Part shown: piece by piece, positions 1 through 64,000 of the stretch
Position numbering within the stretch: the stretch's first letter is position 1
How the letters are laid out: each line of letters starts with the position of its first letter
From: Nitrososphaeria archaeon
GTDB lineage: Archaea > Thermoproteota > Nitrososphaeria > JACIWG01
Assembly (NCBI GenBank): GCA_026413865.1
Contig: JAOAKB010000005.1
Coordinates: 803 to 64,802 of the forward strand
DNA length: 64,000 bases
Direction: 5' to 3'
The notes under the pieces: generated by a model
What the model was told of the DNA's origin: nothing
Databases searched by the model: none
What the model saw: only the letters and a program-made list of their open reading frames with translations
Made by a program: the position numbers and the translations under genes

Positions 1-483
1 TGTAAGGGTGCTGTTAAGGTTGTTTTAGACGCTGACGGGTTTAAGGCATTAAAGAATGATCCTCAATTGCTTGAAGGAGTGGTTGCAACTCCTCATGCAG
101 GTGAATTTAAGTATGTTTTTGATATTTCTGTTGGAGAAAGATGGTGGGAGCGTATTGACGTGGCTGTTGACATTGCTCGAAAATATAATTTCACTCTCCT
201 ACTTAAGGGTCATGATACTCTTATAACAGATGGTTCTAGAGTTAAAGTTAATCGTTGGTCAACATCTGGCATGGCTGTCGGAGGAAGTGGTGATGTATTA
301 TCTGGAATTTTAGGCACTTTCCTTGCGTGGGGTAACGATTCTTTTTCTTCGGCTGCGGCTGCAGCCTATGCTCATGGTGATGCTGGGATAAGGGCTGTAG
401 AGAAAAAAGGTTTTCATCTTCTCGCATCCGACTTGTTGAATGAAATACCGACTGTCTTGAAACCTTTTGACAGAGAAGTTTAA
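1..483 (+). CDS. NAD(P)HX dehydratase (YjeF C-terminal, carbohydrate-kinase-like domain), 5'-truncated by window edge
   Basis: Frame 1 is open from base 1. C-terminal motif GMAVGGSGDVLSGILG is typical of YjeF_C / NAD(P)H-hydrate dehydratase. Confidence 0.7.
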   Translation, partial: CKGAVKVVLDADGFKALKNDPQLLEGVVATPHAGEFKYVFDISVGERWWERIDVAVDIARKYNFTLLLKGHDTLITDGSRVKVNRWSTSGMAVGGSGDVLSGILGTFLAWGNDSFSSAAAAAYAHGDAGIRAVEKKGFHLLASDLLNEIPTVLKPFDREV

Positions 484-546
484 TTTTCTTGATATTTTAA
501 AAAATTATTAACATAATGTTCTTACTCTTATGATGTATGGATTAGA

Positions 547-3500
547 ATGCTGTATATAAAGAAGGTTGAAGCTGAAGGTTTTAAAACCTTTAACAAGAAG
601 GTTACTTTAAATCTTCAACCAGGTTTCATTGCAATTACTGGATTAAATGGTTCTGGAAAGTCTAACATTTTCGATGCTATACTCTTTGCCCTGGGTGAAA
701 GTAGTCCAAAGACTTTGAGAGTAACAAGTTTAAAGAACCTTTTATTTGATGGTGGTGTTGGTGGCGAAAAAGCTTCTAAGGCAATTGTTTCTGTACAGTT
801 TGAAAATTCTGGTAGAGAAATTCCTATAGATGCTGATACAGTAACCTTCACAAGAGAAATTAGGGAAGATGGTGAATCGATATTTAAAATAAATGGTAGG
901 CATGTCTCTAAGCAGATGGTTCTTAATCTAACACAACTCTGCCTAATTTCACCTGAAGCATTTAATGTTGTCTTACAGGGTATGATTAATCGTATTGCTG
1001 AATTGAGGCCTGATGAACGTCGTCGCCTGCTCGAGGGTCTTGTTGGTGTAGCACAATTTGATGAAAAAAAGGCTGAAGCTTTAAAGAATCTTGAAGATGC
1101 AACACATAAGCTTGAAATAGCTTTTGCAAGAATTGGAGAAATAAGGAATGTTTTGAGAAAAAATGAAGAGGCAAGGAACATACTATTAAGATATCGTCAT
1201 ATTGAAGAAGAAGTGAGACGCTTGAATGCGATGAAGACTTCAAAAAACATAAATTTCCTGTCACAATCAATTTCGTCTCTAAATTCAAGTCTAGAGGAAG
1301 AAAAGGCCTTGTTAAAGAAAAGATTACGTGATAAGACCGTTTTAGAGTCTGAGATAGAAGCGTTAAAGGGTCAAAGAGAAAGTTTTCTTTCGTCAATATC
1401 TGACCCGTCAAAGACTTTTGTAAACTATGAAATGGAACTTGCTTCAACATTTTCTAAGATAGGTGAACTATCGTCTTCAATAAAGTCTCTTGAAGAAAGG
1501 AACCAAGAGATTGAGCAAGATGTCTCAACATTGTCGACAATGCTTTCGGGGCTTGAGGCTGAAAAAATTACTCTATCCCAAAATCTTGAAAAGTTAAGGA
1601 ACGATATTAAGCTTAAGGAAGGTGAACGGCAAAATCTTTCTCAAGAAATAAAAAAGGTTTCTTCAGAAATAAATGAGTTGAATAAGAAGATTTCTAGGAT
1701 AAAGTCTCAAAAGATTAGGGTTGACACTAAAATTAAGAAGATTGACACAATTTTAGAAAAGGATAAGGCTAAAAAAGAAAAGATATTGTCAGTTTACACG
1801 AAACTTTCGTATAGGGTAAAATTGCTTGAAAATAAACAGAACTCTTTTTCAACAATATTGGATGAACTTAAACAGTCTCTTTCAAACTTGGACAATCTTT
1901 TACAAAGTGAATCGACTGAAGTAGTTTCTCTCTCAAAATCTTATGAAGATGTTGAGAGAAGACGTAAAATGATGCTTGATGTAATAAAGTCTTCTATCGA
2001 AATATTAGAGAAGGTTGAATCAAATATTGTTAAGGCTGAAGCAGTACGGAGGATTGCTGAAGAAGTTCTTGACATAGAAGGGTTGGAAAGGCTTGTTTCT
2101 CTTGCAAAAACTGGTGCTGTAGAAGGTTGTGTTGGACTTGTAAAGGACCTTATAAGCTTTGAAGAAAGGTACATGAAACCAGTTCAATCAGTTTGTGGGC
2201 TGTGGTTTAATGCTATAATTGTTGAAGACAATGAATCATTAAATAAGCTTATTGATGTTGCTAAAAAGATTGGTGCAAAACAATTTAATATTATAACATT
2301 ATCTGAGATAAAACCTGTACCTCTTTCAAATCCTCCTGATGATGCTGGAGTATTAGGCTACCTTTCAAATTTTGTTAATGTCAAAGAAGGTTATGAAGTT
2401 TTAAAAAGTTTTCTTTTTCAAAACACTTTACTGGTGGAAGATAATTCCACTGCATCAAAATATTCGAGGGAAGGGTTTAGATGTGTTACATTAGATGGTG
2501 CCTTATATGAACCATATGGTTTGGGGTACGTTTCGGGATTTCCAGAAATTCTTGAGGCAGTATCATCTTATGGTGTGGACGAATACTATAATGAGCTTAA
2601 GACTGTAATATTGAGCCTTAAGCGGATTGTTGAAAAGAGGCAAAGTGACTTGGAGAGGTTGAATGAAAAGAGTAAGGCTTTATTGGAAAAGAAGGCTGAA
2701 ATTTCTAAAAGCCTAGGTCAAGTTCATGGTGAAATTGATTCAATAATCAAGTTTGTCAAAAAATATTCTGAAACATATTCCTCAAATCAGGAGAAGCTTA
2801 ATAGCTTGAGAAATAAGCTTTCTAAGGTTGAATTTTATCTTAAAAGAATAGAAGACAAGATTGGTAGATTGAATGCAAAAAGGGAAGAATTGTTGAAAAT
2901 TTTACAAAGTGATGAAGAAAATGTTGAAGCTCAAAAACTTATTGAATTGAATAACATTCTAAATAGCTTAAACAGTCAGCACCAATCTTTAACCAATCTA
3001 ATTAATGAAATGAACGTAAACTTTCTACAGGTGAAGAATAGGCTCGAAAATGATGTTCTAGTATCGTACAATAATACTAGAAAAAGTATTGAGAAACTTA
3101 AGACAGAGTACAATGCTAACAAGATTAAGATTGAGGAAAGTAAATGTCTTCTAATAAGTTTAAAAGAAAAATATGATAGTTTAAAATCTAGAGAGGAAGA
3201 ATTCCATCAAGCCTCAATAAATATGCAAAAGACTATCTCGGAGTTTGACACTAAAATTAGTGAAAAAATTTCTCAACTTAGTTCTTTAAATGAAATGATA
3301 AATAGGTCCACTTTAAGAATAAATCAGATTAGTAGTAAGATCGATAACTTGAGGGAAAAGCTTGAAGCTGAATATAATGTGTTAAGACTTTATGGCTACA
3401 GTTCCCCAATAGAATATGTTGAAGGGTCAGAAGATATTCTTTTGATGCTTCAGCAGGAGATGGAGGAGATTAAGCCTATGCTAAACTATTTGGCTGAAAA

Positions 3501-4083
3501 GGATTACGAGACTGTTCTTGAAGGTTACAAGAATCTTTCTATTAGAAGTAATCAGCTTGAGGAGGAAAGAGAAAGTATTATCGCCTTGATAGAAGAAATA
3601 GATAGCCAAAAGAAGAAGGTGTTCATGGACGCTTTTGAAAAGATTGATCGTAGTTTGAGAAGTATTTTTAAGGAACTTACTGATGGTGAAGCATGGCTTG
3701 AGCTAGAGAATCCTGAAGACATATTTTCTGGAGGAATATATTTGATGGCAAGTTTTCCTGGAAAAAGGCCTAAGGAATCTCTTATGCTGAGTGGTGGTGA
3801 AAAGACTATTACTACTGTCGCATTTATTCTAGCAATGCAGAGTGCATACAAGTCCCCATTCTATCTACTAGATGAGGTTGACGCTCACCTTGATCAGCTA
3901 AATTTGGAAAGGTTAACTAAGATTTTGAAGGATCGTTCTAAGGAAGCCCAAATTATATTAATAACTTTAAAGGATTTAACACTTTCTAAAGCTGACAAAA
4001 TATTTGGCGTTTACCAGCGCGGTGGTAGTGCAAATGTTGTAGAATATTCTCCAGGCATTACTGTTAAGGAGGTTAATGCATGA
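547..4083 (+). CDS. smc: SMC chromosome segregation ATPase
   Basis: 1178 aa. N-terminal Walker A GLNGSGKSN, long coiled-coil arms, central hinge, C-terminal signature LSGGEKT and Walker B YLLDEVDAHLD. Followed by scpA and scpB. Confidence 0.92.
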   Translation: MLYIKKVEAEGFKTFNKKVTLNLQPGFIAITGLNGSGKSNIFDAILFALGESSPKTLRVTSLKNLLFDGGVGGEKASKAIVSVQFENSGREIPIDADTVTFTREIREDGESIFKINGRHVSKQMVLNLTQLCLISPEAFNVVLQGMINRIAELRPDERRRLLEGLVGVAQFDEKKAEALKNLEDATHKLEIAFARIGEIRNVLRKNEEARNILLRYRHIEEEVRRLNAMKTSKNINFLSQSISSLNSSLEEEKALLKKRLRDKTVLESEIEALKGQRESFLSSISDPSKTFVNYEMELASTFSKIGELSSSIKSLEERNQEIEQDVSTLSTMLSGLEAEKITLSQNLEKLRNDIKLKEGERQNLSQEIKKVSSEINELNKKISRIKSQKIRVDTKIKKIDTILEKDKAKKEKILSVYTKLSYRVKLLENKQNSFSTILDELKQSLSNLDNLLQSESTEVVSLSKSYEDVERRRKMMLDVIKSSIEILEKVESNIVKAEAVRRIAEEVLDIEGLERLVSLAKTGAVEGCVGLVKDLISFEERYMKPVQSVCGLWFNAIIVEDNESLNKLIDVAKKIGAKQFNIITLSEIKPVPLSNPPDDAGVLGYLSNFVNVKEGYEVLKSFLFQNTLLVEDNSTASKYSREGFRCVTLDGALYEPYGLGYVSGFPEILEAVSSYGVDEYYNELKTVILSLKRIVEKRQSDLERLNEKSKALLEKKAEISKSLGQVHGEIDSIIKFVKKYSETYSSNQEKLNSLRNKLSKVEFYLKRIEDKIGRLNAKREELLKILQSDEENVEAQKLIELNNILNSLNSQHQSLTNLINEMNVNFLQVKNRLENDVLVSYNNTRKSIEKLKTEYNANKIKIEESKCLLISLKEKYDSLKSREEEFHQASINMQKTISEFDTKISEKISQLSSLNEMINRSTLRINQISSKIDNLREKLEAEYNVLRLYGYSSPIEYVEGSEDILLMLQQEMEEIKPMLNYLAEKDYETVLEGYKNLSIRSNQLEEERESIIALIEEIDSQKKKVFMDAFEKIDRSLRSIFKELTDGEAWLELENPEDIFSGGIYLMASFPGKRPKESLMLSGGEKTITTVAFILAMQSAYKSPFYLLDEVDAHLDQLNLERLTKILKDRSKEAQIILITLKDLTLSKADKIFGVYQRGGSANVVEYSPGITVKEVNA

Positions 4084-4721
4084 GTGTAAAGTCTCCTCTG
4101 ACAAAGTTTCCTCTAAAGATTTTAGTGGATACTGAAAGTATTTCTAAAAGGAGGGTTTGGGAAATCAATATATCAGACCTTCTAAAACAGTTTATTACAC
4201 TATATTCAGATTACAAGAAGGATCTGAGGCTTTATGGTACTGTAGCATTATCTTCCTCTATCATATACAAGTTGCAAGTTGAATCGTTTTTCCTTTTCGA
4301 AAAACAGGTTTCAAGGGTTTTTGAGAGTGGAGAGCTTTCTCTTCCAACTATTATTGATGTACCATATAGGCATGAAGTTTATTCTACATCTGTCGATGAC
4401 CTCATTGTTGCCCTAGAAAGGATAATATTCTCTTCTCCAACCAAGAGGATGAAAAAGGAGGAGACACTTGTTCCTGTTGCAAGTCTTGAGCTTCCAACTG
4501 ACCCCTTTTTAATGAACATTGGTGAAATGTTGAAGGAGTTTAAGAAGAAGCTTTTGTCGTTAATGGATGAAGAGCATGCTATAAGTTTTCGAAAGATGGT
4601 TGAAGGCTTACCTATTATTGAGGTTGTAAGAAATTTTCTTTTAACACTTTTTGTGGCGCAGGAAGAGTTTGTTGACCTTATCCAAAAAGAAGATGATATA
4701 ATAATAAAGGTGCTTGTTTAA
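4080..4721 (+). CDS. scpA: Segregation and condensation protein A (kleisin)
   Basis: 213 aa. Start overlaps the smc stop by 4 nt and its stop abuts scpB, the classical smc-scpA-scpB arrangement. Sequence identity itself is only weakly recognisable. Confidence 0.65.
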   Translation: MSVKSPLTKFPLKILVDTESISKRRVWEINISDLLKQFITLYSDYKKDLRLYGTVALSSSIIYKLQVESFFLFEKQVSRVFESGELSLPTIIDVPYRHEVYSTSVDDLIVALERIIFSSPTKRMKKEETLVPVASLELPTDPFLMNIGEMLKEFKKKLLSLMDEEHAISFRKMVEGLPIIEVVRNFLLTLFVAQEEFVDLIQKEDDIIIKVLV

Positions 4722-5257
4722 TGAGTGAAAAGGATGACATAAGTGTTTTGAAGGGCAAAATTGAAGCCGCCCTATACGTTGCCGGTAGACCTCTTTCTCT
4801 GGAAGAACTTTCTAAGGCTACTGGTATACGTTCTAAGAGAAAGAATCTTATCTTGGCTAGAGAAGTTCTTTCAACATACAATTCTTTTTCTAATGCACTT
4901 GAAATTTTAGAGCTTCCAGGAAACCTTTTTGTTTTGCAGCTTAAACAAAAGTATAGGGATGTTATAAAAAAGTTTTCTACTAAACCACTTCTTCCAGAGT
5001 CTGCGTTGAAGACATTATCTTATATTGCATTCTATCAACCTGTTTCTGTTAAAGATATTGTTAACAAGATTGGTGTTAAAGCTTATAGGCATATTTCTAT
5101 GCTTGAAGCACTTGATTTTGTTGCAGCAAAACCTGGTGTTAGACCGAAAACTTATGTTACTACACCAAATTTTTCAAGATATTTTGGTTTAAGTGAGGAC
5201 ATAAACTTGTTAAAGGAGCAGTTAAAGAATAGGGTTAGTAGGGGGTTAAAGCTTTAA
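4721..5257 (+). CDS. scpB: Segregation and condensation protein B
   Basis: N-terminal IEAALYVAGRPLSLEEL winged-helix motif typical of ScpB. Position directly after scpA. Confidence 0.75.
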   Translation: MSEKDDISVLKGKIEAALYVAGRPLSLEELSKATGIRSKRKNLILAREVLSTYNSFSNALEILELPGNLFVLQLKQKYRDVIKKFSTKPLLPESALKTLSYIAFYQPVSVKDIVNKIGVKAYRHISMLEALDFVAAKPGVRPKTYVTTPNFSRYFGLSEDINLLKEQLKNRVSRGLKL

Positions 5258-5311
5258 AGAAAAGTATATTATTTATCCTATATAACCCTCTTTCGCATAG
5301 GTGCTTCTGGT

Positions 5312-5698
5312 ATGCCAAAATATGCAGAAAACTTGAAGAAAAGGAAGCCGACTGGAGGTGTTCGTGTCCCTAATAGGGGTAGGAGAGCATATGAACAGCA
5401 TGGCTATCCTGTAGAAACTAGAATTGGTGAAGAAGAGCGTTTTCTTAAAAAGGGCAAGGGTGGAAACTATAAGGTTAAATGTGTCATGGCCTCTTATGCC
5501 AATGTTGTCGACCATGTTTCAAAACAGACTCGAAAGGTTAAGATTTTGAAGTTTATAACAAACCCTGCAAGTAAAGATCTTACAAGAAGGGGAATTATAA
5601 CTAAAGGTGCTATTTTAGATACAGAACTTGGTCAGGTAAAGGTTACGTCGAGGCCTGGACAGGATGGTGTTGTCAACGCTGTTCTAGTTAAACGGTAG
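5312..5698 (+). CDS. rps8e: 30S ribosomal protein eS8
   Basis: 128 aa, basic. KRKPTGG motif and the overall S8e pattern. Confidence 0.85.
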   Translation: MPKYAENLKKRKPTGGVRVPNRGRRAYEQHGYPVETRIGEEERFLKKGKGGNYKVKCVMASYANVVDHVSKQTRKVKILKFITNPASKDLTRRGIITKGAILDTELGQVKVTSRPGQDGVVNAVLVKR

Positions 5699-5704
5699 TC
5701 GAAA

Positions 5705-6004
5705 TTGAAGGACTACGAACGTATTATATTGTGGCTTGACTATTTTAATTCAAAATTTTCTAGAAATTGTGGTAGACGTGTTCCATTAAATCTTGCTGTC
5801 TCTTCACCAACACTTGAAGAGCTTGTAGAGGCTGCTAGAAGGTTAGGTTATGAAGTTGAGGCGGTTAAGGCAAAGTATCCTAAAAGAAATTGGGAAGAAA
5901 GTGGCTACATTTTAATACCTAAAACAAAAAATAAGACAACGGTTATAAGAGAGATTTCAAAAATGCTTTCGGTTGTCCGTGGAATGAAGCGCCAGAAGAG
6001 TTAA
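5705..6004 (+). CDS. srp19: Signal recognition particle protein SRP19
   Basis: 99 aa. LWLDYFNSKFSRNCGRRVP motif typical of SRP19. TTG start. Confidence 0.8.
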   Translation: MKDYERIILWLDYFNSKFSRNCGRRVPLNLAVSSPTLEELVEAARRLGYEVEAVKAKYPKRNWEESGYILIPKTKNKTTVIREISKMLSVVRGMKRQKS

Positions 6005-6012
6005 AGTTTAAA

Positions 6013-6291
6013 TTGCATGCTTTCGGTTTACATGTTGTGAAAAAACTGGGTATTGTTCTGCATAAGGCTAAAAGCGGGAATCTTGTTTTAAAAGCTACAG
6101 AATTTTTTAAATCTTCACTTACAGTATATGATGATGAGGGTAAAAAGGTTGGTTTTGTTGTAGAAACTTTTGGGCCTGTAAACTCGCCATATGTTCTTGT
6201 TAAACCTACAACTGACAGGATTCATAAACTTTTAGGAAAAACCTTGTACGTGAAGGATGATGGTGAGGGCATTGGAAGAAAAAGAGCCTGA
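6013..6291 (+). CDS. gar1: H/ACA RNP protein Gar1
   Basis: ~90 aa. FGPVNSPYVLVKP motif typical of archaeal Gar1. The true start may be an internal GTG. Confidence 0.7.
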   Translation: MHAFGLHVVKKLGIVLHKAKSGNLVLKATEFFKSSLTVYDDEGKKVGFVVETFGPVNSPYVLVKPTTDRIHKLLGKTLYVKDDGEGIGRKRA

Positions 6292-7183
6292 ATCCAAAGT
6301 TTGTGAAGTCTGTGGTCACAGGCTTATTGTTGACCTAAATTCTGGAGAACTTCTCTGTCCTAAATGTGGTGTGGTCATAAAAGATCATGTGATAGACGAG
6401 CGTCCTGAATGGAAGGCTATAGACTTGGAGGATAAGCAGAAGAGGGTTAGAGTTGGAGCTCCCATGACATATCTCTTGCATGATGAAGGTTTAACAACCT
6501 TTATAGGAAACAAGCCATACGGGGGTTCAAAGGGAAGTGATTTCAAGAATATTAAGGCTGCATCCTCTATAGTTAGAATGAATTCGGAAGAACGTTCGCT
6601 TGTACAAATTCTAGAAAAGATAGATGATTTGAGTAAAAAACTTTCTCTACCAAATAATGTTGCGGAAACAGCCGCATATTTTGTGCACTCAAAAGATGTA
6701 AGACTTTTTCTAAAAAATAAGGGTCAGAGGGAAATTTCAGCCGCACTTGTGTATCTTAGTTGTAGGATATGTAACTTTAACCGTTCATTAAAAGAAGTTT
6801 CCGAAGCCGCTGGATTAAAAAAGAAGGATGTTGCAAAATATTATCGTCTTCTAGTCCAAAACTTTCCAACTTCTTCCATAAAAAGGCCTACAATCTCTAA
6901 CTATGTTACTAAGGCTGCTAATCTTCTGAATCTTTCAACTAAAACTGAACGTCTTGCACTAGCCCTTTCTTCAAAAGTTGAATCATCAAAATTTTCTCAT
7001 GGGAAAAATCCTGCTGGTTTAGCTGCTGCCTGCATATACATTTCTTCAACATTATATGATGAGTCTGTGTCCTCAGATGATCTAGCATCTTGTTTAAATG
7101 TTACTTCTTTGACTGTAAGAAATAGGGTTAGAGAAATTTTGCAAAACTTTGATATAGTTGTTGAACTTGATTCTCTAAAATAG
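6257..7183 (+). CDS. tfb: Transcription initiation factor B (TFIIB homologue)
   Basis: N-terminal zinc ribbon CEVCGH...CPKCG followed by two cyclin-like repeats. 308 aa. Confidence 0.88.
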   Translation: MMVRALEEKEPESKVCEVCGHRLIVDLNSGELLCPKCGVVIKDHVIDERPEWKAIDLEDKQKRVRVGAPMTYLLHDEGLTTFIGNKPYGGSKGSDFKNIKAASSIVRMNSEERSLVQILEKIDDLSKKLSLPNNVAETAAYFVHSKDVRLFLKNKGQREISAALVYLSCRICNFNRSLKEVSEAAGLKKKDVAKYYRLLVQNFPTSSIKRPTISNYVTKAANLLNLSTKTERLALALSSKVESSKFSHGKNPAGLAAACIYISSTLYDESVSSDDLASCLNVTSLTVRNRVREILQNFDIVVELDSLK

Positions 7184-7239
7184 TAAACATTATAGGTAAG
7201 TTCCAAATTTAATATTTTAATAATCTTTATTGGGGGTGT

Positions 7240-7731
7240 ATGCTGTCCATGAATTCAAATGATAATGTTGAGGATGAAGTTTTAGAGGATGAAAAGGAAG
7301 GGTCTTTAGAGTCTACTTTGTCTACAGTAAAAAGTGAAGATGAAGAGCTTGACCTTACTTCGAGAACCTATAAGGCTATTGTAGAACATGGTATGGAGGG
7401 TATTCTTCAGAGTCAGCTTTGGAAGGAATTGAATTTGACAAGCAGGGATGGTAGTAGGCTTGCTATAAGGCTTGAAAAACGTGGTATGATTAGGCGTGAA
7501 AAGGTTCTTGAAAATGGTAGATGGACTTATAGGCTTTATCCCATACGTATGCCAATAAAGACTGCTTCAATAAGAAATTCTCCTTGTCTAACGTGTAAGC
7601 TTGTTGAACAGTGTTCAGAGGATGGTAAGATAACACCAAAAACCTGTAGGATGCTGGAGGATTGGGTTAGAAAAGAATATTCTGCAAATAAGGTTATGAT
7701 GAAGGTTGAAGCTAAGTCAAGCTCGACGTGA
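7240..7731 (+). CDS. Acidic N-terminus + winged-helix protein with C-terminal 4-Cys motif (TFE-beta/RPC34-like candidate)
   Basis: wHTH segment YKAIVEHGMEGILQSQLWKELNLTSRDGSRLAIRLEKRGMIRRE, then C-x2-C-x5-C-x11-C (CLTCKLVEQCSEDGKITPKTC). The TFE-beta assignment is from architecture only. Confidence 0.35.
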   Translation: MLSMNSNDNVEDEVLEDEKEGSLESTLSTVKSEDEELDLTSRTYKAIVEHGMEGILQSQLWKELNLTSRDGSRLAIRLEKRGMIRREKVLENGRWTYRLYPIRMPIKTASIRNSPCLTCKLVEQCSEDGKITPKTCRMLEDWVRKEYSANKVMMKVEAKSSST

Positions 7732-8302
7732 TTTTTACAGAAGAAAGGCTAAAGAGGAAGGCTACAAAAGTAGGGCTGCATACAAGCTCATTGAATTGGT
7801 TAAAAAATATGGTCTAATTAGAGCTGGAGATTATGTTATAGATTTTGGATGTGCTCCAGGTGGATGGCTACAGGTTGCAAGCAAATATGTTGGGTTGGAG
7901 GGTAAAGTTTTCGGCTTCGACATAAAGGCTGTTAAAATTGGTTTGCCAAACGTCTTCACATATATTCTGGATATTTCCTCACCAGATGCTCTAGATGTTG
8001 TTAAAAGATGTGTATTAGGTGAAGTTAATGTTGTTCTTTCTGACCTTTCACCCAACATTAGTGGTGTATGGGAGGTTGATCATGCTAAACAGATAGACCT
8101 CACTTTAAAGGTTATTGAAATGTTCCCGAATATTTTAAAACAGGGTGGAAACTGTTTGTTAAAGGTCTTTCAGGGGCCATATCTTGATCTTGTCCGAAAT
8201 AGGCTAAAAAGTATTTTTGATGAAGTATATCTTACTAAACCTTCTGCAAGTAGGAAAGAAAGTAGTGAACTATACTTTGTGTGCCTATCATATCTTGGCT
8301 AA
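7706..8302 (+). CDS. rlmE: 23S rRNA 2'-O-ribose methyltransferase RlmE/FtsJ
   Basis: SRAAYKLIEL and DFGCAPGGW (SAM-binding) motifs. 198 aa. TTG start. Confidence 0.85.
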   Translation: MKLSQARRDFYRRKAKEEGYKSRAAYKLIELVKKYGLIRAGDYVIDFGCAPGGWLQVASKYVGLEGKVFGFDIKAVKIGLPNVFTYILDISSPDALDVVKRCVLGEVNVVLSDLSPNISGVWEVDHAKQIDLTLKVIEMFPNILKQGGNCLLKVFQGPYLDLVRNRLKSIFDEVYLTKPSASRKESSELYFVCLSYLG

Positions 8303-9445
8303 CTTTAATAAAATTTCTTCGATAACTTTTACTGGTGCGTTCGTCCTAATTCCTCTACTATTTAATATTGTTCTAGTAGCAAAATATCCTTTCTCTCTAA
8401 GTTTTTCAACAACCTTTTCTATCGCTGGTGTCATAATCTGTAGTCTGTCACATATTCCGCTAACGAGATGATATGAAATTGGGCCGTCTGCCTCCATATA
8501 AGCTAAGTTTATCATTTTCAAATATTTTTTATAATCCAACTTTTTTGCAGTATCCTCCATAGCTTTAACAAATTTTTTTTCAAAAATTTTTCCAATCCAA
8601 AGGGGTCCCGCTACTTGAAGTTTTTGTCCACAATTTTTGCAGACTCCACTATTCTCTAATAACTTTATTCTATCATGGCATATGCTGCAATGTCCAATAT
8701 ATCCTATCTCTTCTAAACACTTGTCTCCCTCTTCCGCTCCATCAGTTACAATAGCATATACTCTTAGATAGTGTCTGGTTGAATGACAGAATATTGGCTT
8801 TATACCCTTGTCATATCTTGTTGCTGCAAGGGCTAAAGAACTATACAATAATCTTAATCCTATCTCGTGACAGTATTCTGTTCTTAATGATCTACCATAA
8901 TATTTTCTTAATGCAGTCTTTTCATGTATTCCACACAATACTGGTGTATCTGTTGCTGTAAGTGAGATCATACCATTTCTTTTAACAGTTCTTATCACAT
9001 CTTCAATGAATGGTGTCGGTGTCCCAAACGGGTCAACGTCTATTATATCAAAGTAGTTTCCCTCCTTTCTACTTGATGCTAGAAAATGTTCTGCATAATC
9101 GTTTGAAAATATACACTTTTCCACAACATTGTTTATTTCAGCATTCTTTTTTGCTATTTCAATTGCATTGGGGTTTATGTCATTTAAATAAATTTTTGAT
9201 ATATCTGTTTCTTTTGCAACCCTGATTCCTCTGGCTCCTATACCGCATAAGATGTCGAGAAACTGTAAACTTTTTCCAACTTGATTATAAAATGTTTCAT
9301 AAACAATTATTGATAGGTCTCTGCTTTCTACTCCTCTTGGGTTAAAAAATGCTGGCTGCATTGGTGGCACATTATATATTAAACTTTCTTCTGGAACAAG
9401 TAGGATTGATTTGCCCTCTGTATACTCTACAAGTTTACTATCCAT
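8288..9445 (-). CDS. trm1: tRNA (guanine26-N2)-dimethyltransferase Trm1
   Basis: 385 aa. TRM1-family layout with SAM-MTase core (LDILCGIGARGIR) and Cys cluster CSICHDR...CKNCG. Confidence 0.85.
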   Translation of the reverse strand: MDSKLVEYTEGKSILLVPEESLIYNVPPMQPAFFNPRGVESRDLSIIVYETFYNQVGKSLQFLDILCGIGARGIRVAKETDISKIYLNDINPNAIEIAKKNAEINNVVEKCIFSNDYAEHFLASSRKEGNYFDIIDVDPFGTPTPFIEDVIRTVKRNGMISLTATDTPVLCGIHEKTALRKYYGRSLRTEYCHEIGLRLLYSSLALAATRYDKGIKPIFCHSTRHYLRVYAIVTDGAEEGDKCLEEIGYIGHCSICHDRIKLLENSGVCKNCGQKLQVAGPLWIGKIFEKKFVKAMEDTAKKLDYKKYLKMINLAYMEADGPISYHLVSGICDRLQIMTPAIEKVVEKLREKGYFATRTILNSRGIRTNAPVKVIEEILLKLAKI

Positions 9446-9460
9446 ACTTCCATCATTCCT

Positions 9461-10138
9461 TTAGGAGGATAAAAATTGTTTACTTGAGGGACAATCATCT
9501 TTGACTGGGCATATCATGCACCTTGGTTTTTTTGCTTTACATATTTTTCTTCCAAACATTATTAGGGCAAAATGTGTTTTCAGTCTTTCTTCTTCTGGAA
9601 CTATTTCCTCCAGCTTTCTTCTTATCTCAAAGTATTTATCTTTTTTATCCGCTATTTCCAGTCTCTTGGAAACTCTACTCACATGTGTGTCAACTGGAAT
9701 TATATTTCTTTTTCTTTTAAATGCCAAAAATATGTCGATTGTTTTAGGGCCTATGCCCTTAACTTTTGAAAGGAACTCCTTTATCTCCTCATCGTCCATT
9801 ATATCTAGTTTTCTTTCATCACCTAACTCGTATTTTATCTTTTTTGCCAATTCTATTATTCTTGGTGCCTTAACATTATATAATCCTGCGGGCTTTAGGC
9901 ATTCAATTATTTTCTCTTTTTTTGCTGAAAGTATTGATTCAATATTTAGTCCAATTTCCTTTTTTAAAAGCTCAACAGCTTTCATTGTATTTTTGTCATT
10001 TGTATTTTGTGATATTATTGTAGTTACAAGTGTTTCGAATGCGCTTTCATTATTAACATTTTTTTCAACCTTCATTTCTTCAACTATTCTTTTTATTATT
10101 TTACTTAGCTCCAACTTAATCTTAATTTTTGTATACAA
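9461..10138 (-). CDS. nth: Endonuclease III (HhH-GPD DNA glycosylase/AP lyase)
   Basis: HhH motif KGIGPKTIDIFL and C-terminal 4Fe-4S loop CKAKKPRCMICPVKDDC. Confidence 0.85.
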   Translation of the reverse strand: MYTKIKIKLELSKIIKRIVEEMKVEKNVNNESAFETLVTTIISQNTNDKNTMKAVELLKKEIGLNIESILSAKKEKIIECLKPAGLYNVKAPRIIELAKKIKYELGDERKLDIMDDEEIKEFLSKVKGIGPKTIDIFLAFKRKRNIIPVDTHVSRVSKRLEIADKKDKYFEIRRKLEEIVPEEERLKTHFALIMFGRKICKAKKPRCMICPVKDDCPSSKQFLSS

Positions 10139-10170
10139 AACTACATAAATATATTTAGTTTATACCTTTA

Positions 10171-10716
10171 TTGACGGTCTTGTCTAAAAAAATATTTGTT
10201 ACAGGTGATCCTGGTGTTGGTAAAACTACTTTGATTAGTAAGGTTGTTTTTGAACTAAAGTCTAGGGGATATTCTGTCGGTGGTGTTATAACACGTGATG
10301 TTAGGGAAAGAGGTGTTCGTGTTGGTTTTGAAATTTTAAGTTTAAATGATAATGTTAGGGGTGTTTTGGCTTCTACAAAGTTTAGGAGTGGCCCGAAGGT
10401 TGGAAAATATTTTGTTAACTTGAATGATTTAAAGAATATTTTTGCAACATCCATTTTATATGCTATAGACTTCTCAGATATTGTGGTATGTGATGAAGTT
10501 GGGCCGATGGAGCTTTTGTCTCCTGAGGTTAGGAGGGCTGTTGAGGCTCTGCTCTCATGCAATAAGCCTGTTGTAGGCTCCGTTCATAAGAGGATGAGAG
10601 ATCCTATAATTGATAGGATATCTAGTTCTCCTGACATTAAAGTCTATGAAATAACATTTGAAAATAGGAATGTTTTACCAAAGGCTATTGTTGAAGAAAT
10701 TGTCTCATCAATTTAG
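10171..10716 (+). CDS. Nucleoside-triphosphatase, THEP1/COG1618 family
   Basis: 181 aa. Walker A GDPGVGKTT at the extreme N-terminus and Walker B-like VVCDEVGPME. Confidence 0.75.
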   Translation: MTVLSKKIFVTGDPGVGKTTLISKVVFELKSRGYSVGGVITRDVRERGVRVGFEILSLNDNVRGVLASTKFRSGPKVGKYFVNLNDLKNIFATSILYAIDFSDIVVCDEVGPMELLSPEVRRAVEALLSCNKPVVGSVHKRMRDPIIDRISSSPDIKVYEITFENRNVLPKAIVEEIVSSI

Positions 10717-10728
10717 TGTGATTTTTTC

Positions 10729-11391
10729 TTGGTCGAAATTATAGTTGGTGGTGTTGACGAAGCTGGTAGGGGTTCTCTTATTGGTCCCCTTGTTTTAGCC
10801 GGTGTTTCTATTCAAGCTTCTAGGATTCCTTCTCTTGTTGAGGCTGGTGTAAAAGATTCTAAGCTTCTTTCACCCTCTTCTAGAAGTAGGCTTTATGATG
10901 TCATTTTTGGTTTAGCTAAAAAGGTTTATGTTGTTGAAGTTTCTCCAAAGGAAATAGATGAATATGTTCTGCACGGTAAAAGATTACGTAAGCTAAATTA
11001 TCTTGAGGCTAAAATGATAGCCAAGGTTGTTCTAGAAATTGACGCTAACGTTGTTTATGTTGATTCTCCGGACATTATGTGTGAACGTTTTGCTAGCATT
11101 ATTAAGGAGCTTATAGGATCAAATATTAGTATTGTTGCAGAAAATTATGCTGATAAAAGGTATCCAATAGTTTCTGCTGCAAGTATTATTGCTAAAGTTA
11201 CTAGGGATAGGAGGATAAAGGAGCTGGAGCAAGTTTATGGGGAAATTGGAAGCGGTTACCCATCGGATCCTAGAACAAGAGCTTTTGTTAAAAGGTGGCT
11301 TGAAACTAAGGGTCCTTTACCTGATTTTGTTAGACTTTCATGGAAGTCTCTTAAGAAGATTTGTTCAAAAAGTTTAGATGATTTCAAATGA
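10729..11391 (+). CDS. rnhB: Ribonuclease HII
   Basis: GVDEAGRGSLIGPLVLAGV catalytic motif. 220 aa. Confidence 0.9.
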   Translation: MVEIIVGGVDEAGRGSLIGPLVLAGVSIQASRIPSLVEAGVKDSKLLSPSSRSRLYDVIFGLAKKVYVVEVSPKEIDEYVLHGKRLRKLNYLEAKMIAKVVLEIDANVVYVDSPDIMCERFASIIKELIGSNISIVAENYADKRYPIVSAASIIAKVTRDRRIKELEQVYGEIGSGYPSDPRTRAFVKRWLETKGPLPDFVRLSWKSLKKICSKSLDDFK

Positions 11392-12084
11392 TTAGAAAAG
11401 TTTCTTTGAAACTATTAGGGCATGGTCTTTATCGAATGGTGATAGCTCAATTTTCTGCAGTACCTCAAAACCACTTGACTTAAGCTTCTTCTCTTCTTCT
11501 TCAAAAATTTTAGTCGGCTCCTTCACTACATCAATACTTCTTGACTTAACAATAAGCATTAGTATTCCATCTTTTCTCAAAAACATTTTACAATTTTTTA
11601 TTGCTATCTCAGTCTGGTCTGGTTGTGCAATGTCACAGTATACTACGTCAACTTTACCAAATATTCCTACATAATTTTCTGGTTTTCTCGCATCCTCAAC
11701 TATAGTAATGATGTTTTTTCTAAACTTTGCACATCTGTCTATGAACTCGTTTGCCACTCTTGGAGAAAATTCTACTGCAAAAACTATTCCATTGTCTTTG
11801 ACTATGTCTGAAACATGGCTTACAGTTGTTCCAGTTGAAGCGCCCAAATAAAGTACTCTTGCTCCATCCTTGAATGGGAAAAAGTTTAAACCATTTATTA
11901 TTGCTGCAGCAAGCTTGCTTCTAAAGGGATCCCATAATCTATATTCTATATCACGTGATTGAATTACTTTTTCTCCATAAACTTTTTTACCTGGTACAAG
12001 ATTTAATGTAGCAATCCTTTCCTGTCCATTTTCAGTTATCCAGTAGACTCCACTAAAATTATTGTCTGTTCTTACCTGAACCAA
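11392..12084 (-). CDS. flpA: Fibrillarin (C/D box sRNP 2'-O-methyltransferase)
   Basis: LYLGASTGTTVSHVSDIV SAM motif. 230 aa. Immediately downstream of nop5, the conserved archaeal pair. Confidence 0.92.
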   Translation of the reverse strand: MVQVRTDNNFSGVYWITENGQERIATLNLVPGKKVYGEKVIQSRDIEYRLWDPFRSKLAAAIINGLNFFPFKDGARVLYLGASTGTTVSHVSDIVKDNGIVFAVEFSPRVANEFIDRCAKFRKNIITIVEDARKPENYVGIFGKVDVVYCDIAQPDQTEIAIKNCKMFLRKDGILMLIVKSRSIDVVKEPTKIFEEEEKKLKSSGFEVLQKIELSPFDKDHALIVSKKLF

Positions 12085-13231
12085 CTTTTTTCACCTTCTC
12101 CTTTTTACTTGTTCTCCTAATCTCTTTTATTCTCTCCATCAAATCTTTTTCTATGCTTGGATCAAGCTCCTTTCTGTAGAAGTCTACTCTTGCTGCAATA
12201 GCTATCTTTGATGCTAATGCTCTTGCAATCTTTCCTCTTTGCCATTTTGGTGAGCCATGAACTAATGAATGCTGGAATATTATTCCATGCTTTGGAGGCT
12301 TTGCTCCAGTCTTTAACGCCCTGAATATTGCTTTTTCAGCTCCTAAAATCTGAATTGTGCTTGATGGTAGTTTTGCAAGCTCCTCCAGTCCTCCTGCTTT
12401 TGCCATAAGTCTTGCTCCTATTGTTGGTCCAAGTATTTTGGTCAAGTTTGGTGCAATGTTTTCCATTATATTTTCTAGATAGTCAGTTATTTTTTCTTTA
12501 ATTTCACTTGTTTCTTTTACGAGGTTTGCTAGAGATTGTAGTCTTTCTATGTCTACTTCTCTAAAGTTTCCCCCTCTAGAATTTCTTGAAGCCTCCAATA
12601 TTGCTCTTCTTCTATTTTCTGAAAATTTTGAAATTGCAGGCATTTCCTCAAAAAGTCTTCTTCTGTCTCCTACTTCGCTAACAAACTTGCATAGTTCAAG
12701 TGGGTCGTCATAAAATTGTAGAATTTCTGGAAAGTGTATAGAATACCATTCCTTCACTCTTGTTCCAACAACATTTATCATCTTATCTAGTTCATCGATT
12801 GCTTGTATTGCCTGCATCGCTTGTAGGTCTAGTCTAGTTGACTCTTCCGCAATCTTTTCTCCTGAAAGTTTTAGAGTGAATTCTCTAATCTTTTGATATG
12901 CTTCTACCTCACTTTTTACAAAGCCTGAATCAAGGATTATTTCAATTTTTTTTGAAACTATTCTAGCTACCTCTTCTTCGGACAAAATCTCTACATTATT
13001 GATTTTTTCAAGAAATATTTTTCTTAGCTCAGGTGTCTGTACCTTCACTACCCTAACAGGCAAATTTTCTAACTTCTTTTTTAAAGCATTAACAAGTTTT
13101 TCCTCCTCTCCTCTCAAAAACTTGCGGTACTCTATTACTGGGTCTCTTGAATAATTTATTTTATCTATTGCCTTTAAGGTTTCGTCAAGTAAGTTTATTC
13201 CAAGCTCGTGAGCGTAAACTATTGCTTTCAA
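12059..13231 (-). CDS. nop5: Nop5 (Nop56/58) C/D box sRNP core protein
   Basis: Nop domain GARLMAKAGGLEELAKLPSSTIQILGAEKAIFRAL...PKHGIIFQH and a Lys-rich C-terminal tail. Confidence 0.9.
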   Translation of the reverse strand: MKAIVYAHELGINLLDETLKAIDKINYSRDPVIEYRKFLRGEEEKLVNALKKKLENLPVRVVKVQTPELRKIFLEKINNVEILSEEEVARIVSKKIEIILDSGFVKSEVEAYQKIREFTLKLSGEKIAEESTRLDLQAMQAIQAIDELDKMINVVGTRVKEWYSIHFPEILQFYDDPLELCKFVSEVGDRRRLFEEMPAISKFSENRRRAILEASRNSRGGNFREVDIERLQSLANLVKETSEIKEKITDYLENIMENIAPNLTKILGPTIGARLMAKAGGLEELAKLPSSTIQILGAEKAIFRALKTGAKPPKHGIIFQHSLVHGSPKWQRGKIARALASKIAIAARVDFYRKELDPSIEKDLMERIKEIRRTSKKEKVKKVGSGKNRQ

Positions 13232-13330
13232 AAGCTATTCACTCTTTAACACATACATTTTAATAGACTTGCTTATAAATTAAGCGAAAAGCTTTTTCCC
13301 AAAAAATTGCTTACCTTGGAATGTTGGAAA

Positions 13331-14242
13331 ATGAGCTTAAATTTGGAGATAGAATTGGCTGGTATTAGAATGGATAATCCTCTTATGCTTGCTTCAGGAA
13401 TTCTGGGAATTTGTCCTTCTTTGATCAGAAGGGTTGCAGCGGCTGGTGCAGGTGCTGTTGTCACAAAGTCTATTGGTTTAAATGCTAGGGAAGGTTTCCC
13501 AAATCCTACAGTCCATATCATAAAATATTATGGGCTTTTGAATGCGATGGGTCTTCCAAATCCTGGTGTAGACGAGGTTTTGAAAGAGTTTGAAGGCCAA
13601 AAGTTTAGTGTTCCAGTAATATACAGTATTTATGGCTCTTCACCTGAAGAATATTCTAATGTCGCTAAGAAGCTTTTAAAGCTTAATCCTGTAGCCTTTG
13701 AATTAAATCTCTCATGTCCCCATGTTAGGGAAGTGGGGTCGATGGTTGGCCAAGATCCTGAAATGGTTTACAAGGTTGTAAACTTGGTTAAATCTTCTGT
13801 AAACGTTCCAGTGTTTGCAAAATTGTCTCCTAATGTTACAGATATATTGGAAATTGCAAGTGCAGCTGTAAAAGCTGGTGTTGACGGTATTGTTGCAATA
13901 AATACTGTTAAGGCTATGGCTATCGATGTTGATTTAAGAAAACCTCTTTTGGGAAATATTTATGGTGGCCTTTCTGGGCCTGCAATAAAACCTATTGCAA
14001 TAAAAATTGTCTACGACCTTTTCGAAAACTTTAAGGTTCCAATTGTAGGTGTTGGAGGTGTATGTGATTGGAGGGATGCAGTAGAGTTTTTTCTTGCTGG
14101 GGCATGGGCTATACAAATAGGTTCTGGTATACTCTGGAGGGGTGTAAATATTTTTGGAGAGGTCTTAAATGGTTTAAGAAGGTACATGCTAGAAAATGGG
14201 TTTAAATGTGTTGAGGAAATGGTAGGTGCAGGTCACAGATGA
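13331..14242 (+). CDS. pyrD: Dihydroorotate dehydrogenase 1B, catalytic subunit
   Basis: LNLSCPH and GVGGV motifs. Followed by pyrK with a 4-nt overlap. ATG at 13331 preferred over the TTG at 13307 in the ORF track. Confidence 0.85.
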   Translation: MSLNLEIELAGIRMDNPLMLASGILGICPSLIRRVAAAGAGAVVTKSIGLNAREGFPNPTVHIIKYYGLLNAMGLPNPGVDEVLKEFEGQKFSVPVIYSIYGSSPEEYSNVAKKLLKLNPVAFELNLSCPHVREVGSMVGQDPEMVYKVVNLVKSSVNVPVFAKLSPNVTDILEIASAAVKAGVDGIVAINTVKAMAIDVDLRKPLLGNIYGGLSGPAIKPIAIKIVYDLFENFKVPIVGVGGVCDWRDAVEFFLAGAWAIQIGSGILWRGVNIFGEVLNGLRRYMLENGFKCVEEMVGAGHR

Positions 14243-15072
14243 ATTTTGAAGGTCAAAGATTAGAATATACTATAATGCGCAGAATATCTGTTCTGGATGT
14301 TAAAAGGTATGATGGACATTTTGCAATATTATACTTTAAAGATAGGTATGCTTATAGGTCCATTCCAGGCCAATATGTCATGATATGGGTTCCGGGATGT
14401 GATGAAATACCTCTTTCTGTTTCCCATGCTGAAGATGGTGTCTGCGCTGTTACTGTAAAAAATGTTGGTGAAGCTACATCAAGATTATGTAATTTTAATG
14501 TTGGTGAACAGCTTGGTATAAGGGGGCCATTTGGACGTGGTTTCAAGTGTATTGGTGTGAATCCCTTGATTGTTGCAGGTGGTGTTGGTGTTGCTGGGTT
14601 GCGTTTACTGCTCTATAAATTTATTAGAAAGTCAGTGGTTCCAACGCTTGTTGTTGGCACTAAAACATTCAAAGAAAATATATTTCATGAAGAGTTTTTG
14701 AAGCTTTCAAAGAATAATCTACTAGTCTATTATCCTGTAACAGAAGACGGCTCTCTAGGTGAAAGAGGTTTGGCTAGCGAAGTTGCTGAAAAGCTTATCT
14801 CTTTAAATGATTATGATCAAGTTTACTGTTGTGGTAACGAAAAAATGTTGTACAACATGTTTAATATTGTTTTGGATAAAAAATTTGGAGCCCAGTTTTC
14901 TCTTGAACGTTACATAAAATGTGCTGTCGGAATATGTGGACAGTGTGTTCTTGACGATGAAGGTCTACTAGTATGCAAGGATGGTCCTGTTTTCTCAAAA
15001 AATGTTCTTAGGCGAATAAAGGACTTTGGACACTTTTCAAGAAATTCTTCAGGCAAAAAGTTTCAAATATAG
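14239..15072 (+). CDS. pyrK: Dihydroorotate dehydrogenase electron-transfer subunit
   Basis: FAD/NAD-binding fold plus C-terminal 2Fe-2S motif CAVGICGQCV. Overlaps the pyrD stop. Confidence 0.8.
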   Translation: MNFEGQRLEYTIMRRISVLDVKRYDGHFAILYFKDRYAYRSIPGQYVMIWVPGCDEIPLSVSHAEDGVCAVTVKNVGEATSRLCNFNVGEQLGIRGPFGRGFKCIGVNPLIVAGGVGVAGLRLLLYKFIRKSVVPTLVVGTKTFKENIFHEEFLKLSKNNLLVYYPVTEDGSLGERGLASEVAEKLISLNDYDQVYCCGNEKMLYNMFNIVLDKKFGAQFSLERYIKCAVGICGQCVLDDEGLLVCKDGPVFSKNVLRRIKDFGHFSRNSSGKKFQI

Positions 15073-15134
15073 TTACCTCAGTTATGGAAAAAGATTTATT
15101 TATACAATTGCTAAAAAGTTAGTGGTGAAAAGCT

Positions 15135-15302
15135 ATGCCAACACATGGAAGCCTAACTAAGGCTGGTAAAGTAAGGTCTAAGACTCCCCCTCAAAAGAAG
15201 GAGCGTAAGCCTGCACCTATTCCAAAGGAAAGAAATAGGGGCAACTATGTTAAAAGGTTTATTTTGAAGAGGAAAAGCGGCCAAAATTGGATTCTACCAT
15301 AA
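15135..15302 (+). CDS. rps30e: 30S ribosomal protein eS30
   Basis: 55-aa ORF, below the ORF-track cutoff. My translation is MPTHGSLTKAGKVRSKTPPQKKERKPAPIPKERNRGNYVKRFILKRKSGQNWILP. HGSLTKAGKVR is the eS30 signature. GGTGA Shine-Dalgarno lies ~9 nt upstream. Confidence 0.75.
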   Translation: MPTHGSLTKAGKVRSKTPPQKKERKPAPIPKERNRGNYVKRFILKRKSGQNWILP

Positions 15303-15316
15303 CATAGTCTGGTCTA

Positions 15317-16921
15317 ATGAACTTAACAGGCTCAGACTATAGAAGGGCATGTGAAAAGATACTAGAGGAGATTATAAAAAAGCCTGTTAAGAATAAAAGG
15401 GAACTCTATCTTCTAAAGTCAAAATATGCCAAAGAATTCGGTCTATCTAAGGTTCCTAAAAACTCTGACATACTTTCTCTAGCATCAAGTGAATCTAGGA
15501 AGATTTTGCAATCTATACTCAAGATTAAGCCTGTTCGTTCAGCTTCTGGAATTGTAGTTATTGCTGTTATGAGTAGGCCTTATCCTTGTCCTCAAAGGGT
15601 ACCTTGCCTCTACTGTCCTGGTGGAGTTGCCTACGATTCTCCTCAAAGTTATACTGGTTTTGAGCCTGCTGCTTTAAGGGGTAGGGAGCATAATTATGAT
15701 CCATATTTACAGGTTAGAAGTAGGCTTGAGCAGCTTAAGTCTATAGGTCATAATGTTCAGAAGGCTGAAATTATAATAATGGGTGGCACATTCTTAAACC
15801 AGCCTATAGAATATCAGGAATATTTTGTTAAAGGCTGCTTTGATGGCCTAAATGGTAAAATTTCACAATCTCTTAATGAAGCCATAAAATTAAATGAGGT
15901 TGCTGAAGTGAGGAATGTTGGTTTAACTATTGAAACTAGGCCCGATTTCTGTAAAGAACCTCATGTAGACTTGATGCTAAAATATGGTGTGACAAGAGTT
16001 GAAATAGGGGTTCAAACTCTTTCTGACAGAATATACAGGATTGTAGAACGTGGTCATACTGTGCAAGATGTTGTAGATGCCTTTAGGATTGCAAAAGATG
16101 CTGGTTTAAAGATTGTAGCGCACATGATGCCAGGATTACCGGGTTCTTCTCCAGAGGAGGATATAGCATCTTTTAGAACTCTTTTTGAAGATGAAAGGTT
16201 TAAACCAGATATGCTAAAAATATATCCAACACTTGTAGTAAAAAACTCAAGACTCTATCAACTTTATCTTGAAGGAAAATACGTTCCATATTCGGAGGAA
16301 GTGTTTGTAGACATTGTCGCCAAAGCAATGGCTATGGCTCCACCTTGGCTTAGAATAATGCGTGTGCAAAGAGATATTCCAGCAAATCTAATAGTTGCTG
16401 GTGTTAGGAAGGGGAATTTAAGGGAGCTAGCGCACACTCGTCTTAAAGAACTTAGTTTATCATGTAAATGTATTCGATGCAGGGAAATCGGTTTACTTGA
16501 ATTAAAGAATGGGGAAAAGATGGAAGAGAACATAGTTTTACATAGGACCACATATAAGGCTTCTGAAGGAATAGAAGTGTTTCTATCTTTTGAAACAGTT
16601 GATAGGAAAGCACTCATAGGCTTTATTAGACTTAGAAAGCCTTCTGAAAAAGCTCATAGGATTGAAGTTAAAAATTCTGGTATAGTCAGAGAATTACATG
16701 TTTATGGTCAAGCACTTCCAATTGGCGTAAAGGCTGAAGAAAGCTGGCAGCATAGAGGGTATGGTAGAAGGCTTCTTGAAGAAGCTGAAAAAATTACTAG
16801 AGAAGAATTTGGATTGGACAAAATACTTGTGACAAGCGCTGTAGGTGTAAGAAAATATTATGAAAAATTCGGGTACTCGCTTATGGGCCCATACATGGGT
16901 AAAATACTGCGAATACTATAA
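15317..16921 (+). CDS. elp3: Elp3-type radical SAM / GNAT acetyltransferase (tRNA modification)
   Basis: Radical-SAM Cys cluster PCPQRVPCLYCPGG and C-terminal GNAT motif QHRGYGRRLLEEAE. 534 aa. Confidence 0.9.
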   Translation: MNLTGSDYRRACEKILEEIIKKPVKNKRELYLLKSKYAKEFGLSKVPKNSDILSLASSESRKILQSILKIKPVRSASGIVVIAVMSRPYPCPQRVPCLYCPGGVAYDSPQSYTGFEPAALRGREHNYDPYLQVRSRLEQLKSIGHNVQKAEIIIMGGTFLNQPIEYQEYFVKGCFDGLNGKISQSLNEAIKLNEVAEVRNVGLTIETRPDFCKEPHVDLMLKYGVTRVEIGVQTLSDRIYRIVERGHTVQDVVDAFRIAKDAGLKIVAHMMPGLPGSSPEEDIASFRTLFEDERFKPDMLKIYPTLVVKNSRLYQLYLEGKYVPYSEEVFVDIVAKAMAMAPPWLRIMRVQRDIPANLIVAGVRKGNLRELAHTRLKELSLSCKCIRCREIGLLELKNGEKMEENIVLHRTTYKASEGIEVFLSFETVDRKALIGFIRLRKPSEKAHRIEVKNSGIVRELHVYGQALPIGVKAEESWQHRGYGRRLLEEAEKITREEFGLDKILVTSAVGVRKYYEKFGYSLMGPYMGKILRIL

Positions 16922-17650
16922 TGGATTAATTTGAGCCTTCTCTAAAAACTCGTAGACAATACTCTCTATATAAACGCATGCTTCATTAAAGAATTCCTTA
17001 GCCTTTTGGATATCAAAGTCCGGTACATCTTTCTCTTCACGTTTTATCACAGATCCTACTGAAGGATACATCCAGACGCCATTTCTTTTTAAAATTTCTT
17101 GCCTACTATCATATAGTTTTCTATTAACAAGTTTCTCGTCTACAGCTAAAACGGCTGCTGTTTCTTCAGCAGCACCGTGTCCAGAGTTTACACCATAATA
17201 TTTTTTCACAATCTCATCACATGATATCCACCAGTCGATACATAGTACTCTTATCCTACTACTAGCATATGCTTTCTCAGCAGCCTCTTTTATACAATCT
17301 GTATTTCCACCGTGACCATTTATTACAATAATATTCAAAAATCCTGATTTAGCAAATCCTACAAAAATATCATATAAATAGTTTGTAAAAGAATTTTTTG
17401 TAACTGGTATGGAGCCAGGGTAGCAGCTTAAAGTTTGTGTGACGCCATAGTGGATTGGTGGTGCTATAAGTGCTCTAACTTTATCACTTAATCTTTTAGC
17501 AATCTCTAAAGGTAATAGAGTATCTGTGGAAAGGGGCAAATGTGGTCCATGTGCTTCTGTTGTTCCAACAGGCAATATTACAGTATTGTACCCTTTAGCA
17601 ATCTTTTCAGCAACCTCAACCCAGCTTTTTATATAATATTCTTCAACCAT
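16916..17650 (-). CDS. Creatininase-family amidohydrolase
   Basis: GTTEAHGPHLPLSTD motif characteristic of the creatininase family. 244 aa. Confidence 0.75.
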   Translation of the reverse strand: MVEEYYIKSWVEVAEKIAKGYNTVILPVGTTEAHGPHLPLSTDTLLPLEIAKRLSDKVRALIAPPIHYGVTQTLSCYPGSIPVTKNSFTNYLYDIFVGFAKSGFLNIIVINGHGGNTDCIKEAAEKAYASSRIRVLCIDWWISCDEIVKKYYGVNSGHGAAEETAAVLAVDEKLVNRKLYDSRQEILKRNGVWMYPSVGSVIKREEKDVPDFDIQKAKEFFNEACVYIESIVYEFLEKAQINPL

Positions 17651-17747
17651 AAATGTGCTCCCCTATTCTGTTTTATAAAATTTTGTTCTAAAATTATAGA
17701 ATATGGTATATAATGTTCTATAGTATATTAGATTATATTTTGTTTAA

Positions 17748-18983
17748 GTGTATATTTTTTTGACTGATATGCCTGAACTTAATGGTATAGTATTGGGTTA
17801 TGCAGATGGTCAAATTTTAGAGTTGGATATTGAAGATTTTGGACGTGTACTGATTGTTAGCGACTACCCAGAATCTTATACATTCTATCTCCTTGAAAGA
17901 CTATCATGTAAGTTTCTATTAGCCTTCTATAGTTTAAAGAATGTTTCTTCTAACGTTTTAAACAATTTTCATACTTTGAATTTGGAGCATCTGCTGCCTA
18001 ATCTTCTGGTATTTGATGGCTTGACTCACAACCTTTCTTCCAGAATTTTAGCTGAAGCTTTCAAACATTCTTTCAATCTTTCTGAAGAAGAATTTCTTCT
18101 ACTACATAATCTACTTTTATCTCTTTTAAAACAAAGTAGTAAACTTAATCTACTACATATTATAAGTAGTGTGAAATCTTTTTCTGGTAATGATTTGAGT
18201 TTTCTTGAAAAAAATGCTGCTTTAAAGCTAGAATGGCGTCTGCAGTTGATAGATGAACTTTTTCCATATATTATTGGAGGTAAAGATAGTATTGCTTATA
18301 ATGGAAATTTATGCTATAACCTTTCTCAAATAAATTCTCTTGAAGGAAAAATTTTAACTCTTCTGCTTCTGCTATCAAAAAATTTTCTATACGATAGGTC
18401 CAGGATACCATTAATCTTTTTAGGCCATTTTCCCGATTATGCTAAAGTTTATGTTGTAAAGTTTATCCAGTTTCTCCAAAATATTGTTGAACCTATTCCA
18501 ATCATATTATCTTGTAGAGAAAGTTTTCCATTAAAGTATTTGAATTTTTTTGACACATTAATTTTTGATAAAACTTTTCTAGAATTATGTGAAACTAATT
18601 TAAAAACATTTTGCCGTAAAAGCGGTTGTAAGGGGGAACTTTTTTATATAAGGGGAGATAATGCTATTCAATTTTTCTACGACTCGCCTAAACTAAACAC
18701 TTTTGAAGAAAGGTCTCTTGCTTCAAAGAAATTTGTTGAAGATCATGCTCTTGTACAAAGGATTCTTGAGGTTATTGCTAACTATCCTAATGTGACCAGG
18801 CAAGGTCTTGTACAATCTCTTTCAATAGACCATTCTTCTGAAGTTATAGAATATGTTTTGAATGAGTTGATTGAAAAAGGCTATGTTATTGTTGAGGTTG
18901 AAAAAAATAGAAGGGGCTTGTTTGCAAAGCTTTCAATTTCAATGGATGGTCGTGCTCTTTTGTCTAAAAAGAAGGGTGTTTAA
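17748..18983 (+). CDS. Hypothetical protein with C-terminal winged-helix domain
   Basis: 411-aa ORF. The last ~70 aa (VTRQGLVQSLSIDHSSEVIEYVLNELIEKGYVIVE) look MarR-like wHTH. The N-terminal ~330 aa match no family I recognise. 5 nt upstream of the next gene. Confidence 0.5.
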   Translation: MYIFLTDMPELNGIVLGYADGQILELDIEDFGRVLIVSDYPESYTFYLLERLSCKFLLAFYSLKNVSSNVLNNFHTLNLEHLLPNLLVFDGLTHNLSSRILAEAFKHSFNLSEEEFLLLHNLLLSLLKQSSKLNLLHIISSVKSFSGNDLSFLEKNAALKLEWRLQLIDELFPYIIGGKDSIAYNGNLCYNLSQINSLEGKILTLLLLLSKNFLYDRSRIPLIFLGHFPDYAKVYVVKFIQFLQNIVEPIPIILSCRESFPLKYLNFFDTLIFDKTFLELCETNLKTFCRKSGCKGELFYIRGDNAIQFFYDSPKLNTFEERSLASKKFVEDHALVQRILEVIANYPNVTRQGLVQSLSIDHSSEVIEYVLNELIEKGYVIVEVEKNRRGLFAKLSISMDGRALLSKKKGV

Positions 18984-18988
18984 GAAAA

Positions 18989-19990
18989 ATGAAAACCGGA
19001 TTAGAGGCTTTTGATGAAATTTTAGGGGGCGGTATTCCACAGGGGGTTCTTTTACAGGTTTTTGGTGAAAAGGCTGTTGGGAAAAGCATTTTTTCCTCCC
19101 AATTAGCGTATAAGAATCTTGAGCAGGGCGCCAATAGTCTAATAATAGATACTGAGCAAGGTTTCAAAAACACTATAGGTTCCTATTGGCATGAACGTTT
19201 TAAAAATAGGTTTAAACTAGATTGTGGTATACAGTATGTTAGTTTTAGAAGGTTTGCTTTAAGAGGTAGAGAAAGGAAGGTTTTTGACTCAGAGCTTAAG
19301 TCACTATTTGAAGCAGCCCTTTCTTCGATGAAGATAAACTATACGAGGGCTCAGTTGGAGCAGGCCTGCTGGCCTTTTCTTGAAGGTATTGAATTAGAGT
19401 ATACTGTCAATGATAAGCCAACCTTATATGTTATTGAGGCTCCTGCTCTACAAGATATTCTTGCATTTAATGGTGTAAGATGTGATATCCTAATAAGTGA
19501 GTCTGGGCGTGTTGAAATCAGGCTTCTTCCTGGAACAACGTTTAAAGTTTCTGAAAGTGTTCTTGGCAAGTTTGTTCAGGAAGCAAACATTTCACTTCTG
19601 GTTTATGATAGTATTTCTATGCCTCTTAAATCAACGTTTATTGGTACTCAAGATTTTCCTGGCCGTTCTTCTGCTACTGCACTGATTCTTGGCCAGACTC
19701 AGAAACTTTGCTCTGAACTTAAAATTTCTGTTATAGCATTGAACCATGTTACGGTGAATCCTATAACTGGCCAGAATAAGCCTTATGGTGGTCAAATTGT
19801 TGGCTATGATTTTAAGTTTAGTTTCATGCTAGAAAGGGCTTACTCTAGTATTGTTAATGATAAGACCATCGTCAATAGTGGTATCTTGAGTTCAGCTAAT
19901 AGGGTTCTAAGGGTTCATAGGCATCCTTCTATTCCAGAATATTCATTGTCTATTGCATTAAAATTGGGTGATGATGGCTTTTTCTGTTAG
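18989..19990 (+). CDS. RecA-superfamily ATPase (RadA paralogue / KaiC-like)
   Basis: TGLEAFDEILGGGIPQGVLLQVFGEKAVGKS (Walker A), Walker B LLVYDS, and ALNHVTVNP...KPYGGQIVGY typical of RadA/RadB-type proteins. Unusually long insert between Walker A and Walker B. Confidence 0.7.
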   Translation: MKTGLEAFDEILGGGIPQGVLLQVFGEKAVGKSIFSSQLAYKNLEQGANSLIIDTEQGFKNTIGSYWHERFKNRFKLDCGIQYVSFRRFALRGRERKVFDSELKSLFEAALSSMKINYTRAQLEQACWPFLEGIELEYTVNDKPTLYVIEAPALQDILAFNGVRCDILISESGRVEIRLLPGTTFKVSESVLGKFVQEANISLLVYDSISMPLKSTFIGTQDFPGRSSATALILGQTQKLCSELKISVIALNHVTVNPITGQNKPYGGQIVGYDFKFSFMLERAYSSIVNDKTIVNSGILSSANRVLRVHRHPSIPEYSLSIALKLGDDGFFC

Positions 19991-20007
19991 ATTATGTGGT
20001 TTAATTT

Positions 20008-21108
20008 ATGATAGTAAAATTTTTTAAAACAACCATACTTTTTCTGGCAATACTTTTATCTTTCATTATAGTCTTAGGCTTATTAAACTTTCTACTACAT
20101 TATATAGAAGATTCCCTCTTTAGAATATATTCTACCATTACTTTCATTTTATTTTATTCAACTTTTCTCTTTTATGTAACTGGTATTTTATTGAAAGTTA
20201 AGGTCTTCTACAACTTTTATTATCGTTTTAAAAAAGCCTTAAAATACTCTCTTTTGATTTTCTTCTCTTACACTCTACCCTATATCTTATTTAAAAATAA
20301 TATTGTAGCAGTAACTTTGAATCTTTTAACAATCTCATTGTATATTATTTCCAAAACAAAGTTATTTTTCTTTAGAACACATTTTACAAGTTACAAATTT
20401 TGTGATGGGTTTTTGGTTGAAGGCTTTTTTATAAAAAGGGTTCATCTAATAATACAGGTTTATCCCTCTCTTTCCCATGATACTGTGGCCAGTAGGCTCT
20501 GTAGGTTTGGTGAAGTCTTTCTTTTAAAATATCCTCTCGGTTTTGTTATGTTGTTTAAATGTAGTAGTTTGTGTCTTTCATATAGTTTTTGGAAAAGGTT
20601 TCTTCAAAAACGTTTTCTGGCACAGTTTAAGGATTTTGTTCCATTCTTTTGTCATTTTAGAATATTATCATGTAAAGAAGTTAAAGAAATTTTGGGTAGA
20701 AGGTATGTTCAAGCCGAATATTCTAATTTAAAAGATTTTTTATCATTTGACATGATATATTTTACTAAAAGTAGAAAGTATTTTAAGTGTGCTATATTTT
20801 TGGTGAATTCTTATGGCTCAAATATTCTTTCTCTAGAGAAGGAGGGTGCCAAATTTTTTGAGGTAGACCATTTTCCTGAATGCAAACTCTACTGGAATGG
20901 CTTCTATTCTTTTTTGAAGTCTCTTTACACATATAGTCGTATTTTTGAACATTATGGCTTTTGTCCTGTAAAGGCTGATATTGTTAGGGAAGGTGACTGT
21001 TTTAGAGTTAAAATTCTGTCTTCTCCCCCGATTTTTTTGGAACCTGATCAGTTAAATCTTCAGCTTACATTATATTCTCTTAATACTAGTGTAATGCAAA
21101 AAGGTTAA
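20008..21108 (+). CDS. Membrane protein, ~4 N-terminal TM helices + Cys-containing C-terminal domain
   Basis: Hydrophobic segments in residues 1-120. No recognisable family. Co-directional, 17 nt after the ATPase gene. Confidence 0.5.
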   Translation: MIVKFFKTTILFLAILLSFIIVLGLLNFLLHYIEDSLFRIYSTITFILFYSTFLFYVTGILLKVKVFYNFYYRFKKALKYSLLIFFSYTLPYILFKNNIVAVTLNLLTISLYIISKTKLFFFRTHFTSYKFCDGFLVEGFFIKRVHLIIQVYPSLSHDTVASRLCRFGEVFLLKYPLGFVMLFKCSSLCLSYSFWKRFLQKRFLAQFKDFVPFFCHFRILSCKEVKEILGRRYVQAEYSNLKDFLSFDMIYFTKSRKYFKCAIFLVNSYGSNILSLEKEGAKFFEVDHFPECKLYWNGFYSFLKSLYTYSRIFEHYGFCPVKADIVREGDCFRVKILSSPPIFLEPDQLNLQLTLYSLNTSVMQKG

Positions 21109-21140
21109 ATTAACTTAAATTCTATGCAAGTTCGATATAT

Positions 21141-22475
21141 TTGGAAAAGTTGGATGGCTATTCTGGTGCACTGAAAAGGCTTTTGGAGGAAAATAATGTT
21201 AGAGCTGGTGATGTTGTAAAAGTTGTTACAGGTGAGAGGGAATATGTTGGTACCATTATACCAAGGTACGAGTATGCTTCACAAGATTTTTTGACTTTGA
21301 AGCTTTTGAACGGCTACAATATTGGTATTAGTTTAGATAAAATATTATCCATCACCCTTATTGAAAAACATTCTCCTCCATCATTTAAATCTACGCCACC
21401 AGAGTTTAAGAGCAAAAATTTGCCTAAAGCCGTTATAGTTAGTACTGGTGGAACTATAGCGAGTAGGGTTGATTATAGGACTGGAGGTGTTAGGCCTGCT
21501 CTATCTGCCTTCGACCTACTGTCTGTTGTCCCCGAGCTTGCAGAAATTGCTAAGGTCGATGCTGAAGTACTTTTCAGCATGTACAGTGAAAATATGACGC
21601 AGTCTAATTGGACTATTTTAGCTAAAAAGCTTCACGATTATGTAAGCAAAGGCTATGAGGGTGTTGTAGTAACACATGGTACTGATACCATGGGCTATAC
21701 TGCTGCAGCATTAAGCTTTGCTTTAAAAAATACTCCTGTTCCAATTGTGCTGGTTGGTTCTCAAAGGTCATCTGATAGGCCTTCCTCTGACGCTTCATCA
21801 AACCTTATTTCTGCAATGCGTACTTCAATAGAGGCTCCTTTTTCCGGAGTTTATGTGCTTATGCATGGCTGGGTTTCAGATGAAAGGATGGAGGTCCATT
21901 TGGGTACAAAGGTTAGGAAGATGCATACTAGTAGAAGGGACGCATTTAAATCAATTAATATTAAGCCAGCAGCAATCTACGAGAATGGAAGAATTCATGT
22001 AATATTGGATAATCTGCCAAAGAGGAAGGTTCCATCCAGTTTTGAAATATTTCCAAACTTTGATGATAGAGTTGCTCTTATAAAATTTTATCCAAACATG
22101 GATCCAGAAATCTTCTTGTACTTGCTTGATAGAGGCTATAGAGGTATTGTCTTGGAAGGTTTTGGTCTCGGACATGTGAGTAGTAGAGCGATTTCGGTTT
22201 TGAAAAAGATTATTAGAGATGGAGTGTTTGTTTTTATGACTTCACAGTGTATTTTTGGAAGGGTTAGATTGACTGTATACGATACTGGAAGAGACCTTCT
22301 TGAAGTAGGCGTTATACCTTTGGAGGATATGCTTTCTGAAACTGCATTTGTTAAACTTTCATGGTGTCTTGGAAACTTTGAAGAAGATAGGGTTTTGGAT
22401 ATTATGAAAGCCAATATTGCATACGAGTTTTCTTCTAGAACCTTTTTGGAAGAGGGTGAACGTTTTGGAGACTAG
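21141..22475 (+). CDS. gatD: Glutamyl-tRNA(Gln) amidotransferase subunit D
   Basis: Asparaginase-type motifs STGGTIAS and HGTDTM. 444 aa. Followed by gatE. Confidence 0.9.
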   Translation: MEKLDGYSGALKRLLEENNVRAGDVVKVVTGEREYVGTIIPRYEYASQDFLTLKLLNGYNIGISLDKILSITLIEKHSPPSFKSTPPEFKSKNLPKAVIVSTGGTIASRVDYRTGGVRPALSAFDLLSVVPELAEIAKVDAEVLFSMYSENMTQSNWTILAKKLHDYVSKGYEGVVVTHGTDTMGYTAAALSFALKNTPVPIVLVGSQRSSDRPSSDASSNLISAMRTSIEAPFSGVYVLMHGWVSDERMEVHLGTKVRKMHTSRRDAFKSINIKPAAIYENGRIHVILDNLPKRKVPSSFEIFPNFDDRVALIKFYPNMDPEIFLYLLDRGYRGIVLEGFGLGHVSSRAISVLKKIIRDGVFVFMTSQCIFGRVRLTVYDTGRDLLEVGVIPLEDMLSETAFVKLSWCLGNFEEDRVLDIMKANIAYEFSSRTFLEEGERFGD

Positions 22476-24354
22476 ACCTTTTAAGGCTAAAGTTGGGCTG
22501 GAGCTTCATCAGCAGCTTAATGTTGGAAGAAAACTTTTCTGCGACTGTCCTATAATGGAATATGCTGAGGCTGAGTACAAGATTTTAAGGTATCTTAGGC
22601 CAACTCAAAGTGAGCTTGGGGAAGTTGATCCTGCTGTAATGTTTGAGTTTAGAAAGAATAAGGCTAACATTTACATCTACAATAGTAAAGCCTCTTGTCT
22701 TGTAGAATGTGATGAAGAGCCTCCTCATCCAATAAACATGGATGCTGTTAAGGCTGCTATTACTGTTGCATTAGCTTTAGGTTCCAAGGTTGTGGAAGAG
22801 CTTCATGTCATGAGAAAGATTGTTATTGACGGCTCCAACACTACTGGTTTTCAACGTACTGTTCTTGTTGCCTTAGATGGTGTTTTAAAGGCTGATGATA
22901 TAGAAGTTCCTGTTCAAACTATATCTGTTGAAGAGGATGCTGCAAGACTTGTTGAGGAAAGAGATGATGCTAAAGTTTTTTCTCTTGACCGCCTGGGTGT
23001 TCCCTTGATTGAAATTTCTTTGGCGCCTATTGAAGCTGATCCAAAGACTGTTGAAAGGGTTGCTTTGGCTCTTGGAAGGCTTTTGCGTTTAACAGGTTTT
23101 GCTGCTAGAGGTATTGGAACAATAAGACAGGATATTAACATTTCAATTGAAGGCTTTCCCCCTTGTGAGGTTAAGGGTGTGCAGAAGCTTGACCTTATAC
23201 CGAAGATTATAGAATATGAGATGATGAGACAATATCATCTTTATAATGTTGCAAGGCTTTTGAAAGAGAAGGGGTTAGACTCTATTTCTTCTATAGGCGA
23301 ATATGTTGATGTAACTTGCCTTTTTGAAGGGGCTAGCTCTAGGATTGTTAGAAATGCTTTAGATAATGGGAAGAAGGTTTATGGGATAAAGCTTAAAGGC
23401 TTCAGGGGTCTTTTTAAAATGGAGCCTTATCCCAATGTTAGGCTTGGTCTAGAGTTGGCTGACATGGCTAGAGCGTATGGTTTAGGTGGCATAATACATT
23501 CTGACGAACTTCCAGCTTATGGAATAAGTTCAGAGGATGTTGAAAGGGTTAAAGCTTATCTTTCAGTTGAAGAGTCTGATGCATTTGTCCTTGTATTGGC
23601 TGGGGAAAGAGATTATGATGCCTTATCAGCATTAAGGCAGAGGATGTTAAGGTTCTTTGAAGGCCCTGTTCCCGAAACTAGGGGTCCTACTGGGGATGGT
23701 AGGACAAGATATTCTAGGCCTAGGCCTGGTTCTGCTAGAATGTATCCTGAAACTGACATACCATTGATAAGGGTTACAAGAGAGCTAATTGAAGAATGTA
23801 GAAAGTTTGTTCCAAAACCATGGAGTGAAGTACTAAGAGATTATATGCAGAAGTATGGTTTAAATGAGAAACTTGCGAACCAGATTCTTGATTCAGTATA
23901 CCTTGGCCTCTTTGAAAAAGTGTGTTCTATGACAAAGCTTTCTCCCACATTGGTTGCTGTTGTTTTAACAGAACATTTGGTGACTGTTAGTAGAGAGGGT
24001 TTAGACATATCTGTATTGGATGAGGGAATGTTGTTTGAACTTTTTCAGCTACTTGACTCTGGGCGGGTTTCAAAGGAGAGTGTTATTGACATATTAAAGT
24101 GTATGTGTAAAGAAGGTGTAAGTGCAGGTGATTGTGTTAAAAGGCTTGGTTTAAAGCCGATTTCTGAAGAGGACTTAGCGAAAATGGTTCATGAAACGGT
24201 AGTGTCAAATAGGGCTATTGTTGAATCTTTGAAGGAGAGAAGTTTTGGTCCCTTGATGGGAATGTTGATGGAGAAGGTAAGGGGTAAGGCTGATGGTGGG
24301 AAGGTTTCTAGACTTTTAAAGGAGGAAATAGCAAAACTCTTGCAAAACATTTGA
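22456..24354 (+). CDS. gatE: Glutamyl-tRNA(Gln) amidotransferase subunit E
   Basis: GLELHQQL N-terminal motif and GatB/E core plus C-terminal YqeY-like tail. GTG at 22456 (or TTG at 22465) preferred to the 22417 ORF-track start, which lies deep inside gatD. Confidence 0.9.
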   Translation: MNVLETRPFKAKVGLELHQQLNVGRKLFCDCPIMEYAEAEYKILRYLRPTQSELGEVDPAVMFEFRKNKANIYIYNSKASCLVECDEEPPHPINMDAVKAAITVALALGSKVVEELHVMRKIVIDGSNTTGFQRTVLVALDGVLKADDIEVPVQTISVEEDAARLVEERDDAKVFSLDRLGVPLIEISLAPIEADPKTVERVALALGRLLRLTGFAARGIGTIRQDINISIEGFPPCEVKGVQKLDLIPKIIEYEMMRQYHLYNVARLLKEKGLDSISSIGEYVDVTCLFEGASSRIVRNALDNGKKVYGIKLKGFRGLFKMEPYPNVRLGLELADMARAYGLGGIIHSDELPAYGISSEDVERVKAYLSVEESDAFVLVLAGERDYDALSALRQRMLRFFEGPVPETRGPTGDGRTRYSRPRPGSARMYPETDIPLIRVTRELIEECRKFVPKPWSEVLRDYMQKYGLNEKLANQILDSVYLGLFEKVCSMTKLSPTLVAVVLTEHLVTVSREGLDISVLDEGMLFELFQLLDSGRVSKESVIDILKCMCKEGVSAGDCVKRLGLKPISEEDLAKMVHETVVSNRAIVESLKERSFGPLMGMLMEKVRGKADGGKVSRLLKEEIAKLLQNI

Positions 24355-24411
24355 TTGCTATCAAAAGTTCATTTAACCTTTATATCATGGTATGGGAGAG
24401 TTTTGTAGAAA

Positions 24412-24873
24412 ATGCGTTTAAAAATAAAGATTGGTTCATCAGAAATAGAATTTGAAGGAGACTTAAAAGAGATATCTTCGATATTAGATATTATACCAAA
24501 GATAATAGATGCTACGAAAGGTGCTTCACAATATGTCCTGTCAGCTCCAATATCACAGCCTAATCAAAAGACTGAAATGGTTGAGCAGGAGCCTACATCT
24601 GAAGAGTTACCTACAATCCAAATTTCTAAAGACGATTCTATAGCAGACATTATAATGAAGATAATGAACTCTCCTTGGGGTAGAAAGCCTAGGCGTCTCG
24701 AAGATATTAAGAAGTCTCTTGAAACATTAGGTTTTCCACTTACACGTTCAACTGTTGCAGTAACCCTCTTACGTTTAACGCAGTCAGGTAAGCTTAGAAG
24801 GTTTAAGGATGATAAGGGTGAATTCTGTTATTCAACATTAACATCAAATGTTGATGTTCCAGTGCAAACGTAA
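24412..24873 (+). CDS. Small protein, conserved N-terminal beta motif + C-terminal winged helix (paralogue A)
   Basis: N-terminus RLKIKIGSSEIEFEGD. C-terminus RRLEDIKKSLETLGFPLTRSTVAVTLLRLTQSGKLRR. Same architecture as the next two genes. Confidence 0.5.
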   Translation: MRLKIKIGSSEIEFEGDLKEISSILDIIPKIIDATKGASQYVLSAPISQPNQKTEMVEQEPTSEELPTIQISKDDSIADIIMKIMNSPWGRKPRRLEDIKKSLETLGFPLTRSTVAVTLLRLTQSGKLRRFKDDKGEFCYSTLTSNVDVPVQT

Positions 24874-24922
24874 AATTTTTTAACGAAATTCATAAATCTT
24901 AGCTCTTGTAAGGTAATGTATA

Positions 24923-25423
24923 ATGTCTGAACAAAATAAGATTAATGTTACTGTAACATATGGCCTCCTTAGAGCAGAGTTTTCAGGTTCTCCTGAAGAG
25001 GTTGTCCGATTCTTTAACCAATTTATTACACAACAGCTTCCACAATATGATCTTGCTCAAAAGATATCATTAAACTTTAGCCTAAACGATATAATGCTCT
25101 CTTTCTCGAATTTTATAAGGATCACTCCAGAAGGTGCAAAGGTTTGGCAAACGGACTTAAGTGATAAAGAGATTATAGCTCTACAGCTTGTAGCTTCAAA
25201 GATAGAATATCTGCTAAATAGGCGTTTGAGAGAAAGTATGCAGTTGCAGGAAATACAGTCTTCAACTGGCATAAACGCTAAAAGTGTTAGTTCTAGGATA
25301 AGTGAGCTTGTGAAAGCGAACTGTGTTGAAAGGATTCCTTTAGAAAAGGGTAACGCCTACAAAATAACAACAATGGGTATAGAATGGCTTAGGCAACAGC
25401 TTCAAAAGAAAGTAAAAAGCTAA
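24923..25423 (+). CDS. Small protein, conserved N-terminal beta motif + C-terminal winged helix (paralogue B)
   Basis: N-terminus INVTVTYGLLRAEFSGS. C-terminus MQLQEIQSSTGINAKSVSSRISELVKANCVER. Confidence 0.5.
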   Translation: MSEQNKINVTVTYGLLRAEFSGSPEEVVRFFNQFITQQLPQYDLAQKISLNFSLNDIMLSFSNFIRITPEGAKVWQTDLSDKEIIALQLVASKIEYLLNRRLRESMQLQEIQSSTGINAKSVSSRISELVKANCVERIPLEKGNAYKITTMGIEWLRQQLQKKVKS

Positions 25424-25433
25424 AGATAAGAAA

Positions 25434-25811
25434 CTATACTGGAGGCTTTTTCTGAACATAGTGGTAGTTTCTAGGCTCACCCTCTCTTGTCAGAACACCT
25501 TCTCTAACAAGGTCTGTTAAAGCATGTGATATTGCTGACCTATCATAATGGTATCCCCTTCTAGCAAGCTCCTCGTCAACTTCAGAAAGTCTTCTTGAAA
25601 CCATAAACCATCCCTCTCTCCACATCTTCTCAAGTAGTCCTCTGCATGTTACTCCACCAAAATCTTTTCCTTCATGAACTGTACCTGTTTGTGTGCTTTC
25701 TTCAAAACTTCCTAAAACCTTTGAAACAACTTCGGCAACCTTCTCTTCGTCACATTCTATCTCTATTTCCCAGCTTCCTCTTTTTAACTTTATTTTAACT
25801 AGGTTGTTCAA
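25434..25811 (-). CDS. Small protein, conserved N-terminal beta motif + C-terminal winged helix (paralogue C)
   Basis: N-terminus VKIKLKRGSWEIEIECD. C-terminus LSEVDEELARRGYHYDRSAISHALTDLVREGVLTRE. Divergent from nurA. Confidence 0.5.
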   Translation of the reverse strand: MNNLVKIKLKRGSWEIEIECDEEKVAEVVSKVLGSFEESTQTGTVHEGKDFGGVTCRGLLEKMWREGWFMVSRRLSEVDEELARRGYHYDRSAISHALTDLVREGVLTREGEPRNYHYVQKKPPV

Positions 25812-25895
25812 ACAACACCACCATATTGTTGTTGTTCAAGTTGCGCAACATTTAAATCCTTCCTCTGCCCACCCATATTGTTCAACATGAACAAC
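25803..25895. promoter_or_regulatory. Repeat-rich divergent promoter/operator candidate between wHTH paralogue C and nurA
   Basis: TTGTTCAA at 25804, 25832 and 25878. CCATATTGTT at 25821 and 25873. Palindromes GTTGTT-CA-AACAAC (25803-25816) and TTGTTCA-ACA-TGAACAA (25878-25894). Confidence 0.4.
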
Positions 25896-26927
25896 AAAAT
25901 AAATCTTCCTATCGAAGGCGGGAGAGAAACTAGCTTAATACTATCAAGTAATATAATCAATTATCTGACAGACTTTAAACGGGTTTTTGGAAAAAAGGTT
26001 GTTTTTCATGAAAGGGATGCTGGGGAGCTGAAGCCAATATTTTCTATTTCACATTCTCCTTTACAGCTTCAGATAGAACCTTTTGATTTGGTTAAGGTTG
26101 ACTGTAATATTGTTGGAATAGATTCCTCATGTATTTCTATTGGAGAAACTGAGGAGGGTTGCCTTTATTCTGTTAAGTCTGGTGTATTCATCTATTCCTG
26201 TTCTAGGCCTAAAACTTACTACTCTTTTGGACCTTATGTTGTTTATGTGGATGATGATGTTGTTAGGCAAATATATTATCAAAGTCCTGTGAAGGAGAAG
26301 GTTGTAAGGCTTGTATCCTTGGATGCTGAATATGCTAAAAAGTTGATTAGGTTCATTTTTGAAAGGGAAATTTTGAAGCATGTTTGTTCTACTTTAAAAG
26401 ATAGCATCATATTAGTTGATGGTTCACTTAAGTCAACTTCCTTTGAGCTTGAAGGAATATCCTTGAAGAAGATACTTGAAGTTTCTTTAGGGAATGGTAA
26501 TGTTGTTGTTGGTTTTTCTAAAAGTAGTAGGCTTAAGGTTGTTAAAAATATTGCAAACTATATTGAACTATTAAACTATGCTCCAGTAAAGGTTGATGTC
26601 CATCATATTCTTGAAGGTGTTGTTGAAAGGCTTGAAGGTCATGTGTTTGTTGTCAAGTTTAAGAAGCATGGTTATGCTTTTAGAGTTGATGTGCCCTTTG
26701 ATCTTATTTTTGAAGTTGACACAATCTTGGGTAAAATATTATGGAATGACAGTTTTAGATACGGTTATCCTGAGTCTCTTGTTATGGCTCATAATCTTTC
26801 AGTCTTTGACCGTGTTGAAGAAGTTTCTGTGAAAAGTACTATTGCAAAATCTTTGAACATTGTTCAAGTTCCTGCACATAATCTTAGGAAGATGCTGTTG
26901 AATAGCCTAAAGTTTGAGGGGTGTTGA
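25878..26927 (+). CDS. nurA: NurA-like nuclease
   Basis: VGIDSS and ILVDGSL Asp motifs at the spacing expected for the NurA domain. Stop overlaps the herA-like start by 7 nt. ATG at 25887 is an alternative start. Confidence 0.6.
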   Translation: MFNMNNKINLPIEGGRETSLILSSNIINYLTDFKRVFGKKVVFHERDAGELKPIFSISHSPLQLQIEPFDLVKVDCNIVGIDSSCISIGETEEGCLYSVKSGVFIYSCSRPKTYYSFGPYVVYVDDDVVRQIYYQSPVKEKVVRLVSLDAEYAKKLIRFIFEREILKHVCSTLKDSIILVDGSLKSTSFELEGISLKKILEVSLGNGNVVVGFSKSSRLKVVKNIANYIELLNYAPVKVDVHHILEGVVERLEGHVFVVKFKKHGYAFRVDVPFDLIFEVDTILGKILWNDSFRYGYPESLVMAHNLSVFDRVEEVSVKSTIAKSLNIVQVPAHNLRKMLLNSLKFEGC

Positions 26928-28423
26928 ACATTTTGAGGATTGTCTCGAAAGAGGATGATGAAATAATTGTTCTCGCTCTTCCTAGTGAAGAGGTTAAGAA
27001 GGGTGACTATCTTCTAATAGAGGATCCAAACTTTAAGAAGGAGATGGTTGTGCAAGTTTATGATGAAACATATATTGACTCTAACAATTTTTTGGACGAA
27101 ATTGTTAGGGATGAGGTTATAAAGTCTTCTACACCCTCAATAGAAAATGATCCCATGGATATTGGAACACTATCTTATATGCTGATGGACCTACGTTTTC
27201 TAAAATGCAAGATTAGAGGCTGTTTTGAAAACGGCATTTTTGTTTCATCATCAAATTGGCTTCCGTCTAGAGCTTCTTCAAAGATTAAGCGTATTACAGT
27301 AAGTGAATTATATTCTAAAGTTTTTGGAGAAATGGATCTGAATATTGTTATTGGTGTCACATTAGATAATCAGCCTTATAGTATAAGTTTGCATAATCTT
27401 GACGGTCAACTTAATATCATTACAGGAAGAAAGGAGTCTGGAAAATCTCATCTTTCAAAGATTCTTGTTTCAAAGCTTGTTGAAAATGGTGCATATGTTA
27501 TGATTTTTGACATAAACAACGAATACACTGGTATAGGTAAAAGAAGGGATGGTTCAGAAAATGAGATTTCTAAAAAGATTGTGGTCCTTAGGCCTGGAGA
27601 AAACTTCAAATTTTCTATAAAATATATTGGGCGAAGGACTCTTATCAACATATTAGAGAATGTTCTTGATACTCCAGGAGTTACTTTAAGAGAATTTATT
27701 CGTATACTTGACGACCTTGAGTCTAAGGGATGTTTGACGTTAAAGGCTTTAGGTGAAACGATACAGACTTGGAAATGTAATGAGTTTGTTAGGGATGCTA
27801 TGCTTACAAGATACTATTCTCTACTTGCTTCAAAACTTTTTACTGACTCTATTGAAGAATCTTTCAAGTTCGAGGGTGTGTTTGAGCATTTTAAAGACGG
27901 TTTTTCTATGATAATACAGCTTGGTAATAAGCCTCCTATTGCTAGGAGAATTGTGGTTGAAACTGTATTAAACAAAATTTGTGACCTGCTAGAATCAAAT
28001 AGTGTTCCTCCAATATTCCTTTTTGCTGAAGAAGCACATCTGTATCTTAGGGAAACATATTGGGATGACCTAATAACCAGAATGAGACATTATGGCGTTT
28101 TCACTACATTTATCACAAACCAGCCTGATGCAATACCTGTTGGAATATACAGGCAAGCTGACAACATTTTCCTATTCAATTTCATAAACTCTAACGACCT
28201 TGAGATGGTTTCTAAGGCTTCGATGGTTGATACTGAAACTGTAAAGTCTTTAGTTAGAACGCTTCCACCAAGACATTGTCTCGTACTAGGTAAAGCTGCT
28301 GCAAACTTACCATGCTTAATAAAGGTTGTTCAATCAAACTTTCAAGCTTTGGGTGAAACAAAACGTTTTTTCAAGAAACGTGTCCAGTTTGTTGAGACAG
28401 TATCAAATAGGGTTGTATATTAA
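26921..28423 (+). CDS. herA: HerA-like (DUF87/FtsK-HerA superfamily) ATPase
   Basis: N-terminal HAS-barrel-like segment, Walker A ITGRKESGKSHL, Walker B IFLFAEEAHLYL. 500 aa. Confidence 0.75.
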   Translation: MLNILRIVSKEDDEIIVLALPSEEVKKGDYLLIEDPNFKKEMVVQVYDETYIDSNNFLDEIVRDEVIKSSTPSIENDPMDIGTLSYMLMDLRFLKCKIRGCFENGIFVSSSNWLPSRASSKIKRITVSELYSKVFGEMDLNIVIGVTLDNQPYSISLHNLDGQLNIITGRKESGKSHLSKILVSKLVENGAYVMIFDINNEYTGIGKRRDGSENEISKKIVVLRPGENFKFSIKYIGRRTLINILENVLDTPGVTLREFIRILDDLESKGCLTLKALGETIQTWKCNEFVRDAMLTRYYSLLASKLFTDSIEESFKFEGVFEHFKDGFSMIIQLGNKPPIARRIVVETVLNKICDLLESNSVPPIFLFAEEAHLYLRETYWDDLITRMRHYGVFTTFITNQPDAIPVGIYRQADNIFLFNFINSNDLEMVSKASMVDTETVKSLVRTLPPRHCLVLGKAAANLPCLIKVVQSNFQALGETKRFFKKRVQFVETVSNRVVY

Positions 28424-28457
28424 AAATTTTTTAACCCTACAATGTACACTTGCTATC

Positions 28458-29156
28458 ATGTCCTTACAATATGATGAAATTTTAAAGAGGATTATAGGTG
28501 ATATTGTTTTAAGTGATAATGTAGGCTTATCTATGAAAATGTGGCGTGAAAAGTTGAATATAAAGCAGGTTGATTTGGCTAAAAAATTGCATATTTCACC
28601 AGCGGTCTTAAGTGATTACGAAAGTGGTAGGAGGAGTTCTCCTGGAACATCTTTTGTCAAAAAGTATGTTAAAGCTCTTGTTGAACTTGACCAGCAAAAG
28701 AATAAGCTTTTAGGAAAACTTGATGCACCAACAAGTGAGTCAGCAATTCTTTCTATAGGAGAGTATGAGGTTCCAGTTAGTGCTAAAACTATTGCTGAAA
28801 TTTTAAAGGTGAATGTTTTGGGTGGTGAAGACCTTTTGAGCAAGCAAATATACGGTTACACGGTCTTAGATAGTATTAAGACAATTCTCTCAATGTCAGG
28901 GTTAGATTTTATAAAAATATTTGGCTTCAACTCTGAACGTGTTCTCGTGTTCACTAAAGTTGGTTTAGGTCGTTCACCTATTGTTGCTGTAAGAGTTTCT
29001 CAGATAAAGCCTAGAATGGTAATATTGCATGGTCCAAAGCAGGTTGACCCTCTTGCTATTGAAATTTCTAAAAAAGAAAGAATAATATTTGGGGTTTCAT
29101 CTCTTGAAACAGAGTCTGAAATAATCTCGAATCTTTCAAAATTGAATATGAAATAG
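28458..29156 (+). CDS. XRE-family HTH transcriptional regulator with C-terminal uncharacterised domain (COG1395-like)
   Basis: HTH MWREKLNIKQVDLAKKLHISPAVLSDYESGRR. The ATG at 28458 avoids a 98-nt overlap with herA. Confidence 0.65.
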   Translation: MSLQYDEILKRIIGDIVLSDNVGLSMKMWREKLNIKQVDLAKKLHISPAVLSDYESGRRSSPGTSFVKKYVKALVELDQQKNKLLGKLDAPTSESAILSIGEYEVPVSAKTIAEILKVNVLGGEDLLSKQIYGYTVLDSIKTILSMSGLDFIKIFGFNSERVLVFTKVGLGRSPIVAVRVSQIKPRMVILHGPKQVDPLAIEISKKERIIFGVSSLETESEIISNLSKLNMK

Positions 29157-29158
29157 GT

Positions 29159-29911
29159 TTAAAGGTGCTTGTCTAGGGTTTCCTCAAAGGGTTCAATGGT
29201 CAAGAGTTTGGAAATTCTATTCAGGTCAAGTTTTCTGAAAGTGTACCCCTTTTTCTCAAGCAACGATAATGCTGGCTTTGTAATTGATGGTGCACATAGT
29301 ATACCACGAAACTTTGTCGGCTGACTCCTTATGTATTTGTCAAGCTGTTTAACTGCATCAACTCCCGCAGTACGTCTTTTAACTTCAACAAAAACATAAT
29401 TTCCATTTCCATCTACGCCAGTAAAATCCACCACTCCTGCAGAAAGAGACTTCTGTTTAGAAGTCAGCCTTAAACCTTTTTCAATAAATTCTGGATGCTT
29501 GAATAGTATACTATAGAATTTTTCCTCAGAAGGTCCCATAAGAAACTTTGCATTATCAATCAGGCTTGTGGAGAAAACAATGTAAACTTTGTCAAAAACA
29601 GCCTTAAGAAACTCCTTAGGCCGTCTACGTTCAGAAAAAACGATCATCTTATCATCTTCAACTTCACACCTTATAATACAGCCGCTAGGCTGCCAGTTTA
29701 TAGGCTCGTAACCCTTACTCCTATGAACGAGGACAGAACCGTCACCCTTTATAATTAAAACTCTTTCACCTAAACCCAATGTGGAAGAGCTTCTTCCAAC
29801 ATATTCGACGCTAAAAAGTCCACAGCACAAAATAAATTTTTTTATTCTTAAGGAAGTATTGATAAATTCTGATGCACTATTAAGGGAAGGATAAAGTAAA
29901 GATTCTATCAT
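29159..29911 (-). CDS. nucS: Endonuclease NucS/EndoMS
   Basis: 250 aa. C-terminal RecB-like nuclease core with DFTGVD...FVFVEVKRR (D...E-x-K). Size and two-domain layout match NucS. Confidence 0.8.
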   Translation of the reverse strand: MIESLLYPSLNSASEFINTSLRIKKFILCCGLFSVEYVGRSSSTLGLGERVLIIKGDGSVLVHRSKGYEPINWQPSGCIIRCEVEDDKMIVFSERRRPKEFLKAVFDKVYIVFSTSLIDNAKFLMGPSEEKFYSILFKHPEFIEKGLRLTSKQKSLSAGVVDFTGVDGNGNYVFVEVKRRTAGVDAVKQLDKYIRSQPTKFRGILCAPSITKPALSLLEKKGYTFRKLDLNRISKLLTIEPFEETLDKHL

Positions 29912-29972
29912 CTAAAACTCAAACAATACTATAAGATAAAAATTTTAAACTAACATGGTTTAAAAATGGGAT

Positions 29973-30047
29973 GGGCTCGTGGCCAAGTATGGATAAGGCG
30001 TCAGCCTCCGGAGCTGGAGATCGTGGGTTCAAATCCCACCGAGCCCG
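29973..30047 (+). tRNA. tRNA-Arg (anticodon CCG)
   Basis: Hand-folded cloverleaf: acceptor GGGCTCG/CGAGCCC, anticodon arm TCAGC-CTCCGGA-GCTGG with CCG at 30008-30010, T arm GTGGG-TTCAAAT-CCCAC, 5-nt variable loop. 75 nt. CCA not fully encoded. Confidence 0.85.
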
Positions 30048-30114
30048 CCTAATTTTTCTTGTTTCTTACAACTTATGTTCGCTTAAGATTCTTATTTGAG
30101 GTATGAAGATCGTA

Positions 30115-30555
30115 TTAAGTTGGTGGTGCTGAAAACCAAGCATAAAGTGCCTCATACCAGAATATTATTGTAGAAATAACGAGAAGTGCTAGAAGCCAAT
30201 AGACTATTGGAACCATATAATATGCTTGAAATGATACTATTGCAAGATATGCTGTTAAAACTGTGAAAAAGACTGCATACATAACAAATCTTGGAACAAG
30301 CAATGTGCCAACACGTAAGAAGTCTCTTAACACATCAACCTTAACCTCACTCACAACCTCATATTCCCCATTATCCTCTTTAACTAGGCCAAGCTCCTTA
30401 AGCTTGTTCAAATGATAAAGGGCTAAAGAAGGGTTTGAAAACTTTAGGCTCCGTTGTACTTCCCTAACTCCAACCCTCCTATTCTTAAGAACATAAACGT
30501 AGACCCTTAAAGTATTTCCCTTAAGCTTTGCTCCAATATCATTCTTCATATACAT
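30115..30555 (-). CDS. Winged-helix (ArsR-like) domain fused to C-terminal TM helices
   Basis: N-terminus LRVYVYVLKNRRVGVREVQRSLKFSNPSLALYHLNKLKELGLV, then three hydrophobic helices. Confidence 0.55.
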   Translation of the reverse strand: MYMKNDIGAKLKGNTLRVYVYVLKNRRVGVREVQRSLKFSNPSLALYHLNKLKELGLVKEDNGEYEVVSEVKVDVLRDFLRVGTLLVPRFVMYAVFFTVLTAYLAIVSFQAYYMVPIVYWLLALLVISTIIFWYEALYAWFSAPPT

Positions 30556-30698
30556 TATCTTATAAAAATGGTCTTATATCTACTTTTCAAAAAATTGATG
30601 ATGTTCAATTTTTTGAATATTCTAAAAAATTTTTTAAACATACTGTTTAAAAATGCTCTATTATATTCTCCACATCCTATATTATTTGCCGATGGAAA

Positions 30699-31925
30699 AT
30701 GAGCAGTAAAAAAAATGTAATAATATCTGGCTTCATAGCGTTAGTAGCAGCCCTACTAATTATTGTAGCGAGCATGTTCGCAGGGATAGCTCCACATCAA
30801 ATTCAACCAACTTCTACACAATCATCTTCTACTATTATAACGTCCTCTACTATGCAGACGACTAGTATTACATCATCTATAACACAGCCTACATTATCCT
30901 CTACTACAACTCAAATTTCAACTACAACATCAACACACATTGGTAAAGGAATTCTAGCAATACTATTTACAGATCCTCCGAAGCTGGCTGAAGGTGTTAC
31001 TGCTGTTTACATAAACTATAGTAAAATTGGAGTACACTATTCTAAACCTAATGTTGGACAGGGTTGGGTGTGGACAAGGTCTGAAGGAACAAATCTTAAT
31101 CTTACAGCACTTGATGGTGTAGCTCAAGCTATAGAATCAATTGAAATTGAAACTGGTGCTTCTATTAATTTAATTAGATTTAACATAACAGGTGCAAAAG
31201 TAGAATATAATGATAGAAACTATACAGCATTTGTTCGTACTGGAAACCTTACTATAGTAATAATTGGAGGGCTTCAAGTTAATGATGGTGTAAACGCTCT
31301 GCTAGTTGATATAGAGCCTACAGTATTCAATATGGGTACAAAAGATGAACCACTCTTTGTATTAACTGCTGTAGCAAAAGGATATCCTGTTCCACAAGAA
31401 GGGCTAGAAGAAATACGTGATAAAATTCATATGCCGGGATTCAAGTTTGTTCTCAAGAATAGGATGTGGTGGCAGAGATTACGTCAAATGCATGCTTCTA
31501 GCATAGAAATAACTTCTGCTGAAGTGTCTTCTAAGCTTCTTAAGGTTAACGTCAAAAATACTGGTGGTAGTGATGTAATGTTAAGGCTCGTTATAGTTTT
31601 CCCAGTTTATGCTCGTACGGATGCAAAGAAATATCTTCCCTCATACTTTGAAGGTGCTGCAGTTTTTCTGATAAAGTCTGATAGAACACTAGAGCCACTA
31701 AAGTTAAGGTATAAGCAGAACATGGGTGAAGATGTTAAGAGCATGCTTATGATAAGCAGAGGATATAAACTTGAACAAGGCAAATCAGTAGAACTAAAGT
31801 ATGAAGATGAACTGATATTTGAGTATGGGCTACGTTTAAGGAGTACCACTACACCAACTGTAAGTGAATATCTTGTTACTGTAATAGGTGACGGTGTAGC
31901 TGATACCTATACTGTAAAAGTATAA
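30699..31925 (+). CDS. Membrane-anchored/secreted protein with Ser/Thr-rich stalk
   Basis: N-terminal TM/signal segment IISGFIALVAALLIIVASMFAG, ~50-aa S/T-rich low-complexity linker, then a ~320-aa beta-rich domain. Family not recognised. Confidence 0.5.
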   Translation: MSSKKNVIISGFIALVAALLIIVASMFAGIAPHQIQPTSTQSSSTIITSSTMQTTSITSSITQPTLSSTTTQISTTTSTHIGKGILAILFTDPPKLAEGVTAVYINYSKIGVHYSKPNVGQGWVWTRSEGTNLNLTALDGVAQAIESIEIETGASINLIRFNITGAKVEYNDRNYTAFVRTGNLTIVIIGGLQVNDGVNALLVDIEPTVFNMGTKDEPLFVLTAVAKGYPVPQEGLEEIRDKIHMPGFKFVLKNRMWWQRLRQMHASSIEITSAEVSSKLLKVNVKNTGGSDVMLRLVIVFPVYARTDAKKYLPSYFEGAAVFLIKSDRTLEPLKLRYKQNMGEDVKSMLMISRGYKLEQGKSVELKYEDELIFEYGLRLRSTTTPTVSEYLVTVIGDGVADTYTVKV

Positions 31926-31934
31926 ACCCCCAAC

Positions 31935-31942
31935 TTTTTTTT
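31935..31942 (+). terminator. Oligo-T tract (archaeal-type terminator candidate)
   Basis: T8 run 10 nt after the stop codon at 31923-31925. Confidence 0.3.
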
Positions 31943-31994
31943 AACAAATTTATGTTAAAAATATTTATATTGGCATAAATTTTTTACCTCGAAT

Positions 31995-32549
31995 ATGAGC
32001 TTATCTAAGGCTAGGGTTGACCCATTAACTGCTGTAGCATACATTGCTATAACTTCTGCTGTAACCGGTGTAGGCTTCCTTCTTACTGCCCCTATTCCTC
32101 TAATACCTGGTGCAATACACTGGAGGGTGCTTGCATTTCTACCATGTGTTTTTGGAATACTCTTTGGTCCAATCATAGGCTTTCTTTCTGGTGCTATTGG
32201 AAACACTCTTTGGGCTCTTTTAGGCGGCTACTTTAATCCAGCAACACCAATATTCGATTTTATTGGTGTGGGTTTGACAGGTCTTATTCCTGGGCTTTTT
32301 GTGAAGGCTGATGAATCTTTTTCCCCTAAGGGGCTTGTTAAGGCTACTATTGTCTCCTTTATTTCTGGTATTATTATGATTCCTGTTGTAGCTATTGGTT
32401 TTGATTGGGTCGGTGTTGCACCATTTCTTCCAGCATGCTATATGCTTGCTTTAAGTGACCTTCCACCGATACTTGTCGGCACTCCTCTTGTTATCAAGGC
32501 TGTCGCTCCTTCTCTGGTAAGAAGAGGTTTGCTTAAGTGGAGGCTATGA
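31995..32549 (+). CDS. ECF transporter substrate-specific (S) component candidate
   Basis: 184-aa polytopic, Gly-rich membrane protein directly upstream of and overlapping the ECF ATPase gene. Confidence 0.55.
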   Translation: MSLSKARVDPLTAVAYIAITSAVTGVGFLLTAPIPLIPGAIHWRVLAFLPCVFGILFGPIIGFLSGAIGNTLWALLGGYFNPATPIFDFIGVGLTGLIPGLFVKADESFSPKGLVKATIVSFISGIIMIPVVAIGFDWVGVAPFLPACYMLALSDLPPILVGTPLVIKAVAPSLVRRGLLKWRL

Positions 32550-34021
32550 ACGCTTTAAAAGTCCAAGAGCTTGGCTGTAAATATAATGGGCATAAGCCGG
32601 TTTTATCCGGCGCATCCTTTTTTTTGAAGGAAGGTGAGGCTGTAGGGGTTATAGGGTCTAGTGGTTCTGGTAAGACTACTTTAGCCTACTGTCTTATGGG
32701 AATTATTCCTAATAGGATTGAGGCTGAAGTTTGGGGTAAAGTTTACTTTAACAATGAAAATGTGTTGGGAAAGAATGTTAGGGATATTGTTCGTTTTATG
32801 AATTTGATTATGCAAAATTATGAAAGCCAAATTTTCGGGCTCACGGTTGAAGAAGATATTAGGTTTGGTTTAGAAAATCTTGGTCTGGACGAAAATGAAA
32901 TTAGTTTAAGGGTTAATTGGGCTCTTAAAAACTTTGGTCTCGAATACTATAGAAACTTTCAGCCTTCAAAACTTTCTGGAGGGTTAAAACAGAGGCTTGC
33001 TATCGCTTCTACAACTGTTATGGGTTCAAACTTTCTTATAATGGACGATCCTACATCAAATCTTGATTGGAATGGTATAATATGTTTGAGGCACACTATA
33101 TCCTATCTAAAGAGTATTGGTAAAGGTGTTCTTATTCTCTCTAGAAAGCTTAAGGGTCTCGAAGAATGTTTGGATAGAATATATTATCTTGATGGCCAAA
33201 TGTTTCAACTTTCTAATAATCATGGGCCCACTCATGAAACGTGTGTAAAAAATTTTGTTAAAAACAATGATAATGTTAATGTTAAAGAAAATGGTTCTTC
33301 TATTAAAATTGAAGACCTATGGTTTAAGTACGAAAAAAATTATGTTCTCAAAAATGTTAACCTTGAAATTCCATGTAATAGCATCGTATCTGTAATGGGT
33401 CCAAATGGTTCCGGTAAGACCACATTGGTTAAACATTTTAATGGTCTCTTGAAGCCTTCTAAAGGTAACGTCTTTGTAGATGGAAAGAATACTAGAAACT
33501 ATAGTCCTGCACAGCTTGCAAAATATGTAGGCTTTGTTTTCCAGGATCCTGATAGGCATATTGTTTCAGAAACTGTCTGGGATGAGGTTACGTTCGCGTG
33601 TAAGAATCTTGGTCTTCCTCTAGATAATGCCAAAAATGCTTTGAAGCTTTTAAATTTGGATGATTTAAGGGACCGGCCACCATATCTTCTGAGCATGGGT
33701 GAAAAGGTGCGTTTGATGATTGCTTCAGCTTTAGCTGCTGATCCTAAGATTCTTGTGCTGGATGAGCCTACTACTGGACAGGATAGTAGAACTTTAGGGT
33801 TGATTAAGGACGCTATCTTTAGAATGAGGTGTGATGGAAAAAGTGTTATTATCGTAACCCATGACACGGACTTTGCCTTAAAGGTTAGCGATTCAGTTAT
33901 CATAGTTAAGGACGGTTCTATAGTAGAATTTTCTCCCGTAAAAAATGTTCTCTTAAACGATAAGAAGATTGAATTGTATGAGTTAGAGCCTCCAACATTA
34001 ATTGAGGAGAGGGTGAATTGA
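32537..34021 (+). CDS. ECF transporter fused double ATPase (EcfA1-EcfA2)
   Basis: Two ABC cassettes: Walker A GSSGSGKTT and GPNGSGKTT, signatures LSGGLKQR and LSMGEKVR. Confidence 0.85.
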   Translation: MEAMNALKVQELGCKYNGHKPVLSGASFFLKEGEAVGVIGSSGSGKTTLAYCLMGIIPNRIEAEVWGKVYFNNENVLGKNVRDIVRFMNLIMQNYESQIFGLTVEEDIRFGLENLGLDENEISLRVNWALKNFGLEYYRNFQPSKLSGGLKQRLAIASTTVMGSNFLIMDDPTSNLDWNGIICLRHTISYLKSIGKGVLILSRKLKGLEECLDRIYYLDGQMFQLSNNHGPTHETCVKNFVKNNDNVNVKENGSSIKIEDLWFKYEKNYVLKNVNLEIPCNSIVSVMGPNGSGKTTLVKHFNGLLKPSKGNVFVDGKNTRNYSPAQLAKYVGFVFQDPDRHIVSETVWDEVTFACKNLGLPLDNAKNALKLLNLDDLRDRPPYLLSMGEKVRLMIASALAADPKILVLDEPTTGQDSRTLGLIKDAIFRMRCDGKSVIIVTHDTDFALKVSDSVIIVKDGSIVEFSPVKNVLLNDKKIELYELEPPTLIEERVN

Positions 34022-34022
34022 T

Positions 34023-34727
34023 TTGAAGTTTGATCCAAGAACAAAGATCATATTCTTTACTTCTGCTTTCACGTTAGCTTTCCTTTTTACTGAAATTATA
34101 GAGCTTATAATATTGGCTTCTATCACATTAGTTCTGTCATTTTTCTCTGTTGAAAGGAATAAGATTTTTGGAAGGCTTAAGATTATGGCTCCCGTTTTCC
34201 TTGTAGCATTTGTTCTCTGGACTTTCTTGAACCAGTACTCTCTATTTCACGTTTATGATGGTGTAAATGTTATGACTGGCGTATTTATGACCTTAAGACT
34301 ATTTCTTATTGTAGTTCTTTCTTTAGCTTTTGTTTCTTTTGTAACGCCTGTTGAATTGGTTAATGCTCTTGCATCTTTTAGGCTTCCATACAAGCTTGTC
34401 TTCACTTTAGGCCTGTCTTTGAGGCATATTAGTACGGTATCTGATGAATATATTGCTATTAAGGAGGGTCAGACTTCTAGAGGTTTAGAGCTTGATAAGG
34501 GTTTTTTGGTTAGAAGGATTAAGAACTATAATAGTGTTGTAATGCCTTTACTTATAAGAAGTATTGAGAATGCTGAAAAGCTTGTTCTTGCTATGGAGTT
34601 AAAGTCCTTTTCTTTGAATGGTAGGCGTAGGTATTCTGTTGGAAAACTTAATAGTTTAGATTATGTTGTAATATTTTCCATGATCGCTGTAGTGTTTATT
34701 TTCTTGCTCAGAAACTTTTTGTGGTGA
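34023..34727 (+). CDS. ecfT: ECF transporter transmembrane component (EcfT/CbiQ family)
   Basis: 234 aa, 5-6 TM helices, SRGLEL coupling-helix-like motif. Follows the ATPase with a 1-nt gap. Confidence 0.75.
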   Translation: MKFDPRTKIIFFTSAFTLAFLFTEIIELIILASITLVLSFFSVERNKIFGRLKIMAPVFLVAFVLWTFLNQYSLFHVYDGVNVMTGVFMTLRLFLIVVLSLAFVSFVTPVELVNALASFRLPYKLVFTLGLSLRHISTVSDEYIAIKEGQTSRGLELDKGFLVRRIKNYNSVVMPLLIRSIENAEKLVLAMELKSFSLNGRRRYSVGKLNSLDYVVIFSMIAVVFIFLLRNFLW

Positions 34728-34728
34728 A

Positions 34729-35334
34729 ATGATTATGGAGAATGTCATCATATTTTCCGGTCAAAAATGTTATGAAATTGAATTTGATGGTTTAAAGAGA
34801 TGTTTGCCTGTTGTTGAAGTTGATGATGGTGTTTGGATTGCCTCTAATGCTTCACTTGTGCTTGGTGATGTTGAATTCATTTCTAAGGCTGCAGAGCTCT
34901 TGTGTGCGCGTATTGTATCATTTGGTCCGGAAGTTTTGGTTACGGCTGAAGCAAAATCTATTGCCTTAGCATTTGAGGTTGCTAGGAGGCTTGGTTTGAA
35001 AAGGTATGTTATTGCGAGGAAAAATCCTAAAGCATACATGGGTAAATATATTATTGAATCCGTTAAATCTATAACAACAAAGGAAAAGCAGTCACTTATA
35101 TTAACTGAAGAAGATGTTATAAATATTAGTGGTAAGAGGGTCTGTGTTCTGGATGATGTTATCTCAACAGGAGGTACAATTGATGCTCTTGTAAAACTTG
35201 TTGAAAAGGCTGGTGGAAAAATTGTATGTAAGGCTGCTGTCTGGCGTGAAGGTCCATGGTATAATGCTAAGGAAATAGTTTACTTAAGAGACCTTCCAAT
35301 ATTTGTTGACACTCTTGATAGAATTAGAATTTGA
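34729..35334 (+). CDS. Phosphoribosyltransferase (adenine/purine PRTase-like)
   Basis: PRPP-binding motif VCVLDDVISTGGT. Confidence 0.7.
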   Translation: MIMENVIIFSGQKCYEIEFDGLKRCLPVVEVDDGVWIASNASLVLGDVEFISKAAELLCARIVSFGPEVLVTAEAKSIALAFEVARRLGLKRYVIARKNPKAYMGKYIIESVKSITTKEKQSLILTEEDVINISGKRVCVLDDVISTGGTIDALVKLVEKAGGKIVCKAAVWREGPWYNAKEIVYLRDLPIFVDTLDRIRI

Positions 35335-35336
35335 AT

Positions 35337-36515
35337 CTAGGTAACTATTTGAGGAAGCTTTCCTTTTACTGAAGCATAATATATTTCTAGCATAGAAAAG
35401 TCTAGAACAGACTCGAAAGCATGCAATCCTATTCCAAGCTGCTTTAGCATGCTAAAATATTTTAGATACAGTCTTCTCATTTCAGGAGAAGTGGGTCCAA
35501 CACATGGTGAGCCAGGTATTCTTGGACTCACATCGAAGACAAAAAATTCTAGTTTCTTTCCTTCTGGGTCCCCTGGGTCATATGCTATTGCACCCTGTAG
35601 TGCAAATGGGCCTATTAGGCCTGGAGGATATTCTTCACAACATACCTTCAGAAACTTTTCAGCAGCCCTATAAACTAGAGGCTTCTGTGACTCTCTCATT
35701 GTTAAGCCATAATGTCCTATTTCCTCATTTTTTACCGGAACATCAAGTTCAAGCTGTTCTCTTGCTGTAAGATTCAGTATTCCTGAAAGATTAACCTGCC
35801 TTCTATCATCGAAGCCTAGAAAATCAAATTCATCAAAAACATCATTTAAAGCCCATGCGTGAAAGTTTGCATTATATCTTGGCCCAAGAACAAACTCTTC
35901 TATAACCGCATTTTTTAAATCTTCTAAACTTATAACATTCTTCTTAGCCAAATCTTCAGCCTTACTCCAATATTCTTCAGCATTCTTTGCTGTAAAGAAT
36001 GCACGTTCTAAAGGTTTAGCCTTTTGAGCGACCTTTACAATAACGAGCCTATCAATCTTTTCCGGAGAATCAAACCTCTTAGGCGTCCTAACACCAGCCT
36101 TCTCAAGAAGCCAGTACTGGTTTCTTTCAAGCTTTCTTTCTTCAGTCTTTAGCATAAACCTGTTCCCATACATTGGAACCAAAAACTTTTCTTCAAGATT
36201 CTTGTAGCCAACATATACTGTTAAGGAACGGTTTGGTAAAAATATCGTATTAAGGTTCCTAAGCTTTTCCTGCACACTTTCATCAACTATATTAGAAAAC
36301 TTTTCTAAAACTATAGCATGATCAAACAAGTGCCTATTATATAATGTATACAATTCTTCCCTACCCTTTTCACATACCACAACAGTTTTGAATCCAAAGG
36401 CTTTTGCGGCTGAACCAACTTCTTCAGCCGAATGTGAACCAATAACTCCTATGGTAACATTTTTTTGATCATATTTTTGAACAACTTCTTTAACTTCTTT
36501 TTTGGAAACGGGCAT
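35337..36515 (-). CDS. purP: 5-formaminoimidazole-4-carboxamide ribonucleotide (FAICAR) synthetase PurP
   Basis: 392 aa. N-terminal IGVIGSHSAEEV and an ATP-grasp layout typical of archaeal PurP. Confidence 0.8.
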   Translation of the reverse strand: MPVSKKEVKEVVQKYDQKNVTIGVIGSHSAEEVGSAAKAFGFKTVVVCEKGREELYTLYNRHLFDHAIVLEKFSNIVDESVQEKLRNLNTIFLPNRSLTVYVGYKNLEEKFLVPMYGNRFMLKTEERKLERNQYWLLEKAGVRTPKRFDSPEKIDRLVIVKVAQKAKPLERAFFTAKNAEEYWSKAEDLAKKNVISLEDLKNAVIEEFVLGPRYNANFHAWALNDVFDEFDFLGFDDRRQVNLSGILNLTAREQLELDVPVKNEEIGHYGLTMRESQKPLVYRAAEKFLKVCCEEYPPGLIGPFALQGAIAYDPGDPEGKKLEFFVFDVSPRIPGSPCVGPTSPEMRRLYLKYFSMLKQLGIGLHAFESVLDFSMLEIYYASVKGKLPQIVT

Positions 36516-36599
36516 CCTCGTTCAAAAACCCATTGGCAACATTGGCAATTAAATTTAACTGAAAAAATTTTTAAAAATTTTTAAAAAATTTTATTACCG

Positions 36600-36613
36600 T
36601 TAAGTATATAAAA
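36600..36613 (+). promoter_or_regulatory. TATA-box candidate for the 36632 gene
   Basis: TTAAGTATATAAAAGG lies ~22-30 nt upstream of the TTG/ATG at 36632/36635, consistent with a leaderless archaeal transcript. Confidence 0.3.
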
Positions 36614-36631
36614 GGCTTTTCAAATAAGATA

Positions 36632-37672
36632 TTGATGCAAAATTTAGAAAACAAAAAAATTTTATCACATCTATTAATTACAATTATGTTGTCCTTAATA
36701 ATATTAAATTCACCCACCTTCGCACTATATAATATAATATCACCACAGGCTACAATAACTCTTCCTACCACAATCTTTCCAACAGTAACATTCACATTTC
36801 TTCCAACCTATAGTCTATCTGTTACACCATCAAATGTTACCATAGATCAGGGTGAACAACTTCCAGTTACTGTTACAGTAGGCTCCTATTTTGGATACAA
36901 TAAGACAATATCACTCTATTCTTCAAATGTTCCACCTGGTTTCACAATCAACTTTGCCCTAAACAAACTTACTCCACCAGTAAACGGTAACATAAGTACA
37001 ACAGCATTTATTTCAGTCTCAAAAACTGTTGTAGCTGGAAAATATAAAATGTTCATTAATGCAACAGATGGGTCTATAAAGAGGGGTGTAGAAATTAATG
37101 TGAAAGTGGTTCAAATTACAACCACCCCTCCTACAACAACTCCAACCACCTCTCCTACATCTACTTCACCTACAACGACATCCACTACTCCAACCACCAC
37201 TTCTCCGACAACCACATCACCAACTCCTACTACAACACCTACAACTACATCGCCCACAACTTCAACTACTACACCATCTACCCCCTCTCCAACTACTTCA
37301 CCAACAACAGTCACCACCTCCCAGCCAACTACTACAACATCTGCTGTTTCATCTGGTGGAATAGACACCACAACAATCGTAATTATAGCAATAATACTAA
37401 TAGCAGTATTTGCTGCAATAGCATTCTTTCTTTTAAGAAAGAAGCCTCCACCACCTCCTCCTCCGGCAAAGAGATATTGTATGCACTGTGGAAGCGGCAT
37501 GCCTGATGATGCAGTATCCTGTCCAAAGTGTGGAAAACAGCCTGCAGGCGGCCCAGACACTAAAGTATGTCCAAACTGTGGTTCAGTAATAAACATAGTC
37601 GCATCATTCTGTCCAAAATGTGGTGCAGCACAGCCTAAGGTGGGAGAGAAAGGTGGGTCAACCAGCAGCTAA
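36632..37672 (+). CDS. Type-I-like membrane protein: signal peptide, Ig-like ectodomain, Thr/Pro stalk, TM helix, poly-Pro, cytoplasmic double zinc ribbon
   Basis: N-terminal hydrophobic segment, TM helix TTIVIIAIILIAVFAAIAFFLL, then RKKPPPPPPPAKR, then CMHCG..CPKCG and CPNCG..CPKCG. Confidence 0.6.
   Translation: MMQNLENKKILSHLLITIMLSLIILNSPTFALYNIISPQATITLPTTIFPTVTFTFLPTYSLSVTPSNVTIDQGEQLPVTVTVGSYFGYNKTISLYSSNVPPGFTINFALNKLTPPVNGNISTTAFISVSKTVVAGKYKMFINATDGSIKRGVEINVKVVQITTTPPTTTPTTSPTSTSPTTTSTTPTTTSPTTTSPTPTTTPTTTSPTTSTTTPSTPSPTTSPTTVTTSQPTTTTSAVSSGGIDTTTIVIIAIILIAVFAAIAFFLLRKKPPPPPPPAKRYCMHCGSGMPDDAVSCPKCGKQPAGGPDTKVCPNCGSVINIVASFCPKCGAAQPKVGEKGGSTSS
37114..37342 (+). repeat. Thr/Pro-rich low-complexity coding repeat (TTSPTTT-like units)
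   Basis: Directly visible ACN/CCN-rich repeats encoding TTTPPTTTPTTSPTSTSPTTTSTTPTTTSPTTTSPTPTTTPTTTSPTTS... Confidence 0.85.
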
Positions 37673-38162
37673 ACAAGGTGACAAAATAGTAGCCCAAGAC
37701 ATTCATATTGTCATGGTACCCTCCCCAACTGGACTTGTTCCAACACCTACCCCTCTACCATTTAATGGCATAATAGACGGTAACTTGAGTAATGATGTGT
37801 TTATAGAGGGGAAGCCTGCTGCAACCGTCGGAAGCACTGCAACAAACACTCCACCACATACTCCAGTTGGTGGTGTATCATTTCAGGTTCCTCCAAAAAA
37901 TAGGGGTACAATTCTTGTTGGAAGTATGGGTGTTTTTATAAACGGTAAACCTGCTGCAAGAAACGGTGACACTGCAATAACATGCAATGATCCAGTCGAT
38001 CTTCCTGTAGGCAAGGTTGTCGCTGTTGGAAAGGTTTTTATTGGAGACATGGGTGTTCCAATACCTAAACCTACTACACCTGAAGAAGGGAAGGAGAAAG
38101 GGCTTGAAAAGCCTAAGGTTGAGGACTATAGACTTTTAACCCGTCCTAGAATTGAGGCTTAG
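37653..38162 (+). CDS. PAAR-domain protein (spike-tip cone)
   Basis: Three PAAR-type repeats: GQPAAKQGD, GKPAATVGS, GKPAARNGD. GTG at 37653 is preceded by GGAGAGAAAGG. Overlaps the upstream gene by 20 nt (53 nt if the 37620 start is used). Confidence 0.75.
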   Translation: MGQPAAKQGDKIVAQDIHIVMVPSPTGLVPTPTPLPFNGIIDGNLSNDVFIEGKPAATVGSTATNTPPHTPVGGVSFQVPPKNRGTILVGSMGVFINGKPAARNGDTAITCNDPVDLPVGKVVAVGKVFIGDMGVPIPKPTTPEEGKEKGLEKPKVEDYRLLTRPRIEA

Positions 38163-39619
38163 AGGAACTCAAGCTTCTTATAAACAAAATTTCTTCTATC
38201 CTTAACATATCTTATGAATATTCCATAATGTCTGCTTAGGTTCGATGAAAGGACTAGTTTTGGAAACTCAATGTTTCCAGGACATACTTCATCTTCTTCT
38301 GAAGCTTGTATCATTCCTCCTTCTGCTGGCTGATACCATAAAATACCATTTTTGTCTTGGAAAAGATGATGAGTTAAACCCTCTTCGTCTAAAATCACAT
38401 CTATACACTTTAGCTCACGCTCCTTTGGAACTGGTACAAAAATATTTTTCACTTCAACTTTTCTAATAACGTCTAGAATGTGTGCGTTCAACCTATCTTT
38501 TTCTAATGTTAGATAGTGTAGAGCTAAAATTCTTTCTCCACTTTCATCTATGCAATTGTTTGAAAGCTGGAGTGCAAAACATTGGTTTTCGTTCTTGAAT
38601 AGTGTCTGTTTTGTAACCTCTTCTAGGTTTTCGCCAGAAATTTCAATATAATAGCATTCATTGCATCCTTTTATAGTGTAAACTAGGTGTGCATGTGTTT
38701 TTTCATCGAAGACAAGATTATATTCGTCCAATATTCCTTTGAATGTTTCTAGAGGTTTTGTTTGAAAATTGGCATCTTCTCCTATTTTAATCAAGTATAT
38801 TGTTGACAAGTTGTCTGTAAAGCTGTATGCTAAAGATATCAAAACTCCGTCTTCACAAAAATATGGTGGTTCAAATATACAATTTACTTGAAAAGGCAGT
38901 TCAAAACTGTTCAGGGAAAATTTTTCATCTTCGACAACACATTTGAAGAAAACATTTTTTTCATACCAAACTATACAATTTTTTCTCTGGTCATAGTTTT
39001 CAGGTAATGCAGCATATACGTCATAAGGTTTGTCTAATCTTGTTACACGCTTATTATACCATATGTTTTTTGGAAAGTTTGGACTATTTTTCATAAAATA
39101 TAAGAAATGTTCATTGTTTTGTTTACTTATCCAAGCACTATATATTGGATCATAAGCATATCTCAAGTAGTCTCTTGGTGATGAAATGTATATCGGGTTT
39201 GATGATATAATCTTTATCTGCACAATTTCTGAATTTATAAAAAGTATTTCATGTGATGTATATGTAGCCCTTATCTTATAAAGGTCTTCAGCCAATTCGC
39301 CACAAATTTTTGTCAAATCCAAATTCAAGCATTTTTTACTATTTGGAGATAATTTGAAAGTTTTTGGTTTATAGGGTTTCAAAATTATACCTTCACGTGA
39401 AAGCCAGTTTCGTAGTGGAAATGATCTTTTAAAGCCTGTTTTTCCTAAAACTTTAAAGTTAAGGGAAGCTGATAGTGGTGTCAGTTCATCAAGCAATAAA
39501 TTTTTGTTGCCAATATTCTCTAAGCATACCGTAACTGGAATGGATTCTCCTCTAACGAATTTTCTTCTACTAAATTTCAAATGTAGTTTTAGATTTTCTT
39601 TTAGGCTCAAAAATGTCAC
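38159..39619 (-). CDS. Hypothetical protein, last gene of the contractile-tail operon
   Basis: 486-aa ORF, 3 nt after the upstream gene. No recognisable motif. N-terminal ~110 aa look beta-sandwich-like. Confidence 0.5.
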   Translation of the reverse strand: MTFLSLKENLKLHLKFSRRKFVRGESIPVTVCLENIGNKNLLLDELTPLSASLNFKVLGKTGFKRSFPLRNWLSREGIILKPYKPKTFKLSPNSKKCLNLDLTKICGELAEDLYKIRATYTSHEILFINSEIVQIKIISSNPIYISSPRDYLRYAYDPIYSAWISKQNNEHFLYFMKNSPNFPKNIWYNKRVTRLDKPYDVYAALPENYDQRKNCIVWYEKNVFFKCVVEDEKFSLNSFELPFQVNCIFEPPYFCEDGVLISLAYSFTDNLSTIYLIKIGEDANFQTKPLETFKGILDEYNLVFDEKTHAHLVYTIKGCNECYYIEISGENLEEVTKQTLFKNENQCFALQLSNNCIDESGERILALHYLTLEKDRLNAHILDVIRKVEVKNIFVPVPKERELKCIDVILDEEGLTHHLFQDKNGILWYQPAEGGMIQASEEDEVCPGNIEFPKLVLSSNLSRHYGIFIRYVKDRRNFVYKKLEFL

Positions 39620-39622
39620 ATC

Positions 39623-41746
39623 CTACTGTGTCTCAAAAACGAGTGGTGCACTTTCTATGAAATTATTTGGTCCTCGGCTAATTCTGTACTTTACTTCTGT
39701 CCTCCCTCTACCTACAATTTTTATCTTTGCAATCCAAATTTTATTTTCTTTTCTAACCCTTATTCTTCCAACTTTTGTGTTTGTTGAAATCCAACTTCCT
39801 CTCTCATATTTTGTTAAATCCTTTTTGTAGTCTATATTATCATCGTTTACAACTTCCTCAGAAGGATATAGTGCCAATAGCCTAAGTTCTTCTCCTACAA
39901 TTAGAGATTCAGGCGGGTTTTGATGAATTTTTAGCCAAGGTTCTATCACACTCCACCCATCTTGGTCGACTGTTTCTTTATCGGAATCCTCAACCCAGTA
40001 AACAGTCGGCGTCCTATGATATAATATTGTTCTCAGAGTGTTATCTTCTCCTCTTATCATTCTGTTTCTATCATAAAGTCTTAGTGTTAGTAGGCATAGT
40101 CCGCAAAAGTGCCATTCAACATTATTTATATTATATGACATTACACATGTTATCATATCATCGCTATCATGGTCGTCCCAGTATGGTCCTTCTGAACCAC
40201 TTTCCTCGCATCTTGTTGTGAATGGTATGTCAGTGTTTTTAACAAAATATGTTGCCCCATGTCTTAAGAAGAGTGCGTGTCCAAACTCGTGTACAAATGT
40301 TGACTCCATGTTTAATCCAGATACAATGTAGAACATTTTGTTGAAGAAACTTAGTCCTCCAACACTTGAGTCTTGAAATGGAGGCTTGCATATTAGTGTA
40401 CATACACCAATATCTATTCCTCTAAGCGGGTTTCTTAAACGATTATAAGTTTGTCCACCTAATTTTTCTCTGAAGACTCTTTTCGCCATTTTCTCTAAAA
40501 ACGTCCACGAGTCTCTGTTTAGATTTTGGGGGTCTTCATCTGGCGGTGTTAATTTTTGTGATCCTGGTATCGTTGGATGCGCTTGTGGAAAGGAGTAGTT
40601 TCTTAAGTCTTGAGTTTGCTCATTAACGTAATTGGGTTTCGAATATTCTTTCCATTCACTTTTGCGCCATCCTCTATACACTTCTTCTCCTAAATATCTC
40701 ATCCATTCTTCTCTTGTTATTGTGTACCTTTTTTCTGGTGGTGGTTCCTCAACTTCTATAAAAGCGTCTGCGAAGGCTGACTTTACAACCTTCCATTTCA
40801 TGTCCTCATAGTTTATTCCCTCTTGTAGGGCTACCATTTCTATCTTAATCTTCTTCCATACTGTTATTGTAGGGGTTTGAAAGTATAATGGGTATAGGTC
40901 TGGATTGTCTTTGTCCCTTAAAACAGCCTCTTGTCCGTTTCTGTTGATAAGCCTTATTTTAAGTCTATAATTGTTTCCAGCAACTGGTGGGAAATGTAGT
41001 AAGATTCTAGCATATCCTATTCTTATAATATTGTTTGAACCTTCAATCTTTTCCTCAACTTTTCTTATTGGCACTATGACTGCGTTAGGGTTTTCAGTAT
41101 ATACTCTAAATTGTCTTTTACTTTCATCCAATATTATTTTTTGTGGATTGTCCACATTACCTTGAACGCTTCTACATCTGTCTTGGAATTGTATTGGAGC
41201 AAATATGTTTGGACAGTTGTCTCCTCCATCTCCTCCTGAAACCTGGCTTTTAAGGAATGATACAAAGTCTGCTCCACATCTTCCATGCCCTTTTGGACCC
41301 TTTATTGTGCCAATGTTTTCTGGTGGATCAACTAGTTCTATTATTGCTGAAACTTCGTCTGCAACATAGTTTTCTGGATTGTCTGCAGCCATTTTTGAAA
41401 TTTCAATCTTTACTGGTATGTAAATGTCTATTTTTCCCATTATACCCCATATTCTATAAAATTGGCATTTGTCAACCACATATGATCCATTGTCTCCCAC
41501 ATTCTCTGAAATACATATTCTAAATTCGTCTGAAGATTCTAGGAGGTCAACTTCTTCCCTAATTGGAGTGTATACAGTTCTTTCAGTTTCAGTATCAACG
41601 TCTGATGCCTTTTCTATTGTATAGTTTGCATTCTGAGCTGGTGGTTGAACCTTTAAAGAAACAGTATATGAAACCTCACGTTGTAGTGTTCCTTCTAATA
41701 TGTTTGTTTTAACGTCAACTAAACCGTATGCTGTTACATCACTCAT
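39623..41746 (-). CDS. Large protein with metzincin-like zinc-protease signature
   Basis: 707 aa. HEFGHALFLRH (H-E-x-x-H-x5-H, third His at metzincin spacing) followed ~40 aa later by CVMSYN (serralysin/astacin-type Met-turn S-x-M-S-Y). Confidence 0.6.
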   Translation of the reverse strand: MSDVTAYGLVDVKTNILEGTLQREVSYTVSLKVQPPAQNANYTIEKASDVDTETERTVYTPIREEVDLLESSDEFRICISENVGDNGSYVVDKCQFYRIWGIMGKIDIYIPVKIEISKMAADNPENYVADEVSAIIELVDPPENIGTIKGPKGHGRCGADFVSFLKSQVSGGDGGDNCPNIFAPIQFQDRCRSVQGNVDNPQKIILDESKRQFRVYTENPNAVIVPIRKVEEKIEGSNNIIRIGYARILLHFPPVAGNNYRLKIRLINRNGQEAVLRDKDNPDLYPLYFQTPTITVWKKIKIEMVALQEGINYEDMKWKVVKSAFADAFIEVEEPPPEKRYTITREEWMRYLGEEVYRGWRKSEWKEYSKPNYVNEQTQDLRNYSFPQAHPTIPGSQKLTPPDEDPQNLNRDSWTFLEKMAKRVFREKLGGQTYNRLRNPLRGIDIGVCTLICKPPFQDSSVGGLSFFNKMFYIVSGLNMESTFVHEFGHALFLRHGATYFVKNTDIPFTTRCEESGSEGPYWDDHDSDDMITCVMSYNINNVEWHFCGLCLLTLRLYDRNRMIRGEDNTLRTILYHRTPTVYWVEDSDKETVDQDGWSVIEPWLKIHQNPPESLIVGEELRLLALYPSEEVVNDDNIDYKKDLTKYERGSWISTNTKVGRIRVRKENKIWIAKIKIVGRGRTEVKYRISRGPNNFIESAPLVFETQ

Positions 41747-42243
41747 GATTGTTCTTCCTTTAACTTGTATCCTTTGATTTTTAGTTTGAACCTGCCTTTT
41801 GGCACTCCCTTAAATTTTGCACATCCTTGTGTGAATGTTCCCTTTTCTTTGCTTCCATCAGAAAATTCTATCTCAAATTCTACATTATTCAATGGTGTAC
41901 CGTTTTCATCTTTTACATATATTTCTAGTGGGTATATGAATGTCCATGGTTCTGACTGTGCTTCTAGGTCTCCAACTTTTGCCCTAAAATAGTACTCTTC
42001 TAATTCGCCCTCTTCTTCTACTATCTCTTCCTTTTTTAACGTGTCTCTTTTTTCAGTTGCTCTTGGTGTCCATAGTGCCTCACCTTTTCCACCTCTTACT
42101 GTACCATTTACTTGGTCCACTATCTTTTCCTCACTGCCCTTTTTCATCCAGATCTCGAACTGCACTAGTCTTCCGTCTTCGAATCCTCTTGTGTCTACAC
42201 GTAGTTTTATTGGGCCTAGTGGTATCTTGTTTCTTTGGCTCAA
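41743..42243 (-). CDS. Hypothetical protein (beta-rich)
   Basis: 166-aa ORF with 4-nt overlaps at both ends, suggesting translational coupling within the operon. Confidence 0.45.
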   Translation of the reverse strand: MSQRNKIPLGPIKLRVDTRGFEDGRLVQFEIWMKKGSEEKIVDQVNGTVRGGKGEALWTPRATEKRDTLKKEEIVEEEGELEEYYFRAKVGDLEAQSEPWTFIYPLEIYVKDENGTPLNNVEFEIEFSDGSKEKGTFTQGCAKFKGVPKGRFKLKIKGYKLKEEQS

Positions 42244-42908
42244 ACTTTTCTTTGCTCCCTAATCTCTATCCTCTCTATTGGTGGAACTATCCTTGTAATC
42301 TTTAACTCGGTTTCAGCATTGCATGATATTATTGCCTGGTTTTCTTCGACCATTTTCCCATATAATGGCTTGAATGTTGTCCCTATTTCTTCGAAACTTT
42401 TTTCTGATTGGTATAAGATTTTTATCACATTTTCTATTAGATTGTCTAGTTGTTGTCTATCCTTTGATGTTATAATAATATGATATTTTGCCTCTATCTT
42501 GAGCCTATTAACTTCAACCTTCTTTGTTTTCGTATTATATCTTATTATAATGTTTTTGTTTCCTTTAGAAGGCTGTACCCTAAACAATATTGTTTTTCTC
42601 TCATAGTCTACATTATAGTCTTGTAGTTCCTCTAACCTTTTTCCTGCTGGATGTTCGACTGAAACAATGTTTGAAGGTGTCTCTTTTAAAACATAATCTT
42701 TTCTTTCTCCGTCTCCATCAAATTCTTCTGTTACAAGTTCACCTTCCTCTTCCACTATGTTCGATTTATCTATTTTGAACGCTACATTTTTTAATAATAT
42801 TGAAGGTTTTATGTCTATCTTGAATCCTATCCTAATGTTTTCTTCAGCAACCTCTTTAACCTCTTTTCTTAATATTTTGAGAACCTTTTCCTCAAGCTCA
42901 TAGAGCAT
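42240..42908 (-). CDS. Hypothetical protein
   Basis: 222-aa ORF within the operon. No recognisable motif. Confidence 0.45.
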   Translation of the reverse strand: MLYELEEKVLKILRKEVKEVAEENIRIGFKIDIKPSILLKNVAFKIDKSNIVEEEGELVTEEFDGDGERKDYVLKETPSNIVSVEHPAGKRLEELQDYNVDYERKTILFRVQPSKGNKNIIIRYNTKTKKVEVNRLKIEAKYHIIITSKDRQQLDNLIENVIKILYQSEKSFEEIGTTFKPLYGKMVEENQAIISCNAETELKITRIVPPIERIEIREQRKV

Positions 42909-42918
42909 TAGGTTTACC

Positions 42919-43566
42919 TCATATTGGACCTATTTTTGACTTGTAATGTATAACATTCCCTATTTTAAGTATACAGTTTGGTTCGCTCTTTCTAAATGAT
43001 ATATTGAACACTTCCTTTTCAGGATGAGGATTTTTTAACCTATACCTGTACCAGACTCTCTCGTTTGGTGAGAGAAGATATTCTAGGTACGGGTTTTCTG
43101 AACTTTTAGGCCTAAGTCTTGAACATTCGTTTATAAATAGGCCGCTTACTACGCTTGATGTTCCATCAAGGTACTCGAACACTATATCCAGTGCCTTCTT
43201 GTCGCCGTCTTCTGCTCCAGCCCAATATTCCAGTATTTCAAGATATGCTGCTAGCCCGAATCTGCATAGTTCTCCAACCTTTCCCCTCTCTGTCGCCCAC
43301 TGTCTTGTTATTGGTCCAACCACTGTTGCATTGTAGCTTGCTGTTTCTCCTGGTACTGGAACATTTAGTTCGTAACTTGTTCCAACCGGGCTTGCTGGGT
43401 TTAGGATTGTAGCGCTTTCTGTTAGGCTTTCAACATACTTTCTAAGTTCTATAACGCTTTTCTCTATCTCTTCTAAATCTTTTAGGATATCCTCTTGTAT
43501 TCTGTTCCAGTCTTCAGCTTTTATAAGTTCGCCAGGCTTTTTTGTTATGGGCTTAAATTTTGGCAC
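42919..43566 (-). CDS. Hypothetical protein, tail-fibre/receptor-binding candidate
   Basis: Sits in the slot occupied by fibre genes in Mu/P2/PBSX tails. The N-terminal LIKAEDWNRIQEDI plus coiled-coil resembles N-termini of phage fibre proteins. Recognition is weak. Confidence 0.35.
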   Translation of the reverse strand: MPKFKPITKKPGELIKAEDWNRIQEDILKDLEEIEKSVIELRKYVESLTESATILNPASPVGTSYELNVPVPGETASYNATVVGPITRQWATERGKVGELCRFGLAAYLEILEYWAGAEDGDKKALDIVFEYLDGTSSVVSGLFINECSRLRPKSSENPYLEYLLSPNERVWYRYRLKNPHPEKEVFNISFRKSEPNCILKIGNVIHYKSKIGPI

Positions 43567-44457
43567 CTAGTCCACCTCCACAATAATCTTTACTCCAGCG
43601 GCCTTAATTGCATCTAATACTTCTTTCACATATTCCTTTGTATACTTGCTTCTATTTAAAGCCTCTCTTCCTATTTTTACTGCTATTGTTGCAGGCTGTA
43701 ATCTTGTCCACTTGAATCTAACTGTAGCCTTTGGTGTACTTACAGCAAATATGCTTTCATCAAAGTAGCTTGAATCGAACACACCTATCCTTTCTCTTAT
43801 AAGCTCAGAATATTTCCATGTTGAAGCTTTTCTATGCAAGAATATTGTTTTGGTCTCCATCTTATCATTTGCCTCAACATCATTTATGTAGCATTTACCG
43901 TTTTTTATTACTATCTTGTCTCCTTTTTCGAAAACCCCTTTAAGGTTTACGTATGTGTTAAAGTCTAGGTTTGATATTGAAGGGTTTTCTATCCTGTCCG
44001 ATGCATCAATTTCTAATGTTGGTGTAGTCTTTTCTTCTATACTGTAGCTTCCAAGTGTCCACGTGTCCCCTGACATAACACTTACTTCATATGATGAGTC
44101 GGCTGGAGGGTTTTCTATAATTTGGATACCCTCTCCTACAATACTCTTTAGTATTGAGTGTATAGAATGTAGAGTTCCTCCTCCGGTAAAGTCTACTATT
44201 GCCCTAACTATTCTACTCCTATACCTCTCATCCTCTTCTCCTTCTAATCTTTTTAGTCCAAATATTGATCCCATTAGGTCTAGGTCTCCATCTGATGCTG
44301 TTTCTATCCAGTGTGAAAGCATCATATTGTATGCTAGCTCTTTTGTGTAATCGAGTTCTGTTCCAATTGCTTTAACAAGTTTAAAGATTATTGAAGACTT
44401 TATCCAGTATTTGTAAAAGTCTGGTAGGCGGGAGAATATTTTGTCCGCGCTAGACAA
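43567..44457 (-). CDS. Baseplate protein, gpI / Mu gp48 (DUF2313)-like
   Basis: Position directly after the Baseplate-J gene, with RLPDFYKYW near the N-terminus. TTG at 44457 is 1 nt after the J stop, with AGGAGG 11-16 nt upstream. This is preferred over the GTG at 44517. Confidence 0.5.
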   Translation of the reverse strand: MSSADKIFSRLPDFYKYWIKSSIIFKLVKAIGTELDYTKELAYNMMLSHWIETASDGDLDLMGSIFGLKRLEGEEDERYRSRIVRAIVDFTGGGTLHSIHSILKSIVGEGIQIIENPPADSSYEVSVMSGDTWTLGSYSIEEKTTPTLEIDASDRIENPSISNLDFNTYVNLKGVFEKGDKIVIKNGKCYINDVEANDKMETKTIFLHRKASTWKYSELIRERIGVFDSSYFDESIFAVSTPKATVRFKWTRLQPATIAVKIGREALNRSKYTKEYVKEVLDAIKAAGVKIIVEVD

Positions 44458-44458
44458 T

Positions 44459-46021
44459 CTATTCCATCCTCCTATACGAGATTCTAATGTTCCTTGCCAG
44501 AACCTTTTCCTCGTCACTTACCACAATATTTTCTTTTTCACTTCTAACTACACCTTCTGCTACTCTATGTGCTTCTATAACAAGTTCTGCTATATCTCTT
44601 ACGCCTTCCACTTCTAATGCGAGGGCTGCAGCCTTATAGAATAGTACATCTTCACCTATCTTTAGACTGGAAAGGTAGCTTCTGATTTGCTCTTCAACTT
44701 TTCTTGAAACCTCTGCTTCCGACGCCTTCTTTTCTAAAACTAGTGTTATGTCCACATCAATGTAGACTGGTTTTGGTCTCGAAAATTCAACTTTTATGCC
44801 CGCAGCTCTTGTCCTTTCTATTGCCTCAATAATTTTTTCAGGGTCTCCTCCGTCCACTATAACCTTTATTATTCCTGGAACATTGTCTACAGTCTCCTTC
44901 ACTAGCACAGAGCTTACTCCCTCAACTGACTTTATTGTTGTTTCAAGTGATGGTAGTGTTGCTTTTCCAGCTATTTCGAGTGCACGTTTTGCTCTATCTC
45001 TGAGTTCTCTATCGCTTTCTGCGTCAACTCCTCCTGTTATGTCAACCTTGTTTATCACATATTCTATTCCTACAAGTGGTTGTGGTAATACTGTTATTGA
45101 CCCTGCTAGAACGTTTCCCCTTGGTCCTGGAATTGTGCAGACTATTGGGACATCTGCTTCCCAGTTTTCCTCTGCTGTAGGCTTTAGTATGGAATCTTCT
45201 ACTGTAGTATATGTTATGACCTCCTCTGGTTTTGCAGAATATGTTGATACTCTTGTCCCCTTTGGAATGGGAATTTCACGGTATGCTATATAGTCTACAG
45301 TGAATGTTGTTCCTTGGTCAGGCCTTTTTCCTGTAGGAAGCCATCTTATCCTATTTTCTGAAATAATATAATCAACTTCGCTTCTAAACTCTGCTGCTAT
45401 ACCATTTGCTAGTCCCTTCACTTTTGAAACTTCTTTTACAAACCTGTTCCTTAAAGTATATTCTATTGAACCATCATAGAATATTATTTCTCCATTAACC
45501 TGTATTGTTTCTGGTTCACTTCTTCTACCGAATGTTACGTATCCTGAAGCTGGTTGTGGCGGTTTTCTTCTTATACCAAGTATTGCTACCACAAGGTCAA
45601 GTGCTTCACCTGACGCAGTATCTATAAATCCTGAATAATATGCCCGCTCTATTAGAAGGTTAAGATACTCTATTTCTCTTCCTACCGCCTCTAATATTGT
45701 TCTAACAACACTTCCTGGAGAAGTGTCCGTTATCTCAGCCCTTTCAGGCTTATATGTTACATTAAATTTTGTTCCATCATCGGGTCTACTGCCTCCATAA
45801 ATCCATTCAATATAATTTTCAGAAAACCTGTAGTCCAAATCTTTTACAAAAGTCTTCTTTAAGCCGTTAACAAAACCTTCTACTGATATTATATCCAAAA
45901 CCTTTCCAGACAATATGTATCTTACAACATTTTTTGAGTAAACGAATTCCTCTGACGCTTCGCTCAACATTCTAAGCATTTCTCCAACAATCTGCTGGAA
46001 AGTTTTCTTTTCAATTGGCAC
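44459..46021 (-). CDS. Baseplate J-like (T4 gp6 / P2 gpJ family) wedge protein
   Basis: 520 aa. SPGSVVRTILEAVGREIEYL motif typical of the Baseplate_J family. Abuts the gp25-like gene. Confidence 0.75.
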   Translation of the reverse strand: MPIEKKTFQQIVGEMLRMLSEASEEFVYSKNVVRYILSGKVLDIISVEGFVNGLKKTFVKDLDYRFSENYIEWIYGGSRPDDGTKFNVTYKPERAEITDTSPGSVVRTILEAVGREIEYLNLLIERAYYSGFIDTASGEALDLVVAILGIRRKPPQPASGYVTFGRRSEPETIQVNGEIIFYDGSIEYTLRNRFVKEVSKVKGLANGIAAEFRSEVDYIISENRIRWLPTGKRPDQGTTFTVDYIAYREIPIPKGTRVSTYSAKPEEVITYTTVEDSILKPTAEENWEADVPIVCTIPGPRGNVLAGSITVLPQPLVGIEYVINKVDITGGVDAESDRELRDRAKRALEIAGKATLPSLETTIKSVEGVSSVLVKETVDNVPGIIKVIVDGGDPEKIIEAIERTRAAGIKVEFSRPKPVYIDVDITLVLEKKASEAEVSRKVEEQIRSYLSSLKIGEDVLFYKAAALALEVEGVRDIAELVIEAHRVAEGVVRSEKENIVVSDEEKVLARNIRISYRRME

Positions 46022-46429
46022 TTAAACCACCTCCAATAGCATTGAATAAAATACTGTTAAGGGTCTTCTCTTTCCAACTGGTATAACAACAATCTCAATA
46101 TCGATCCTGTTTGGGTCTAAAATGTTGGGTGAAACTGTAACGCTTACAATTTCTTTGATTCTAGGCTCTCCAGATAGTGCATTAAGTACATATGTTCTTG
46201 CAAGGTTTCTTGTTTCTTCAGTGTTAGGTTGCCCTATTAGGTCATATAATTTTGAGCCATAGTCAGGGTGTCCTAGTTCCTCTAATTCGCCAAGGTCTGT
46301 CATTAGCCTGTGCACTATTGCCTGGGCAAGATTTTCTTCCTCCTGTGCAAGTTGTAGATCTCCATCTTTTACTTGTAGGTCTGCGCCTGCTTCATCAAAC
46401 TTTAATTTTAGGTCTGATTTTAATGACAT
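46022..46429 (-). CDS. gp25/GPW-like baseplate wedge (sheath-initiator) protein
   Basis: 135 aa. ...AIVHRLMTDLGE...GHPDYGSKLYDLIG...GEPRIKEI pattern of the GPW_gp25 family. Confidence 0.75.
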   Translation of the reverse strand: MSLKSDLKLKFDEAGADLQVKDGDLQLAQEEENLAQAIVHRLMTDLGELEELGHPDYGSKLYDLIGQPNTEETRNLARTYVLNALSGEPRIKEIVSVTVSPNILDPNRIDIEIVVIPVGKRRPLTVFYSMLLEVV

Positions 46430-46438
46430 GCTGTCACC

Positions 46439-47158
46439 CTAGTTTATGTTCACTGTTGCACCCTTTATTGTAGTCCTGCCACTTGCTTCCATGTTCATGT
46501 CAGCTGAAGATGTTAGCTTTAGGTTTGCGTCCGTGTTTATCTTCAAATCCGCTCCAGCATTGACCTCAAGCTCCTTTTCACTTTCGACCTTTATCTTTGA
46601 AGCTGAAAGTGATAGTGTTCCTCCTGAAGAGATTTTTGTGTTGCCTTTGGCTTTTACTACAACGTCTGCCTTCGACTCTATCACAACATCTCCATCTTTG
46701 TGCACTATAACCTTTGTTTCTCCTGTCTTAACCATAATATCTTCGTCCGTAATTTTTATCATTGTTCCCTCTGGAAACTCTAAATATATTCTTCTTTTCT
46801 CTGCATTTTTTGTGTAGGGTGGTACAAATACTATCTCTTCTAAATCGTTTACTGGAGGTCTATCTTCGTCATTGTATAGTCTTCCTATTATGACTGGTAG
46901 GTTTATGTCTCCGTTAACAAACGATACTAGGACTAGGTCTCCCACTCTCGGGGGGCATGCTAGACCTATTACCTGTGTTGCAATTTGAACGTGCTGAAGC
47001 TCTATTTCTCCACCCTTAATCTTGACATTACATTCATAGTTTTCTTTATCGTTCGGTGTACTATGTGGGAATACTGATGTTACGACACCCAATTCTATAG
47101 TATAATTTTTTTTAGCCTCGTTTTCAGCGATTTTTCTTATAAGCTCCACTATGCTCAT
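46439..47158 (-). CDS. Central spike (gpV / gp5 OB-fold + C-terminal beta-helix; VgrG-like)
   Basis: LGVVTSV...RVGDLVLVSFVNGDINLPVIIGRLYN OB-fold motif, then repetitive beta-helix VVIESKADVVVKAKGNTKISSGGTLSLSASKIKVESEKELEVNAGADLKINTDANLKLTS. Confidence 0.8.
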   Translation of the reverse strand: MSIVELIRKIAENEAKKNYTIELGVVTSVFPHSTPNDKENYECNVKIKGGEIELQHVQIATQVIGLACPPRVGDLVLVSFVNGDINLPVIIGRLYNDEDRPPVNDLEEIVFVPPYTKNAEKRRIYLEFPEGTMIKITDEDIMVKTGETKVIVHKDGDVVIESKADVVVKAKGNTKISSGGTLSLSASKIKVESEKELEVNAGADLKINTDANLKLTSSADMNMEASGRTTIKGATVNIN

Positions 47159-47159
47159 A

Positions 47160-48161
47160 CTATTTCACTTCTATTCCTCCTATTAGTGTAGTGAATCCTT
47201 CCCTAAAGTTTAGGTGGTGTTCTACTTCAACAACCTCAAACTCTATAGGCTCTTGAGTTTCTGGAATGTTTTCGACCTTTACTGTGTCACTAACTTTAAT
47301 CTTAGGTTCTCCCAGTGTCCTCAAAAATGTCATGAAATCTATCTTTCTTCTAGAATATATGTTTTCTGCTACTGTTGTAACTGTATCCGTGTCCTTTATT
47401 GTATAGTCCTTTAAAATTAGTTCATGAGCTCCTTTTCCTGTAGATGTTCCGGAATAATCTTTTTTTGAAAGCCAATGAAATGTTTCTCTTCCAGCCCAGC
47501 TTGATGGGCTTTCTCCATAAACTGTTATGCCACCAATCGGATTAAACAATTTAATCAAACTTACTTCTATAATGTTTTCTCCATATTTAAGTGTATAAGG
47601 TTCTTTTCTCTCATATGCTTTAAAGTTTAGTAGTCCTTCTGATGTTGTATAGCATATGTAATTGCATTTTTCCGCTAGCCTTGCTATGTGCTCGTATGCA
47701 TTCATGTTTTCTCCTATAACATAGTATGGGAACATTATCCCATCCATTATTTTCTCATGTTTTAGGGTCTCCTCTCCTTTTTCAGTCAGCCTCTTATTTA
47801 ATGTGTCCAATATATCTGAAACAATGTTTCCCGCTGTCTGGTTAAGGTAAACCCTATTCAATCTCAATATTGTTAGGTGTAGTGCATGGTTTAGTGCGTA
47901 TACTCTTGTCTGTCTAAAACTTTTTTCTATTAGGTCAACTATTCCAGAAAATACTGTCTGTAGGCTGTCCTCGTATCCTATCTTAACAAGAACTTTTTCC
48001 CCCCTCTGCACCTTCTCTGTCTCCTCATCTCTTGTTAGTGTTAATTCTAGTGTGTCAACTTTTGGACATAGTCCACACTTTACTCTTATGCCAAAAACTT
48101 TTGTTGAAGATGGTGTAAACGTTTTCGAACCAAATGTTATCTCATAGTTTGGGTAATACAA
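47160..48161 (-). CDS. Baseplate hub, late-control-gene-D / gp27-like
   Basis: 333 aa. N-terminal pattern (i.i.g..f......sl.V......vDtLeLtL...GekVlVkiGY...lqtVFsGiVd) typical of gpD/Mu gp44. Position directly upstream of the spike. Confidence 0.65.
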   Translation of the reverse strand: MYYPNYEITFGSKTFTPSSTKVFGIRVKCGLCPKVDTLELTLTRDEETEKVQRGEKVLVKIGYEDSLQTVFSGIVDLIEKSFRQTRVYALNHALHLTILRLNRVYLNQTAGNIVSDILDTLNKRLTEKGEETLKHEKIMDGIMFPYYVIGENMNAYEHIARLAEKCNYICYTTSEGLLNFKAYERKEPYTLKYGENIIEVSLIKLFNPIGGITVYGESPSSWAGRETFHWLSKKDYSGTSTGKGAHELILKDYTIKDTDTVTTVAENIYSRRKIDFMTFLRTLGEPKIKVSDTVKVENIPETQEPIEFEVVEVEHHLNFREGFTTLIGGIEVK

Positions 48162-48163
48162 TA

Positions 48164-48661
48164 TTATTTCACCTGCCTTAAAATGTCATAGACTTCTTTA
48201 ATTATAGACTCTGTCTCCTCTTTTGCAGCTTCTTCTTGGCTTGGTGCCGGCTTCTCCTCCTGTTTTGTGCTCTTATGCTCTTTTAGGACTAGAATATAAC
48301 AGTAGCTTGTGGGAGAGTAGCTTACTATTGTTGCCCTAAAACTTTCTATCACAACCTCTGAAATTTCTGTTATAGATGGTATGTCTGAAACAAACTGTAC
48401 TGGTTTGCCGAGCTTAAATTTAGAGTTAAGGTCTTGGAATGTGTTCTTTGAATTTGGTCCAGTTAAGAGTCCTTCAACTATAATCGTTATAGGATATCTT
48501 CCGAAGTCTTGGAATACGCTTCCATCATGTCCTGGTATCTTTATTTCATAAACTTGTCTTCTGTTCGATAGGGTAACATTTATTATGCTTCTTGTCTCTA
48601 ATATTGTTCCCTCCTGGTCTACTCTTTTAACGAGTTCGAGGTCATCTAATTTTATATTCAA
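48164..48661 (-). CDS. Hypothetical baseplate/tube-adaptor protein (Mu gp43 / XkdP slot)
   Basis: 165 aa, between the tape-measure candidate and the hub. Assignment is by position only. Confidence 0.35.
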   Translation of the reverse strand: MNIKLDDLELVKRVDQEGTILETRSIINVTLSNRRQVYEIKIPGHDGSVFQDFGRYPITIIVEGLLTGPNSKNTFQDLNSKFKLGKPVQFVSDIPSITEISEVVIESFRATIVSYSPTSYCYILVLKEHKSTKQEEKPAPSQEEAAKEETESIIKEVYDILRQVK

Positions 48662-48673
48662 AATATTTCACCT

Positions 48674-50506
48674 TCAAAATATTGGGCCATAATATCTTCT
48701 AAACTGTTCTCTCAAAATCTGTGTAATCTTTCTTTCAAGCTCCCATAGGTCTAATTCTGCACCCTCTGGCACTGTTATATTGAAAATGTTCTGTATCTCG
48801 TGTTCCATTAGACTTTGGCTTGGGTGCGTGGGCTGTATTGTGTAAGGTTGTCTTATGGTTGGGGATAATGTTTCACGTCTTGCTTCTTCTTCAGCTATTC
48901 TGAATATTCTTGATGTTTCTAGAAACTGTGATACTGTTGTCATCATTGGAGAAGGCTCTGCTGGTCTCACAACTTTTACATCATATAATAGCCTGTCATA
49001 TAATTGTATTAGGTTTTGGAGAATGTTTTTTGATATTGTTGATAGTGGATAGTATGCCTCTAAACCAAAATATTTTATGGCTTCTGTCTCTTGAGCTAAT
49101 GCTGGAAATGTTTCCAGAATGTTCAAGACTTTTGTGTAAACAGCTTTTCTTGTAAAGTCCTCGAACTTTAATATATCATGTGCTGGTGGATACACTGTAC
49201 TTGTTTGCGTGTAGACTTTTCCTATTATACTGTGAGGGCTTAAGCCAGTAGAAGATAATATTATTGTGTATGGTCTCACTATTGCTTTATGAGTGTAGAA
49301 TATACTTAAGGTGTCTAAGCTAGTATATGGCAATGTCTGTGAATATACTGTAGTTGAAAGTCTATGAGTATAGAATGGATATTCTTTGGCTAAAAGGTGT
49401 ATGTAGTGTGTTAGTGGCGTGGATGTAAAAGCTGATTTTATGGTTTCAATACCTCTATCCTTTTCTATGTTGACTAAAGCTGTTGGTTCGAGTAAAGCTT
49501 GCTTTATAGTGTCTGAAAAAGTTTTTGAAAGTATTTCTTGAAGTTTGGGCACCTGTGTAGCTAATATGAAATAGGATAGAATGTATGGTATACTCAATAT
49601 GTTCTTGTACTCATGCAACGGATGTATTATTGTTTCTCTTATTGGTGATGGAATATTTTTTTCTAGTTCACCAAATTCTGTGAACGTTTTCTTGGCCAGT
49701 GATTGGATAAACCTATAGTCTACGCTTTCTAACTTTTCTCCAAATTCTATTAGTGGGCTGGAGATATAATATTTTGTGAACACTTCTTCTGGCATTATAA
49801 ATTGTTTTGGAATAATATATCTTGTCTCAGGCAATTGGCTGCCTAATTGTGTTAGGATGTTAACTAGACTGCTTATGTACTTAAATGGTTCCCCCAACTC
49901 CTGTCTTAATTCAAGTATCTTCTCTTCTCTAGTCTCATCATATACTTTAGCAGTCTCTATTTTAGATGTTATCGTTTCCTCTATGGGTTTTGTTTCACTA
50001 ATTCTCCTTGTTTCTGGAACAATTTTTTCCTCTAACTTTAACTCTTTCTTAATAGCCTTTTCTGGTGCAATATATCCTGTTCCTATAGTATATTGGCCTA
50101 CACTTTTTTCAGCCTGCATGATATACGATGTACTCTCTCCCACGATCTTGTATGCTTCACTCAAGCTTTCTGGCATTATAACATGTCTTATAAAATGCTC
50201 TGGTACTTTAGCCTGTCTACCTGCCACAATATTTCTTAACAGGTTTATTGTATAAGATATTCTTGGCTGAGCATATATTCTCTGTAATGGTTCAAAAAAT
50301 TCTTCTCTAACACCTTCTATGGGAGCTGAAATACTTGTTTGTGGTACAATTTTTCTTGGAACATAATATCTTGAAATATAACTATTAATATTAATAAAAA
50401 CCTTCATTAAATCTTTAAAAAATTTAGTGTATGATAAGATAATTTTTGATAGAGGCTCAAATAGTATATCCATTATCCTATTAAGGACCATATTAAATTG
50501 GCTCAA
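48674..50506 (-). CDS. Tape-measure protein candidate
   Basis: 610 aa, the second-largest gene in the operon after the 707-aa metzincin-signature protein (39623..41746), located after the chaperone genes as in tailed-phage modules. No sequence motif recognised. Confidence 0.45.
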   Translation of the reverse strand: MSQFNMVLNRIMDILFEPLSKIILSYTKFFKDLMKVFININSYISRYYVPRKIVPQTSISAPIEGVREEFFEPLQRIYAQPRISYTINLLRNIVAGRQAKVPEHFIRHVIMPESLSEAYKIVGESTSYIMQAEKSVGQYTIGTGYIAPEKAIKKELKLEEKIVPETRRISETKPIEETITSKIETAKVYDETREEKILELRQELGEPFKYISSLVNILTQLGSQLPETRYIIPKQFIMPEEVFTKYYISSPLIEFGEKLESVDYRFIQSLAKKTFTEFGELEKNIPSPIRETIIHPLHEYKNILSIPYILSYFILATQVPKLQEILSKTFSDTIKQALLEPTALVNIEKDRGIETIKSAFTSTPLTHYIHLLAKEYPFYTHRLSTTVYSQTLPYTSLDTLSIFYTHKAIVRPYTIILSSTGLSPHSIIGKVYTQTSTVYPPAHDILKFEDFTRKAVYTKVLNILETFPALAQETEAIKYFGLEAYYPLSTISKNILQNLIQLYDRLLYDVKVVRPAEPSPMMTTVSQFLETSRIFRIAEEEARRETLSPTIRQPYTIQPTHPSQSLMEHEIQNIFNITVPEGAELDLWELERKITQILREQFRRYYGPIF

Positions 50507-50509
50507 ACA

Positions 50510-50692
50510 CTATTCACCTTCCTCCTCAACCTTTATTCTCGTTATACCTTGTGCCGCAAGCCTCGACTGAGCCAATTGCTCAGCACGATATGCTAGGGCT
50601 GAAATCAAAAAAAGGATTTGGTCCCGAGTTAGGTCTCGGGGGCTATCCGCAAGCTTATAGCCACAGTCTAGGCAGAGTGTCGCCAACTCCAT
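50510..50692 (-). CDS. Small ORF, candidate frameshift extension of the tail assembly chaperone (gpT-like)
   Basis: 60-aa ORF. Its reading frame stays open upstream to 50755 and spans the A9 tract at the end of the preceding gene. Confidence 0.4.
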   Translation of the reverse strand: MELATLCLDCGYKLADSPRDLTRDQILFLISALAYRAEQLAQSRLAAQGITRIKVEEEGE

Positions 50693-50717
50693 TCCATCAG
50701 GGCTTCTGACAAAGTTT

Positions 50718-51089
50718 TCAATGTCTAACTTTTTTTTTAGCCTCCTCCTCGCTTCTCACGACACCGCTTAATTCGAAAACCTTCATCCCAATATATTCTG
50801 GTACACCAAACTTCATTGTCTCCAGGTCTTGTAGTGTGAGTTTTGGTTCCACTAGCCCTTCTAAGGCTGCTTTTCTTAATATTTCAAAATTTTTTGAAAT
50901 GTCTATTTTACTAAAGTCTGGTGTCCCATCCTCCTTTACTGGAACACTTCCTATTGAAGAAAATATTTTTGAAAGTTCTCCATCTGTTAGAGGCCTTATT
51001 GTGACTTCAGCATCATATTCTCTAATATACAATGTTTCCCTTCTGTTTGCTCCTTCTAAGATAATGTCTTTAGTAAGTTTTCTTGTCAT
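50718..51089 (-). CDS. Tail assembly chaperone-like protein (gpG / XkdN slot)
   Basis: 123 aa, acidic, between tube and tape measure. IRPLTDGELSKI resembles TAC families. Confidence 0.5.
   Translation of the reverse strand: MTRKLTKDIILEGANRRETLYIREYDAEVTIRPLTDGELSKIFSSIGSVPVKEDGTPDFSKIDISKNFEILRKAALEGLVEPKLTLQDLETMKFGVPEYIGMKVFELSGVVRSEEEAKKKVRH
50730..50738 (-). other. A9 homopolymer: candidate recoding (+1/-2 frameshift or transcriptional slippage) site
   Basis: The minus strand reads GCT AAA AAA AAA GTT AGA CAT TGA. The +1 frame reads CTA AAA AAA AAG TTA GAC ATT GAA... and continues into the 50510..50692 ORF. Confidence 0.4.
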
Positions 51090-51090
51090 C

Positions 51091-51492
51091 TTATTGCTCC
51101 CTTACTCTTGTTGCTGTAAAAGTGTATAGGCTTATTCCTACACCGTTTGCGTCTAGAGTAAATGTTTTGTCTTCAAGGTAGCAGTCGTCGAATGAAATAG
51201 TCTTTATAGCTGTTCCTCTCATCTTCAACTCTACTACAAGCTGGAACGATTTGACCTCTGGAAGTGGTGAAAGTAGTATGCTGTCAAACTTTTGATATGT
51301 TGAACGTACTCTTATTACACCATGAACATATAATGGGCCATAGTCTACTCCTATTCTCTCATCTCCACCAATATTGTATACGTTCTGCCTATTCCTAATA
51401 ATCTTCCATTCTATAGACTGTAGTCCTGGAATAACTTCTCCGTCAACCTTAACACTACTTACATTTGCGGAAACAACAGTTGGTTCTGGCAT
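51091..51492 (-). CDS. Tail tube protein
   Basis: 133 aa, 8 nt downstream of the sheath gene. Beta-rich. Size and position match XkdM/Mu gpM-type tubes. Confidence 0.6.
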   Translation of the reverse strand: MPEPTVVSANVSSVKVDGEVIPGLQSIEWKIIRNRQNVYNIGGDERIGVDYGPLYVHGVIRVRSTYQKFDSILLSPLPEVKSFQLVVELKMRGTAIKTISFDDCYLEDKTFTLDANGVGISLYTFTATRVREQ

Positions 51493-51500
51493 CTACTCAT

Positions 51501-52850
51501 CTACACCTCCACGGTTATGGTTGCGTAAACGTAGTCTATTGCTCTCACAGGCCTCACTGCGATGTCCACTCTCACGATACCCTGTGCGAAGTCCATTTCT
51601 GAAGAATATACGTCGACCATAAAAGGTGGCTTTTTACCGTCAACGCTTGGAACAATCGCTCCCTCTCTCTCCATTGAAAGGAAGAATTCTGTTATCTTTT
51701 CTCTTAAAGCAAGTCTTCCACCTGGACTGTTCAATGTACCAATAAAGTTTTCAGCAACATTTTTTACACCACGTACAGCACGGTCAGCTATTCTTGTCAC
51801 ACTAATCTGTTCCTTGCTTGTTGAAATACCCTTTTCAACAATAATACCTCTTCCTCTTCTCATTTCTACAGCAAGTATACCATTTTTTACAAGCTCCGTT
51901 AACTCGCTTGGAGAATACCTTCTTTCAAGAGTATCTATACCTCTTAGAGGTTTAAATGTTGGTGATTCATAATATGGTAAATTACTTATTAGACCTGCTA
52001 CTGCACCAGCAACACCATATGGTGCCACAAGAACAAACCTGTCGCTTGCAAGGGCTTCTGTCCTCTTAACAATATCCTTAACACTTTCACCAGGAGCGAC
52101 TGCTCCAATACCAATCCTGTTCATTGCATCCTTACTCATATTATGACAATGTGCGTCAACAAGTGCGTGAACTGCTGGATCACTTATATCTGCTACCAAA
52201 ACAATGTCAATATCTGGTTCAAGCTCCAGAGCCTGCAATGCCTTTTCAACAGAACTCTTTGAAATTGTTTCAGGCGTCCCTCCAGTCAACTTAACTTCAA
52301 CTGGAGCTGGAATCGCCACAGTCTTCTTCTTACTCAAATCTTCTACAGAAACAAGTTTAGAATTTGCACTTACAAAGCTTGGTGCATACCTTTCGCTGGC
52401 AGAGTCCATTGTAAGTTCATCAAATGTTTCTGAAATCTTTCCATCACTTACCTCCATCCTGAAGACTCCTTCCTTAGAACCTTTCATCACTATAACCTCA
52501 ATATTGTTTCCAGCTGGTCCAGGAGATTTTGCCTTAACCTTCATAACAGCATTTCCGTTAACATCCTGGAATACTGCTTCTGCAGCTTTTCCAGGTTCTC
52601 CCTCAACTCTTACAGCAAAAACTTCTGAAACACCATTTAAGAAAGCTAGCCTTGCATCCCTTGTTAAAGTATATTCTGTGTTTGAGCCAAACTTATCCAT
52701 GTACTCTCTATAGCTTGTTACAGGCACTGCCTCAAAAGAAATTCCCTTTTCTGCGGTTCCTATAAGCCCAACCACACCTGCAGGGTGTAGTTGTTGCGGA
52801 ACTATTTCTTTTACTACGCGTATTTCTACGCCCGGAAGAATACGGGGCAA
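51501..52850 (-). CDS. Contractile tail sheath protein
   Basis: 449 aa. N-terminal PGVEIRVV and the C-terminal region (NGILAVE...GRGIIVEKGISTS...RIADRAVRGVKNVAENFIG...N...LR.KITEFL) are typical of the phage sheath family. TTG start. Confidence 0.8.
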   Translation of the reverse strand: MPRILPGVEIRVVKEIVPQQLHPAGVVGLIGTAEKGISFEAVPVTSYREYMDKFGSNTEYTLTRDARLAFLNGVSEVFAVRVEGEPGKAAEAVFQDVNGNAVMKVKAKSPGPAGNNIEVIVMKGSKEGVFRMEVSDGKISETFDELTMDSASERYAPSFVSANSKLVSVEDLSKKKTVAIPAPVEVKLTGGTPETISKSSVEKALQALELEPDIDIVLVADISDPAVHALVDAHCHNMSKDAMNRIGIGAVAPGESVKDIVKRTEALASDRFVLVAPYGVAGAVAGLISNLPYYESPTFKPLRGIDTLERRYSPSELTELVKNGILAVEMRRGRGIIVEKGISTSKEQISVTRIADRAVRGVKNVAENFIGTLNSPGGRLALREKITEFFLSMEREGAIVPSVDGKKPPFMVDVYSSEMDFAQGIVRVDIAVRPVRAIDYVYATITVEV

Positions 52851-52880
52851 CCTAATTCATCCGATACTTAAACCCATATG

Positions 52881-52896
52881 TATTATATAAGCTTTT
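52881..52896 (-). promoter_or_regulatory. TATA-box candidate for the sheath operon
   Basis: The minus strand reads AAAAGCTTATATAATA, 31-46 nt upstream of the TTG start at 52850, in a 172-nt AT-rich divergent intergenic region. Confidence 0.3.
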
Positions 52897-53022
52897 AAAA
52901 AATTTTGGTAAAAATTTTTTTAATAAAAGGTTCTTTAAAAGCTATCATTGTAAATTTTTTAAAGAAAATGGGATAAAAATTTATTTTATAAATATGTTTA
53001 GGGTATACTAGTAGAGGCAGTT

Positions 53023-53907
53023 ATGAAATTGTCTGTTGATGTAGTTGTCGTCGGCCACTTTTCCATTGACGAAAACATTGGTCCCAAGACAAGAATATCA
53101 AATATTTTGGGTGGTGCACCAGTATATTCTGGATCAACCTTCTCAAAGTTAGGTTTGAAGGCTGGAATATGTTCCTGCGTAGGCAAAGACCACTATAATC
53201 GTGCGATAATGTTCTGTGAAAGTATGGGTATCGACTATAAGGGCTTACATGTATGCGGGATAAGGACACTTTACTTTCAAAATATCTATGATGGAGAAGG
53301 GAATAGGGTTCAAAAGTGCTATAATATTTTAAGAAAACTTTCTACCAAAGATATTCCAAATAATTATCTAGATTGTAGTGCCTACTATGTATCACCTTTA
53401 ATGAATGAGATCTCATCAAATTTTTTGGAAATTATAAGGTTTAGGGAAAATATTATAATGCTTGACCCTCAAGGTCTTATGAGAAAGACTGATAAAGATG
53501 GGAACGTAAGTGTCACTTTTGAAGAAGAAAGGTTATTAAAGTTTTTCGAGAAAGTGGATATTGTAAAGATAGGAAAGGATGAATTGAAGGCAATAAAATT
53601 AAATGAAAAAGAAATCTTAAAACTGATAAGAGCTTCTGGAGCAAAAATAGGTATAGTCACAAGAGGAAAGGATCCAGTAATAGTATTATCTGAAAAGGGT
53701 TTATTTGAAGTAAACACTATCGATGTTAATGTTGAAGACCCTACAGGGGCTGGAGATGTTTTCGGTGCAGCATTCCTTACAGAATACTTAAGAAGCAAGG
53801 ATGTAAAAAGGGCTGTAAAATTCGCTAACATTGCGGCAGGCCTAAAGATAAGGTATAGAGGTCCAGAAGGTTTTCCAACACAAAAAAATATAGAACAACT
53901 TCTCTAG
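53023..53907 (+). CDS. PfkB-family carbohydrate/nucleoside kinase
   Basis: DPTGAGDVFGAAF signature and an N-terminal GG dipeptide (ILGGAPV). Confidence 0.8.
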   Translation: MKLSVDVVVVGHFSIDENIGPKTRISNILGGAPVYSGSTFSKLGLKAGICSCVGKDHYNRAIMFCESMGIDYKGLHVCGIRTLYFQNIYDGEGNRVQKCYNILRKLSTKDIPNNYLDCSAYYVSPLMNEISSNFLEIIRFRENIIMLDPQGLMRKTDKDGNVSVTFEEERLLKFFEKVDIVKIGKDELKAIKLNEKEILKLIRASGAKIGIVTRGKDPVIVLSEKGLFEVNTIDVNVEDPTGAGDVFGAAFLTEYLRSKDVKRAVKFANIAAGLKIRYRGPEGFPTQKNIEQLL

Positions 53908-54008
53908 CCCAGTAAAATAGTTTTGAAATTCTGCTTAAGCGTTAAAGAAAAAGGCCATAAAACTTTTACTAGCATAGAAAATGGAAACTGCTATAAATAT
54001 ACAAAATT

Positions 54009-54017
54009 TTTATAAAA
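54009..54017 (+). promoter_or_regulatory. TATA-box candidate for tRNA-Leu
   Basis: TTTATAAAA centred ~31 nt upstream of the tRNA 5' end. Confidence 0.4.
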
Positions 54018-54043
54018 AAGTATAAGCCACCCTAGATAAGAGT

Positions 54044-54153
54044 GCAGGGGTTCCCAAGCCAGGCCAAAGCTCGTCAGCGCAGCGGTCAAAGGGGGCGGAC
54101 TTAAGATCCGCTGACGAAGGTCTTCGTGGGTTCAAATCCCACCCCCTGCACCA
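54044..54153 (+). tRNA. tRNA-Leu (anticodon UAA) with ~22-nt insertion (putative non-canonical intron) in the D-loop; CCA encoded
   Basis: Acceptor GCAGGGG/CCCCTGC + A + CCA. Anticodon arm GCGGA-CTTAAGA-TCCGC (TAA at 54102-54104). Long variable arm. T arm GTGGG-TTCAAAT-CCCAC. 110 nt against ~88 expected. Removing ~54064-54085 restores a canonical D-loop, AGCCAGGTCAAA. Confidence 0.75.
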
Positions 54154-54188
54154 TACAATTAAATAGTAATTAACCCATATTACAATCC

Positions 54189-54710
54189 TTGTTTGGAGGA
54201 AAGTATTGTTTGAAATATAGTAGGAAGTCTTGGCAGGAGAAACTTATAGACAGGAAAGGTTTTCCAAAGATATTGAAATTAGAAAAGAATTTTCCCTGTT
54301 ATAATGCTGTACATAAAATGGGTGCACAGGTTGGAGATAATATAGTTCTTGTTAACCCAAGTGAAGTCATCAATATAATGAAGATGGTTCCTAGGGGGCG
54401 ACTTGTAACTATAACGGAAATCTGTCAAGCACTTGCCAAAAGATATAAGTTAAAGGCTTGCTGTTCTCTAACAACAGGAATCTTTATTATGATGGCAGCA
54501 AATGCTGTTGAAGAAGCAAAGAAAGATGGTAAAGACCTTGATATTCCATACTGGCGTACTTTAAAAGCAAATGGCTTCTTAAATGAAAAATATCCTGGAG
54601 GCTTAGAAGCACATAAGAATAAGTTGGAAAATGAAGGATTTACAATAATCGGATGTGGGAGAAGACTTTTTGTGAAAGATTATAAGAATTTTTTGATGGA
54701 CATAAAGTAA
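54189..54710 (+). CDS. MGMT-family DNA-binding-domain protein lacking the catalytic PCHR motif (alkyltransferase-like)
   Basis: VPRGRLVTITEICQALAKRY (HTH of the MGMT DNA-binding domain), and IPYWRTL where active enzymes have IPCHRV. Confidence 0.5.
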   Translation: MFGGKYCLKYSRKSWQEKLIDRKGFPKILKLEKNFPCYNAVHKMGAQVGDNIVLVNPSEVINIMKMVPRGRLVTITEICQALAKRYKLKACCSLTTGIFIMMAANAVEEAKKDGKDLDIPYWRTLKANGFLNEKYPGGLEAHKNKLENEGFTIIGCGRRLFVKDYKNFLMDIK

Positions 54711-54859
54711 ATTAGAATAATAGGAGGTCTGTGGTTCAAGTAACGATAGTATCATTAGGCAAAAGATGAAACTATGTAACAATTTTGTCAGTATGATAGA
54801 CATAATATTTTTATAGCCTTAAATTTAATATTAAACTAATATTTTGGAGCTATGAGAAA

Positions 54860-55681
54860 TTGAAAAATATTCGCTTTGAAAAAGGTAATCTAACACTATT
54901 TTTTATGATAACATTTGCTTTTTCATGGACGTTTTGGGTTCCTCAAGCTCTCATCTCAACTAATATGCTTTCTGTTCCGTCGGTTTTCAAGGACTTTCTT
55001 TTTAGTCCCTTTAATCCTGCAGCATTCGGTCCACTTGTTTCAGCCCTTTCTCTAACATACTTGAATGGGGGGAAAGCTGGAGTGAAGCTTTTGCTCAGAA
55101 GAGGCATAAATTATAGGTTTAAGACTATATGGTACATTCCAATATTCTTGTTCTTTCCCATAATAACTGGAAGTGCTTTGCTGCTTGCAATTTTAAGTGG
55201 GAATCCTATACCGAACATTTATGTACTATCAAATCCTCTTATGATACTGTTCGGTTTTGTTTACATTTTCTTTCTAGGAGGCCCCTTTCAAGAAGAATGG
55301 GGTTGGAGGGGTTATGCATTGGACAGGCTTCAGGCAAGGTGGAACGCCCTCTTTTCAAGCATGCTTCTTGGAATTGTTTGGGGCTGCTGGCATTTACCAC
55401 TTTTCTTTATTACTGGAACAATTCAATCTCAGACACCTATATGGGGCTTTATGATTCTAATATTTTGTGGAACAATATTTTTTACATGGATTTATAACAA
55501 TACTGGTGGAAGCATTTTAGCTGTAATGCTTTTTCATACAATGAATAACCTTTCTTTCTACATTTTTCCCACTCTAGAAACAGAATTGGGTGGCCTATAT
55601 TTGCTGGTTCTTAATATCATTTCTGTTATAATAGTTGTTGGTGTTTTTGGATATAAGTCTCTAATTTATAAAAAAGGATAA
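54860..55681 (+). CDS. CPBP-family (CAAX-type) intramembrane metalloprotease
   Basis: Polytopic membrane protein with EEWGWRGY (E-E-x3-R), WHLPLF (His-containing motif 2 region) and FHTMNN (H-x3-N) motifs. Confidence 0.75.
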   Translation: MKNIRFEKGNLTLFFMITFAFSWTFWVPQALISTNMLSVPSVFKDFLFSPFNPAAFGPLVSALSLTYLNGGKAGVKLLLRRGINYRFKTIWYIPIFLFFPIITGSALLLAILSGNPIPNIYVLSNPLMILFGFVYIFFLGGPFQEEWGWRGYALDRLQARWNALFSSMLLGIVWGCWHLPLFFITGTIQSQTPIWGFMILIFCGTIFFTWIYNNTGGSILAVMLFHTMNNLSFYIFPTLETELGGLYLLVLNIISVIIVVGVFGYKSLIYKKG

Positions 55682-55848
55682 ATTGTCAAGCCCTCATTGG
55701 CTTCCAATTAAGTCCTAAAATTTTTCTGCCATTTTTTGATATTATTGTTTAAAATATTTTTTTTAAAGCATATAAAATATTTTTATGCCAGTTTCTATCA
55801 TTTTTCGATAGGTTTATATTTATTATTGTAATATTTTTGTTGGGTTAA

Positions 55849-64000: not shown

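What the first reader, a model, noticed from the sequence alone, without database searches (positions are those of the whole stretch)
36632..52850. Head-less, integrase-less contractile phage-tail-like locus (candidate archaeal tailocin / contractile injection system)
Sixteen minus-strand genes (52850 down to 38159) are packed with gaps of -4 to 25 nt. They are colinear with Mu/PBSX-type myovirus tail modules: sheath, tube, assembly chaperone (+ frameshift ORF), tape-measure candidate, 165-aa adaptor slot, gpD-like hub, OB-fold/beta-helix spike, gp25-like, Baseplate-J-like and gpI/gp48-like. Five orphan ORFs follow, including a protein with a metzincin signature. A PAAR gene faces the operon convergently.

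I recognise no capsid, portal, terminase, maturation protease, integrase or lysis gene anywhere in the 64-kb window. The island sits directly between housekeeping purP and a PfkB kinase/tRNA-Leu. I also see no AAA+ (Afp15/ClpV-type) ATPase or tail terminator/cap. The gene set therefore differs from canonical Afp/PVC eCIS and from T6SS, and looks more like an R-type tailocin.

The surrounding genes are clearly archaeal (fibrillarin/Nop5, TFB, GatDE, Elp3, eS8/eS30). To my knowledge no particle with this layout has been functionally characterised in archaea.
Basis: partly seen in the sequence, partly recalled or inferred. Interest (0 to 1): 0.88.

Follow-up and report, generated by a model that had tools for sequence, protein, structure and literature searches.

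The report
Head-less contractile injection system in archaea
This archaeal genome carries a complete, well-conserved phage-tail-like "syringe" with no virus head, from a lineage found across many archaeal groups that published catalogues appear to have missed and that probably injects toxins into neighbouring cells.

Summary
Window 36632-52850 carries a complete contractile-tail gene set: sheath, tube, chaperone, tape measure, hub, spike, gp25, Baseplate-J, gpI-like wedge and a convergent PAAR. I found no capsid, portal, terminase, integrase or AAA+ ATPase family in the ORFs I scanned, which cover almost all of the 64 kb.

One correction: the 222-aa "orphan" is a tail terminator/cap by predicted fold.

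New findings:
- A9 run at the chaperone's 3' end. It is the only A/T homopolymer of 9 or more in the window. An A7-A9 run is kept in 19 of 20 related loci and feeds a conserved downstream frame.
- The same head-less locus occurs in 33 genome loci, all archaeal, including the complete Methanosuratincola verstraetei genome.
- All comparable genes are under purifying selection (dN/dS 0.02-0.31). Both flanks are syntenic in close relatives.
- A single-pass membrane protein with a conserved cytoplasmic double zinc ribbon accompanies the locus in 18 genomes.
- Relatives carry PAAR-metalloprotease and peptidoglycan-binding cargo. This window encodes a metzincin-like 707-aa candidate effector.

Best reading: a domesticated, phage/tailocin-type injection system. 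I infer, without proof, that it is docked at the cell membrane rather than released. It is a new variant of a known kind.

The parts
51501..52850 (-). Contractile tail sheath (449 aa)
   Evidence: PF04984 1.5e-16 and phrog_279 7.7e-55. More than 1,500 homologues, of which the named ones are all archaeal. dN/dS 0.04-0.05.
51091..51492 (-). Tail tube protein (133 aa)
   Evidence: The window protein has no direct Pfam or PHROG hit. However, 6 of 17 orthologues (63-71% identical in most cases) hit PF18906 Phage_tube_2 (best E 4.8e-8) and 3 hit TssD/Hcp weakly. It lies directly after the sheath. dN/dS 0.04-0.05.
50718..51089 (-). Tail assembly chaperone (123 aa), the zero-frame product
   Evidence: It occupies the position of Mu gp41 / P2 gpE. 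It is conserved at 56-97% identity in related loci. It ends a few codons after the slippery A9 run.
50730..50738 (-). A9 slippery run (T9 on the plus strand), the proposed recoding site
   Evidence: It is the only A/T homopolymer of 9 or more in the 64-kb window. An A7-A9 run sits at the same place in 19 of the 20 related loci listed; the Methanocella locus L033 lacks it. The downstream conserved frame is +1 in some lineages and -1 in others.
50510..50729 (-). Frameshift extension of the chaperone (encodes ...LDIENFVRSPDG...); the stand-alone ORF call is 50510-50692
   Evidence: The frame is open from the A-run to the stop at 50510. The predicted fusion is about 192 aa. The peptide is conserved at 58-95% identity in relatives, in whichever frame follows the A-run. 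dN/dS 0.08-0.13.
48674..50506 (-). Tape-measure protein candidate (610 aa)
   Evidence: No family hit. It occupies the Mu gp42 position. Its length varies from 440 to 842 aa among relatives, and only the C-terminal ~40 residues are conserved, which is the usual tape-measure pattern. This assignment is inferred.
48164..48661 (-). Candidate tube initiator / inner baseplate protein (165 aa)
   Evidence: DUF6046 8.4e-6 (just under the cut-off) and DNA_circ_N (Mu gp43 N-terminus) 0.05. hhalign against Mu gp43 is not significant. Conserved in 24 loci. The assignment is tentative.
47160..48161 (-). Baseplate hub, Mu gp44 / P2 gpD type (333 aa)
   Evidence: Profile against Mu gp44: hhalign probability 95.9%, E 5.4e-9 over 289 columns. 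PF05954 2.9e-4 and phrog_4930 1.9e-4.
46439..47158 (-). Central spike (OB fold plus beta-helix, gpV/gp45 type; 239 aa)
   Evidence: Phage_base_V 5.7e-7 and phrog_9992 2.3e-10. dN/dS 0.02-0.03.
46022..46429 (-). gp25-like sheath initiator (135 aa)
   Evidence: PF10934 9.3e-8, PF04965 2e-7 and phrog_975 2.1e-17.
44459..46021 (-). Baseplate-J (gp6/TssF-like) wedge protein (520 aa)
   Evidence: PF04865 5.9e-32 and phrog_6 2.1e-59. The nearest solved relatives are myophage wedge proteins and diffocin TRI-2.
43567..44517 (-). gpI / Mu gp48-like wedge protein (316 aa)
   Evidence: phrog_1160 1.2e-18; PF10076 7.2e-6, below the cut-off.
42919..43566 (-). Conserved core protein of unknown role (215 aa): N-terminal coiled coil plus C-terminal globular domain, in the tail-fibre position
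   Evidence: Present in 26 loci at 41-95% identity. dN/dS 0.04. No Pfam, PHROG, NCBIfam or PDB relative. Only 27 representative clusters in 1.8 billion proteins, the longest 273 aa. The single-sequence AF2 model is unusable, pLDDT 41.
42240..42908 (-). Tail terminator / cap with an inserted beta domain (222 aa)
   Evidence: AF2 model pLDDT 85.7. Foldseek against PDB: phage 812 neck chain 8qkh_G E 1e-7, Pa193 and E217 neck entries (whose titles list collar and gateway proteins), the Pam3 and XM1 necks, pyocin R2 collar 6u5f_A, Anabaena CIS cap 7b5i_AA and lambda gpU. TM-scores are only 0.3-0.5 because of the insertion. Conserved in 26 loci.
41743..42243 (-). Accessory protein (166 aa) with a C-terminal prealbumin/Ig-like domain
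   Evidence: SpaA-fold 2.9e-5. Found in only about 10 of the non-redundant related loci. Its N-terminal segment weakly matches the extension of a 623-aa PAAR protein in L016.
39623..41746 (-). Candidate effector: metzincin-like zinc protease (707 aa) with no signal peptide
   Evidence: HE[FM]GHAL.L.HG (HExxHxxxxxH) and a downstream C.MSY motif are invariant in five homologues. The Bathyarchaeia homologue carries a LysM domain, 1.3e-7. It is present only in a subset of loci and lies between the terminator and PAAR. No family or PDB hit.
38159..39619 (-). Accessory protein of unknown role (486 aa)
   Evidence: It co-occurs with the 707-aa gene in L011, L012, L019, L031, L046 and L047. No family hit.
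37620..38162 (+). PAAR spike-tip protein (likely start GTG 37653) with a ~38-aa C-terminal tail
   Evidence: PF05488 2.1e-16. It is 59-76% identical across phyla. The C-terminal tail is shared by L011, L012 and L031, which also carry the three accessory genes. In relatives PAAR is fused to Peptidase_M91, or to OmpA plus PG_binding_1.
36632..37672 (+). Single-pass membrane partner: signal peptide, ectodomain, Thr/Pro-rich stalk, one TM helix, poly-Pro linker and a cytoplasmic double zinc ribbon (likely start ATG 36635)
   Evidence: DZR 1.4e-9 and Zn_Ribbon_1 3e-12. The family is present in 18 related loci, always at the locus and upstream of PAAR wherever PAAR lies at the locus end. All share the topology and the C-terminal motif R[YF]CM.CG...CPNCG...FC..CGA.QP. 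Ectodomains vary, while the cytoplasmic Big_1/Invasin_D3 plus DZR part is conserved.
52851..53022 (.). AT-rich divergent intergenic region between the sheath and pfkB, with a TATA-like element (gcttatataata) upstream of the sheath start
   Evidence: Read directly from the sequence. Promoter function was not tested.

Best explanation
The locus encodes a complete, functional contractile injection machine of the phage/R-type-bacteriocin lineage. It has been kept without a head in archaeal chromosomes.

**Assembly (inferred from homology).**
- A baseplate forms from the hub, spike, PAAR, gp25, Baseplate-J, the gpI-like wedge and the 165-aa and 215-aa proteins.
- The tape measure is handled by a chaperone made in two forms through slippage on a conserved A9 run. 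It sets the length of the tube and sheath.
- The 222-aa terminator caps the tube and sheath.

**Action (inferred).** Contraction drives the tube, spike and PAAR, with associated toxins, out of the producer cell and into a neighbouring cell. In this genome the candidate toxin is the metzincin-like 707-aa protein, possibly helped by the 166-aa and 486-aa proteins. With no ClpV-like ATPase, each particle would be single-use.

**Favoured mode (inference only).** The particle is assembled in the cytoplasm and docked or triggered at the cell membrane by the co-encoded single-pass membrane protein. That protein has a variable adhesin-like ectodomain facing outward and a conserved double zinc ribbon facing the baseplate. 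This would make it a contact-dependent, T6SS-like weapon rather than a particle released by lysis.
For: **Complete parts list.**

**No head, integrase or ATPase.** None in the scanned window ORFs. None among the called genes with Pfam annotation in the 10 kb upstream of the sheath in eight related contigs from Nitrososphaeria, Methanomethylicia, Bathyarchaeota and Hadarchaeota. No such family is conserved across 34 loci.

**Function is maintained.** dN/dS is 0.02-0.31 for every gene that could be compared with close relatives, which for most genes is below the value for the adjacent pfkB, 0.16-0.18. Both flanks are conserved in relatives whose terminator is 71-86% identical. Baseplate-J clades broadly follow archaeal classes.

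**Recoding site.** A9 is unique in the window and an A7-A9 run is kept in 19 of 20 loci, although the required shift differs in direction.

**Toxin delivery.** PAAR is fused to a Peptidase_M91 effector domain in L025 (2.8e-24) and to OmpA plus PG_binding_1 in L016. The 707-aa homologue in L019 carries LysM. The 707-aa protein has an invariant HExxHxxxxxH...MSY motif and no signal peptide.

**Membrane partner.** It is present in 18 loci and stays linked through rearrangements: upstream of PAAR in Altiarchaeales L039, and after the terminator in Methanoperedenaceae L036, where PAAR has moved next to the spike.

**Precedent.** Membrane proteins anchor or fire the haloarchaeal and Streptomyces systems (PMC11566945; abstract of PMC12237407).
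Against: - No experiment or expression data exist for any member.
- The membrane-docking step rests on gene neighbourhood and topology prediction only. No interaction between the zinc ribbon and any tail protein is shown.
- The 215-aa protein occupies the tail-fibre position and could be a fibre of a released particle.
- The gene order, the tape measure with its chaperone, the lack of an ATPase and the nearest solved relatives (myophages, diffocin) are those of released tailocins.
- The effector role of the 707-aa protein is inferred from a motif and from its position.
- Whole genomes could not be scanned for a distant head module.
- The relatives were found with patterns derived from archaeal sequences, so bacterial members cannot be excluded.
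Confidence: 0.55

Rival explanations
1. R-type tailocin or extracellular injection particle. Particles accumulate in the cytoplasm, are released by lysis or another exit route, bind target cells through a fibre (perhaps the 215-aa protein) and puncture them. On this reading the membrane/zinc-ribbon protein is unrelated to firing; it could be a release, immunity or regulatory factor.
For: - Colinear with Mu/P2-type tails.
- Tape measure plus a frameshifted chaperone.
- No ATPase.
- Terminator of the phage/pyocin type.
- Nearest solved Baseplate-J relatives include diffocin.
- The 215-aa protein sits where Mu and P2 encode the fibre.
Against: - No lysis cassette or recognisable fibre/receptor-binding family was found.
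- The 215-aa protein is among the most conserved proteins of the locus (dN/dS 0.04; 41-95% identity across phyla). That is unlike receptor-binding proteins.
- The variable, adhesin-like domains are instead on a protein with a transmembrane helix, which cannot be part of a free particle.
- PAAR-toxin fusions are typical of T6SS/eCIS-style delivery rather than of pore-forming pyocins.
Confidence: 0.3
2. Intracellular contractile system used on the producer itself, for regulated cell death or a stress or developmental response, as proposed for Streptomyces. The membrane partner would be the site where the particle fires into the cell's own envelope.
For: - No secretion, lysis or fibre genes.
- A single-pass membrane partner is reminiscent of CisA (abstract of PMC12237407).
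- The Streptomyces precedent (abstract of PMC10066040).
Against: The cargo in relatives carries peptidoglycan-binding domains (LysM, OmpA, PG_binding_1) and an effector-type protease fused to PAAR. This makes more sense against foreign, probably bacterial, cells than against the archaeal producer.
Confidence: 0.1
3. Defective or cryptic provirus tail module, or the tail of a virus whose head and packaging genes lie elsewhere in the genome.
For: All recognisable genes are of viral ancestry. One IMG/VR fragment carries a related baseplate gene. Whole genomes were not scanned.
Against: - The same head-less layout occurs in 33 genome loci across several archaeal phyla and classes.
- Cellular genes lie directly upstream of the sheath in eight related contigs.
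- Strong purifying selection on every comparable gene.
- Conserved chromosomal position.
- The nearest phage sheath in 50,697 phage genomes is only 22% identical.
Confidence: 0.04

Closest known systems
R-type bacteriocins (pyocin R2, diffocin) and the Mu/P2-type myovirus tail modules they derive from
   Same: - Head-less in the bacteriocins.
- No AAA+ ATPase.
- Same gene order: sheath, tube, chaperone, tape measure, hub, spike, gp25, J, I.
- Recoded chaperone.
- Terminator of the gpU / pyocin-collar fold.
- Diffocin TRI-2 and myophage wedge proteins are the nearest solved Baseplate-J relatives.
   Different: - Archaeal host.
- Sequence identity to any phage sheath is at most 22%.
- A PAAR tip, with toxin fusions in relatives.
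- No recognisable fibre, fibre chaperone or lysis cassette.
- The terminator is encoded at the distal end of the operon and carries an inserted domain.
- A dedicated membrane/zinc-ribbon partner.
- Recoding on an A9 run whose shift direction varies between lineages.
Haloarchaeal contractile injection system with a T6SS mode of action (Halogeometricum borinquense; PMC11566945)
   Same: - An archaeal, head-less contractile system.
- A conserved membrane protein associated with the cluster and proposed as an anchor.
- Used, or here proposed to be used, for contact-dependent antagonism.
   Different: - That system belongs to eCIS clade IIa, with the cis1-16 structural genes, and its closest relatives are in Bacillota.
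[quoted passage not shown]
- Here the gene set is phage-type, no ATPase is present, and the partner is a single-pass protein with a double zinc ribbon.
Afp/PVC-type extracellular contractile injection systems (eCIS/PLTS), including the archaeal PLTS noted in ANME and Methanomethylovorans
   Same: A head-less tail-like toxin injector with a PAAR and a VgrG-like spike, and effector genes at the distal end of the operon.
   Different: - No Afp15/Cis15 ATPase, no LysM-bearing Afp7 and no Afp13-type fibre.
- The tape measure lies between the chaperone and the baseplate genes, not near the end.
- At least one published screen discards loci that have Cis13 and Cis14 but lack Cis15 and Cis6, to exclude phages and R-type bacteriocins (PMC12210884), so this family would probably be dropped. 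Two surveys report archaeal systems in only one phylum (PMC8213781; PMC12210884).
Streptomyces cytoplasmic contractile system with the membrane protein CisA (PMC12237407)
   Same: A cytoplasmic contractile particle whose function and firing require an accessory membrane protein.
   Different: A different lineage, a different membrane protein and a bacterial host. It is proposed to act on the producer cell.

Membership tests
Contractile injection system superfamily (phage-tail-like) | Contractile sheath protein | tested here: met
   PF04984 1.5e-16 and phrog_279 7.7e-55.
Contractile injection system superfamily (phage-tail-like) | Inner tube protein | tested here: met
   Met through orthologues: 6 of 17 hit PF18906 Phage_tube_2 (best E 4.8e-8) and 3 hit TssD weakly. 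The window protein itself has no direct hit, and hhalign against two phage tube proteins was negative.
Contractile injection system superfamily (phage-tail-like) | Conserved baseplate core: gp25-like, gp6/Baseplate-J-like and gp7/gpI-like | tested here: met
   PF10934/PF04965 about 1e-7, PF04865 5.9e-32 and phrog_1160 1.2e-18.
Contractile injection system superfamily (phage-tail-like) | Central hub and spike complex | tested here: met
   Hub against Mu gp44: hhalign 95.9%, E 5.4e-9. Spike Phage_base_V 5.7e-7. PAAR 2.1e-16.
Contractile injection system superfamily (phage-tail-like) | Tail terminator / cap | tested here: met
   AF2 model of the 222-aa protein has pLDDT 85.7. Foldseek matches phage neck and terminator entries, the pyocin collar and a CIS cap, from E 1e-7. 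TM-scores are low (0.3-0.5) because of an inserted domain.
Contractile injection system superfamily (phage-tail-like) | Tape measure protein with assembly chaperone | tested here: inconclusive
   No family hit for either protein. Support is indirect: position, length variation of 440-842 aa with a conserved C-terminus, and a conserved slippery run in the chaperone gene.
Afp/PVC-type eCIS (cis1-16) | Cis15/Afp15 AAA+ ATPase in the cluster | tested here: not met
   No AAA+ family of this kind in the scanned window ORFs. None is conserved in 34 related loci.
Afp/PVC-type eCIS (cis1-16) | eCIS gene order, with tape measure, ATPase and cap at the distal end | tested here: not met
   The order is Mu/P2-like, with the tape measure directly after the tube and chaperone.
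Type VI secretion system (T6SS i-iii) | Two-subunit TssB/TssC sheath, ClpV recycling ATPase and TssJLM membrane complex | tested here: not met
   A single phage-type sheath gene. No ClpV, TssJ, TssL or TssM families in the window.
R-type bacteriocin (tailocin) | Phage-type contractile tail gene set without head, replication or integration genes | tested here: met
R-type bacteriocin (tailocin) | Receptor-binding tail fibres with their chaperone | tested here: inconclusive
   The 215-aa protein is in the fibre position. It has no fibre family hit and is unusually conserved. Its structure model failed.
R-type bacteriocin (tailocin) | Lysis cassette and release of free particles that kill from outside | not testable with these tools
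   No lysis family was seen in the window, but archaeal lysis genes are poorly known. Release can be shown only by microscopy or an activity assay.
Integrated provirus (Caudoviricetes) | Capsid, portal, terminase and integrase adjacent to the tail module | tested here: not met
   None in the scanned ORFs of the 64 kb. None among the annotated genes in the flanks of related loci. Whole genomes were not scanned.
Metzincin zinc proteases (707-aa protein) | HExxHxxGxxH zinc site followed by a Met-turn | tested here: inconclusive
   HE[FM]GHAL[FS]L.H and a downstream C.MSY are invariant in five homologues. The canonical Gly is replaced, and no family or structure match was found.

The most novel reading that the evidence does not exclude
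An ancient, largely vertically inherited, pan-archaeal lineage of phage-type contractile injectors works as a receptor-coupled weapon. A single-pass membrane protein presents a lineage-specific adhesin-like ectodomain through the S-layer. Through a conserved cytoplasmic Ig-like domain and double zinc ribbon, it docks and triggers the tail from inside the cell. The cargo is partly aimed at peptidoglycan-bearing bacteria. Assembly depends on a conserved A9-run recoding event, which would be a rare documented case of programmed slippage in archaea.
Probability: 0.3. Interest if true: 0.85.

Novelty: new variant of a known kind. Interest (0 to 1): 0.66.

Why it matters
How archaea fight or interact with neighbours is poorly known. 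In the papers I could search, the only functionally studied archaeal injection system is the haloarchaeal one, which belongs to a bacterial-like lineage.

The family described here is different in several ways:
- It is phage-type and lacks the ATPase.
- It is present in Bathyarchaeia, Methanomethylicia, Methanosuratincola, Hadarchaeota, Thermococci, Nitrososphaerales, Methanocella, Methanoperedens and Altiarchaeales.
- It would probably be discarded by eCIS screens that remove ATPase-less, tape-measure-bearing loci as phage or R-type bacteriocin.

The family offers three testable leads:
1. A candidate membrane receptor or anchor.
2. A conserved recoding site.
3. Candidate anti-bacterial cargo.

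The locus occurs in the complete genome of Methanosuratincola verstraetei LCB70. To my knowledge this organism is grown in enrichment culture and has been imaged by cryotomography, though I could not read that paper here. A Methanosuratincola species has been isolated in pure culture (PMC12244365). The question is therefore open to experiment.

Tried and rejected
**Look-ups and searches that gave nothing**
- Exact-sequence look-ups of the window's sheath and tube found nothing on record. The source was identified later through the 222-aa protein, which is 100% identical to N3F64_02725 of a "Nitrososphaeria archaeon" MAG.
- Profile searches of the 215-aa, 222-aa and tube families against PDB sequences found nothing meaningful. 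The 707-aa protein also had no PDB sequence hit.
- NCBIfam gave nothing useful for ten unknown proteins.
- Pfam on all 23 members of the 215-aa family returned only coiled-coil noise.
- An exhaustive phmmer search with the 215-aa protein found only 27 small clusters and no fusions.
- One literature search was wasted by a loose term setting.

**Comparisons that were negative**
- hhalign of the tube profile against Mu gpM and against the gene after the sheath in Ralstonia phage Hyacinthe was negative.
- hhalign of the 165-aa profile against Mu gp43 was negative.

The 215-aa protein was therefore folded alone and gave pLDDT 41, which is unusable.
- Makarova et al. 2019 (mBio), on archaeal toxin-delivery systems, is not held and could not be checked.

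**Interpretations rejected**
- Recent mobile island: both flanks are conserved in relatives.
- Decaying prophage: dN/dS argues against it.
- The 60-aa ORF as an ordinary independent gene. I first suspected this because its frame differs among loci, then dropped it when the A-run turned out to sit at every junction but one.

Full report
**1. What is in the window**

Sixteen back-to-back ORFs lie on the minus strand from 52850 to 38159. A two-gene plus-strand unit at 36632-38162 converges on them.

Family searches identify the following:
- sheath (PF04984 1.5e-16; phrog_279 7.7e-55)
- Baseplate-J (5.9e-32; phrog_6 2.1e-59)
- gp25/sheath initiator (about 1e-7; phrog_975 2e-17)
- an OB-fold spike (Phage_base_V 5.7e-7)
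- a gpI/Mu gp48-like wedge (phrog_1160 1.2e-18)
- a PAAR protein (2.1e-16)

A profile of the 333-aa protein aligns with Mu gp44, the baseplate hub, at 95.9% probability and E 5.4e-9.

The 133-aa protein after the sheath has no direct hit. However, 6 of its 17 orthologues match Pfam Phage_tube_2 (best E 4.8e-8) and 3 touch Hcp/TssD.

The order sheath, tube, chaperone, tape measure, gp43-position protein, hub, spike, gp25, J, gp48 is that of phage Mu genes 39-48.

**2. No head, integrase or ATPase**

I ran Pfam on 48 of the 51 other ORFs of at least 60 aa in the 64 kb. The hits are archaeal housekeeping families:
- SMC/ScpB, eS8, TFB, FtsJ, Trm1
- fibrillarin/Nop5, PyrD, Elp3, GatD/GatE
- NurA/HerA, NucS, an ECF transporter
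- PurP-type DUF1246/DUF1297, PfkB, Ogt, and a PIN-domain protein

None is a capsid, portal, terminase, protease, integrase or ClpV-like ATPase. A few small ORFs and two larger ones (17748-18983 and 20008-21108) have no family, and PHROGs found nothing for those two.

**3. The "orphans"**

*The 222-aa protein (42240-42908).* It was modelled with a 17-sequence alignment and gave pLDDT 85.7. Its best structural matches are:
- phage 812 neck chain 8qkh_G (E 1e-7)
- the Pa193 and E217 neck entries, whose titles list collar and gateway proteins
- the Pam3 and XM1 necks
- the pyocin R2 collar
- the Anabaena CIS cap
- lambda gpU

TM-scores are modest (0.3-0.5) because a small beta domain is inserted. 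That domain has the same DY.VDY..G.I.F motif that occurs twice in the Baseplate-J protein (sequence).

*The 215-aa protein (42919-43566).* It is a core component present in 26 loci, with dN/dS 0.04. It has no relatives outside this family in any library. It has a confident N-terminal helix and sits where Mu and P2 encode the fibre. Its role stays open.

*The 166-, 707- and 486-aa genes.* They occur in only a subset of loci, between the terminator and PAAR.

**4. The recoding site**

The chaperone gene ends ...GCT AAA AAA AAA GTT AGA CAT TGA. The +1 frame is open from that A9 run through the 60-aa ORF, which predicts a fusion of about 192 aa.

This A9 (window 50730-50738) is the only A/T homopolymer of 9 or more in a window that is about 64% A+T.

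In 19 of 20 related loci from several phyla, an A7-A9 run sits at the same place; only the Methanocella locus lacks it. The conserved downstream peptide (...FVRSPEG...) is in the +1 frame in some lineages and the -1 frame in others.

Conservation of the run, but not of the shift direction, points to slippage on the homopolymer. This may be transcriptional, although I cannot tell.

The 610-aa protein that follows behaves like a tape measure. Its length ranges from 440 to 842 aa among relatives, and only the last ~40 residues are conserved.

**5. Relatives**

The sheath has more than 1,500 homologues. Those that carry a source name are all archaeal.

A Baseplate-J-based scan of one genome per species (185,579 species, mostly bacteria) returned 33 loci, all archaeal:
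- hot-spring "Nitrososphaeria" MAGs (88-93% identical)
- Methanomethylicia
- several Bathyarchaeia
- Hadarchaeota
- Thermococci
- Methanosuratincola, including the complete M. verstraetei LCB70 chromosome
- Methanomicrobiales, Methanocella and Methanoperedens
- Nitrososphaerales
- Altiarchaeales

Gene order is the same wherever the contig allows.

All-against-all clustering of the ORFs of 34 loci found no conserved family other than those of the window locus.

The 10 kb upstream of the sheath holds cellular genes in every long contig examined.

IMG/VR holds a single 7-kb fragment. The closest sheath among 50,697 phage genomes is 22% identical.

A rough neighbour-joining tree groups sequences largely by archaeal class, with Bathyarchaeia split into several clades.

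**6. The locus is maintained, not decaying**

Against two relatives with ~94% identical sheaths, dN/dS is 0.02-0.31 for every locus gene present in both. dS is about 0.3-1.4, similar to the neighbouring pfkB (dN/dS 0.16-0.18).

In relatives whose terminator is 71-86% identical, the locus lies between purP plus the same phosphoribosyltransferase and ECF-transporter genes on one side and, where the contig reaches, pfkB on the other.

**7. The membrane partner**

The plus-strand gene at 36632-37672 encodes the following, in order: a signal peptide, an ectodomain, a Thr/Pro-rich stalk, one transmembrane helix, a poly-proline linker and a double zinc ribbon.

Homologues occur in 18 related loci. 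All share the same topology and a strikingly conserved C-terminal motif, R[YF]CM.CG...CP.CG...DTK.CPNCG.VI..VA.FC..CGA.QP.

In most of them a Big_1/Invasin_D3 Ig-like domain lies between the helix and the zinc ribbon. The ectodomains differ: InlB B-repeat, fn3, PQQ beta-propeller, PKD, PEGA or Big_7.

The gene is upstream of PAAR on the same strand wherever PAAR lies at the locus end. It stays at the locus when PAAR has moved next to the spike (Methanoperedenaceae L036) and when the pair lies upstream of gp25 (Altiarchaeales L039).

A protein with a transmembrane helix between its variable and conserved parts cannot be a component of a free particle. I read it as an anchor or trigger. It would be analogous to, but unrelated to, the six-helix protein of the haloarchaeal system (PMC11566945) and CisA of Streptomyces (PMC12237407). 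This is inference from neighbourhood and predicted topology only.

**8. Cargo**

In relatives, PAAR is fused to a Peptidase_M91 effector domain (L025, 2.8e-24), or to OmpA plus PG_binding_1 domains (L016).

The 707-aa protein of the window has an invariant HE[FM]GHAL.L.HG motif followed by C.MSY, a metzincin-like pattern, and no signal peptide. Its Bathyarchaeia homologue carries a LysM domain.

The window's PAAR has a ~38-aa C-terminal tail. That tail is shared by three relatives (L011, L012, L031) that also carry the three accessory genes.

Peptidoglycan-binding modules on cargo in archaea suggest bacterial targets for at least some members. This fits a published statistical hint that signal-less archaeal peptidoglycan hydrolases co-occur with sheath genes (PMC12352652).

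**9. Comparison with what is known**

Archaeal contractile systems are known. eCIS/PLTS loci have been catalogued in one archaeal phylum (PMC8213781; PMC12210884) and described in ANME archaea (PMC9012536). The haloarchaeal clade-IIa system has been characterised as a T6SS-like weapon (PMC11566945).

At least one screen discards loci that carry a fibre and a tape measure but lack the Cis15 ATPase, to exclude phages and R-type bacteriocins. That filter would probably remove this family.

Sheath homologues in Bathyarchaeota, Crenarchaeota and Thaumarchaeota MAGs have been noted only as possible prophage remnants needing verification (PMC9230969).

I found no paper describing this locus type, its membrane partner or its recoding site. 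One relevant paper (Makarova et al. 2019) could not be read.

**10. Verdict**

- The locus is a head-less, ATPase-less, phage/tailocin-type injector in archaea.
- It has a terminator.
- It belongs to a broad, conserved archaeal family.
- Its gene neighbourhood favours a membrane-coupled rather than a released mode.

It is a new variant of a known kind. The mechanism beyond the parts list is inferred, not shown.

Noticed in passing
window 54044-54154 (+): A probable tRNA-Leu(UAA). It has acceptor GCAGGGG/CCCCTGC, anticodon loop CTTAAGA and a long variable arm, and it is interrupted by a ~22-nt insertion in the D-arm region, possibly a non-canonical archaeal intron. ARAGORN misses it even in intron mode. 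Rfam scores only 54079-54150, at 32.2 bits.
   Followed up: partly
window 50730-50738: This is the only A/T homopolymer of 9 or more in the whole 64-kb, ~64% A+T window. An A7-A9 run is conserved at the same gene junction in 19 of 20 related archaeal loci, although the frame it feeds differs between lineages.
   Followed up: yes
L025:6630-7619 (-), L016:18765-20636 (-), L019:14413-16866 (+): Three cargo findings in relatives. In a Bathyarchaeota MAG, PAAR is fused to a Peptidase_M91 effector domain. In a Bathyarchaeia MAG, PAAR is fused to OmpA and PG_binding_1 domains. In another Bathyarchaeia MAG, a LysM domain is inserted in the homologue of the 707-aa protein.
   Followed up: partly
window 53023-53907 (+); L001-L005, L009, L011, L031; L013:2183-3103: A PfkB-family kinase gene sits directly upstream of the sheath in the window's clade (divergent orientation, 51-75% identical). 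One Bathyarchaeia locus has the same arrangement in co-orientation (28% identical). This may be synteny or chance; no functional link was examined.
   Followed up: no
window 17748-21108 (+): Three consecutive genes: a 411-aa protein with no family, a 333-aa KaiC/Rad51-like ATPase and a 366-aa protein with no family. They lie between a creatininase-family gene and gatD.
   Followed up: no
window 37620-37672: The PAAR ORF overlaps the 3' end of the membrane/zinc-ribbon gene. Alignment with relatives suggests the real PAAR start is GTG 37653, which still overlaps by 20 nt and is consistent with coupled translation of the pair.
   Followed up: partly
window 36500-53000, plus strand: Long antisense ORFs lie opposite the tail genes, for example 44796-45293, 49776-50255 and 52204-52713. 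Their translations are low-complexity and Ser/Thr/Ile/Phe-rich. They look like by-products of the strong strand composition skew, not genes.
   Followed up: no
window 61847-63071 (+): A PIN-domain ORF lies at 61847-62134. The syntenic stretch of relatives L001 and L002 carries a HepT-like/nucleotidyltransferase toxin-antitoxin pair at the corresponding place. The two window ORFs there (62218-63071) were not scanned.
   Followed up: no

Follow-up and report, generated by a model that had tools for sequence, protein, structure and literature searches.

A stretch of 64,000 nucleotides from a Nitrososphaeria archaeon (the window) encodes, directly upstream of a PAAR spike-tip gene, a bitopic membrane protein of 346 aa that ends in a double zinc ribbon. 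The pair is next to a complete contractile injection system (CIS) operon on the minus strand (38159-52850) that includes sheath, tube, baseplate and spike. The 346-aa protein belongs, as its minimal member, to a hitherto unnamed family of bitopic membrane proteins dedicated to the CIS, here called the DZR-tail family. These proteins are very probably a dedicated accessory component of the CIS, and a dedicated partnership with the CIS, rather than a chance neighbourhood, is strongly supported. In a scan of GTDB species representatives, CIS genes were present in the fetched flank of 31 of the 37 DZR-tail loci, whereas none of the 21 generic double-zinc-ribbon loci (weaker matches in the same scan) had CIS genes. 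The original prediction had named a wide occurrence of the membrane protein away from PAAR and tail genes as the finding that would speak against it, and these counts point the other way.

The membrane protein and its PAAR neighbour

The gene of the 346-aa protein starts with TTG at position 36632, with ATG 36635 as an alternative start. The protein consists of, in this order, a signal peptide, an Ig-like ectodomain, a Thr/Pro stalk, a transmembrane (TM) helix, a P7 tract and the double zinc ribbon (Table 1). This layout had been predicted, and Pfam, hydropathy and AF2 bear it out with two corrections: the stalk is 80 aa long instead of about 75 aa, and the cysteine spacing is CxxC-x10-CxxC instead of CxxC-x9-CxxC. 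The hydropathy maxima lie at residues 9-33 and 238-272, and the signal peptide is probably cleaved. The ectodomain is modelled as a confident beta-sandwich (residues 58-160, pLDDT about 90-96) that matches Ig/Fn3-like sandwiches in Foldseek (E about 1e-6), carries four conserved N-x-S/T sequons for N-glycosylation, and is present twice in the orthologue P0124. The stalk contains 43 Thr, 16 Pro and 15 Ser residues, has a pLDDT below 50 and varies in length among orthologues, being nearly missing in L005; it is probably glycosylated. Since the TM helix is followed by RKK, the positive-inside rule predicts that the zinc-ribbon tail is cytoplasmic.

The double zinc ribbon is the most conserved part of the protein, with CxxC motifs at residues 283, 297, 313 and 327. 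Two Pfam profiles match above their gathering scores, DZR (PF12773; 1.4e-9, 38.4 bits, cut-off 27.3) and Zn_Ribbon_1 (PF13240; 3e-12, 46.4 bits, cut-off 25). The AF2 confidence for this part is low (pLDDT 50-60), and a PDB sequence search with the tail retrieved generic ribbons only, such as PolD DP2 and ribosomal proteins, at E >0.02.

The product of the PAAR gene consists of a core (residues 1-131, pLDDT about 85-95) and a disordered C-terminal tail of 38 aa. It matches PAAR_motif (PF05488) with 60.4 bits (cut-off 27, E 2.1e-16), and 4JIW, Tas1 and 4JIV are found by phmmer. The AF2 model has the conical beta-structure fold of c1882, VCA0105 and T4 gp5.4; its top structural matches in Foldseek are 4JIW (TM-target 0.78), 4JIV, 4KU0 and 6P1Z, the best PDB matches being the PAAR proteins 4JIW and 4JIV and T4 gp5.4. 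Residues H18, H69 and C111 are invariant in the alignment of relatives, which is compatible with a predicted metal site. No toxin domain was found on the window PAAR by Pfam or AF2. All 30 aligned relatives start with MGQPAAK, so the start is set at GTG 37653 and the overlap with the upstream gene is 20 nt; of the predicted range of 20-53 nt, the lower value stands and the longer alternatives are dropped. The putative Shine-Dalgarno motif GGTGGGAG (37639-37646) is located 6 nt upstream of this start. The predicted convergence of the PAAR gene on the tail operon is also observed, as its stop codon (38160-38162) overlaps that of the 486-aa gene on the minus strand.

Table 1. Features of the membrane protein gene, the PAAR gene and the CIS operon (positions in the window)
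Feature	Positions	Strand	Evidence
346-aa bitopic membrane protein gene, C-terminal double zinc ribbon	36632..37672	+	ORF; Pfam DZR, Zn_Ribbon_1; orthologues
N-terminal signal peptide or signal anchor, residues 1-31 (KK, hydrophobic core, ...TFA/LY)	36632..36724	+	Hydropathy; AF2 helix 4-25
Ig-like beta-sandwich ectodomain, residues 58-161	36803..37114	+	AF2; Foldseek; sequons
Thr/Pro/Ser stalk, 80 aa, residues 164-243, disordered	37121..37360	+	Composition; pLDDT
Transmembrane helix, then RKK	37367..37441	+	Hydropathy maximum 3.4 at residues 249-267; AF2 helix 245-268
P7 tract, residues 272-278	37445..37465	+	Sequence
Double zinc ribbon, two CxxC-x10-CxxC units	37478..37621	+	Pfam; orthologue conservation; consensus across 37 loci
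Shine-Dalgarno-like GGTGGGAG, inside upstream gene	37639..37646	+	Sequence
20-nt overlap of membrane protein and PAAR genes, different frames	37653..37672	+	Sequence; recurrence across loci
PAAR spike-tip gene, 169 aa, GTG start	37653..38162	+	Pfam PAAR_motif; alignment; AF2 and Foldseek; phmmer
486-aa protein, last operon gene, convergent with PAAR	38159..39619	-	ORF; no family match; kept beside PAAR in relatives
707-aa protein, HEFGH motif, conserved in relatives	39623..41746	-	No family match
166-aa protein, prealbumin/transthyretin-like domain	41743..42243	-	Pfam SpaA 2.9e-5
Two CIS proteins, 222 and 215 aa, conserved in nearly all related CIS loci	42240..43566	-	No family match
Baseplate wedge genes: gpI/Mu gp48-like, Baseplate_J, gp25 sheath initiator	43567..46429	-	Pfam; PDB baseplate J matches
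Spike (gpV/VgrG OB domain), gpD-like hub, DUF6046-like protein	46439..48661	-	Pfam
610-aa protein in tape-measure position and two small putative tube proteins (123, 133 aa)	48674..51492	-	Position; conservation across loci
Contractile sheath, first operon gene	51501..52850	-	Pfam Phage_sheath_1 1.5e-16; PDB sheath matches

The window encodes the PAAR protein, the spike (46439-47158) and the contractile-tail operon together. The eCIS core genes are present and the sheath and baseplate are of the phage/eCIS type (Phage_sheath_1, Baseplate_J, gp25); DUF4255 (Afp16 cap), the Afp15 AAA+ ATPase and tail-fibre families were not detected, and four proteins are without matches. The locus falls outside the canonical T6SS as defined by TssJLM, TssBC and ClpV: Pfam scans of the ORFs tested found no TssJ/L/M or ClpV families in the locus or its flanks, and the window CIS locus has no other mark of a cell-anchored mode. 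Searches with the 215-, 222-, 486-, 707- and 610-aa proteins and the tube proteins gave nothing useful in PDB, Pfam, NCBIfam and PHROGs. The 610-aa protein is the putative tape measure and the 123- and 133-aa proteins, also without family matches, are putative tube proteins, while the HEFGH motif makes the 707-aa protein a candidate metalloprotease effector. In loci of Bathyarchaeia (L085, L089, L101 and others; phmmer), PAAR has a domain homologous to that of the 166-aa protein fused to its C-terminus. The operon end also holds these variable, cargo-like genes (those of the 486-, 707- and 166-aa proteins), and adjacency to it could partly reflect a general accessory region.

Modular design and distribution of the DZR-tail family

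DZR-tail proteins combine a signal peptide or anchor, an ectodomain and a single TM helix with a zinc-ribbon tail that is invariably at the extreme C-terminus, and the window protein has all of these features. The tail consensus across 37 loci is KR[YF]CMHCG...CP.CG..PP.G.D.K.C..C...CGA.QP. The window tail aligns with the tails of 37 other loci and scores 100 bits against the tail profile, a score that is not independent because the window sequence is itself a row of the profile's alignment. Full-length orthologues of the 346-aa protein form eleven clusters, and between close orthologues the tail is about 85-90% identical versus about 45% for the ectodomain. Across the family the ectodomains are hypervariable and include Ig-like domains, four PKD domains, a PQQ propeller, SBP_bac_5 and Big_1 (Pfam). 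Larger members, such as those of L013, L014, L019 and others, carry an Invasin_D3/Big_1-like Ig domain in the place of P7 (Pfam), so that P7 in the window protein replaces their Ig-like cytoplasmic spacer.

DZR-tail genes are often missed in public gene calls because the callers choose an antisense ORF in the Thr/Pro stalk. In L001-3 and L005-6, for example, these calls show no partner gene beside PAAR, a reading that was discarded after inspection of the ORFs showed that the gene is present and mis-called. Annotation-based surveys would therefore overlook the family.

The carriers comprise Bathyarchaeia, 'Nitrososphaeria' MAGs, Methanomethylicia, Methanomicrobiales, Methanocella (complete genome, L033) and Methanoperedens, and no Halobacteria were found among the DZR-tail loci in the scan of GTDB species genomes. 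The genes sit at the edges of CIS operons and mostly converge on the baseplate end, as in the window. Tandem arrays of two to four DZR-tail genes with different ectodomains are present in L090, L120, L014 and L033. A scan of viral contigs for PAAR, which was replaced by a metagenome scan, yielded only six loci, one of which (L067) has a DZR-tail gene. An unrelated surface protein that merely neighbours the CIS locus would be an explanation to consider, given that membrane proteins of archaea and bacteria commonly carry double zinc ribbons (2616 matches at E<=1e-3) and that a few DZR-tail members are orphans: L044 adjoins carB, in a MAG that has a CIS-linked copy as well (L032), and L034, L037 and L043 have no CIS genes within their flanks of 2-6 kb. 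Such a chance association is hardly credible and is effectively refuted by the counts of CIS association given above and by its conservation across classes and gene orders, to which the strong purifying selection on the tail can be added.

The pair of DZR-tail gene and PAAR gene recurs, as predicted, beside contractile tails elsewhere, in at least three archaeal lineages and with a spacing of -20 to +14 nt. Orthologues of the 346-aa protein are encoded upstream of PAAR in L001, L004, L005 and L008-L012, and the pair is also found in relatives whose PAAR is 92, 75 and 67% identical and in many further loci. The order spike-PAAR-gp25 can be regarded as canonical (66 of 86 PAAR-seeded loci), and the window PAAR gene is displaced from this position. 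Fifteen of the 20 non-canonical PAAR-seeded loci have a DZR-tail gene directly upstream of PAAR, again at -20 to +14 nt. This spacing is observed in the window, L001-L012, L014, L039, L072-77, L081, L085, L089, L090, L101, L102, L120, L124 and L129, and the two ORFs overlap in L016. The -20 nt overlap is identical in L001-4, L008, L009, L011, L012, L072-74 and L081; other lineages have a spacing of +3 to +14 nt. In L018 it is the spike gene itself that comes after the DZR-tail gene; a DUF4280-type tip ORF of this locus, with a Pfam match below threshold, had no further copies in the search. What the DZR-tail genes are associated with is the whole CIS locus and not PAAR alone, and PAAR adjacency is a subset of this association, because many DZR-tail loci keep PAAR inside the operon (L033, L042, L067, L097) or lack it in the fetched flank. 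The claim that this pairing had not been described before holds within the literature searched, in which no paper links a zinc ribbon to a CIS and the eCIS and PAAR surveys make no mention of a zinc-ribbon membrane partner.

The close spacing could also reflect a single membrane-anchored PAAR fusion, produced by programmed frameshift or stop read-through, as is suggested by the 20-nt overlap in the window and by the +3 class (L005, L010, L075-77), in which the ORFs are in frame and separated only by the stop and one codon. However, the frame relations vary by lineage (-20, +3, +5, +10 to +14 nt), with no single conserved recoding event, and on this ground the fusion was rejected. In addition, PAAR always has a start codon of its own (ATG, GTG or TTG) at the conserved MGQPAAK, with an SD-like motif in the window, and neither the more than 7900 PAAR homologues nor the DZR-tail family include a natural fusion, which makes this reading extremely improbable.

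A possible membrane adaptor and its alternatives

In the proposed mechanism, the DZR-tail protein would be a membrane adaptor or sensor-anchor, like CisA of Streptomyces or a T6SS membrane anchor. The N-terminal part of the 346-aa protein, with topology predicted from the sequence, would be outside the cell, and its variable, probably glycosylated ectodomain would be carried on a stalk able to bridge the gap beneath the S-layer. The double zinc ribbon at the C-terminus would be in the cytoplasm, where the CIS is assembled, and may serve as a protein-binding module by which the CIS docks at the membrane from the cytoplasmic side, either via the spike tip (PAAR) or via the surrounding baseplate. 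The ectodomain would then mark the site where the CIS is positioned and perhaps triggered. In the lineage of the window, PAAR may have moved out of the canonical spike/gp25 slot, and the 20-nt overlap with the internal SD motif may couple its translation to that of the adaptor gene, so that adaptor and PAAR would be made together at the membrane. A docking or adaptor role through the zinc-ribbon tail has, in our judgement, an even chance of being correct. That the PAAR or spike complex is the direct partner of the tail is proposed tentatively and with some doubt; any CIS protein specific to the clade could be the real partner instead.

Zinc ribbons can bind nucleic acids too, and they are known in TFB/TFIIB-type and RNA polymerase-binding proteins. 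The DZR-tail protein could accordingly be a membrane-tethered sensor or regulator, whose ectodomain senses a cue and whose tail acts on transcription, translation or a checkpoint of CIS assembly, without anchoring. The sensor-like ectodomains (SBP_bac_5, PQQ propeller, PKD) agree with such a role, and several paralogues per locus could mean several inputs. Yet apart from the ribbons the proteins have no DNA-binding domain, their genes recurrently adjoin those of the spike complex specifically, the coupling to a structural protein present in one copy per particle fits co-assembly better, and the cytoplasmic Ig-like spacer before the ribbon in larger members suggests structural reach; a regulator is considered unlikely.

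The position immediately upstream of PAAR, with coupled translation, is also what a PAAR-specific adaptor or chaperone would show, whose tail holds PAAR or PAAR-effector fusions for loading on the spike, with the membrane being incidental or sequestering. Genes of T6SS adaptors (DUF4123, DUF1795, DUF2169) typically adjoin their cognate PAAR or effector genes, and some neighbouring PAARs in Bathyarchaeia carry effector domains, namely Peptidase_M91 (L023) and OmpA/PG_binding (L016). This reading is quite improbable: many DZR-tail loci have PAAR in the canonical slot or no adjacent PAAR, the known adaptors are soluble, and the elaborate hypervariable ectodomains and the tandem arrays would be left unexplained. 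The original prediction had also offered a PAAR-associated cargo as an alternative, which the signal peptide and TM anchor make unlikely.

Membrane proteins beside PAAR-toxin genes are often immunity proteins, and variable ectodomains could encode kin recognition, as would be expected of a self-protection, immunity or exit-site factor that shields the producer from its own CIS or that of its kin, or that marks kin. Against this highly improbable role, the window PAAR bears no toxin domain, the DZR-tail gene is located upstream of PAAR instead of downstream, the conserved part is the cytoplasmic tail and not the side that faces an incoming attack, and L023 has a separate candidate immunity ORF after its PAAR-M91 toxin.

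The adaptor reading can be extended to one in which DZR-tail proteins are surface receptors of the producer cell that replace tail fibres. Each hypervariable ectodomain would recognize a target or cue beyond the S-layer, the invariant cytoplasmic tail would capture the PAAR-tipped spike, this capture would nucleate assembly of the whole CIS directly under the receptor, and the CIS would fire out of the cell across the membrane, at the point where the receptor itself is anchored. Taken jointly, these steps are rather doubtful. If true, they would amount to an 'outside-in' targeting with central spike-tip anchoring, a principle not known for any CIS, and Bathyarchaeia, methanogens and relatives would possess a widespread archaeal class of T6SS-like machines.

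How archaeal CIS meet the cell envelope is an open question, and in bacteria CisA is the only adaptor of such kind studied so far (PMC12237407). The DZR-tail family is a strong candidate for this membrane link, and it is widely conserved in both uncultured and cultured archaea, including Bathyarchaeia, methanogens, Methanoperedens and hot-spring Thermoproteota; Methanocella sp. MCL-LM (NZ_CP187259.1), in which two DZR-tail genes adjoin the CIS, is a cultured carrier. The family can be recognised by a simple sequence signature, follows a modular logic with a variable outside and an invariant inside, and is genetically linked to the spike tip. Binding of the tail to the spike or baseplate, if it occurs, would explain the positioning of the CIS and possibly its choice of target, and the tail, at about 55 aa, would be a compact handle with which engineered CIS could be tethered or re-targeted.

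Comparison with known systems

T6SS adaptors of the DUF4123, DUF1795/Eag and DUF2169 families are similar to DZR-tail proteins in that their genes adjoin PAAR and they are functionally tied to the spike tip, but they are soluble chaperones without signal peptide, ectodomain or zinc ribbon. TssJLM, the feet of T6SS subtype iv and the thylakoid-anchored CIS (PMC8894136) also fix a contractile machine to a membrane, from which it fires from inside the cell; these are unrelated proteins, which form multi-subunit channels or peripheral baseplate extensions and are not bitopic with a small C-terminal tail.

In the haloarchaeal T6SS the membrane link is unresolved and may be an unseen membrane protein, and the cage that surrounds the spike makes central contact with the membrane (PMC11566945), which is the geometry expected of a spike-tip tether. 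Its Hbor_38620 is, like the DZR-tail proteins, a conserved membrane protein of an archaeal CIS cluster with a cytoplasmic domain and a proposed anchoring role, but it has six TM helices and about 150 residues in its cytoplasmic domain, lacks both a zinc ribbon and a large ectodomain, and is confined to one haloarchaeal clade (PMC11566945). Haloferax, likewise an archaeon, uses the double-zinc-ribbon protein CdpC as a membrane tether for FtsZ1, and there too a zinc-ribbon module binds a cytoplasmic assembly (bioRxiv 10.64898/2026.07.16.738847). CdpC differs in binding the membrane by an amphipathic helix instead of a TM helix and in its partner FtsZ1, and is reported missing from Thermoproteota save one singleton (bioRxiv 10.64898/2026.07.16.738847); the likeness drawn here is through the generic ribbon.

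A close counterpart in design is CisA (SCO4242) of the cytoplasmic CIS of Streptomyces. This bitopic protein, whose gene comes right behind those of the baseplate, is needed for the CIS to fire and is predicted to bind Cis11 (PMC12237407). Both CisA and the DZR-tail proteins are single-pass, are encoded at the baseplate end of the cluster, have an extracytoplasmic sensor-like domain (substrate-binding-protein-like in CisA, SBP_bac_5 in the DZR-tail member of L036) and belong to CIS without recognised tail fibres or a T6SS trans-envelope complex, and the cytoplasmic part of CisA is likewise proposed to contact the baseplate (PMC12237407). The topology is reversed, with CisA being N-in/C-out and the DZR-tail family N-out/C-in; the cytoplasmic part of CisA is long and unstructured instead of a zinc ribbon, no PAAR link is reported for it, and its homologues are reported only in Actinomycetes (type IId eCIS loci; PMC12237407), whereas DZR-tail proteins are archaeal. 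By its reverse topology, zinc-ribbon cytoplasmic part and archaeal origin, the 346-aa protein falls outside the CisA family. The DZR-tail family would thus be functionally like CisA and non-homologous to it, set apart by the published architecture of CisA.

The double-zinc-ribbon gene and its PAAR neighbour

The window is archaeal chromosomal DNA (GC ~36%) with genes for SMC, TFB, Trm1, Nop56/58, Elp3, GatD/E, PurP and pyruvate:ferredoxin oxidoreductase; PurP is identical to MCX8188594.1 from a 'Nitrososphaeria archaeon' MAG. The PurP and PfkB kinase genes flank a self-contained contractile injection system (CIS) island, in which no capsid, terminase, T6SS membrane-complex or ClpV genes were found. 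The CIS operon starts with the sheath gene, followed by genes for two small proteins in tube position, a 610-aa protein in the tape-measure position, a DUF6046-like protein, a gpD-like hub, a gpV/VgrG-type spike, gp25, Baseplate_J, a gpI/Mu-gp48-like protein, two conserved proteins without family match (215 and 222 aa), a 166-aa prealbumin-like protein (p166), a 707-aa protein with an HEFGH motif (p707) and, last, a 486-aa protein (p486). The motif of p707 is zinc-metalloprotease-like, and the protein has no family match. The p486, p707 and p166 trio, which resembles an effector or cargo cassette, is tandemly duplicated in related loci (L075-L077). Elsewhere in the window, the genes of a HepT-like RNase and a Pol-beta nucleotidyltransferase (MNT) overlap and form a HepT/MNT toxin-antitoxin pair, which has no connection with the genes discussed here.

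The proposed pair of a membrane-protein gene and a PAAR (spike-tip) gene is present, pointing toward the operon end, and is sound in all respects that matter. The first product (346 aa), named the DZR-tail protein after its double zinc ribbon, starts with a hydrophobic signal sequence and carries four N-x-S/T sequons. Its stalk of 80 aa contains 43 Thr, 16 Pro and 15 Ser; after the strong TM segment come RKK, a P7 tract and four CxxC motifs (residues 283, 297, 313 and 327), which are spaced by x10 and not by x9 as originally predicted. Both DZR and Zn_Ribbon_1 score above the Pfam threshold. In an AlphaFold2 model using 11 orthologues, residues 58-160 form a confident beta-sandwich resembling generic Ig/Fn3-like domains such as the S-layer SbsC domains, the stalk is disordered, a TM helix spans residues 245-268, and the ribbons have low confidence.

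The downstream ORF matches Pfam PAAR_motif (E 2.1e-16), and the best structural matches of its model are the PAAR proteins 4JIW and 4JIV and T4 gp5.4. The model has a disordered C-terminal tail of ~37-38 aa and a long beta-hairpin (residues 11-43), which the solved PAAR structures (93-aa proteins) are too short to hold. Since all 30 aligned relatives begin with MGQPAAK, the start is GTG 37653, preceded by GGTGGGAG; of the predicted 20-53 nt overlap, the 20 nt value holds and the longer ones fall away. The PAAR core (~130 aa) is >70% identical across archaea and bacteria, with >7900 matches that include Chloroflexi, Dehalococcoidia, Altiarchaeales and Thermoanaerobaculia, suggesting either unusually strong conservation or recent horizontal spread, and PAAR conservation by itself is therefore of little weight.

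Coordinates of features in the window and in related loci (L)
Sequence	Coordinates	Strand	Feature
Window	35337-36515		PurP
Window	36632-37672	+	DZR-tail gene
Window	37111-37596	-	antisense stalk ORF
Window	37653-38162	+	PAAR gene
Window	37653-38045	+	PAAR core
Window	52850-38159	-	CIS operon
Window	38159-39619	-	p486
Window	39623-41746	-	p707
Window	41743-42243	-	p166
Window	62218-63071	+	HepT/MNT
L001	5531-5974	-	antisense stalk ORF
L005	5220-5849	-	antisense stalk ORF
L005	5110-6513		DZR-tail ORF and PAAR in frame
L014	7754-11209		tandem DZR-tail genes
L033	6764-10180		tandem DZR-tail genes
L090	3963-7492		tandem DZR-tail genes
L120	1-6319		tandem DZR-tail genes
L016	10148-12034		extended PAAR
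L018	1-2569		DZR-tail and spike genes
L023	935-2513		extended PAAR, possible immunity ORF
L150	1075-2313		displaced PAAR, bitopic protein
L085, L089, L090, L101, L102, L118, L120, L124, L129; protein entries P0008, P0056			PAAR with fused p166-like domain

A modular membrane protein family of CIS loci

Near the closest PAAR relatives, public gene calls contain the DZR gene in L004 only and a 48-aa fragment in L007. When ORFs were read directly, a gene encoding a signal peptide, ectodomain, stalk, TM and DZR was found immediately upstream of PAAR in all of these relatives (PAAR identity 92, 75 and 67%). The Thr/Pro stalk gives rise to long Val/Gly-rich antisense ORFs, and such shadow ORFs were called in place of the DZR-tail gene in L001-3 and L005-6; annotation-based surveys would thus overlook the family. 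Among the orthologues, the cytoplasmic tail is nearly invariant, whereas the ectodomain shows ~45% identity; the stalk varies from ~10 to ~100 residues, and the Ig domain is duplicated in one orthologue.

A four-orthologue profile retrieved 29 proteins from a word-indexed protein database, including 11 full-length orthologues and a second tier sharing the tail alone. In a scan of GTDB species-representative genomes, the tail matched strongly at 37 loci (E<=1e-13), and a further 21 matches were weak and of generic DZR type. All 37 products share one layout, consisting of an N-terminal signal/anchor, 100-700 aa of ectodomain, a single TM, a spacer on the cytoplasmic side and a ribbon pair at the extreme C-terminus, with the tail consensus [FL]xE.KR[YF]CMHCG..M......CP.CG..PPSGVD[TV]K.C..C..V[IL]P..A[KR][FY]C..CGA.QP. 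With the window CIS proteins as queries, CIS genes were found at 31 of these loci versus none of the 21 generic DZR controls, which ties the protein to CIS loci; a coincidental association is among the less likely explanations. Usually the gene converges on the operon's baseplate end, like in the window, but it sometimes adjoins the sheath gene, copies occur at both operon ends in one contig (L014 and L036), and there are a few orphans.

Carriers include 'Nitrososphaeria'-labelled MAGs, Methanomethylicia, many Bathyarchaeia, Methanomicrobiales, Methanoregula, Methanoperedens, the complete genome of Methanocella sp. MCL-LM and two bacterial bins. In one of these bins, L022 (labelled Krumholzibacteriaceae), the tail hardly differs from those in Bathyarchaeia L026 and L029 and the CIS gene order is the same, which may reflect mis-binning or very recent transfer.

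In larger members, the ectodomain contains PKD repeats, PQQ beta-propellers, Big_1, CarboxypepD_reg or SBP_bac_5, and an Invasin_D3/Big_1-like Ig domain sits between TM and ribbon; the window protein is a minimal version, with P7 in place of this cytoplasmic spacer. An exhaustive HMMER search with the 68-aa tail against 1.84 billion representatives gave 192 matches (E<=1e-10). Since ~90 of the best 150 of these are single and at the very C-terminus of 130-1400-aa proteins, the family comprises roughly a hundred clusters at 50% identity. The DZR-tail proteins are a dedicated, conserved and modular membrane protein family tied to CIS loci that probably form one clade.

Genetic coupling to the spike-tip gene

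Tight genetic coupling of the DZR-tail gene to the spike-tip gene recurs, and PAAR adjacency is found in a subset of the family loci. In 86 loci seeded with PAAR and not with the tail, 66 have the canonical spike-PAAR-gp25 order, with a DZR-tail gene at the operon edge in two. PAAR lies immediately 3' of a DZR-tail gene in 15 of the 20 non-canonical loci; of the other five, two are truncated contigs and the rest are L106, L125 and L150. In L150, the displaced PAAR neighbours a divergently oriented gene whose 257-aa bitopic product has a signal peptide, an ectodomain, a TM and a tail of 16 aa but no zinc ribbon. The DZR stop and PAAR start are separated by -20, +3 or +5 to +14 nt, distances typical of coupled translation. 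In the '+3' class (L005, L010 and L075-77), both ORFs share a frame with the stop and one codon between them, and read-through would yield a fusion protein; the arrangement is not kept in other lineages. A conserved recoding fusion is ruled out by the differing frames of the spacings, and fusion is one of the less likely readings.

Tandem arrays of two to four DZR-tail genes with differing ectodomains are also observed, the last gene abutting PAAR in L014, L090 and L120; in L033 (Methanocella), PAAR remains within the operon. Downstream of the DZR-tail gene in L018 come the gpV/VgrG-type spike gene, which is absent from its usual operon position, and a 110-aa ORF that matches DUF4280 (PAAR-like) below threshold.

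Bathyarchaeia PAARs adjoining DZR-tail genes carry p166-like prealbumin domains or effector domains, suggesting a weapon aimed outward. The window p166 (prealbumin/transthyretin-like) is homologous to the C-terminal domain fused to PAAR in Bathyarchaeia-type loci, and the 38-aa disordered tail of the window PAAR looks like a leftover linker, which suggests a split PAAR-TTR adaptor. A PAAR with Peptidase_M91 is followed by a possible immunity ORF in L023, and the OmpA and peptidoglycan-binding domain on the L016 PAAR hints at bacterial targets.

Proposed membrane docking and known systems

By predicted topology, the invariant zinc-ribbon tail lies in the compartment of CIS assembly. The tail would be a protein-docking module that holds the spike tip or baseplate at the membrane, and the variable ectodomain would reach through the envelope and serve recognition or sensing. 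The main rival is that the tail is a sensor or regulator, and the end of the operon also houses accessory genes in general; adaptor-only and immunity roles are less likely. The gene content is equally compatible with anchored, free or released particles. The association holds at the family level, beyond one genome's overlap, and makes the archaeal CIS-membrane contact a directly testable question. No paper joining zinc ribbons with CIS was found in the literature searched, and the large surveys of eCIS and PAAR, like the description of the ANME PLTS, are silent on such a gene.

The closest functional analogues are CisA, Hbor_38620 and CdpC. In Haloferax, the FtsZ1 tether CdpC shows that an archaeal double zinc ribbon can tie a cytoplasmic assembly to the membrane (bioRxiv 10.64898/2026.07.16.738847). 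For the haloarchaeal T6SS, the putative anchor Hbor_38620 has six TM helices, membrane contacts are not assignable to proteins, and the cage surrounding the spike touches the membrane centrally (PMC11566945), the geometry that a spike-tip tether would give. The Streptomyces membrane adaptor CisA, a bitopic protein whose gene follows the baseplate genes, is required for firing and is a predicted Cis11 binder (PMC12237407); compared by its published description, it is oriented the other way in the membrane and lacks a ribbon. The DZR-tail protein is rated a putative CIS membrane adaptor with a new, non-homologous architecture, set apart from CisA by that description.

Follow-up and report, generated by a model that had tools for sequence, protein, structure and literature searches.

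A candidate metzincin toxin with a conserved partner protein in the operon of an archaeal contractile injection system

The final two genes of a contractile-system operon in a Nitrososphaeria archaeon encode a 707-aa protein with a metzincin domain and a 486-aa partner, the former probably being a toxin tethered to the spike/PAAR of that system and the latter its cognate, immunity-like protein. The original prediction had named the 707-aa protein as an effector or an enzymatic baseplate appendage, and of these the effector is favoured, and the appendage less so, because the protease gene has a conserved downstream partner, protease and partner also occur as orphan pairs, relatives of the protease are adjacent or fused to VgrG, and a candidate adaptor encoded in the operon has a homologue fused to PAAR.

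Contractile injection systems are widespread in archaea. To our knowledge functional data on the archaeal systems come from haloarchaea only, and we know of almost nothing on the cargo of Thermoproteota systems. The locus described here offers a testable cargo, i.e. an enzyme with a clear active site, a co-inherited candidate antidote and a candidate adaptor with a PAAR-fused homologue, and it concerns two families without a database model, namely the metzincin family (at least 153 protein clusters at 50% identity) and the partner family. Should the protease prove to be a spike-tip weapon loaded through a PAAR-binding adaptor, no proteolytic effector and no defined route of loading would have preceded it among archaeal contractile systems outside the haloarchaea.

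The protease gene and its operon

The window, i.e. the whole stretch of 64,000 nucleotides analysed here, contains the protease gene at positions 39623-41746. The original prediction gave this open reading frame without a strand; ORF calling and translation confirmed the frame, with an ATG start, and placed it on the minus strand, the plus-strand reading being ruled out by a translation full of stops. The proposed translational coupling through a 4-nt overlap could be seen in the DNA as an ATGA shared by the protease ATG and the stop of the upstream gene encoding a 166-aa protein (p166; 41743-42243, minus strand). The 486-aa partner gene (38159-39619, minus strand) lies directly downstream, its GTG start 3 nt past the protease stop, and ends the operon, which is the usual place of eCIS toxins (PMC8213781).

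Upstream of p166, at 42240-52850 on the minus strand, Pfam and PHROG matches identified the structural genes of a contractile system in the order sheath, tube, a 123-aa protein, a 610-aa tape-measure-like protein, DUF6046, gpD hub, gpV/VgrG-like spike, gp25, Baseplate_J, a gpI/Mu gp48-like protein, and proteins of 215 aa and 222 aa, neither of which had a match in the PDB. This order is shared with loci L002, L007, L010 and L012-L015. Neither capsid nor terminase was found near the operon, the flanking genes being housekeeping genes, and the scan of the operon proteins gave no match to T6SS membrane-complex or ClpV families. Convergent to the operon, at 37620-38162 on the plus strand, is a gene for a PAAR spike-tip protein (Pfam PAAR_motif, E 2.1e-16), the position of which is unchanged in L002, L007 and L012-L015. 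Upstream of PAAR and co-oriented with it (36632-37672, plus strand), a further gene encodes a membrane protein in which a Pro/Thr-rich linker is combined with a TM helix and, on the cytoplasmic side, a double zinc ribbon (Pfam DZR, Zn_Ribbon_1); it adjoins PAAR in all archaeal loci and is possibly a membrane anchor.

The C-terminal domain of p166 is prealbumin/transthyretin-like (Pfam SpaA prealbumin-like, E 2.9e-5; CarboxypepD_reg, E 0.002). The protein aligns at 42% identity (E 1e-31) with the C-terminal half of a PAAR fusion from L007 and has a weaker match to a PAAR ORF in L015, making it a candidate spike-to-effector adaptor.

Domain layout of the protease

Architecture classification gave, from N- to C-terminus, two beta-sandwiches (N1 and N2), a helical linker, the catalytic domain and a C-terminal Ig-like domain. 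N1 (aa 1-140; 41327-41746, minus strand) is beta-rich, with AF2 pLDDT values of 75-91 over most of aa 21-140, and according to architecture counts is found mainly in family members tied to archaeal contractile-system loci. N2 (aa ~200-345; 40712-41149, minus strand; pLDDT 66-93) contains the conserved alignment columns HFPPxxGNNY and TPTITxWK and is the domain most often found with the catalytic domain, N2-MZ being the top architecture (47 of 160 proteins) with further variants in addition. The C-terminal beta-sandwich (aa ~580-707; 39626-40009, minus strand) was modelled by AF2 with strands (E) at aa 581-706, at block-mean pLDDT values mostly of 67-88 with dips to 37-57, and its fold matched BIG2/Ig-like domains only.

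The whole protein had no covering Pfam, NCBIfam or PHROG model and no PDB match in single-sequence searches. The earlier statement that the N-terminal ~450 residues match nothing recognisable also held for sequence searches of Pfam, NCBIfam, PHROG and the PDB, and the structure model of this part gave matches to generic Ig-like beta-sandwiches only. The full-length AF2 model, from a 12-sequence alignment, was poor (pLDDT 56, and <50 across aa 372-577), and when the full-length model was compared with the PDB and with viral models (BFVD) using Foldseek only generic Ig-like matches were returned, none at E<=1e-3; the same was true of the N1 fold. The catalytic domain (aa 401-571; 40034-40546, minus strand), supported by a checked translation, PDB profile matches, an AF2 domain model and Foldseek, is central in the window protein and lies at the very C-terminus of several larger relatives. 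One relative, the 1019-aa P0141, was considered as a possible counterpart of Pseudomonas aeruginosa VgrG2b and rejected, since it contains a FYVE zinc finger but lacks VgrG domains.

A metzincin-type active-site motif and a putative second metal site

The original prediction had drawn attention to an HExxH motif with a third His at the metzincin spacing, and this motif is indeed present as HEFGHALFLRH (H486, E487, H490 and H496; aa 486-496; 40259-40291, minus strand), with the His and Glu residues correctly spaced in both the translation and the alignments. The pattern HExxHx5H is found a single time when the window is translated in six frames, compared with 0.04 occurrences expected from 100 mononucleotide shuffles. 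Conservation provides stronger evidence than this count: H486, E487, G489, H490 and H496 were kept in all 11 close homologues covering the region, the zinc-motif residues were invariant across alignments A1, A2, A3 and A5, and HExxHx5H was retained in 134 of the 135 domain instances of the wider family. Judged by this conservation the motif is not due to chance and the catalytic residues are under strong selection, so the worry that the motif might not be conserved in homologues falls away and the assignment stands. Phe493 occupies the position of the usual metzincin Gly, and relatives have Phe, Tyr or another residue there; this substitution after the active-site helix is a point against the metalloprotease toxin proposed below.

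Downstream of the zinc motif is a Met-turn, CVMSY (C534, M536 and Y538; aa 534-538; 40133-40147, minus strand), for which diverse alignments show C534 and M536 without variation and Y538 conserved to at least 90%. The resemblance to the serralysin Met-turn noted earlier was reproduced by profile alignment, with CxMSY set on the serralysin SxMSY ((S/I/L)MSY) when the profile of the C-terminal sub-domain was used. The extended motif has the metzincin spacing, with a departure from the consensus at the Gly position, and the Met-turn is conserved. Within the region HDSDDMITCVMSYNINNVEWHFCGLC (aa 526-551; 40094-40171, minus strand), H526 of an HD motif, C534, and C548 and C551 of an FCGLC motif do not vary in either of the diverse alignments A2 and A5, and CxM..CxxC was kept in 125 of 135 domain instances; the invariance of one His and three Cys suggests that these residues probably form a second, structural metal site.

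The 12 close homologues of the protease all come from Nitrososphaeria or metagenomes. A profile built from 30 diverse members of the domain family matched metzincins only in the PDB, with leucurolysin the best (E 4.5e-6) and MMP-14, serralysin and archaemetzincin at about 1e-3 or better. The weak Pfam matches of these 30 members were likewise all to metzincin families, led by Reprolysin_5 (19 of 30). The AF2 model of the catalytic domain, of medium confidence (pLDDT 72.5, pTM 0.70), contains in order a backing helix, beta-strands, the active-site helix, the Met-turn and a C-terminal helix. The best 25 Foldseek matches of this model were all metzincins (adamalysin/ADAM/MMP), yet with E values of only 0.02-1 and TM scores of 0.33-0.42, so that, as far as a predicted structure can tell, Foldseek lends the metzincin fold weaker support than do the profiles. 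As to whether a zincin fold surrounds the HExxH motif, on which the original prediction had been made to depend, the profile behaves as that of a zincin/metzincin and the domain model agrees, with weaker support. The protein is thus predicted, from its sequence, to be a zinc metallopeptidase of a metzincin family without an earlier database model.

The partner protein and related loci

The partner has an N-terminal arrestin/Ig-like sandwich, the signal for which is weak and confined to the first ~40 residues, followed by a C-terminal domain without known family. Searches of Pfam and the PDB yielded neither a family or PDB match nor a recognisable inhibitor fold. The partner gene is found directly 3' of the protease gene in every one of the loci L001-L022 that has downstream DNA, a statistic in which many of the counted matches came from the training set of the partner profile itself, L018 being the independent case. 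This pairing spans Nitrososphaeria, Methanomethylicia, Bathyarchaeia, Planctomycetota and one T6SS-bearing bacterium, and the window partner is related to the bacterial partners both in pairwise comparisons (E 6e-17, 2e-9 and 3e-7) and in a full-length alignment (A4).

In archaea, the protease was found in a contractile-system operon in the window, in seven further full loci and in two partial contigs. Its position and coupling are alike in loci of three archaeal classes, where the proteases are 29-71% identical to that of the window. Two MAGs also contain orphan protease-partner pairs (L016 in the MAG of L013, and L011 in that of L014), which have housekeeping flanks and lie far from injection-system genes. 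Bacterial pairs are associated with spike genes: in Planctomycetota the pair comes after a full VgrG, with such a VgrG directly upstream in L020, L022 and L006, and PAAR adjoins the pair in L004. L008 is a canonical T6SS with TssE/F/G, ClpV and PAAR in which VgrG carries the protease domain as a C-terminal fusion and the partner follows. A transthyretin-like domain forms the C-terminus of VgrG in L006 and the N-terminus of the relative P0132. The protease and partner hence show both the linkage to a spike or contractile system and the co-inherited gene immediately downstream that are expected of an effector-immunity pair, the latter also in L018.

The partner of L008 carries a lipoprotein signal peptide (MRKIFTVIVIVMVLVHIGGC), whilst the archaeal partners, including that of the window, and the planctomycete partners have no signal peptide. 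PG_binding_1 or OmpA domains occur in the L008 VgrG fusion and in several bacterial relatives of the protease. Together with the lipoprotein signal, these domains suggest that the partner tracks the compartment in which the enzyme acts, and not its loading, as immunity proteins do; since the archaeal and planctomycete partners have no signal peptides, this argument comes from a single T6SS locus. The partner is most likely a cognate immunity or inhibitor protein of the protease. Its 486 aa are large for an immunity protein, which, like the lack of a recognisable inhibitor fold, counts against the toxin-immunity reading.

A proposed spike-borne toxin and its alternatives

We propose that the protease is cargo, i.e. 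a toxin, of the contractile injection system encoded in the same operon and not one of its building blocks. p166 would probably dock it onto the PAAR/spike tip, in keeping with the report that a transthyretin-like domain of EAEC VgrG binds the effector Tle1 (PMC10433429). Contraction of the sheath would then drive the spike and the protease into a neighbouring cell, where the enzyme may attack the protein envelope of a competing archaeon or proteins of its cytoplasm, whilst the partner would keep it harmless in the producer and its kin.

An alternative is that the protease is a surface-displayed enzymatic appendage of the baseplate or fibre, attached to the baseplate by its N-terminal sandwiches and cleaving the protein S-layer of the target to open a path for the spike, with the partner as an assembly chaperone or second fibre subunit; it would correspond, in archaea, to the tail-associated lysins or depolymerase tailspikes of phages. 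In P2-type tails the genes for fibres and their chaperones come at the point where the protease gene stands here, behind Baseplate_J and a gpI-like gene, and this use of the fibre slot after a gpI-like baseplate gene counts against a toxin, as do the Ig-like domains at both ends of the protease, which would equally suit a surface-binding appendage. The protease position is strictly conserved in seven archaeal loci, no other recognisable fibre was found in the operon in Pfam, PHROG and PDB searches, and as the S-layer is a protein wall a protease could plausibly assist in penetrating it. The protease itself, however, showed neither fibre-like repeats nor a coiled coil or fibre fold, with no Pfam or PHROG match to fibre or receptor-binding (Afp13/gpH-like) families and only Ig-like Foldseek matches from a model that is poor in its middle third. 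No relatives were found in the 2.9 million viral contigs of IMG/VR, which also argues against an appendage. Orphan pairs lie far from tail genes, and the MAGs in question have a cluster-borne pair as well; the bacterial pairs follow VgrG or PAAR, none of the sheath or baseplate proteins of the window having matched nearby. The domain is fused to VgrG in the T6SS, a system without fibres, and the T6SS partner, being an exported lipoprotein, cannot be a cytoplasmic fibre chaperone. We consider an appendage unlikely.

The protease might also be a processing or maturation peptidase which acts inside the producer, for example by trimming the tape measure or spike, or by releasing a toxin. HExxH domains of the DUF4157 'PVC-metallopeptidase' type mark eCIS loci and have been suggested to help load, release or mature toxins (PMC8213781, PMC11297309), so that a recurrent HExxH protease, translationally coupled within a structural operon, could be accommodated. 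Against this, neither the protein nor its relatives match DUF4157, no other toxin candidate that it could process was found in the locus (Pfam, PHROG), and the orphan pairs and the VgrG fusions with peptidoglycan-binding domains point outside the producer cytoplasm. A dedicated, strictly co-inherited partner would also be unexpected for a housekeeping maturation protease, and we regard this role as quite improbable. Finally, the protease might be a cellular enzyme, for example of envelope or quality control, that has nothing to do with the injection system and simply occupies the operon end. The orphan copies would allow this, since they place the pair outside the locus. We find it hardly credible, however, given the same position and coupling in three archaeal classes over the above range of protease identity and the recurrent VgrG/PAAR association in unrelated bacteria, one case being a covalent fusion to VgrG.

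Comparison with known systems

With serralysins and astacins the window family shares HExxHxxxxxH, an x-M-S-Y Met-turn with its conserved Tyr, and a profile alignment running from HExxH to the Met-turn. It differs from them in the Cys before the Met, the Phe or Tyr in place of the motif Gly, the CxxC after the Met-turn and a much shorter stretch between strands and helix, and there is no match outside the catalytic region, where serralysins have an RTX beta-roll. Membership of the serralysins (M10B) was rejected, with no Pfam or NCBIfam match and no RTX beta-roll; the serralysin matches in the PDB were confined to the stretch from HExxH to the Met-turn (E 0.004-0.6).

Archaemetzincins (MEROPS M54) have the motif HExxHxxGxxHC..CxM..CxxC and a Cys4 structural zinc. 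Like them, the window family has a metzincin domain of minimal size in which CxxC comes after CxM, an arrangement suggestive of a second zinc site within the C-terminal sub-domain, and archaemetzincin PDB entries were matched at E about 1e-3. In contrast to archaemetzincins there is no Cys beside the third His, the invariant H526 appearing to replace the fourth ligand, the distance from Met-turn to CxxC is ~11 residues compared with 17, and an insert of roughly 37 residues follows the third His. Assignment to M54 was rejected: the target has no Peptidase_M54 match, just two of the 30 relatives touched that model, and the invariant residues are three Cys and one His, not four Cys. The putative Cys3-His site would be a new variation on the metzincin scaffold.

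DUF4157 is also an HExxH domain genetically tied to bacterial and archaeal contractile injection systems, and it usually lies at the toxin N-terminus (PMC8213781). An identity with DUF4157 was excluded, as neither the target nor any of the 30 diverse relatives matched it at E<=0.1; the third His, the Met-turn and the CxxC mark the window family as metzincin-type.

The evolved VgrG and VgrG-PAAR cargo effectors of the T6SS (e.g. EAEC VgrG1-Tle1) are similar to the window locus in their spike linkage, in the cognate gene immediately downstream and in the spike-associated transthyretin-like adaptor domain (PMC10433429), and one bacterial relative of the window protease is itself a C-terminal VgrG fusion in a canonical T6SS. 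By comparison, the window locus is archaeal and phage-tail-like, its adaptor is free-standing and not a VgrG extension, and its partner is unusually large. A literature search on metzincin effectors linked to VgrG found no description of this metzincin family among T6SS effectors. The locus could help to show whether bacterial and archaeal injection machines trade effector modules, and we put forward, as a tentative possibility, that a toxin-antidote module has moved between bacterial T6SS and Thermoproteota phage-tail-like systems, where it may serve as an archaeal spike-tip weapon loaded via a PAAR-binding transthyretin-like adaptor.

The suggestion in the original prediction that a protease of an archaeal contractile particle would be new was overstated, since contractile systems of haloarchaea were found in 2024 to secrete toxin-immunity pairs in which the toxins have the HExxH domain DUF4157 (PMC11566945). 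In Halogeometricum borinquense such pairs are present in the cluster and elsewhere in the genome, and the toxins are postulated to ride the spike (PMC11566945). That system and the window therefore have in common an archaeal contractile machine, an HExxH toxin or candidate toxin, a protective or partner gene downstream, and pairs both in the cluster and elsewhere. They differ in host phylum (Halobacteriota in the one case, Thermoproteota classes in the other), in the putative anchor, which has six TM helices in the haloarchaeal system whereas the conserved membrane protein of the window has a double zinc ribbon, and in the toxins, those of haloarchaea carrying DUF4157, which the window protease does not match. 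The novelty lies in the protease family and its partner, and not in the idea of an archaeal HExxH cargo.

Gene organization of the contractile locus

The target protease (707 aa) is encoded at 39623..41746 of the window from an ATG start; the original prediction had rightly called a gene here and left its strand unstated, which is the minus strand, translation of the plus strand over the same interval being interrupted by numerous stops. Its start codon shares an ATGA with the stop of the upstream gene for p166, a 166-aa protein (41743..42243 (-)), as we read in the DNA, which bears out the proposed 4-nt overlap, whilst the gene for its 486-aa partner (38159..39619 (-)) begins with GTG three bases past the protease stop. 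The window has the low GC content (33-40%) of an archaeal chromosome, and the exact protein is already recorded as a hypothetical protein from a Nitrososphaeria MAG. No signal peptide or TM segment was seen when its N-terminus was read by eye.

The protease is gene 14 of 15 in a co-directional run on the minus strand. Genes 1-5 encode the sheath, the tube, a 123-aa protein, a 610-aa tape-measure-like protein and a DUF6046 protein; genes 6-10 a gpD hub, a gpV/VgrG-like spike, gp25, Baseplate_J and a gpI/Mu gp48-like protein; and genes 11-15 a 215-aa and a 222-aa protein, p166, the protease and the partner. When the operon proteins (38159-52850) were searched against Pfam and PHROG, three kinds of family drew no match: the Afp15-type AAA+ ATPase, the tail terminator/cap and the tail fibre. 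Some of these functions may fall to the 215-aa and 222-aa proteins (42240-43566 (-)), which are encoded after the gpI-like gene and match neither a family nor a PDB entry. As listed, the Baseplate_J (44459-46021 (-)) and gpI-like (43567-44517 (-)) ORFs overlap by 59 nt, and the gpI query gave weak matches to the J protein in every locus, which suggests that the two have a domain in common; for the gpI-like gene, the listed GTG may lie upstream of the true start.

A PAAR gene (37620..38162 (+)) converges on the operon end. It is preceded, with a slight overlap, by a gene for a membrane protein (the two spanning 36632-38162 (+)) whose hydrophobic N-terminal segment is accompanied by a linker rich in Pro and Thr, a TM helix and, on the cytoplasmic side, a double zinc ribbon. 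This convergent pair is conserved in all related archaeal loci with enough downstream DNA (L002, L007, L012-L015), and the membrane protein may serve to anchor the system in the membrane or to trigger it, a role analogous in its logic to that of Hbor_38620, the putative haloarchaeal anchor. A Gly/Val-rich antisense ORF of 161 aa (37111-37596 (-)) faces the Pro/Thr-rich linker and almost certainly arises as an artefact, because the sequence coding on the other strand is repetitive.

The flanking genes scanned were all housekeeping (PurP-type DUF1246/DUF1297, SMC, ELP3, GatDE, Nop56/58, Trm1, HerA-NurA) and none matched capsid or terminase families, so that the locus looks like a chromosomal contractile injection system rather than a prophage; since housekeeping genes fill the rest of the window, it is embedded in the core chromosome. 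The NurA-HerA pair, which serves archaeal DNA end resection, lies at 25878-28423 (+).

The protease is a predicted metzincin

The zinc motif that had drawn attention to the protein, HEFGHALFLRH, lies at aa 486-496 (nt 40259-40291 (-)) and includes the third His; in a six-frame translation of the window HExxHx5H occurs once, against 0.04 expected from shuffles. It is followed by the Met-turn/CxxC stretch HDSDDMITCVMSYNINNVEWHFCGLC (aa 526-551, minus strand). Taken alone the protease, including the N-terminus that had seemed to match nothing, had no match in Pfam, NCBIfam, PHROG or PDB sequences. The only 12 homologues that a word-indexed search returned come without exception from Nitrososphaeria MAGs or metagenomes, and each close homologue spanning the region retains H486, E487, G489, H490 and H496. 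Searching 1.84 billion cluster representatives with a profile extended the family to 153 clusters at E<=1e-3, with bacterial members from Phycisphaeraceae and Acidobacteriota. HExxHx5H, whose conservation the original prediction had left to be checked, is kept in 134 of 135 homologous domain instances spanning the motif region, the sole exception being an N-terminally truncated fragment, and CxM...CxxC is also kept in 125 of them. In a diverse alignment of 30 domains (22-42% identity to the target protease) the invariant columns are H486, E487, G489, H490, H496, H526, C534, M536, C548 and C551, joined by Y538 in a second alignment of the C-terminal sub-domain. Judged by this invariance, selection on the catalytic residues and on four further potential metal ligands is strong.

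The best 60 PDB matches of the diverse-domain profile were exclusively metzincins, headed by the snake-venom adamalysin leucurolysin-A (E 4.5e-6) and including MMP-14, serralysins, protease C, ADAMTS-5 and myroilysin, with archaemetzincin at E about 1e-3. A separate profile, limited to the part that begins at HExxH, aligned to serralysins from zinc motif through Met-turn (E 0.004-0.02), superimposing the family C-x-M-S-Y on the serralysin MSY, in agreement with the Met-turn reading first proposed. When 30 members were scanned singly, weak Pfam matches were obtained to Reprolysin_5 (19/30), Reprolysin_4 (15/30), Peptidase_M66 (10/30), Peptidase_M10 (9/30) and Peptidase_M54 (2/30), and none (0/30) to DUF4157. 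A full-length model from 12 sequences had a mean pLDDT of 56 and modelled the catalytic region poorly, whilst a catalytic-domain model from the 30-sequence alignment reached medium confidence (pLDDT 72.5, pTM 0.70) and showed helix, strands, active-site helix and C-terminal helices in the expected order. As to the zincin fold, the top 25 Foldseek matches of this domain model were all adamalysin/ADAM/MMP catalytic domains, but at E values of only 0.02-1 and TM-scores of 0.33-0.42. Because of the profile, Pfam and domain-model matches we place the family in the metzincin clan, and the target protease is very probably a genuine metzincin-type peptidase. Membership of the serralysins, archaemetzincins or DUF4157 was rejected. 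The family is peculiar in replacing the motif Gly by Phe or Tyr, in having a Cys ahead of the Met, and in the invariant set H526/C534/C548/C551, a putative second metal site. Archaemetzincins have a Cys4 structural zinc site, the CxM...CxxC layout of which this set resembles.

Outside the catalytic domain, the full-length model contains confident beta-sandwiches at aa ~20-140 (N1), ~200-300 (N2) and ~580-707; Foldseek against PDB and viral models retrieved only generic Ig-like/BIG2-like sandwiches, none at E<=1e-3. Family-wide, N2 accompanies the catalytic domain more often than any other domain does, and N2 followed by the catalytic domain is the most frequent architecture. Giant bacterial relatives (1666-2139 aa; L023 6368-12784, L024 7334-12373, P0147, P0152) come from Planctomycetota, Candidatus Sulfopaludibacter or sources without a name; L024, P0147 and P0152 each have two metzincin-domain copies, and a second ORF with the domain follows closely downstream in L023. 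A distant relative, P0141 (1019 aa), has a FYVE zinc finger at aa ~862-940. FYVE is a PI3P-binding domain typical of eukaryotes, and its occurrence in this sequence hints that some family members may act within eukaryotic cells.

A co-inherited partner and genetic linkage to spike genes

We compared 25 loci encoding relatives (L001-L025), searching their ORFs with the window operon proteins and profiles. The gene order recurs in its entirety in seven full archaeal loci (L002, L007, L010, L012-L015), which come from Nitrososphaeria, Methanomethylicia, Bathyarchaeia and metagenome contigs of unknown source, and the partial contigs L003 and L009 have the order seen in the window; protease identity to the window protein is 29% to 71% across archaeal loci. 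In L007 a caspase-like Peptidase_C14 gene (13654-14835 (-)), absent from the window, lies between the partner and PAAR genes. A scan of 2.9 million viral contigs turned up no relatives.

A partner homologue lies directly 3' of the protease gene in every locus of L001-L022 with downstream DNA, bacteria included, and is absent only at the giant multi-protease proteins (L023-L025). The homologues align end to end, with pairwise E values to the window partner of 6e-17 (L006), 2e-9 (L004) and 3e-7 (L008). The L018 homologue, which was no part of the set that trained the partner profile, scores E 3.9e-71 against that profile. Apart from a weak arrestin/Ig-like N-terminus, nothing in the fold is recognisable. 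Two MAGs with a full contractile locus and its own pair also carry an orphan protease-partner pair (L016 9986-13787, besides L013; L011 9959-13532, besides L014) amongst housekeeping genes (macro domain, nitroreductase, MFS; diphthamide synthase, radical SAM).

In Planctomycetota (L020, L022) a complete VgrG (Phage_GPD + Phage_base_V + Gp5_trimer_C) immediately precedes the pair; in metagenome contig L006 its place is taken by the C-terminus of a cut VgrG (Phage_base_V + Gp5_trimer_C), which ends in a transthyretin-like part, and in L004 a PAAR gene adjoins the pair. L008 is a canonical T6SS locus (TssE/F/G, ClpV, PAAR) in which a 1508-aa VgrG, itself equipped with a peptidoglycan-binding domain, ends in the catalytic domain and the partner gene comes next; other bacterial relatives have PG_binding_1, OmpA-like or CarboxypepD_reg domains. 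The L008 partner starts with MRKIFTVIVIVMVLVHIGGC, a lipoprotein signal with lipobox, whilst archaeal and planctomycete partners are cytoplasmic. A lipoprotein partner beside a peptidoglycan-binding VgrG-protease speaks for the partner working at the enzyme's site of action, which, from this single locus, favours immunity over a loading-chaperone role; we tentatively regard the partner as an immunity protein, at somewhat short of even confidence.

The C-terminal domain of p166 is prealbumin/transthyretin-like. Free-standing in the window, p166 matches over its full length a PAAR fusion protein of L007 (14892-15884 (-)), in the C-terminal half of that protein (42% identical, E 1e-31), and, more weakly, the C-terminal extension of the L015 PAAR protein (18049-18900 (-)); by a Rosetta-stone argument p166 would bind PAAR. 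VgrG transthyretin-like domains hold cargo effectors such as Tle1 (PMC10433429).

Discussion

A strictly co-inherited pair, copies in and outside the locus, a position behind VgrG or PAAR in unrelated bacteria and a catalytic half that VgrG can carry as a fusion are hallmarks of the effector-immunity pairs that contractile secretion systems use, and with them an obligatory baseplate or fibre subunit is hard to reconcile. The protease is thus probably cargo rather than a structural part, and we lean, a little less firmly, towards an overall model of a spike-borne protease with a neutralising partner: p166 would load onto the PAAR/spike as adaptor, followed by the protease, sheath contraction would deliver the latter, and within the producer and its kin it would be neutralised by the partner. 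Among bacterial members the signs are of action in the cell-wall compartment; S-layer or cytoplasmic proteins are candidate archaeal substrates. Between the two roles first envisaged, effector and enzymatic baseplate appendage, the orphan pairs, VgrG/PAAR adjacency and VgrG fusion favour the former. A displayed appendage cutting the S-layer would suit the gene's place behind the gpI-like gene, the Ig-like domains at the ends of the protein and an operon with no identified fibre, but is unlikely given orphan pairs in two MAGs, pairs behind VgrG or beside PAAR in bacteria, and the L008 T6SS with its VgrG fusion and lipoprotein partner. Less probable still is a DUF4157-like processing role, since the protease is not DUF4157, the locus holds no other toxin and the dedicated partner would be left without explanation. 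Chance adjacency to the contractile locus is very unlikely in view of the VgrG fusion and of a gene order shared by three archaeal classes.

What is new is a metzincin family without a database model, with its CxMSY Met-turn and putative Cys3-His site; a partner family likewise without a model; a pair common to Thermoproteota injection loci, planctomycete VgrG islands and one canonical T6SS; and p166 as a candidate PAAR-binding adaptor in archaea. Our literature search found no paper tying metzincins to VgrG effectors. HExxH-domain cargo on contractile systems is already known, archaea included (PMC8213781; PMC11566945), so that, contrary to the first claim, a protease tied to a contractile particle in archaea is not new in kind. 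In the haloarchaeal T6SS-like system toxins are thought to ride the spike, and toxin-immunity pairs occur in the cluster and elsewhere with the protective partner downstream (PMC11566945), the same pattern of pair distribution and partner position as in the pair described here.

Follow-up and report, generated by a model that had tools for sequence, protein, structure and literature searches.

The 123-aa open reading frame (ORF) at 51089-50718 (minus strand) of the window, the 64,000-nucleotide stretch of archaeal DNA analysed here, and the +1-frame open stretch that overlaps its 3' end very probably form a single gene with programmed recoding of the gpG/gpGT type known from tail-assembly chaperones. 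A run of nine adenines (A9, in the context T-A9-G) lies at the junction of the two frames, and with the same high confidence we regard it as a deeply conserved signal that lets a single gene produce two chaperones, one short and one long. Slippage of RNA polymerase on the run is, judging from the sequence, the favored main mechanism of the frame change in this +1 locus.

A two-frame gene within a head-less contractile tail cluster

On the minus strand, the zero-frame, gpG-like ORF ends with GAG GAG GAG GCT AAA AAA AAA GTT AGA CAT TGA, and the A9 run occupies 50738-50730, where its three AAA codons encode K118-K120. The +1 frame (50755-50510, minus strand) is preceded by a TGA at 50758-50756, starts with the codon at 50755, reads EARRRLKKKLDIENFVRSPDGMELATL... 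and ends at a TAG stop (50512-50510); it contains a 60-aa ORF that begins with an ATG (50692..50510). The gpT-like C-terminal extension proper consists of the 72 codons after A9 (50728-50513, minus strand, with the stop at 50512-50510). The −1 frame, on the other side, closes at once, giving AKKKS and then TAG. Re-reading of the sequence and its translations therefore agrees with an earlier, sequence-only reading of this DNA on the end of the 123-aa ORF, the position of A9, the +1 frame that stays open between 50755 and its stop at 50510, and the immediate closure of the −1 frame. Its estimate of a fusion of ~195 aa, however, has to be corrected, as the computed product is 192 aa long from an A8 mRNA or a +1 shift and 193 aa long from an A11 mRNA.

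The A9 run is the longest homopolymer of the window. Runs of this kind are strongly avoided in the genome (1.45 Mb, 34% GC), in which only 9 A/T runs of at least nine nucleotides are observed, versus ~195 expected under a first-order Markov model.

The surrounding genes are arranged in the order sheath, tube, chaperone, large ORF and baseplate, all on the minus strand. The operon opens with a tail sheath gene (449 aa, 51501..52850; Pfam Phage_sheath_1, E=1.5e-16, above the cut-off). Next to it lies a 133-aa tail tube gene (51091..51492), which gave no family match by sequence in Pfam, PHROGs or NCBIfam and was assigned through its AlphaFold model (pLDDT 85.9), for which Foldseek found the tubes of phage 812, PVC, diffocin and AFP in the PDB (E down to 7e-8, TM ~0.7). 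On the other side of the chaperone, the tape-measure slot is filled by a 610-aa ORF (48674..50506), which begins 3 nt beyond the stop of the extension. A large ORF (median 648 aa) follows the extension in 62 related loci as well, with a median distance of 3 nt between the stop and its start. The 610-aa ORF has no match in Pfam, PHROGs or NCBIfam; its position and size suggest a putative tape-measure protein. The baseplate module (43567..48661), assigned by Pfam, comprises a DUF6046-like gene (165 aa), a GPD-like hub (333 aa), a Phage_base_V spike (239 aa), a gp25-like sheath initiator (135 aa), Baseplate_J (520 aa) and a Mu Gp48-like gene (316 aa), and its presence places the chaperone in a contractile-tail assembly operon.

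The cluster, bounded by a PfkB kinase gene (53023-53907) and a DUF1246/DUF1297 gene (35337-36515), contains genes for sheath, tube, spike and PAAR proteins, besides gp25-like and baseplate J genes. The ORFs scanned, those of 35-54 kb, included none with a head or packaging function, and a general Pfam scan of these ORFs returned neither an Afp15-like AAA+ ATPase nor a DUF4255 cap, both hallmarks of extracellular contractile injection systems (eCIS). Rather than the tail module of a provirus, the cluster represents a contractile injection system without a head, or a tailocin-like locus. The proposal of a tail module accordingly holds for the contractile-tail genes around the chaperone, but the module is that of a head-less, injection- or tailocin-like cluster rather than of a provirus.

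Structure prediction of the in-frame long form gave one folding unit (pLDDT 91.3, pTM 0.80) with a helix running across the KKK junction. In the PDB, the model is most similar to 2OB9, the tail assembly chaperone of HK97 (prob 1.0, E=0.026, TMt 0.58), a match that covers the N-terminal part of the long form. In BFVD, many annotated tail assembly chaperones were matched (E 1.8e-3 to 0.05), archaeal viruses included, among them the chaperones of HCTV-1 and ChaoS9. The model thus points, with moderate strength, to a tail-assembly-chaperone fold. By sequence, neither the chaperone nor the extension has a significant match in Pfam, PHROGs or NCBIfam. The chaperone matched the tail assembly chaperone families phrog_344 (E=0.011) and phrog_14268 (E=0.054) weakly, and a weak match to Pfam Gp41_Mu (E=0.026) was seen in 2 of 15 chaperone family members. 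When the fused protein was compared by tblastn with 50,697 records of phages and archaeal viruses, nothing was matched. The fold match of the long form, together with the tube and large-ORF neighbors, nonetheless backs the earlier identification of the 123-aa gene as a tail chaperone.

Conservation of the A-run and of the two frames

The short chaperone ORF has more than 260 archaeal homologues of 119-127 aa. We collected related loci from species-representative genomes (69) and metagenomes (80), of which 135 are non-redundant; these span at least six archaeal phyla and GC contents of 0.36-0.69. In 129 of the 135, the N- and C-terminal parts lie in different frames with an A-run at the junction, so the slippery run and the two-frame arrangement seen in the window are kept in its homologues. 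The run is A9 in 110 of the 135 loci, A7 or A8 in 12, A10 or A11 in 6, and A6 in 1.

The run is conserved at the nucleotide level, beyond codon usage. In fact, A9 is retained at GC contents up to 0.69 and where the AAA share of lysine codons falls as low as 0.10, and all 48 phase-0 loci carry AAA AAA AAA, versus 3.8 expected from local lysine codon usage. Taken together with its rank as the longest homopolymer of the window and with the genome-wide avoidance of such runs, this conservation makes A9 more than a chance occurrence; nor is it an assembly error.

Relative to the zero frame, the extension is offset by +1 in 31 loci and by −1 in 98. Most relatives therefore have the ordinary −1 geometry, and by sequence comparison the +1 geometry found here is a lineage variant; the description of the arrangement as "not −1" is right for the window locus but does not carry over to those 98 relatives. 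The tree requires at least seven changes of geometry, of which well-supported branches force five, with the run remaining A9. These changes come from 1-nt indels outside the run, as seen when L005 is compared with L003 or L029 with L045. Short runs are confined to the −1 geometry (0/31 +1 loci vs 13/98 −1 loci; Fisher p=0.037, with phylogeny and possible duplicates ignored), and among related loci the +1 geometry is restricted to runs of at least nine. The zero-frame stop follows the run after a median of 3 nt, versus ~25 nt for control off-frames. The in-frame versions P0003-5, P0025 and L074 correspond exactly to the +1A (A10) form of −1-geometry loci. We note that the in-frame A10 contigs are L070-L074.

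The extension is conserved as a protein from the first codon after the run (xExExFVRSPEGxELAxLCLDxGYKLA..DLTRDQIxFL..GxTRIV), whereas no start codon for it is conserved across the related loci. Both observations support the gpG/gpGT-like reading that had been proposed for the downstream part.

Proposed polymerase slippage and the alternatives to it

In chaperones of the G/GT type, the short form exceeds the long form in amount, both bind the tape measure and are absent from the finished particle, and the extension binds the tube protein. The recoded gene described here could work along these lines. Normal decoding of the A9 template would give the short form (123 aa, ...EEEAKKKVRH), and a minority of products would switch frame at A9 and read 72 more codons, yielding a 192-193-aa long form (...EEEAKKK(K)LDIENFVRSPDG...EEEGE) whose reading frame closes 3 nt upstream of the gene in the tape-measure slot. 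RNA polymerase would slip on the nine-A tract, which equals the RNA:DNA hybrid in length, and the resulting A8 or A11 mRNAs would be translated normally; an A10 mRNA would encode a product of 121 aa (AKKKS*) that does no harm. If the parts divide the work as in lambda gpG/gpGT, the N-terminal domain shared by both forms may coat the tape-measure protein and the extension may recruit tube subunits, with the slip frequency presumably setting the short-to-long ratio. That slippage occurs, whether RNA polymerase or the ribosome slips, and which proteins the two forms bind are inferred.

The alternative that survives best, although we consider it rather unlikely as the main mechanism, is that the ribosome changes frame, by a +1/−2 shift or by sliding of peptidyl-tRNA-Lys at the window locus and by a −1 shift on A_AAA_AAA in most relatives. 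This heptamer is contained in an A9 of any phase, and ribosomal −1 frameshifting consequently fits the 98 −1 loci equally well. The A7/A8 (12) and A6 (1) loci, all of −1 geometry, suit the heptamer better than polymerase slippage, for which runs of six to eight A's are short. Lambda-type chaperones and the G-T pairs of haloarchaeal viruses have likewise been read as ribosomal frameshifts, that of HSTV-2 as +1, and sliding on A runs, which could in principle reach either frame, has been reported (PMC5009743). However, the same conserved A9 serves both the +1 and the −1 geometries through at least seven switches, and the exactly nine A's of 110 of the 135 loci are more than a heptamer needs. The +1 loci have no stop or obviously slow ("hungry") codon after the run (GTT, GAT and GCT occur there), and folding of stretches on each side of the run in 70-127 loci (60 nt in one comparison, 50 nt downstream in a second) revealed no conserved, potentially stimulatory RNA structure up- or downstream (mean z ~0 to −0.5 vs shuffles), with no difference in structure scores between short-run and A9 loci (p=0.59). 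The usual signals of a +1 ribosomal frameshift are therefore absent. Bacterial RNA polymerase, for its part, slips efficiently on nine A/T, and in IS elements of the +1 geometry the frame is changed by transcriptional realignment (PMC5009743, PMC3711429) and not by a +1 ribosomal shift (PMC5009743).

Polymerase slippage may extend beyond the window. With slightly less confidence than for the locus itself, but still on balance, we favor T-A9-G as a conserved programmed transcriptional-slippage site at which the archaeal polymerase makes A8, A10 and A11 transcripts and thereby sets the chaperone ratio in at least six phyla. A polymerase that makes both insertions and deletions would allow lineages to flip between +1 and −1 by single-base indels while keeping the long form. 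A runs may be used in preference to T runs because the latter, when they lie in the sense strand, terminate transcription in archaea. To our knowledge, transcriptional slippage by an archaeal RNA polymerase has no demonstrated case, and none was found in the searchable literature. The searchable literature on the chaperones of archaeal injection systems, queried for frameshifting or slippage, does not describe this site, and for archaeal viruses only predicted ribosomal frameshifts were found.

Far less probable than a ribosomal shift is DNA phase variation, in which slipped-strand mispairing would toggle the locus between A9 (short form only) and A8/A10 (fused) in subpopulations. Poly-A/T tracts are slippery for DNA polymerases too (PMC3711429), and 5 of the 135 non-redundant contigs do carry an in-frame A10, although one of them, L073, has a second frame break that suggests a low-quality contig. 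Against toggling, the out-of-frame state is found in 129 of the 135, and A9 recurs in the window and in L001, L002 and L077, which are close relatives from independent assemblies. Moreover, an on/off switch would be ill-suited to an assembly that needs both forms at a fixed ratio.

We also consider it very unlikely that the two ORFs are ordinary, separate genes, with the 60-aa ORF translated alone from the ATG at 50692 and the A9 incidental in an AT-rich genome. This ATG is present, and some clades have an ATG at the run itself (an ATGA overlap in L011-13, ATGATG in Methanosuratincola). But the 12 codons from the run to the ATG at 50692 (LDIENFVRSPDG) lie within the most conserved part of the extension, and this ATG is an isoleucine codon in L001, which is 99% identical. 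Elsewhere, the first possible start is absent altogether (L005 and L073) or, in many loci, lies 40-65 codons inside the ~70-codon domain. The conservation of A9 far beyond codon usage and the folding of the in-frame long form as one unit are equally at odds with two genes. We reject independent initiation of the 60-aa ORF, since its start is not conserved while the codons upstream of it are. A pseudogene is rejected as well, both parts being conserved across phyla.

An assembly or sequencing error that hides a true A8 or A11 and a single 192/193-aa ORF would be in keeping with the error-prone nature of homopolymers, but is ruled out to near certainty by independent assemblies from different samples with the same A9 and +1 geometry (identity of 99-100% for L001, ~95% for L002, 97% for L077 and ~83% for L003/L004), the same being true of complete genomes of other lineages (Methanocella sp. 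MCL-LM and Ca. Methanosuratincola verstraetei LCB70).

Relation to known recoding systems

The closest parallel in gene organization is the lambda gpG/gpGT pair, alongside P2 gpE/E+E' and Mu gp41/gp42 (Levin 1993; Xu, Hendrix and Duda 2004, as these works are cited in PMC5009743). As in lambda, overlapping frames lie between the tube and the tape-measure (here tape-measure-slot) genes, the short form stops just after the slippery site, and the long form adds a small domain without a start of its own; the modeled N-terminal fold, in addition, matches the solved chaperone of HK97, a likeness to the lambdoid chaperones. Unlike in lambda, a fixed A9 homopolymer takes the place of the X_XXY_YYZ heptamer, and the window locus, like 31 of 129 relatives, has its extension in the +1 frame. 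The gene also belongs to an archaeon, lies in a cluster that lacks head genes, and shows no significant resemblance in sequence to the chaperone families described so far. A −1 frameshift on an X_XXY_YYZ heptamer does not fit the window locus, whereas 98 relatives have the geometry for it.

Programmed transcriptional slippage has been described for Thermus thermophilus dnaX (A9), for IS-element transposases and for Shigella mxiE/spa13 (PMC5009743, PMC3711429). The site described here resembles the dnaX and IS cases in that the nucleotides of a nine-A run are themselves conserved, both frame directions occur among homologues, an RNA structure is not required and stops lie near in the unused frames. 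It differs from dnaX, the IS elements and mxiE in its product, a virion-like assembly chaperone, and in its host: the established cases are bacterial, viral or eukaryotic, while slippage here is predicted, from sequence, for an archaeon.

Among archaea, frameshifts have been predicted for the G-T pairs of haloarchaeal tailed viruses, as −1 in HVTV-1 and HCTV-1/2/5 and as +1 in HSTV-2 (PMC5009743). These share with the present family an archaeal host, a tail chaperone pair and the occurrence of both geometries. They differ from it in that the A9 homopolymer described here runs through a chromosomal, head-less family of at least six phyla, whose chaperone has no sequence homologue in the 50,697 phage and virus records. 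Magnesium chelatase frameshift genes, both archaeal and bacterial, also have poly-A sites, with efficiencies in an E. coli reporter of 10% for A7, 40% for A9 and 63% for A11 (PMC3711429). There too, a conserved A-run joins two ORFs, methanogens included, but the protein is unrelated, and only the −1 geometry occurs, for which the choice between transcription and translation was left unsettled (PMC3711429).

Recoding in archaea is known from very few cases, mostly predictions, and polymerase slippage at this site, if true, would be a mode of gene expression so far undemonstrated in this domain. The G/GT logic of tail assembly would, in turn, extend to head-less archaeal injection machines. For annotation, we note that the long form of the chaperone is missing from the gene calls of almost all these genomes, its C-terminal domain being unannotated or called as a truncated small ORF.

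Within the chaperone family, nature provides more than 130 variants of the site, with the extension in either frame, runs from A6 to A11 and GC contents of 36-69%. The site is also carried by two tractable organisms, Methanocella sp. MCL-LM, whose genome is complete, and Ca. Methanosuratincola verstraetei LCB70, which is grown in enrichment. With so many variants and such organisms at hand, slippage by the archaeal polymerase can be tested directly against slippage by the ribosome. Template variants of the slip site proposed for comparison with A9 are A7, A8, A10 and AAGAAGAAG.

The A9 run and its reading frames

The 123-aa ORF (51089..50718, minus strand), a candidate tail assembly chaperone gene, ends in GAG GAG GAG GCT AAA AAA AAA GTT AGA CAT TGA, with the A9 run at 50738-50730 on the minus strand. 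The +1 frame is open after a TGA at 50758-50756 and up to a TAG at 50512-50510; it crosses the run as CTA AAA AAA AAG TTA GAC ATT GAA and includes a 60-aa ATG ORF (50692..50510, minus strand). The −1 frame gives AKKKS and then a stop. By computation, one A fewer yields a fusion of 192 aa, and two A more one of 193 aa. Reading and translating the minus strand confirmed everything that the sequence-only reading had stated about this slippery site and its open +1 frame.

The run is the longest homopolymer of the window. In the genome (1.45 Mb, 34% GC), 9 A/T runs of at least nine were observed where a first-order Markov model on the organism's own assembly predicts about 195, an approximately 20-fold depletion, and only a few of them lie within long ORFs. 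We note three further runs: an A9 outside the window (C15:18596-18604) inside an unsplit 347-codon ORF; an 11-base A/T run, also outside it (C18:7633-7643; plus strand A11, coding strand T11), close to the start of a 407-codon ORF; and a T8 on the plus strand at 47106-47113, which reads as A8 on the coding strand close to where the spike gene (46439-47158) begins, with no frame split.

A probable chaperone gene in a head-less contractile tail cluster

The gene lies within a tightly packed minus-strand operon that also encodes a sheath protein (Pfam Phage_sheath_1, E=1.5e-16) and baseplate proteins (DUF6046-like, GPD-like hub, Phage_base_V spike, gp25-like, Baseplate_J and Mu Gp48-like); a PAAR gene is close by. 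Together with its +1 extension, the 123-aa ORF stands between the gene for a 133-aa tail tube protein and a 610-aa ORF (48674-50506, minus strand), which begins 3 nt past the extension's stop, in the tape-measure slot. The 133-aa protein has no sequence-family match; by its predicted structure (pLDDT 85.9) it resembles the tail tube proteins of phage 812, PVC, diffocin and AFP, with E values as low as 7e-8 and TM close to 0.7. The 610-aa ORF matched nothing in Pfam, PHROGs or NCBIfam, and its counterparts in related loci are of highly variable length (median 648 aa, maximum 1124 aa). A PfkB kinase gene borders the cluster on one side and a DUF1246/DUF1297 gene on the other. Since its scanned ORFs included none for head or packaging functions, we conclude that it is a head-less contractile tail-like system and not a provirus.

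Sequence searches with the chaperone returned weak matches to PHROG tail assembly chaperone families (E=0.011 and 0.054) and to Pfam Gp41_Mu (E=0.026, 2 of 15 members) and none in NCBIfam; a search of 50,697 phage and virus records brought up no homologue. We modelled P0003, a homologous protein that is naturally an in-frame long form, using an alignment that combined short forms and extensions. The model (pLDDT 91.3, pTM 0.80), in which a helix (residues 115-130) spans the KKK junction, has as its best solved match the HK97 tail assembly chaperone 2OB9 (prob 1.0, E=0.026, TMt 0.58). Many annotated tail assembly chaperones in a viral structure library were also matched, among them the chaperones of Halobacterium phage ChaoS9 and HCTV-1, as was an uncharacterised protein of Methanobacterium virus Drs3. 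These predicted folds and the tube–chaperone–large ORF synteny, kept in 62 loci, support the earlier proposal that the ORF and its extension form a gpG/gpGT-like chaperone pair.

Conservation of the two-frame arrangement

Querying with the conceptual fusion returned 260 proteins, nearly all of 119-127 aa and ending a few residues past an almost invariant KKK. P0003-5 (190-193 aa) and the N-truncated P0025 instead read straight through into the conserved C-terminal part. Their DNA carries an in-frame A10, and their relatives carry A9 with a −1 extension; these contigs therefore correspond precisely to the site with +1A.

Scanning a single genome for each species yielded 69 loci, from Nitrososphaerota, Bathyarchaeia, Thermoproteota (Methanosuratincolia, Thermoprotei), Methanobacteriota (Methanocellales, Methanomicrobiales, Methanosarcinales, Methanotrichales, Thermococci), Hadarchaeota and Geoarchaeota. 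An independent metagenome scan added 80, for 135 non-redundant loci in total. With N (short-form) and C (extension) parts placed separately by tblastn, the slippery run and two-frame arrangement, whose retention in homologues was to be checked, were found in 129 of the 135. A9 occurs in 110 loci (28 +1, 82 −1), A7 or A8 in 12 (all −1), A10 in four (one +1, three −1), A11 in two (both +1) and A6 in one (−1); the six single-frame loci carry A10 (five) or A7 (one). The single-frame A10 genes lie on metagenome contigs (L070:1780-2352, L071:1804-2385, L072:1880-2452, L073:876-1298 and L074) and may reflect homopolymer errors, population variants or transcript-derived assemblies; L073 has a second frame break, in its N part.

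The loci range in GC from 0.36 to 0.69, with the AAA share of lysine codons as low as 0.10. AAA AAA AAA is nevertheless present in 48 of 48 phase-0 loci, versus 3.8 expected from each locus's own codon usage. The run is usually preceded by T and followed by G, and the zero-frame stop lies a median of 3 nt past it, versus about 25 nt for control off-frames. On a tree of concatenated N and C parts, the geometry changed at least 7 times, 5 of them forced by well-supported branches, through 1-nt indels adjoining the run and not within it (L005, A9 GAATAGA, versus L003, A9 GATAGA; sister loci L029 and L045).

Conservation of the C-frame peptide sets in at the first codon past the run (consensus xExExFVRSPEGxELAxLCLDxGYKLAxxPxDLTRDQIxFLxAALAxR...GxTRIV). 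The first possible start in its frame is absent in two loci and in many lies 40-65 codons into a domain of roughly 70; a start directly at the run is restricted to a few clades, and where the window has its ATG, the 99%-identical L001 has Ile. Judged from this pattern, the extension would be translated only via a frame change, and we reject two ordinary genes for the family, because conservation begins at the run and the start is not conserved.

Extension acidic tails vary greatly in length among relatives; the extension of an uncultured Methanocella (L061:4359-4637) ends in an acidic tandem repeat, DDENVDDENVDDENV, lacking in the cultured Methanocella sp. MCL-LM copy. Two contigs binned as bacteria (Patescibacteria, Krumholzibacteriaceae), L024 (DATLAV010000049.1) and L036 (DATKWN010000118.1), carry the archaeal-type chaperone with A9. 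L036 differs hardly at all from Bathyarchaeota loci, which makes mis-binning a likelier explanation than transfer.

Mechanism of the frame change

Programmed recoding of some kind at A9 is very probable. That the site is a programmed frame-change signal, with the homopolymer as its sole conserved element, is well supported; no conserved stable RNA structure was found on either side of the run, short-run and A9 loci being alike. Within recoding, we lean towards RNA-polymerase slippage at the window's +1 locus, which would generate mRNAs of altered run length. Unaltered A9 mRNA would encode 123 aa (...AKKKVRH), A8 192 aa (...AKKK-LDIENF...), A11 193 aa (...AKKKK-LDIENF...) and A10 121 aa (...AKKKS); a junction peptide with four lysines would be a specific mark of transcription.

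Several observations favour slippage. The run keeps a length of exactly nine, whereas a ribosomal site would need only a heptamer; nine is the run length of efficient bacterial polymerase slippage and the RNA:DNA hybrid length (PMC5009743). One A9 serves both directions, surviving repeated flips, a pattern shared with IS elements that rely on transcriptional realignment and for which no +1 ribosomal shifting is known (PMC5009743). The +1 geometry is confined to runs of at least nine, such runs are otherwise purged from the genome, and +1 loci, including the window, have nothing similar to a +1 ribosomal signal past the run, where GTT, GAT or GCT codons stand. A ribosomal mechanism at this +1 locus is less probable, at perhaps one chance in four. 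A9 always contains A_AAA_AAA, so that a −1 ribosomal shift accounts for the −1 loci just as well; loci with A6-A8, every one of them −1, suit the ribosome better, and ribosomes are known to slide on poly-A (PMC5009743).

In clades with an ATG at the run (L010-13, L015, L019, L021, L023), translational coupling could act alongside recoding or in its place. In L011-L013 (Bathyarchaeia, around 4350-4365) the zero-frame stop abuts the run and overlaps the extension-frame ATG (AAAAAAAAATGATGG); Methanosuratincola loci have ATGATG directly past it. DNA-level phase variation may contribute in a minor way but is improbable as the principal mode, since the great majority of loci are out of frame and close relatives are uniform. 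An assembly error is unlikely, since A9 in this same arrangement recurs in independent assemblies of close relatives (L001, L002, L077, L003, L004) and in complete genomes of other lineages (Methanocella sp. MCL-LM, Ca. Methanosuratincola verstraetei LCB70).

The literature searched held no demonstration of slippage by an archaeal polymerase, and the transcriptional mechanism that seems likely here would be new for Archaea. By analogy, the pair would resemble lambda G/GT (P2 E/E+E′) in function and gene order, and frameshifted G-T pairs, one of them +1, have been predicted in haloarchaeal tailed viruses (PMC5009743). In contrast to both, the system described here has a fixed A9 homopolymer instead of a heptamer, uses both frame directions within one protein family, and belongs to chromosomal head-less contractile systems of many archaeal phyla.
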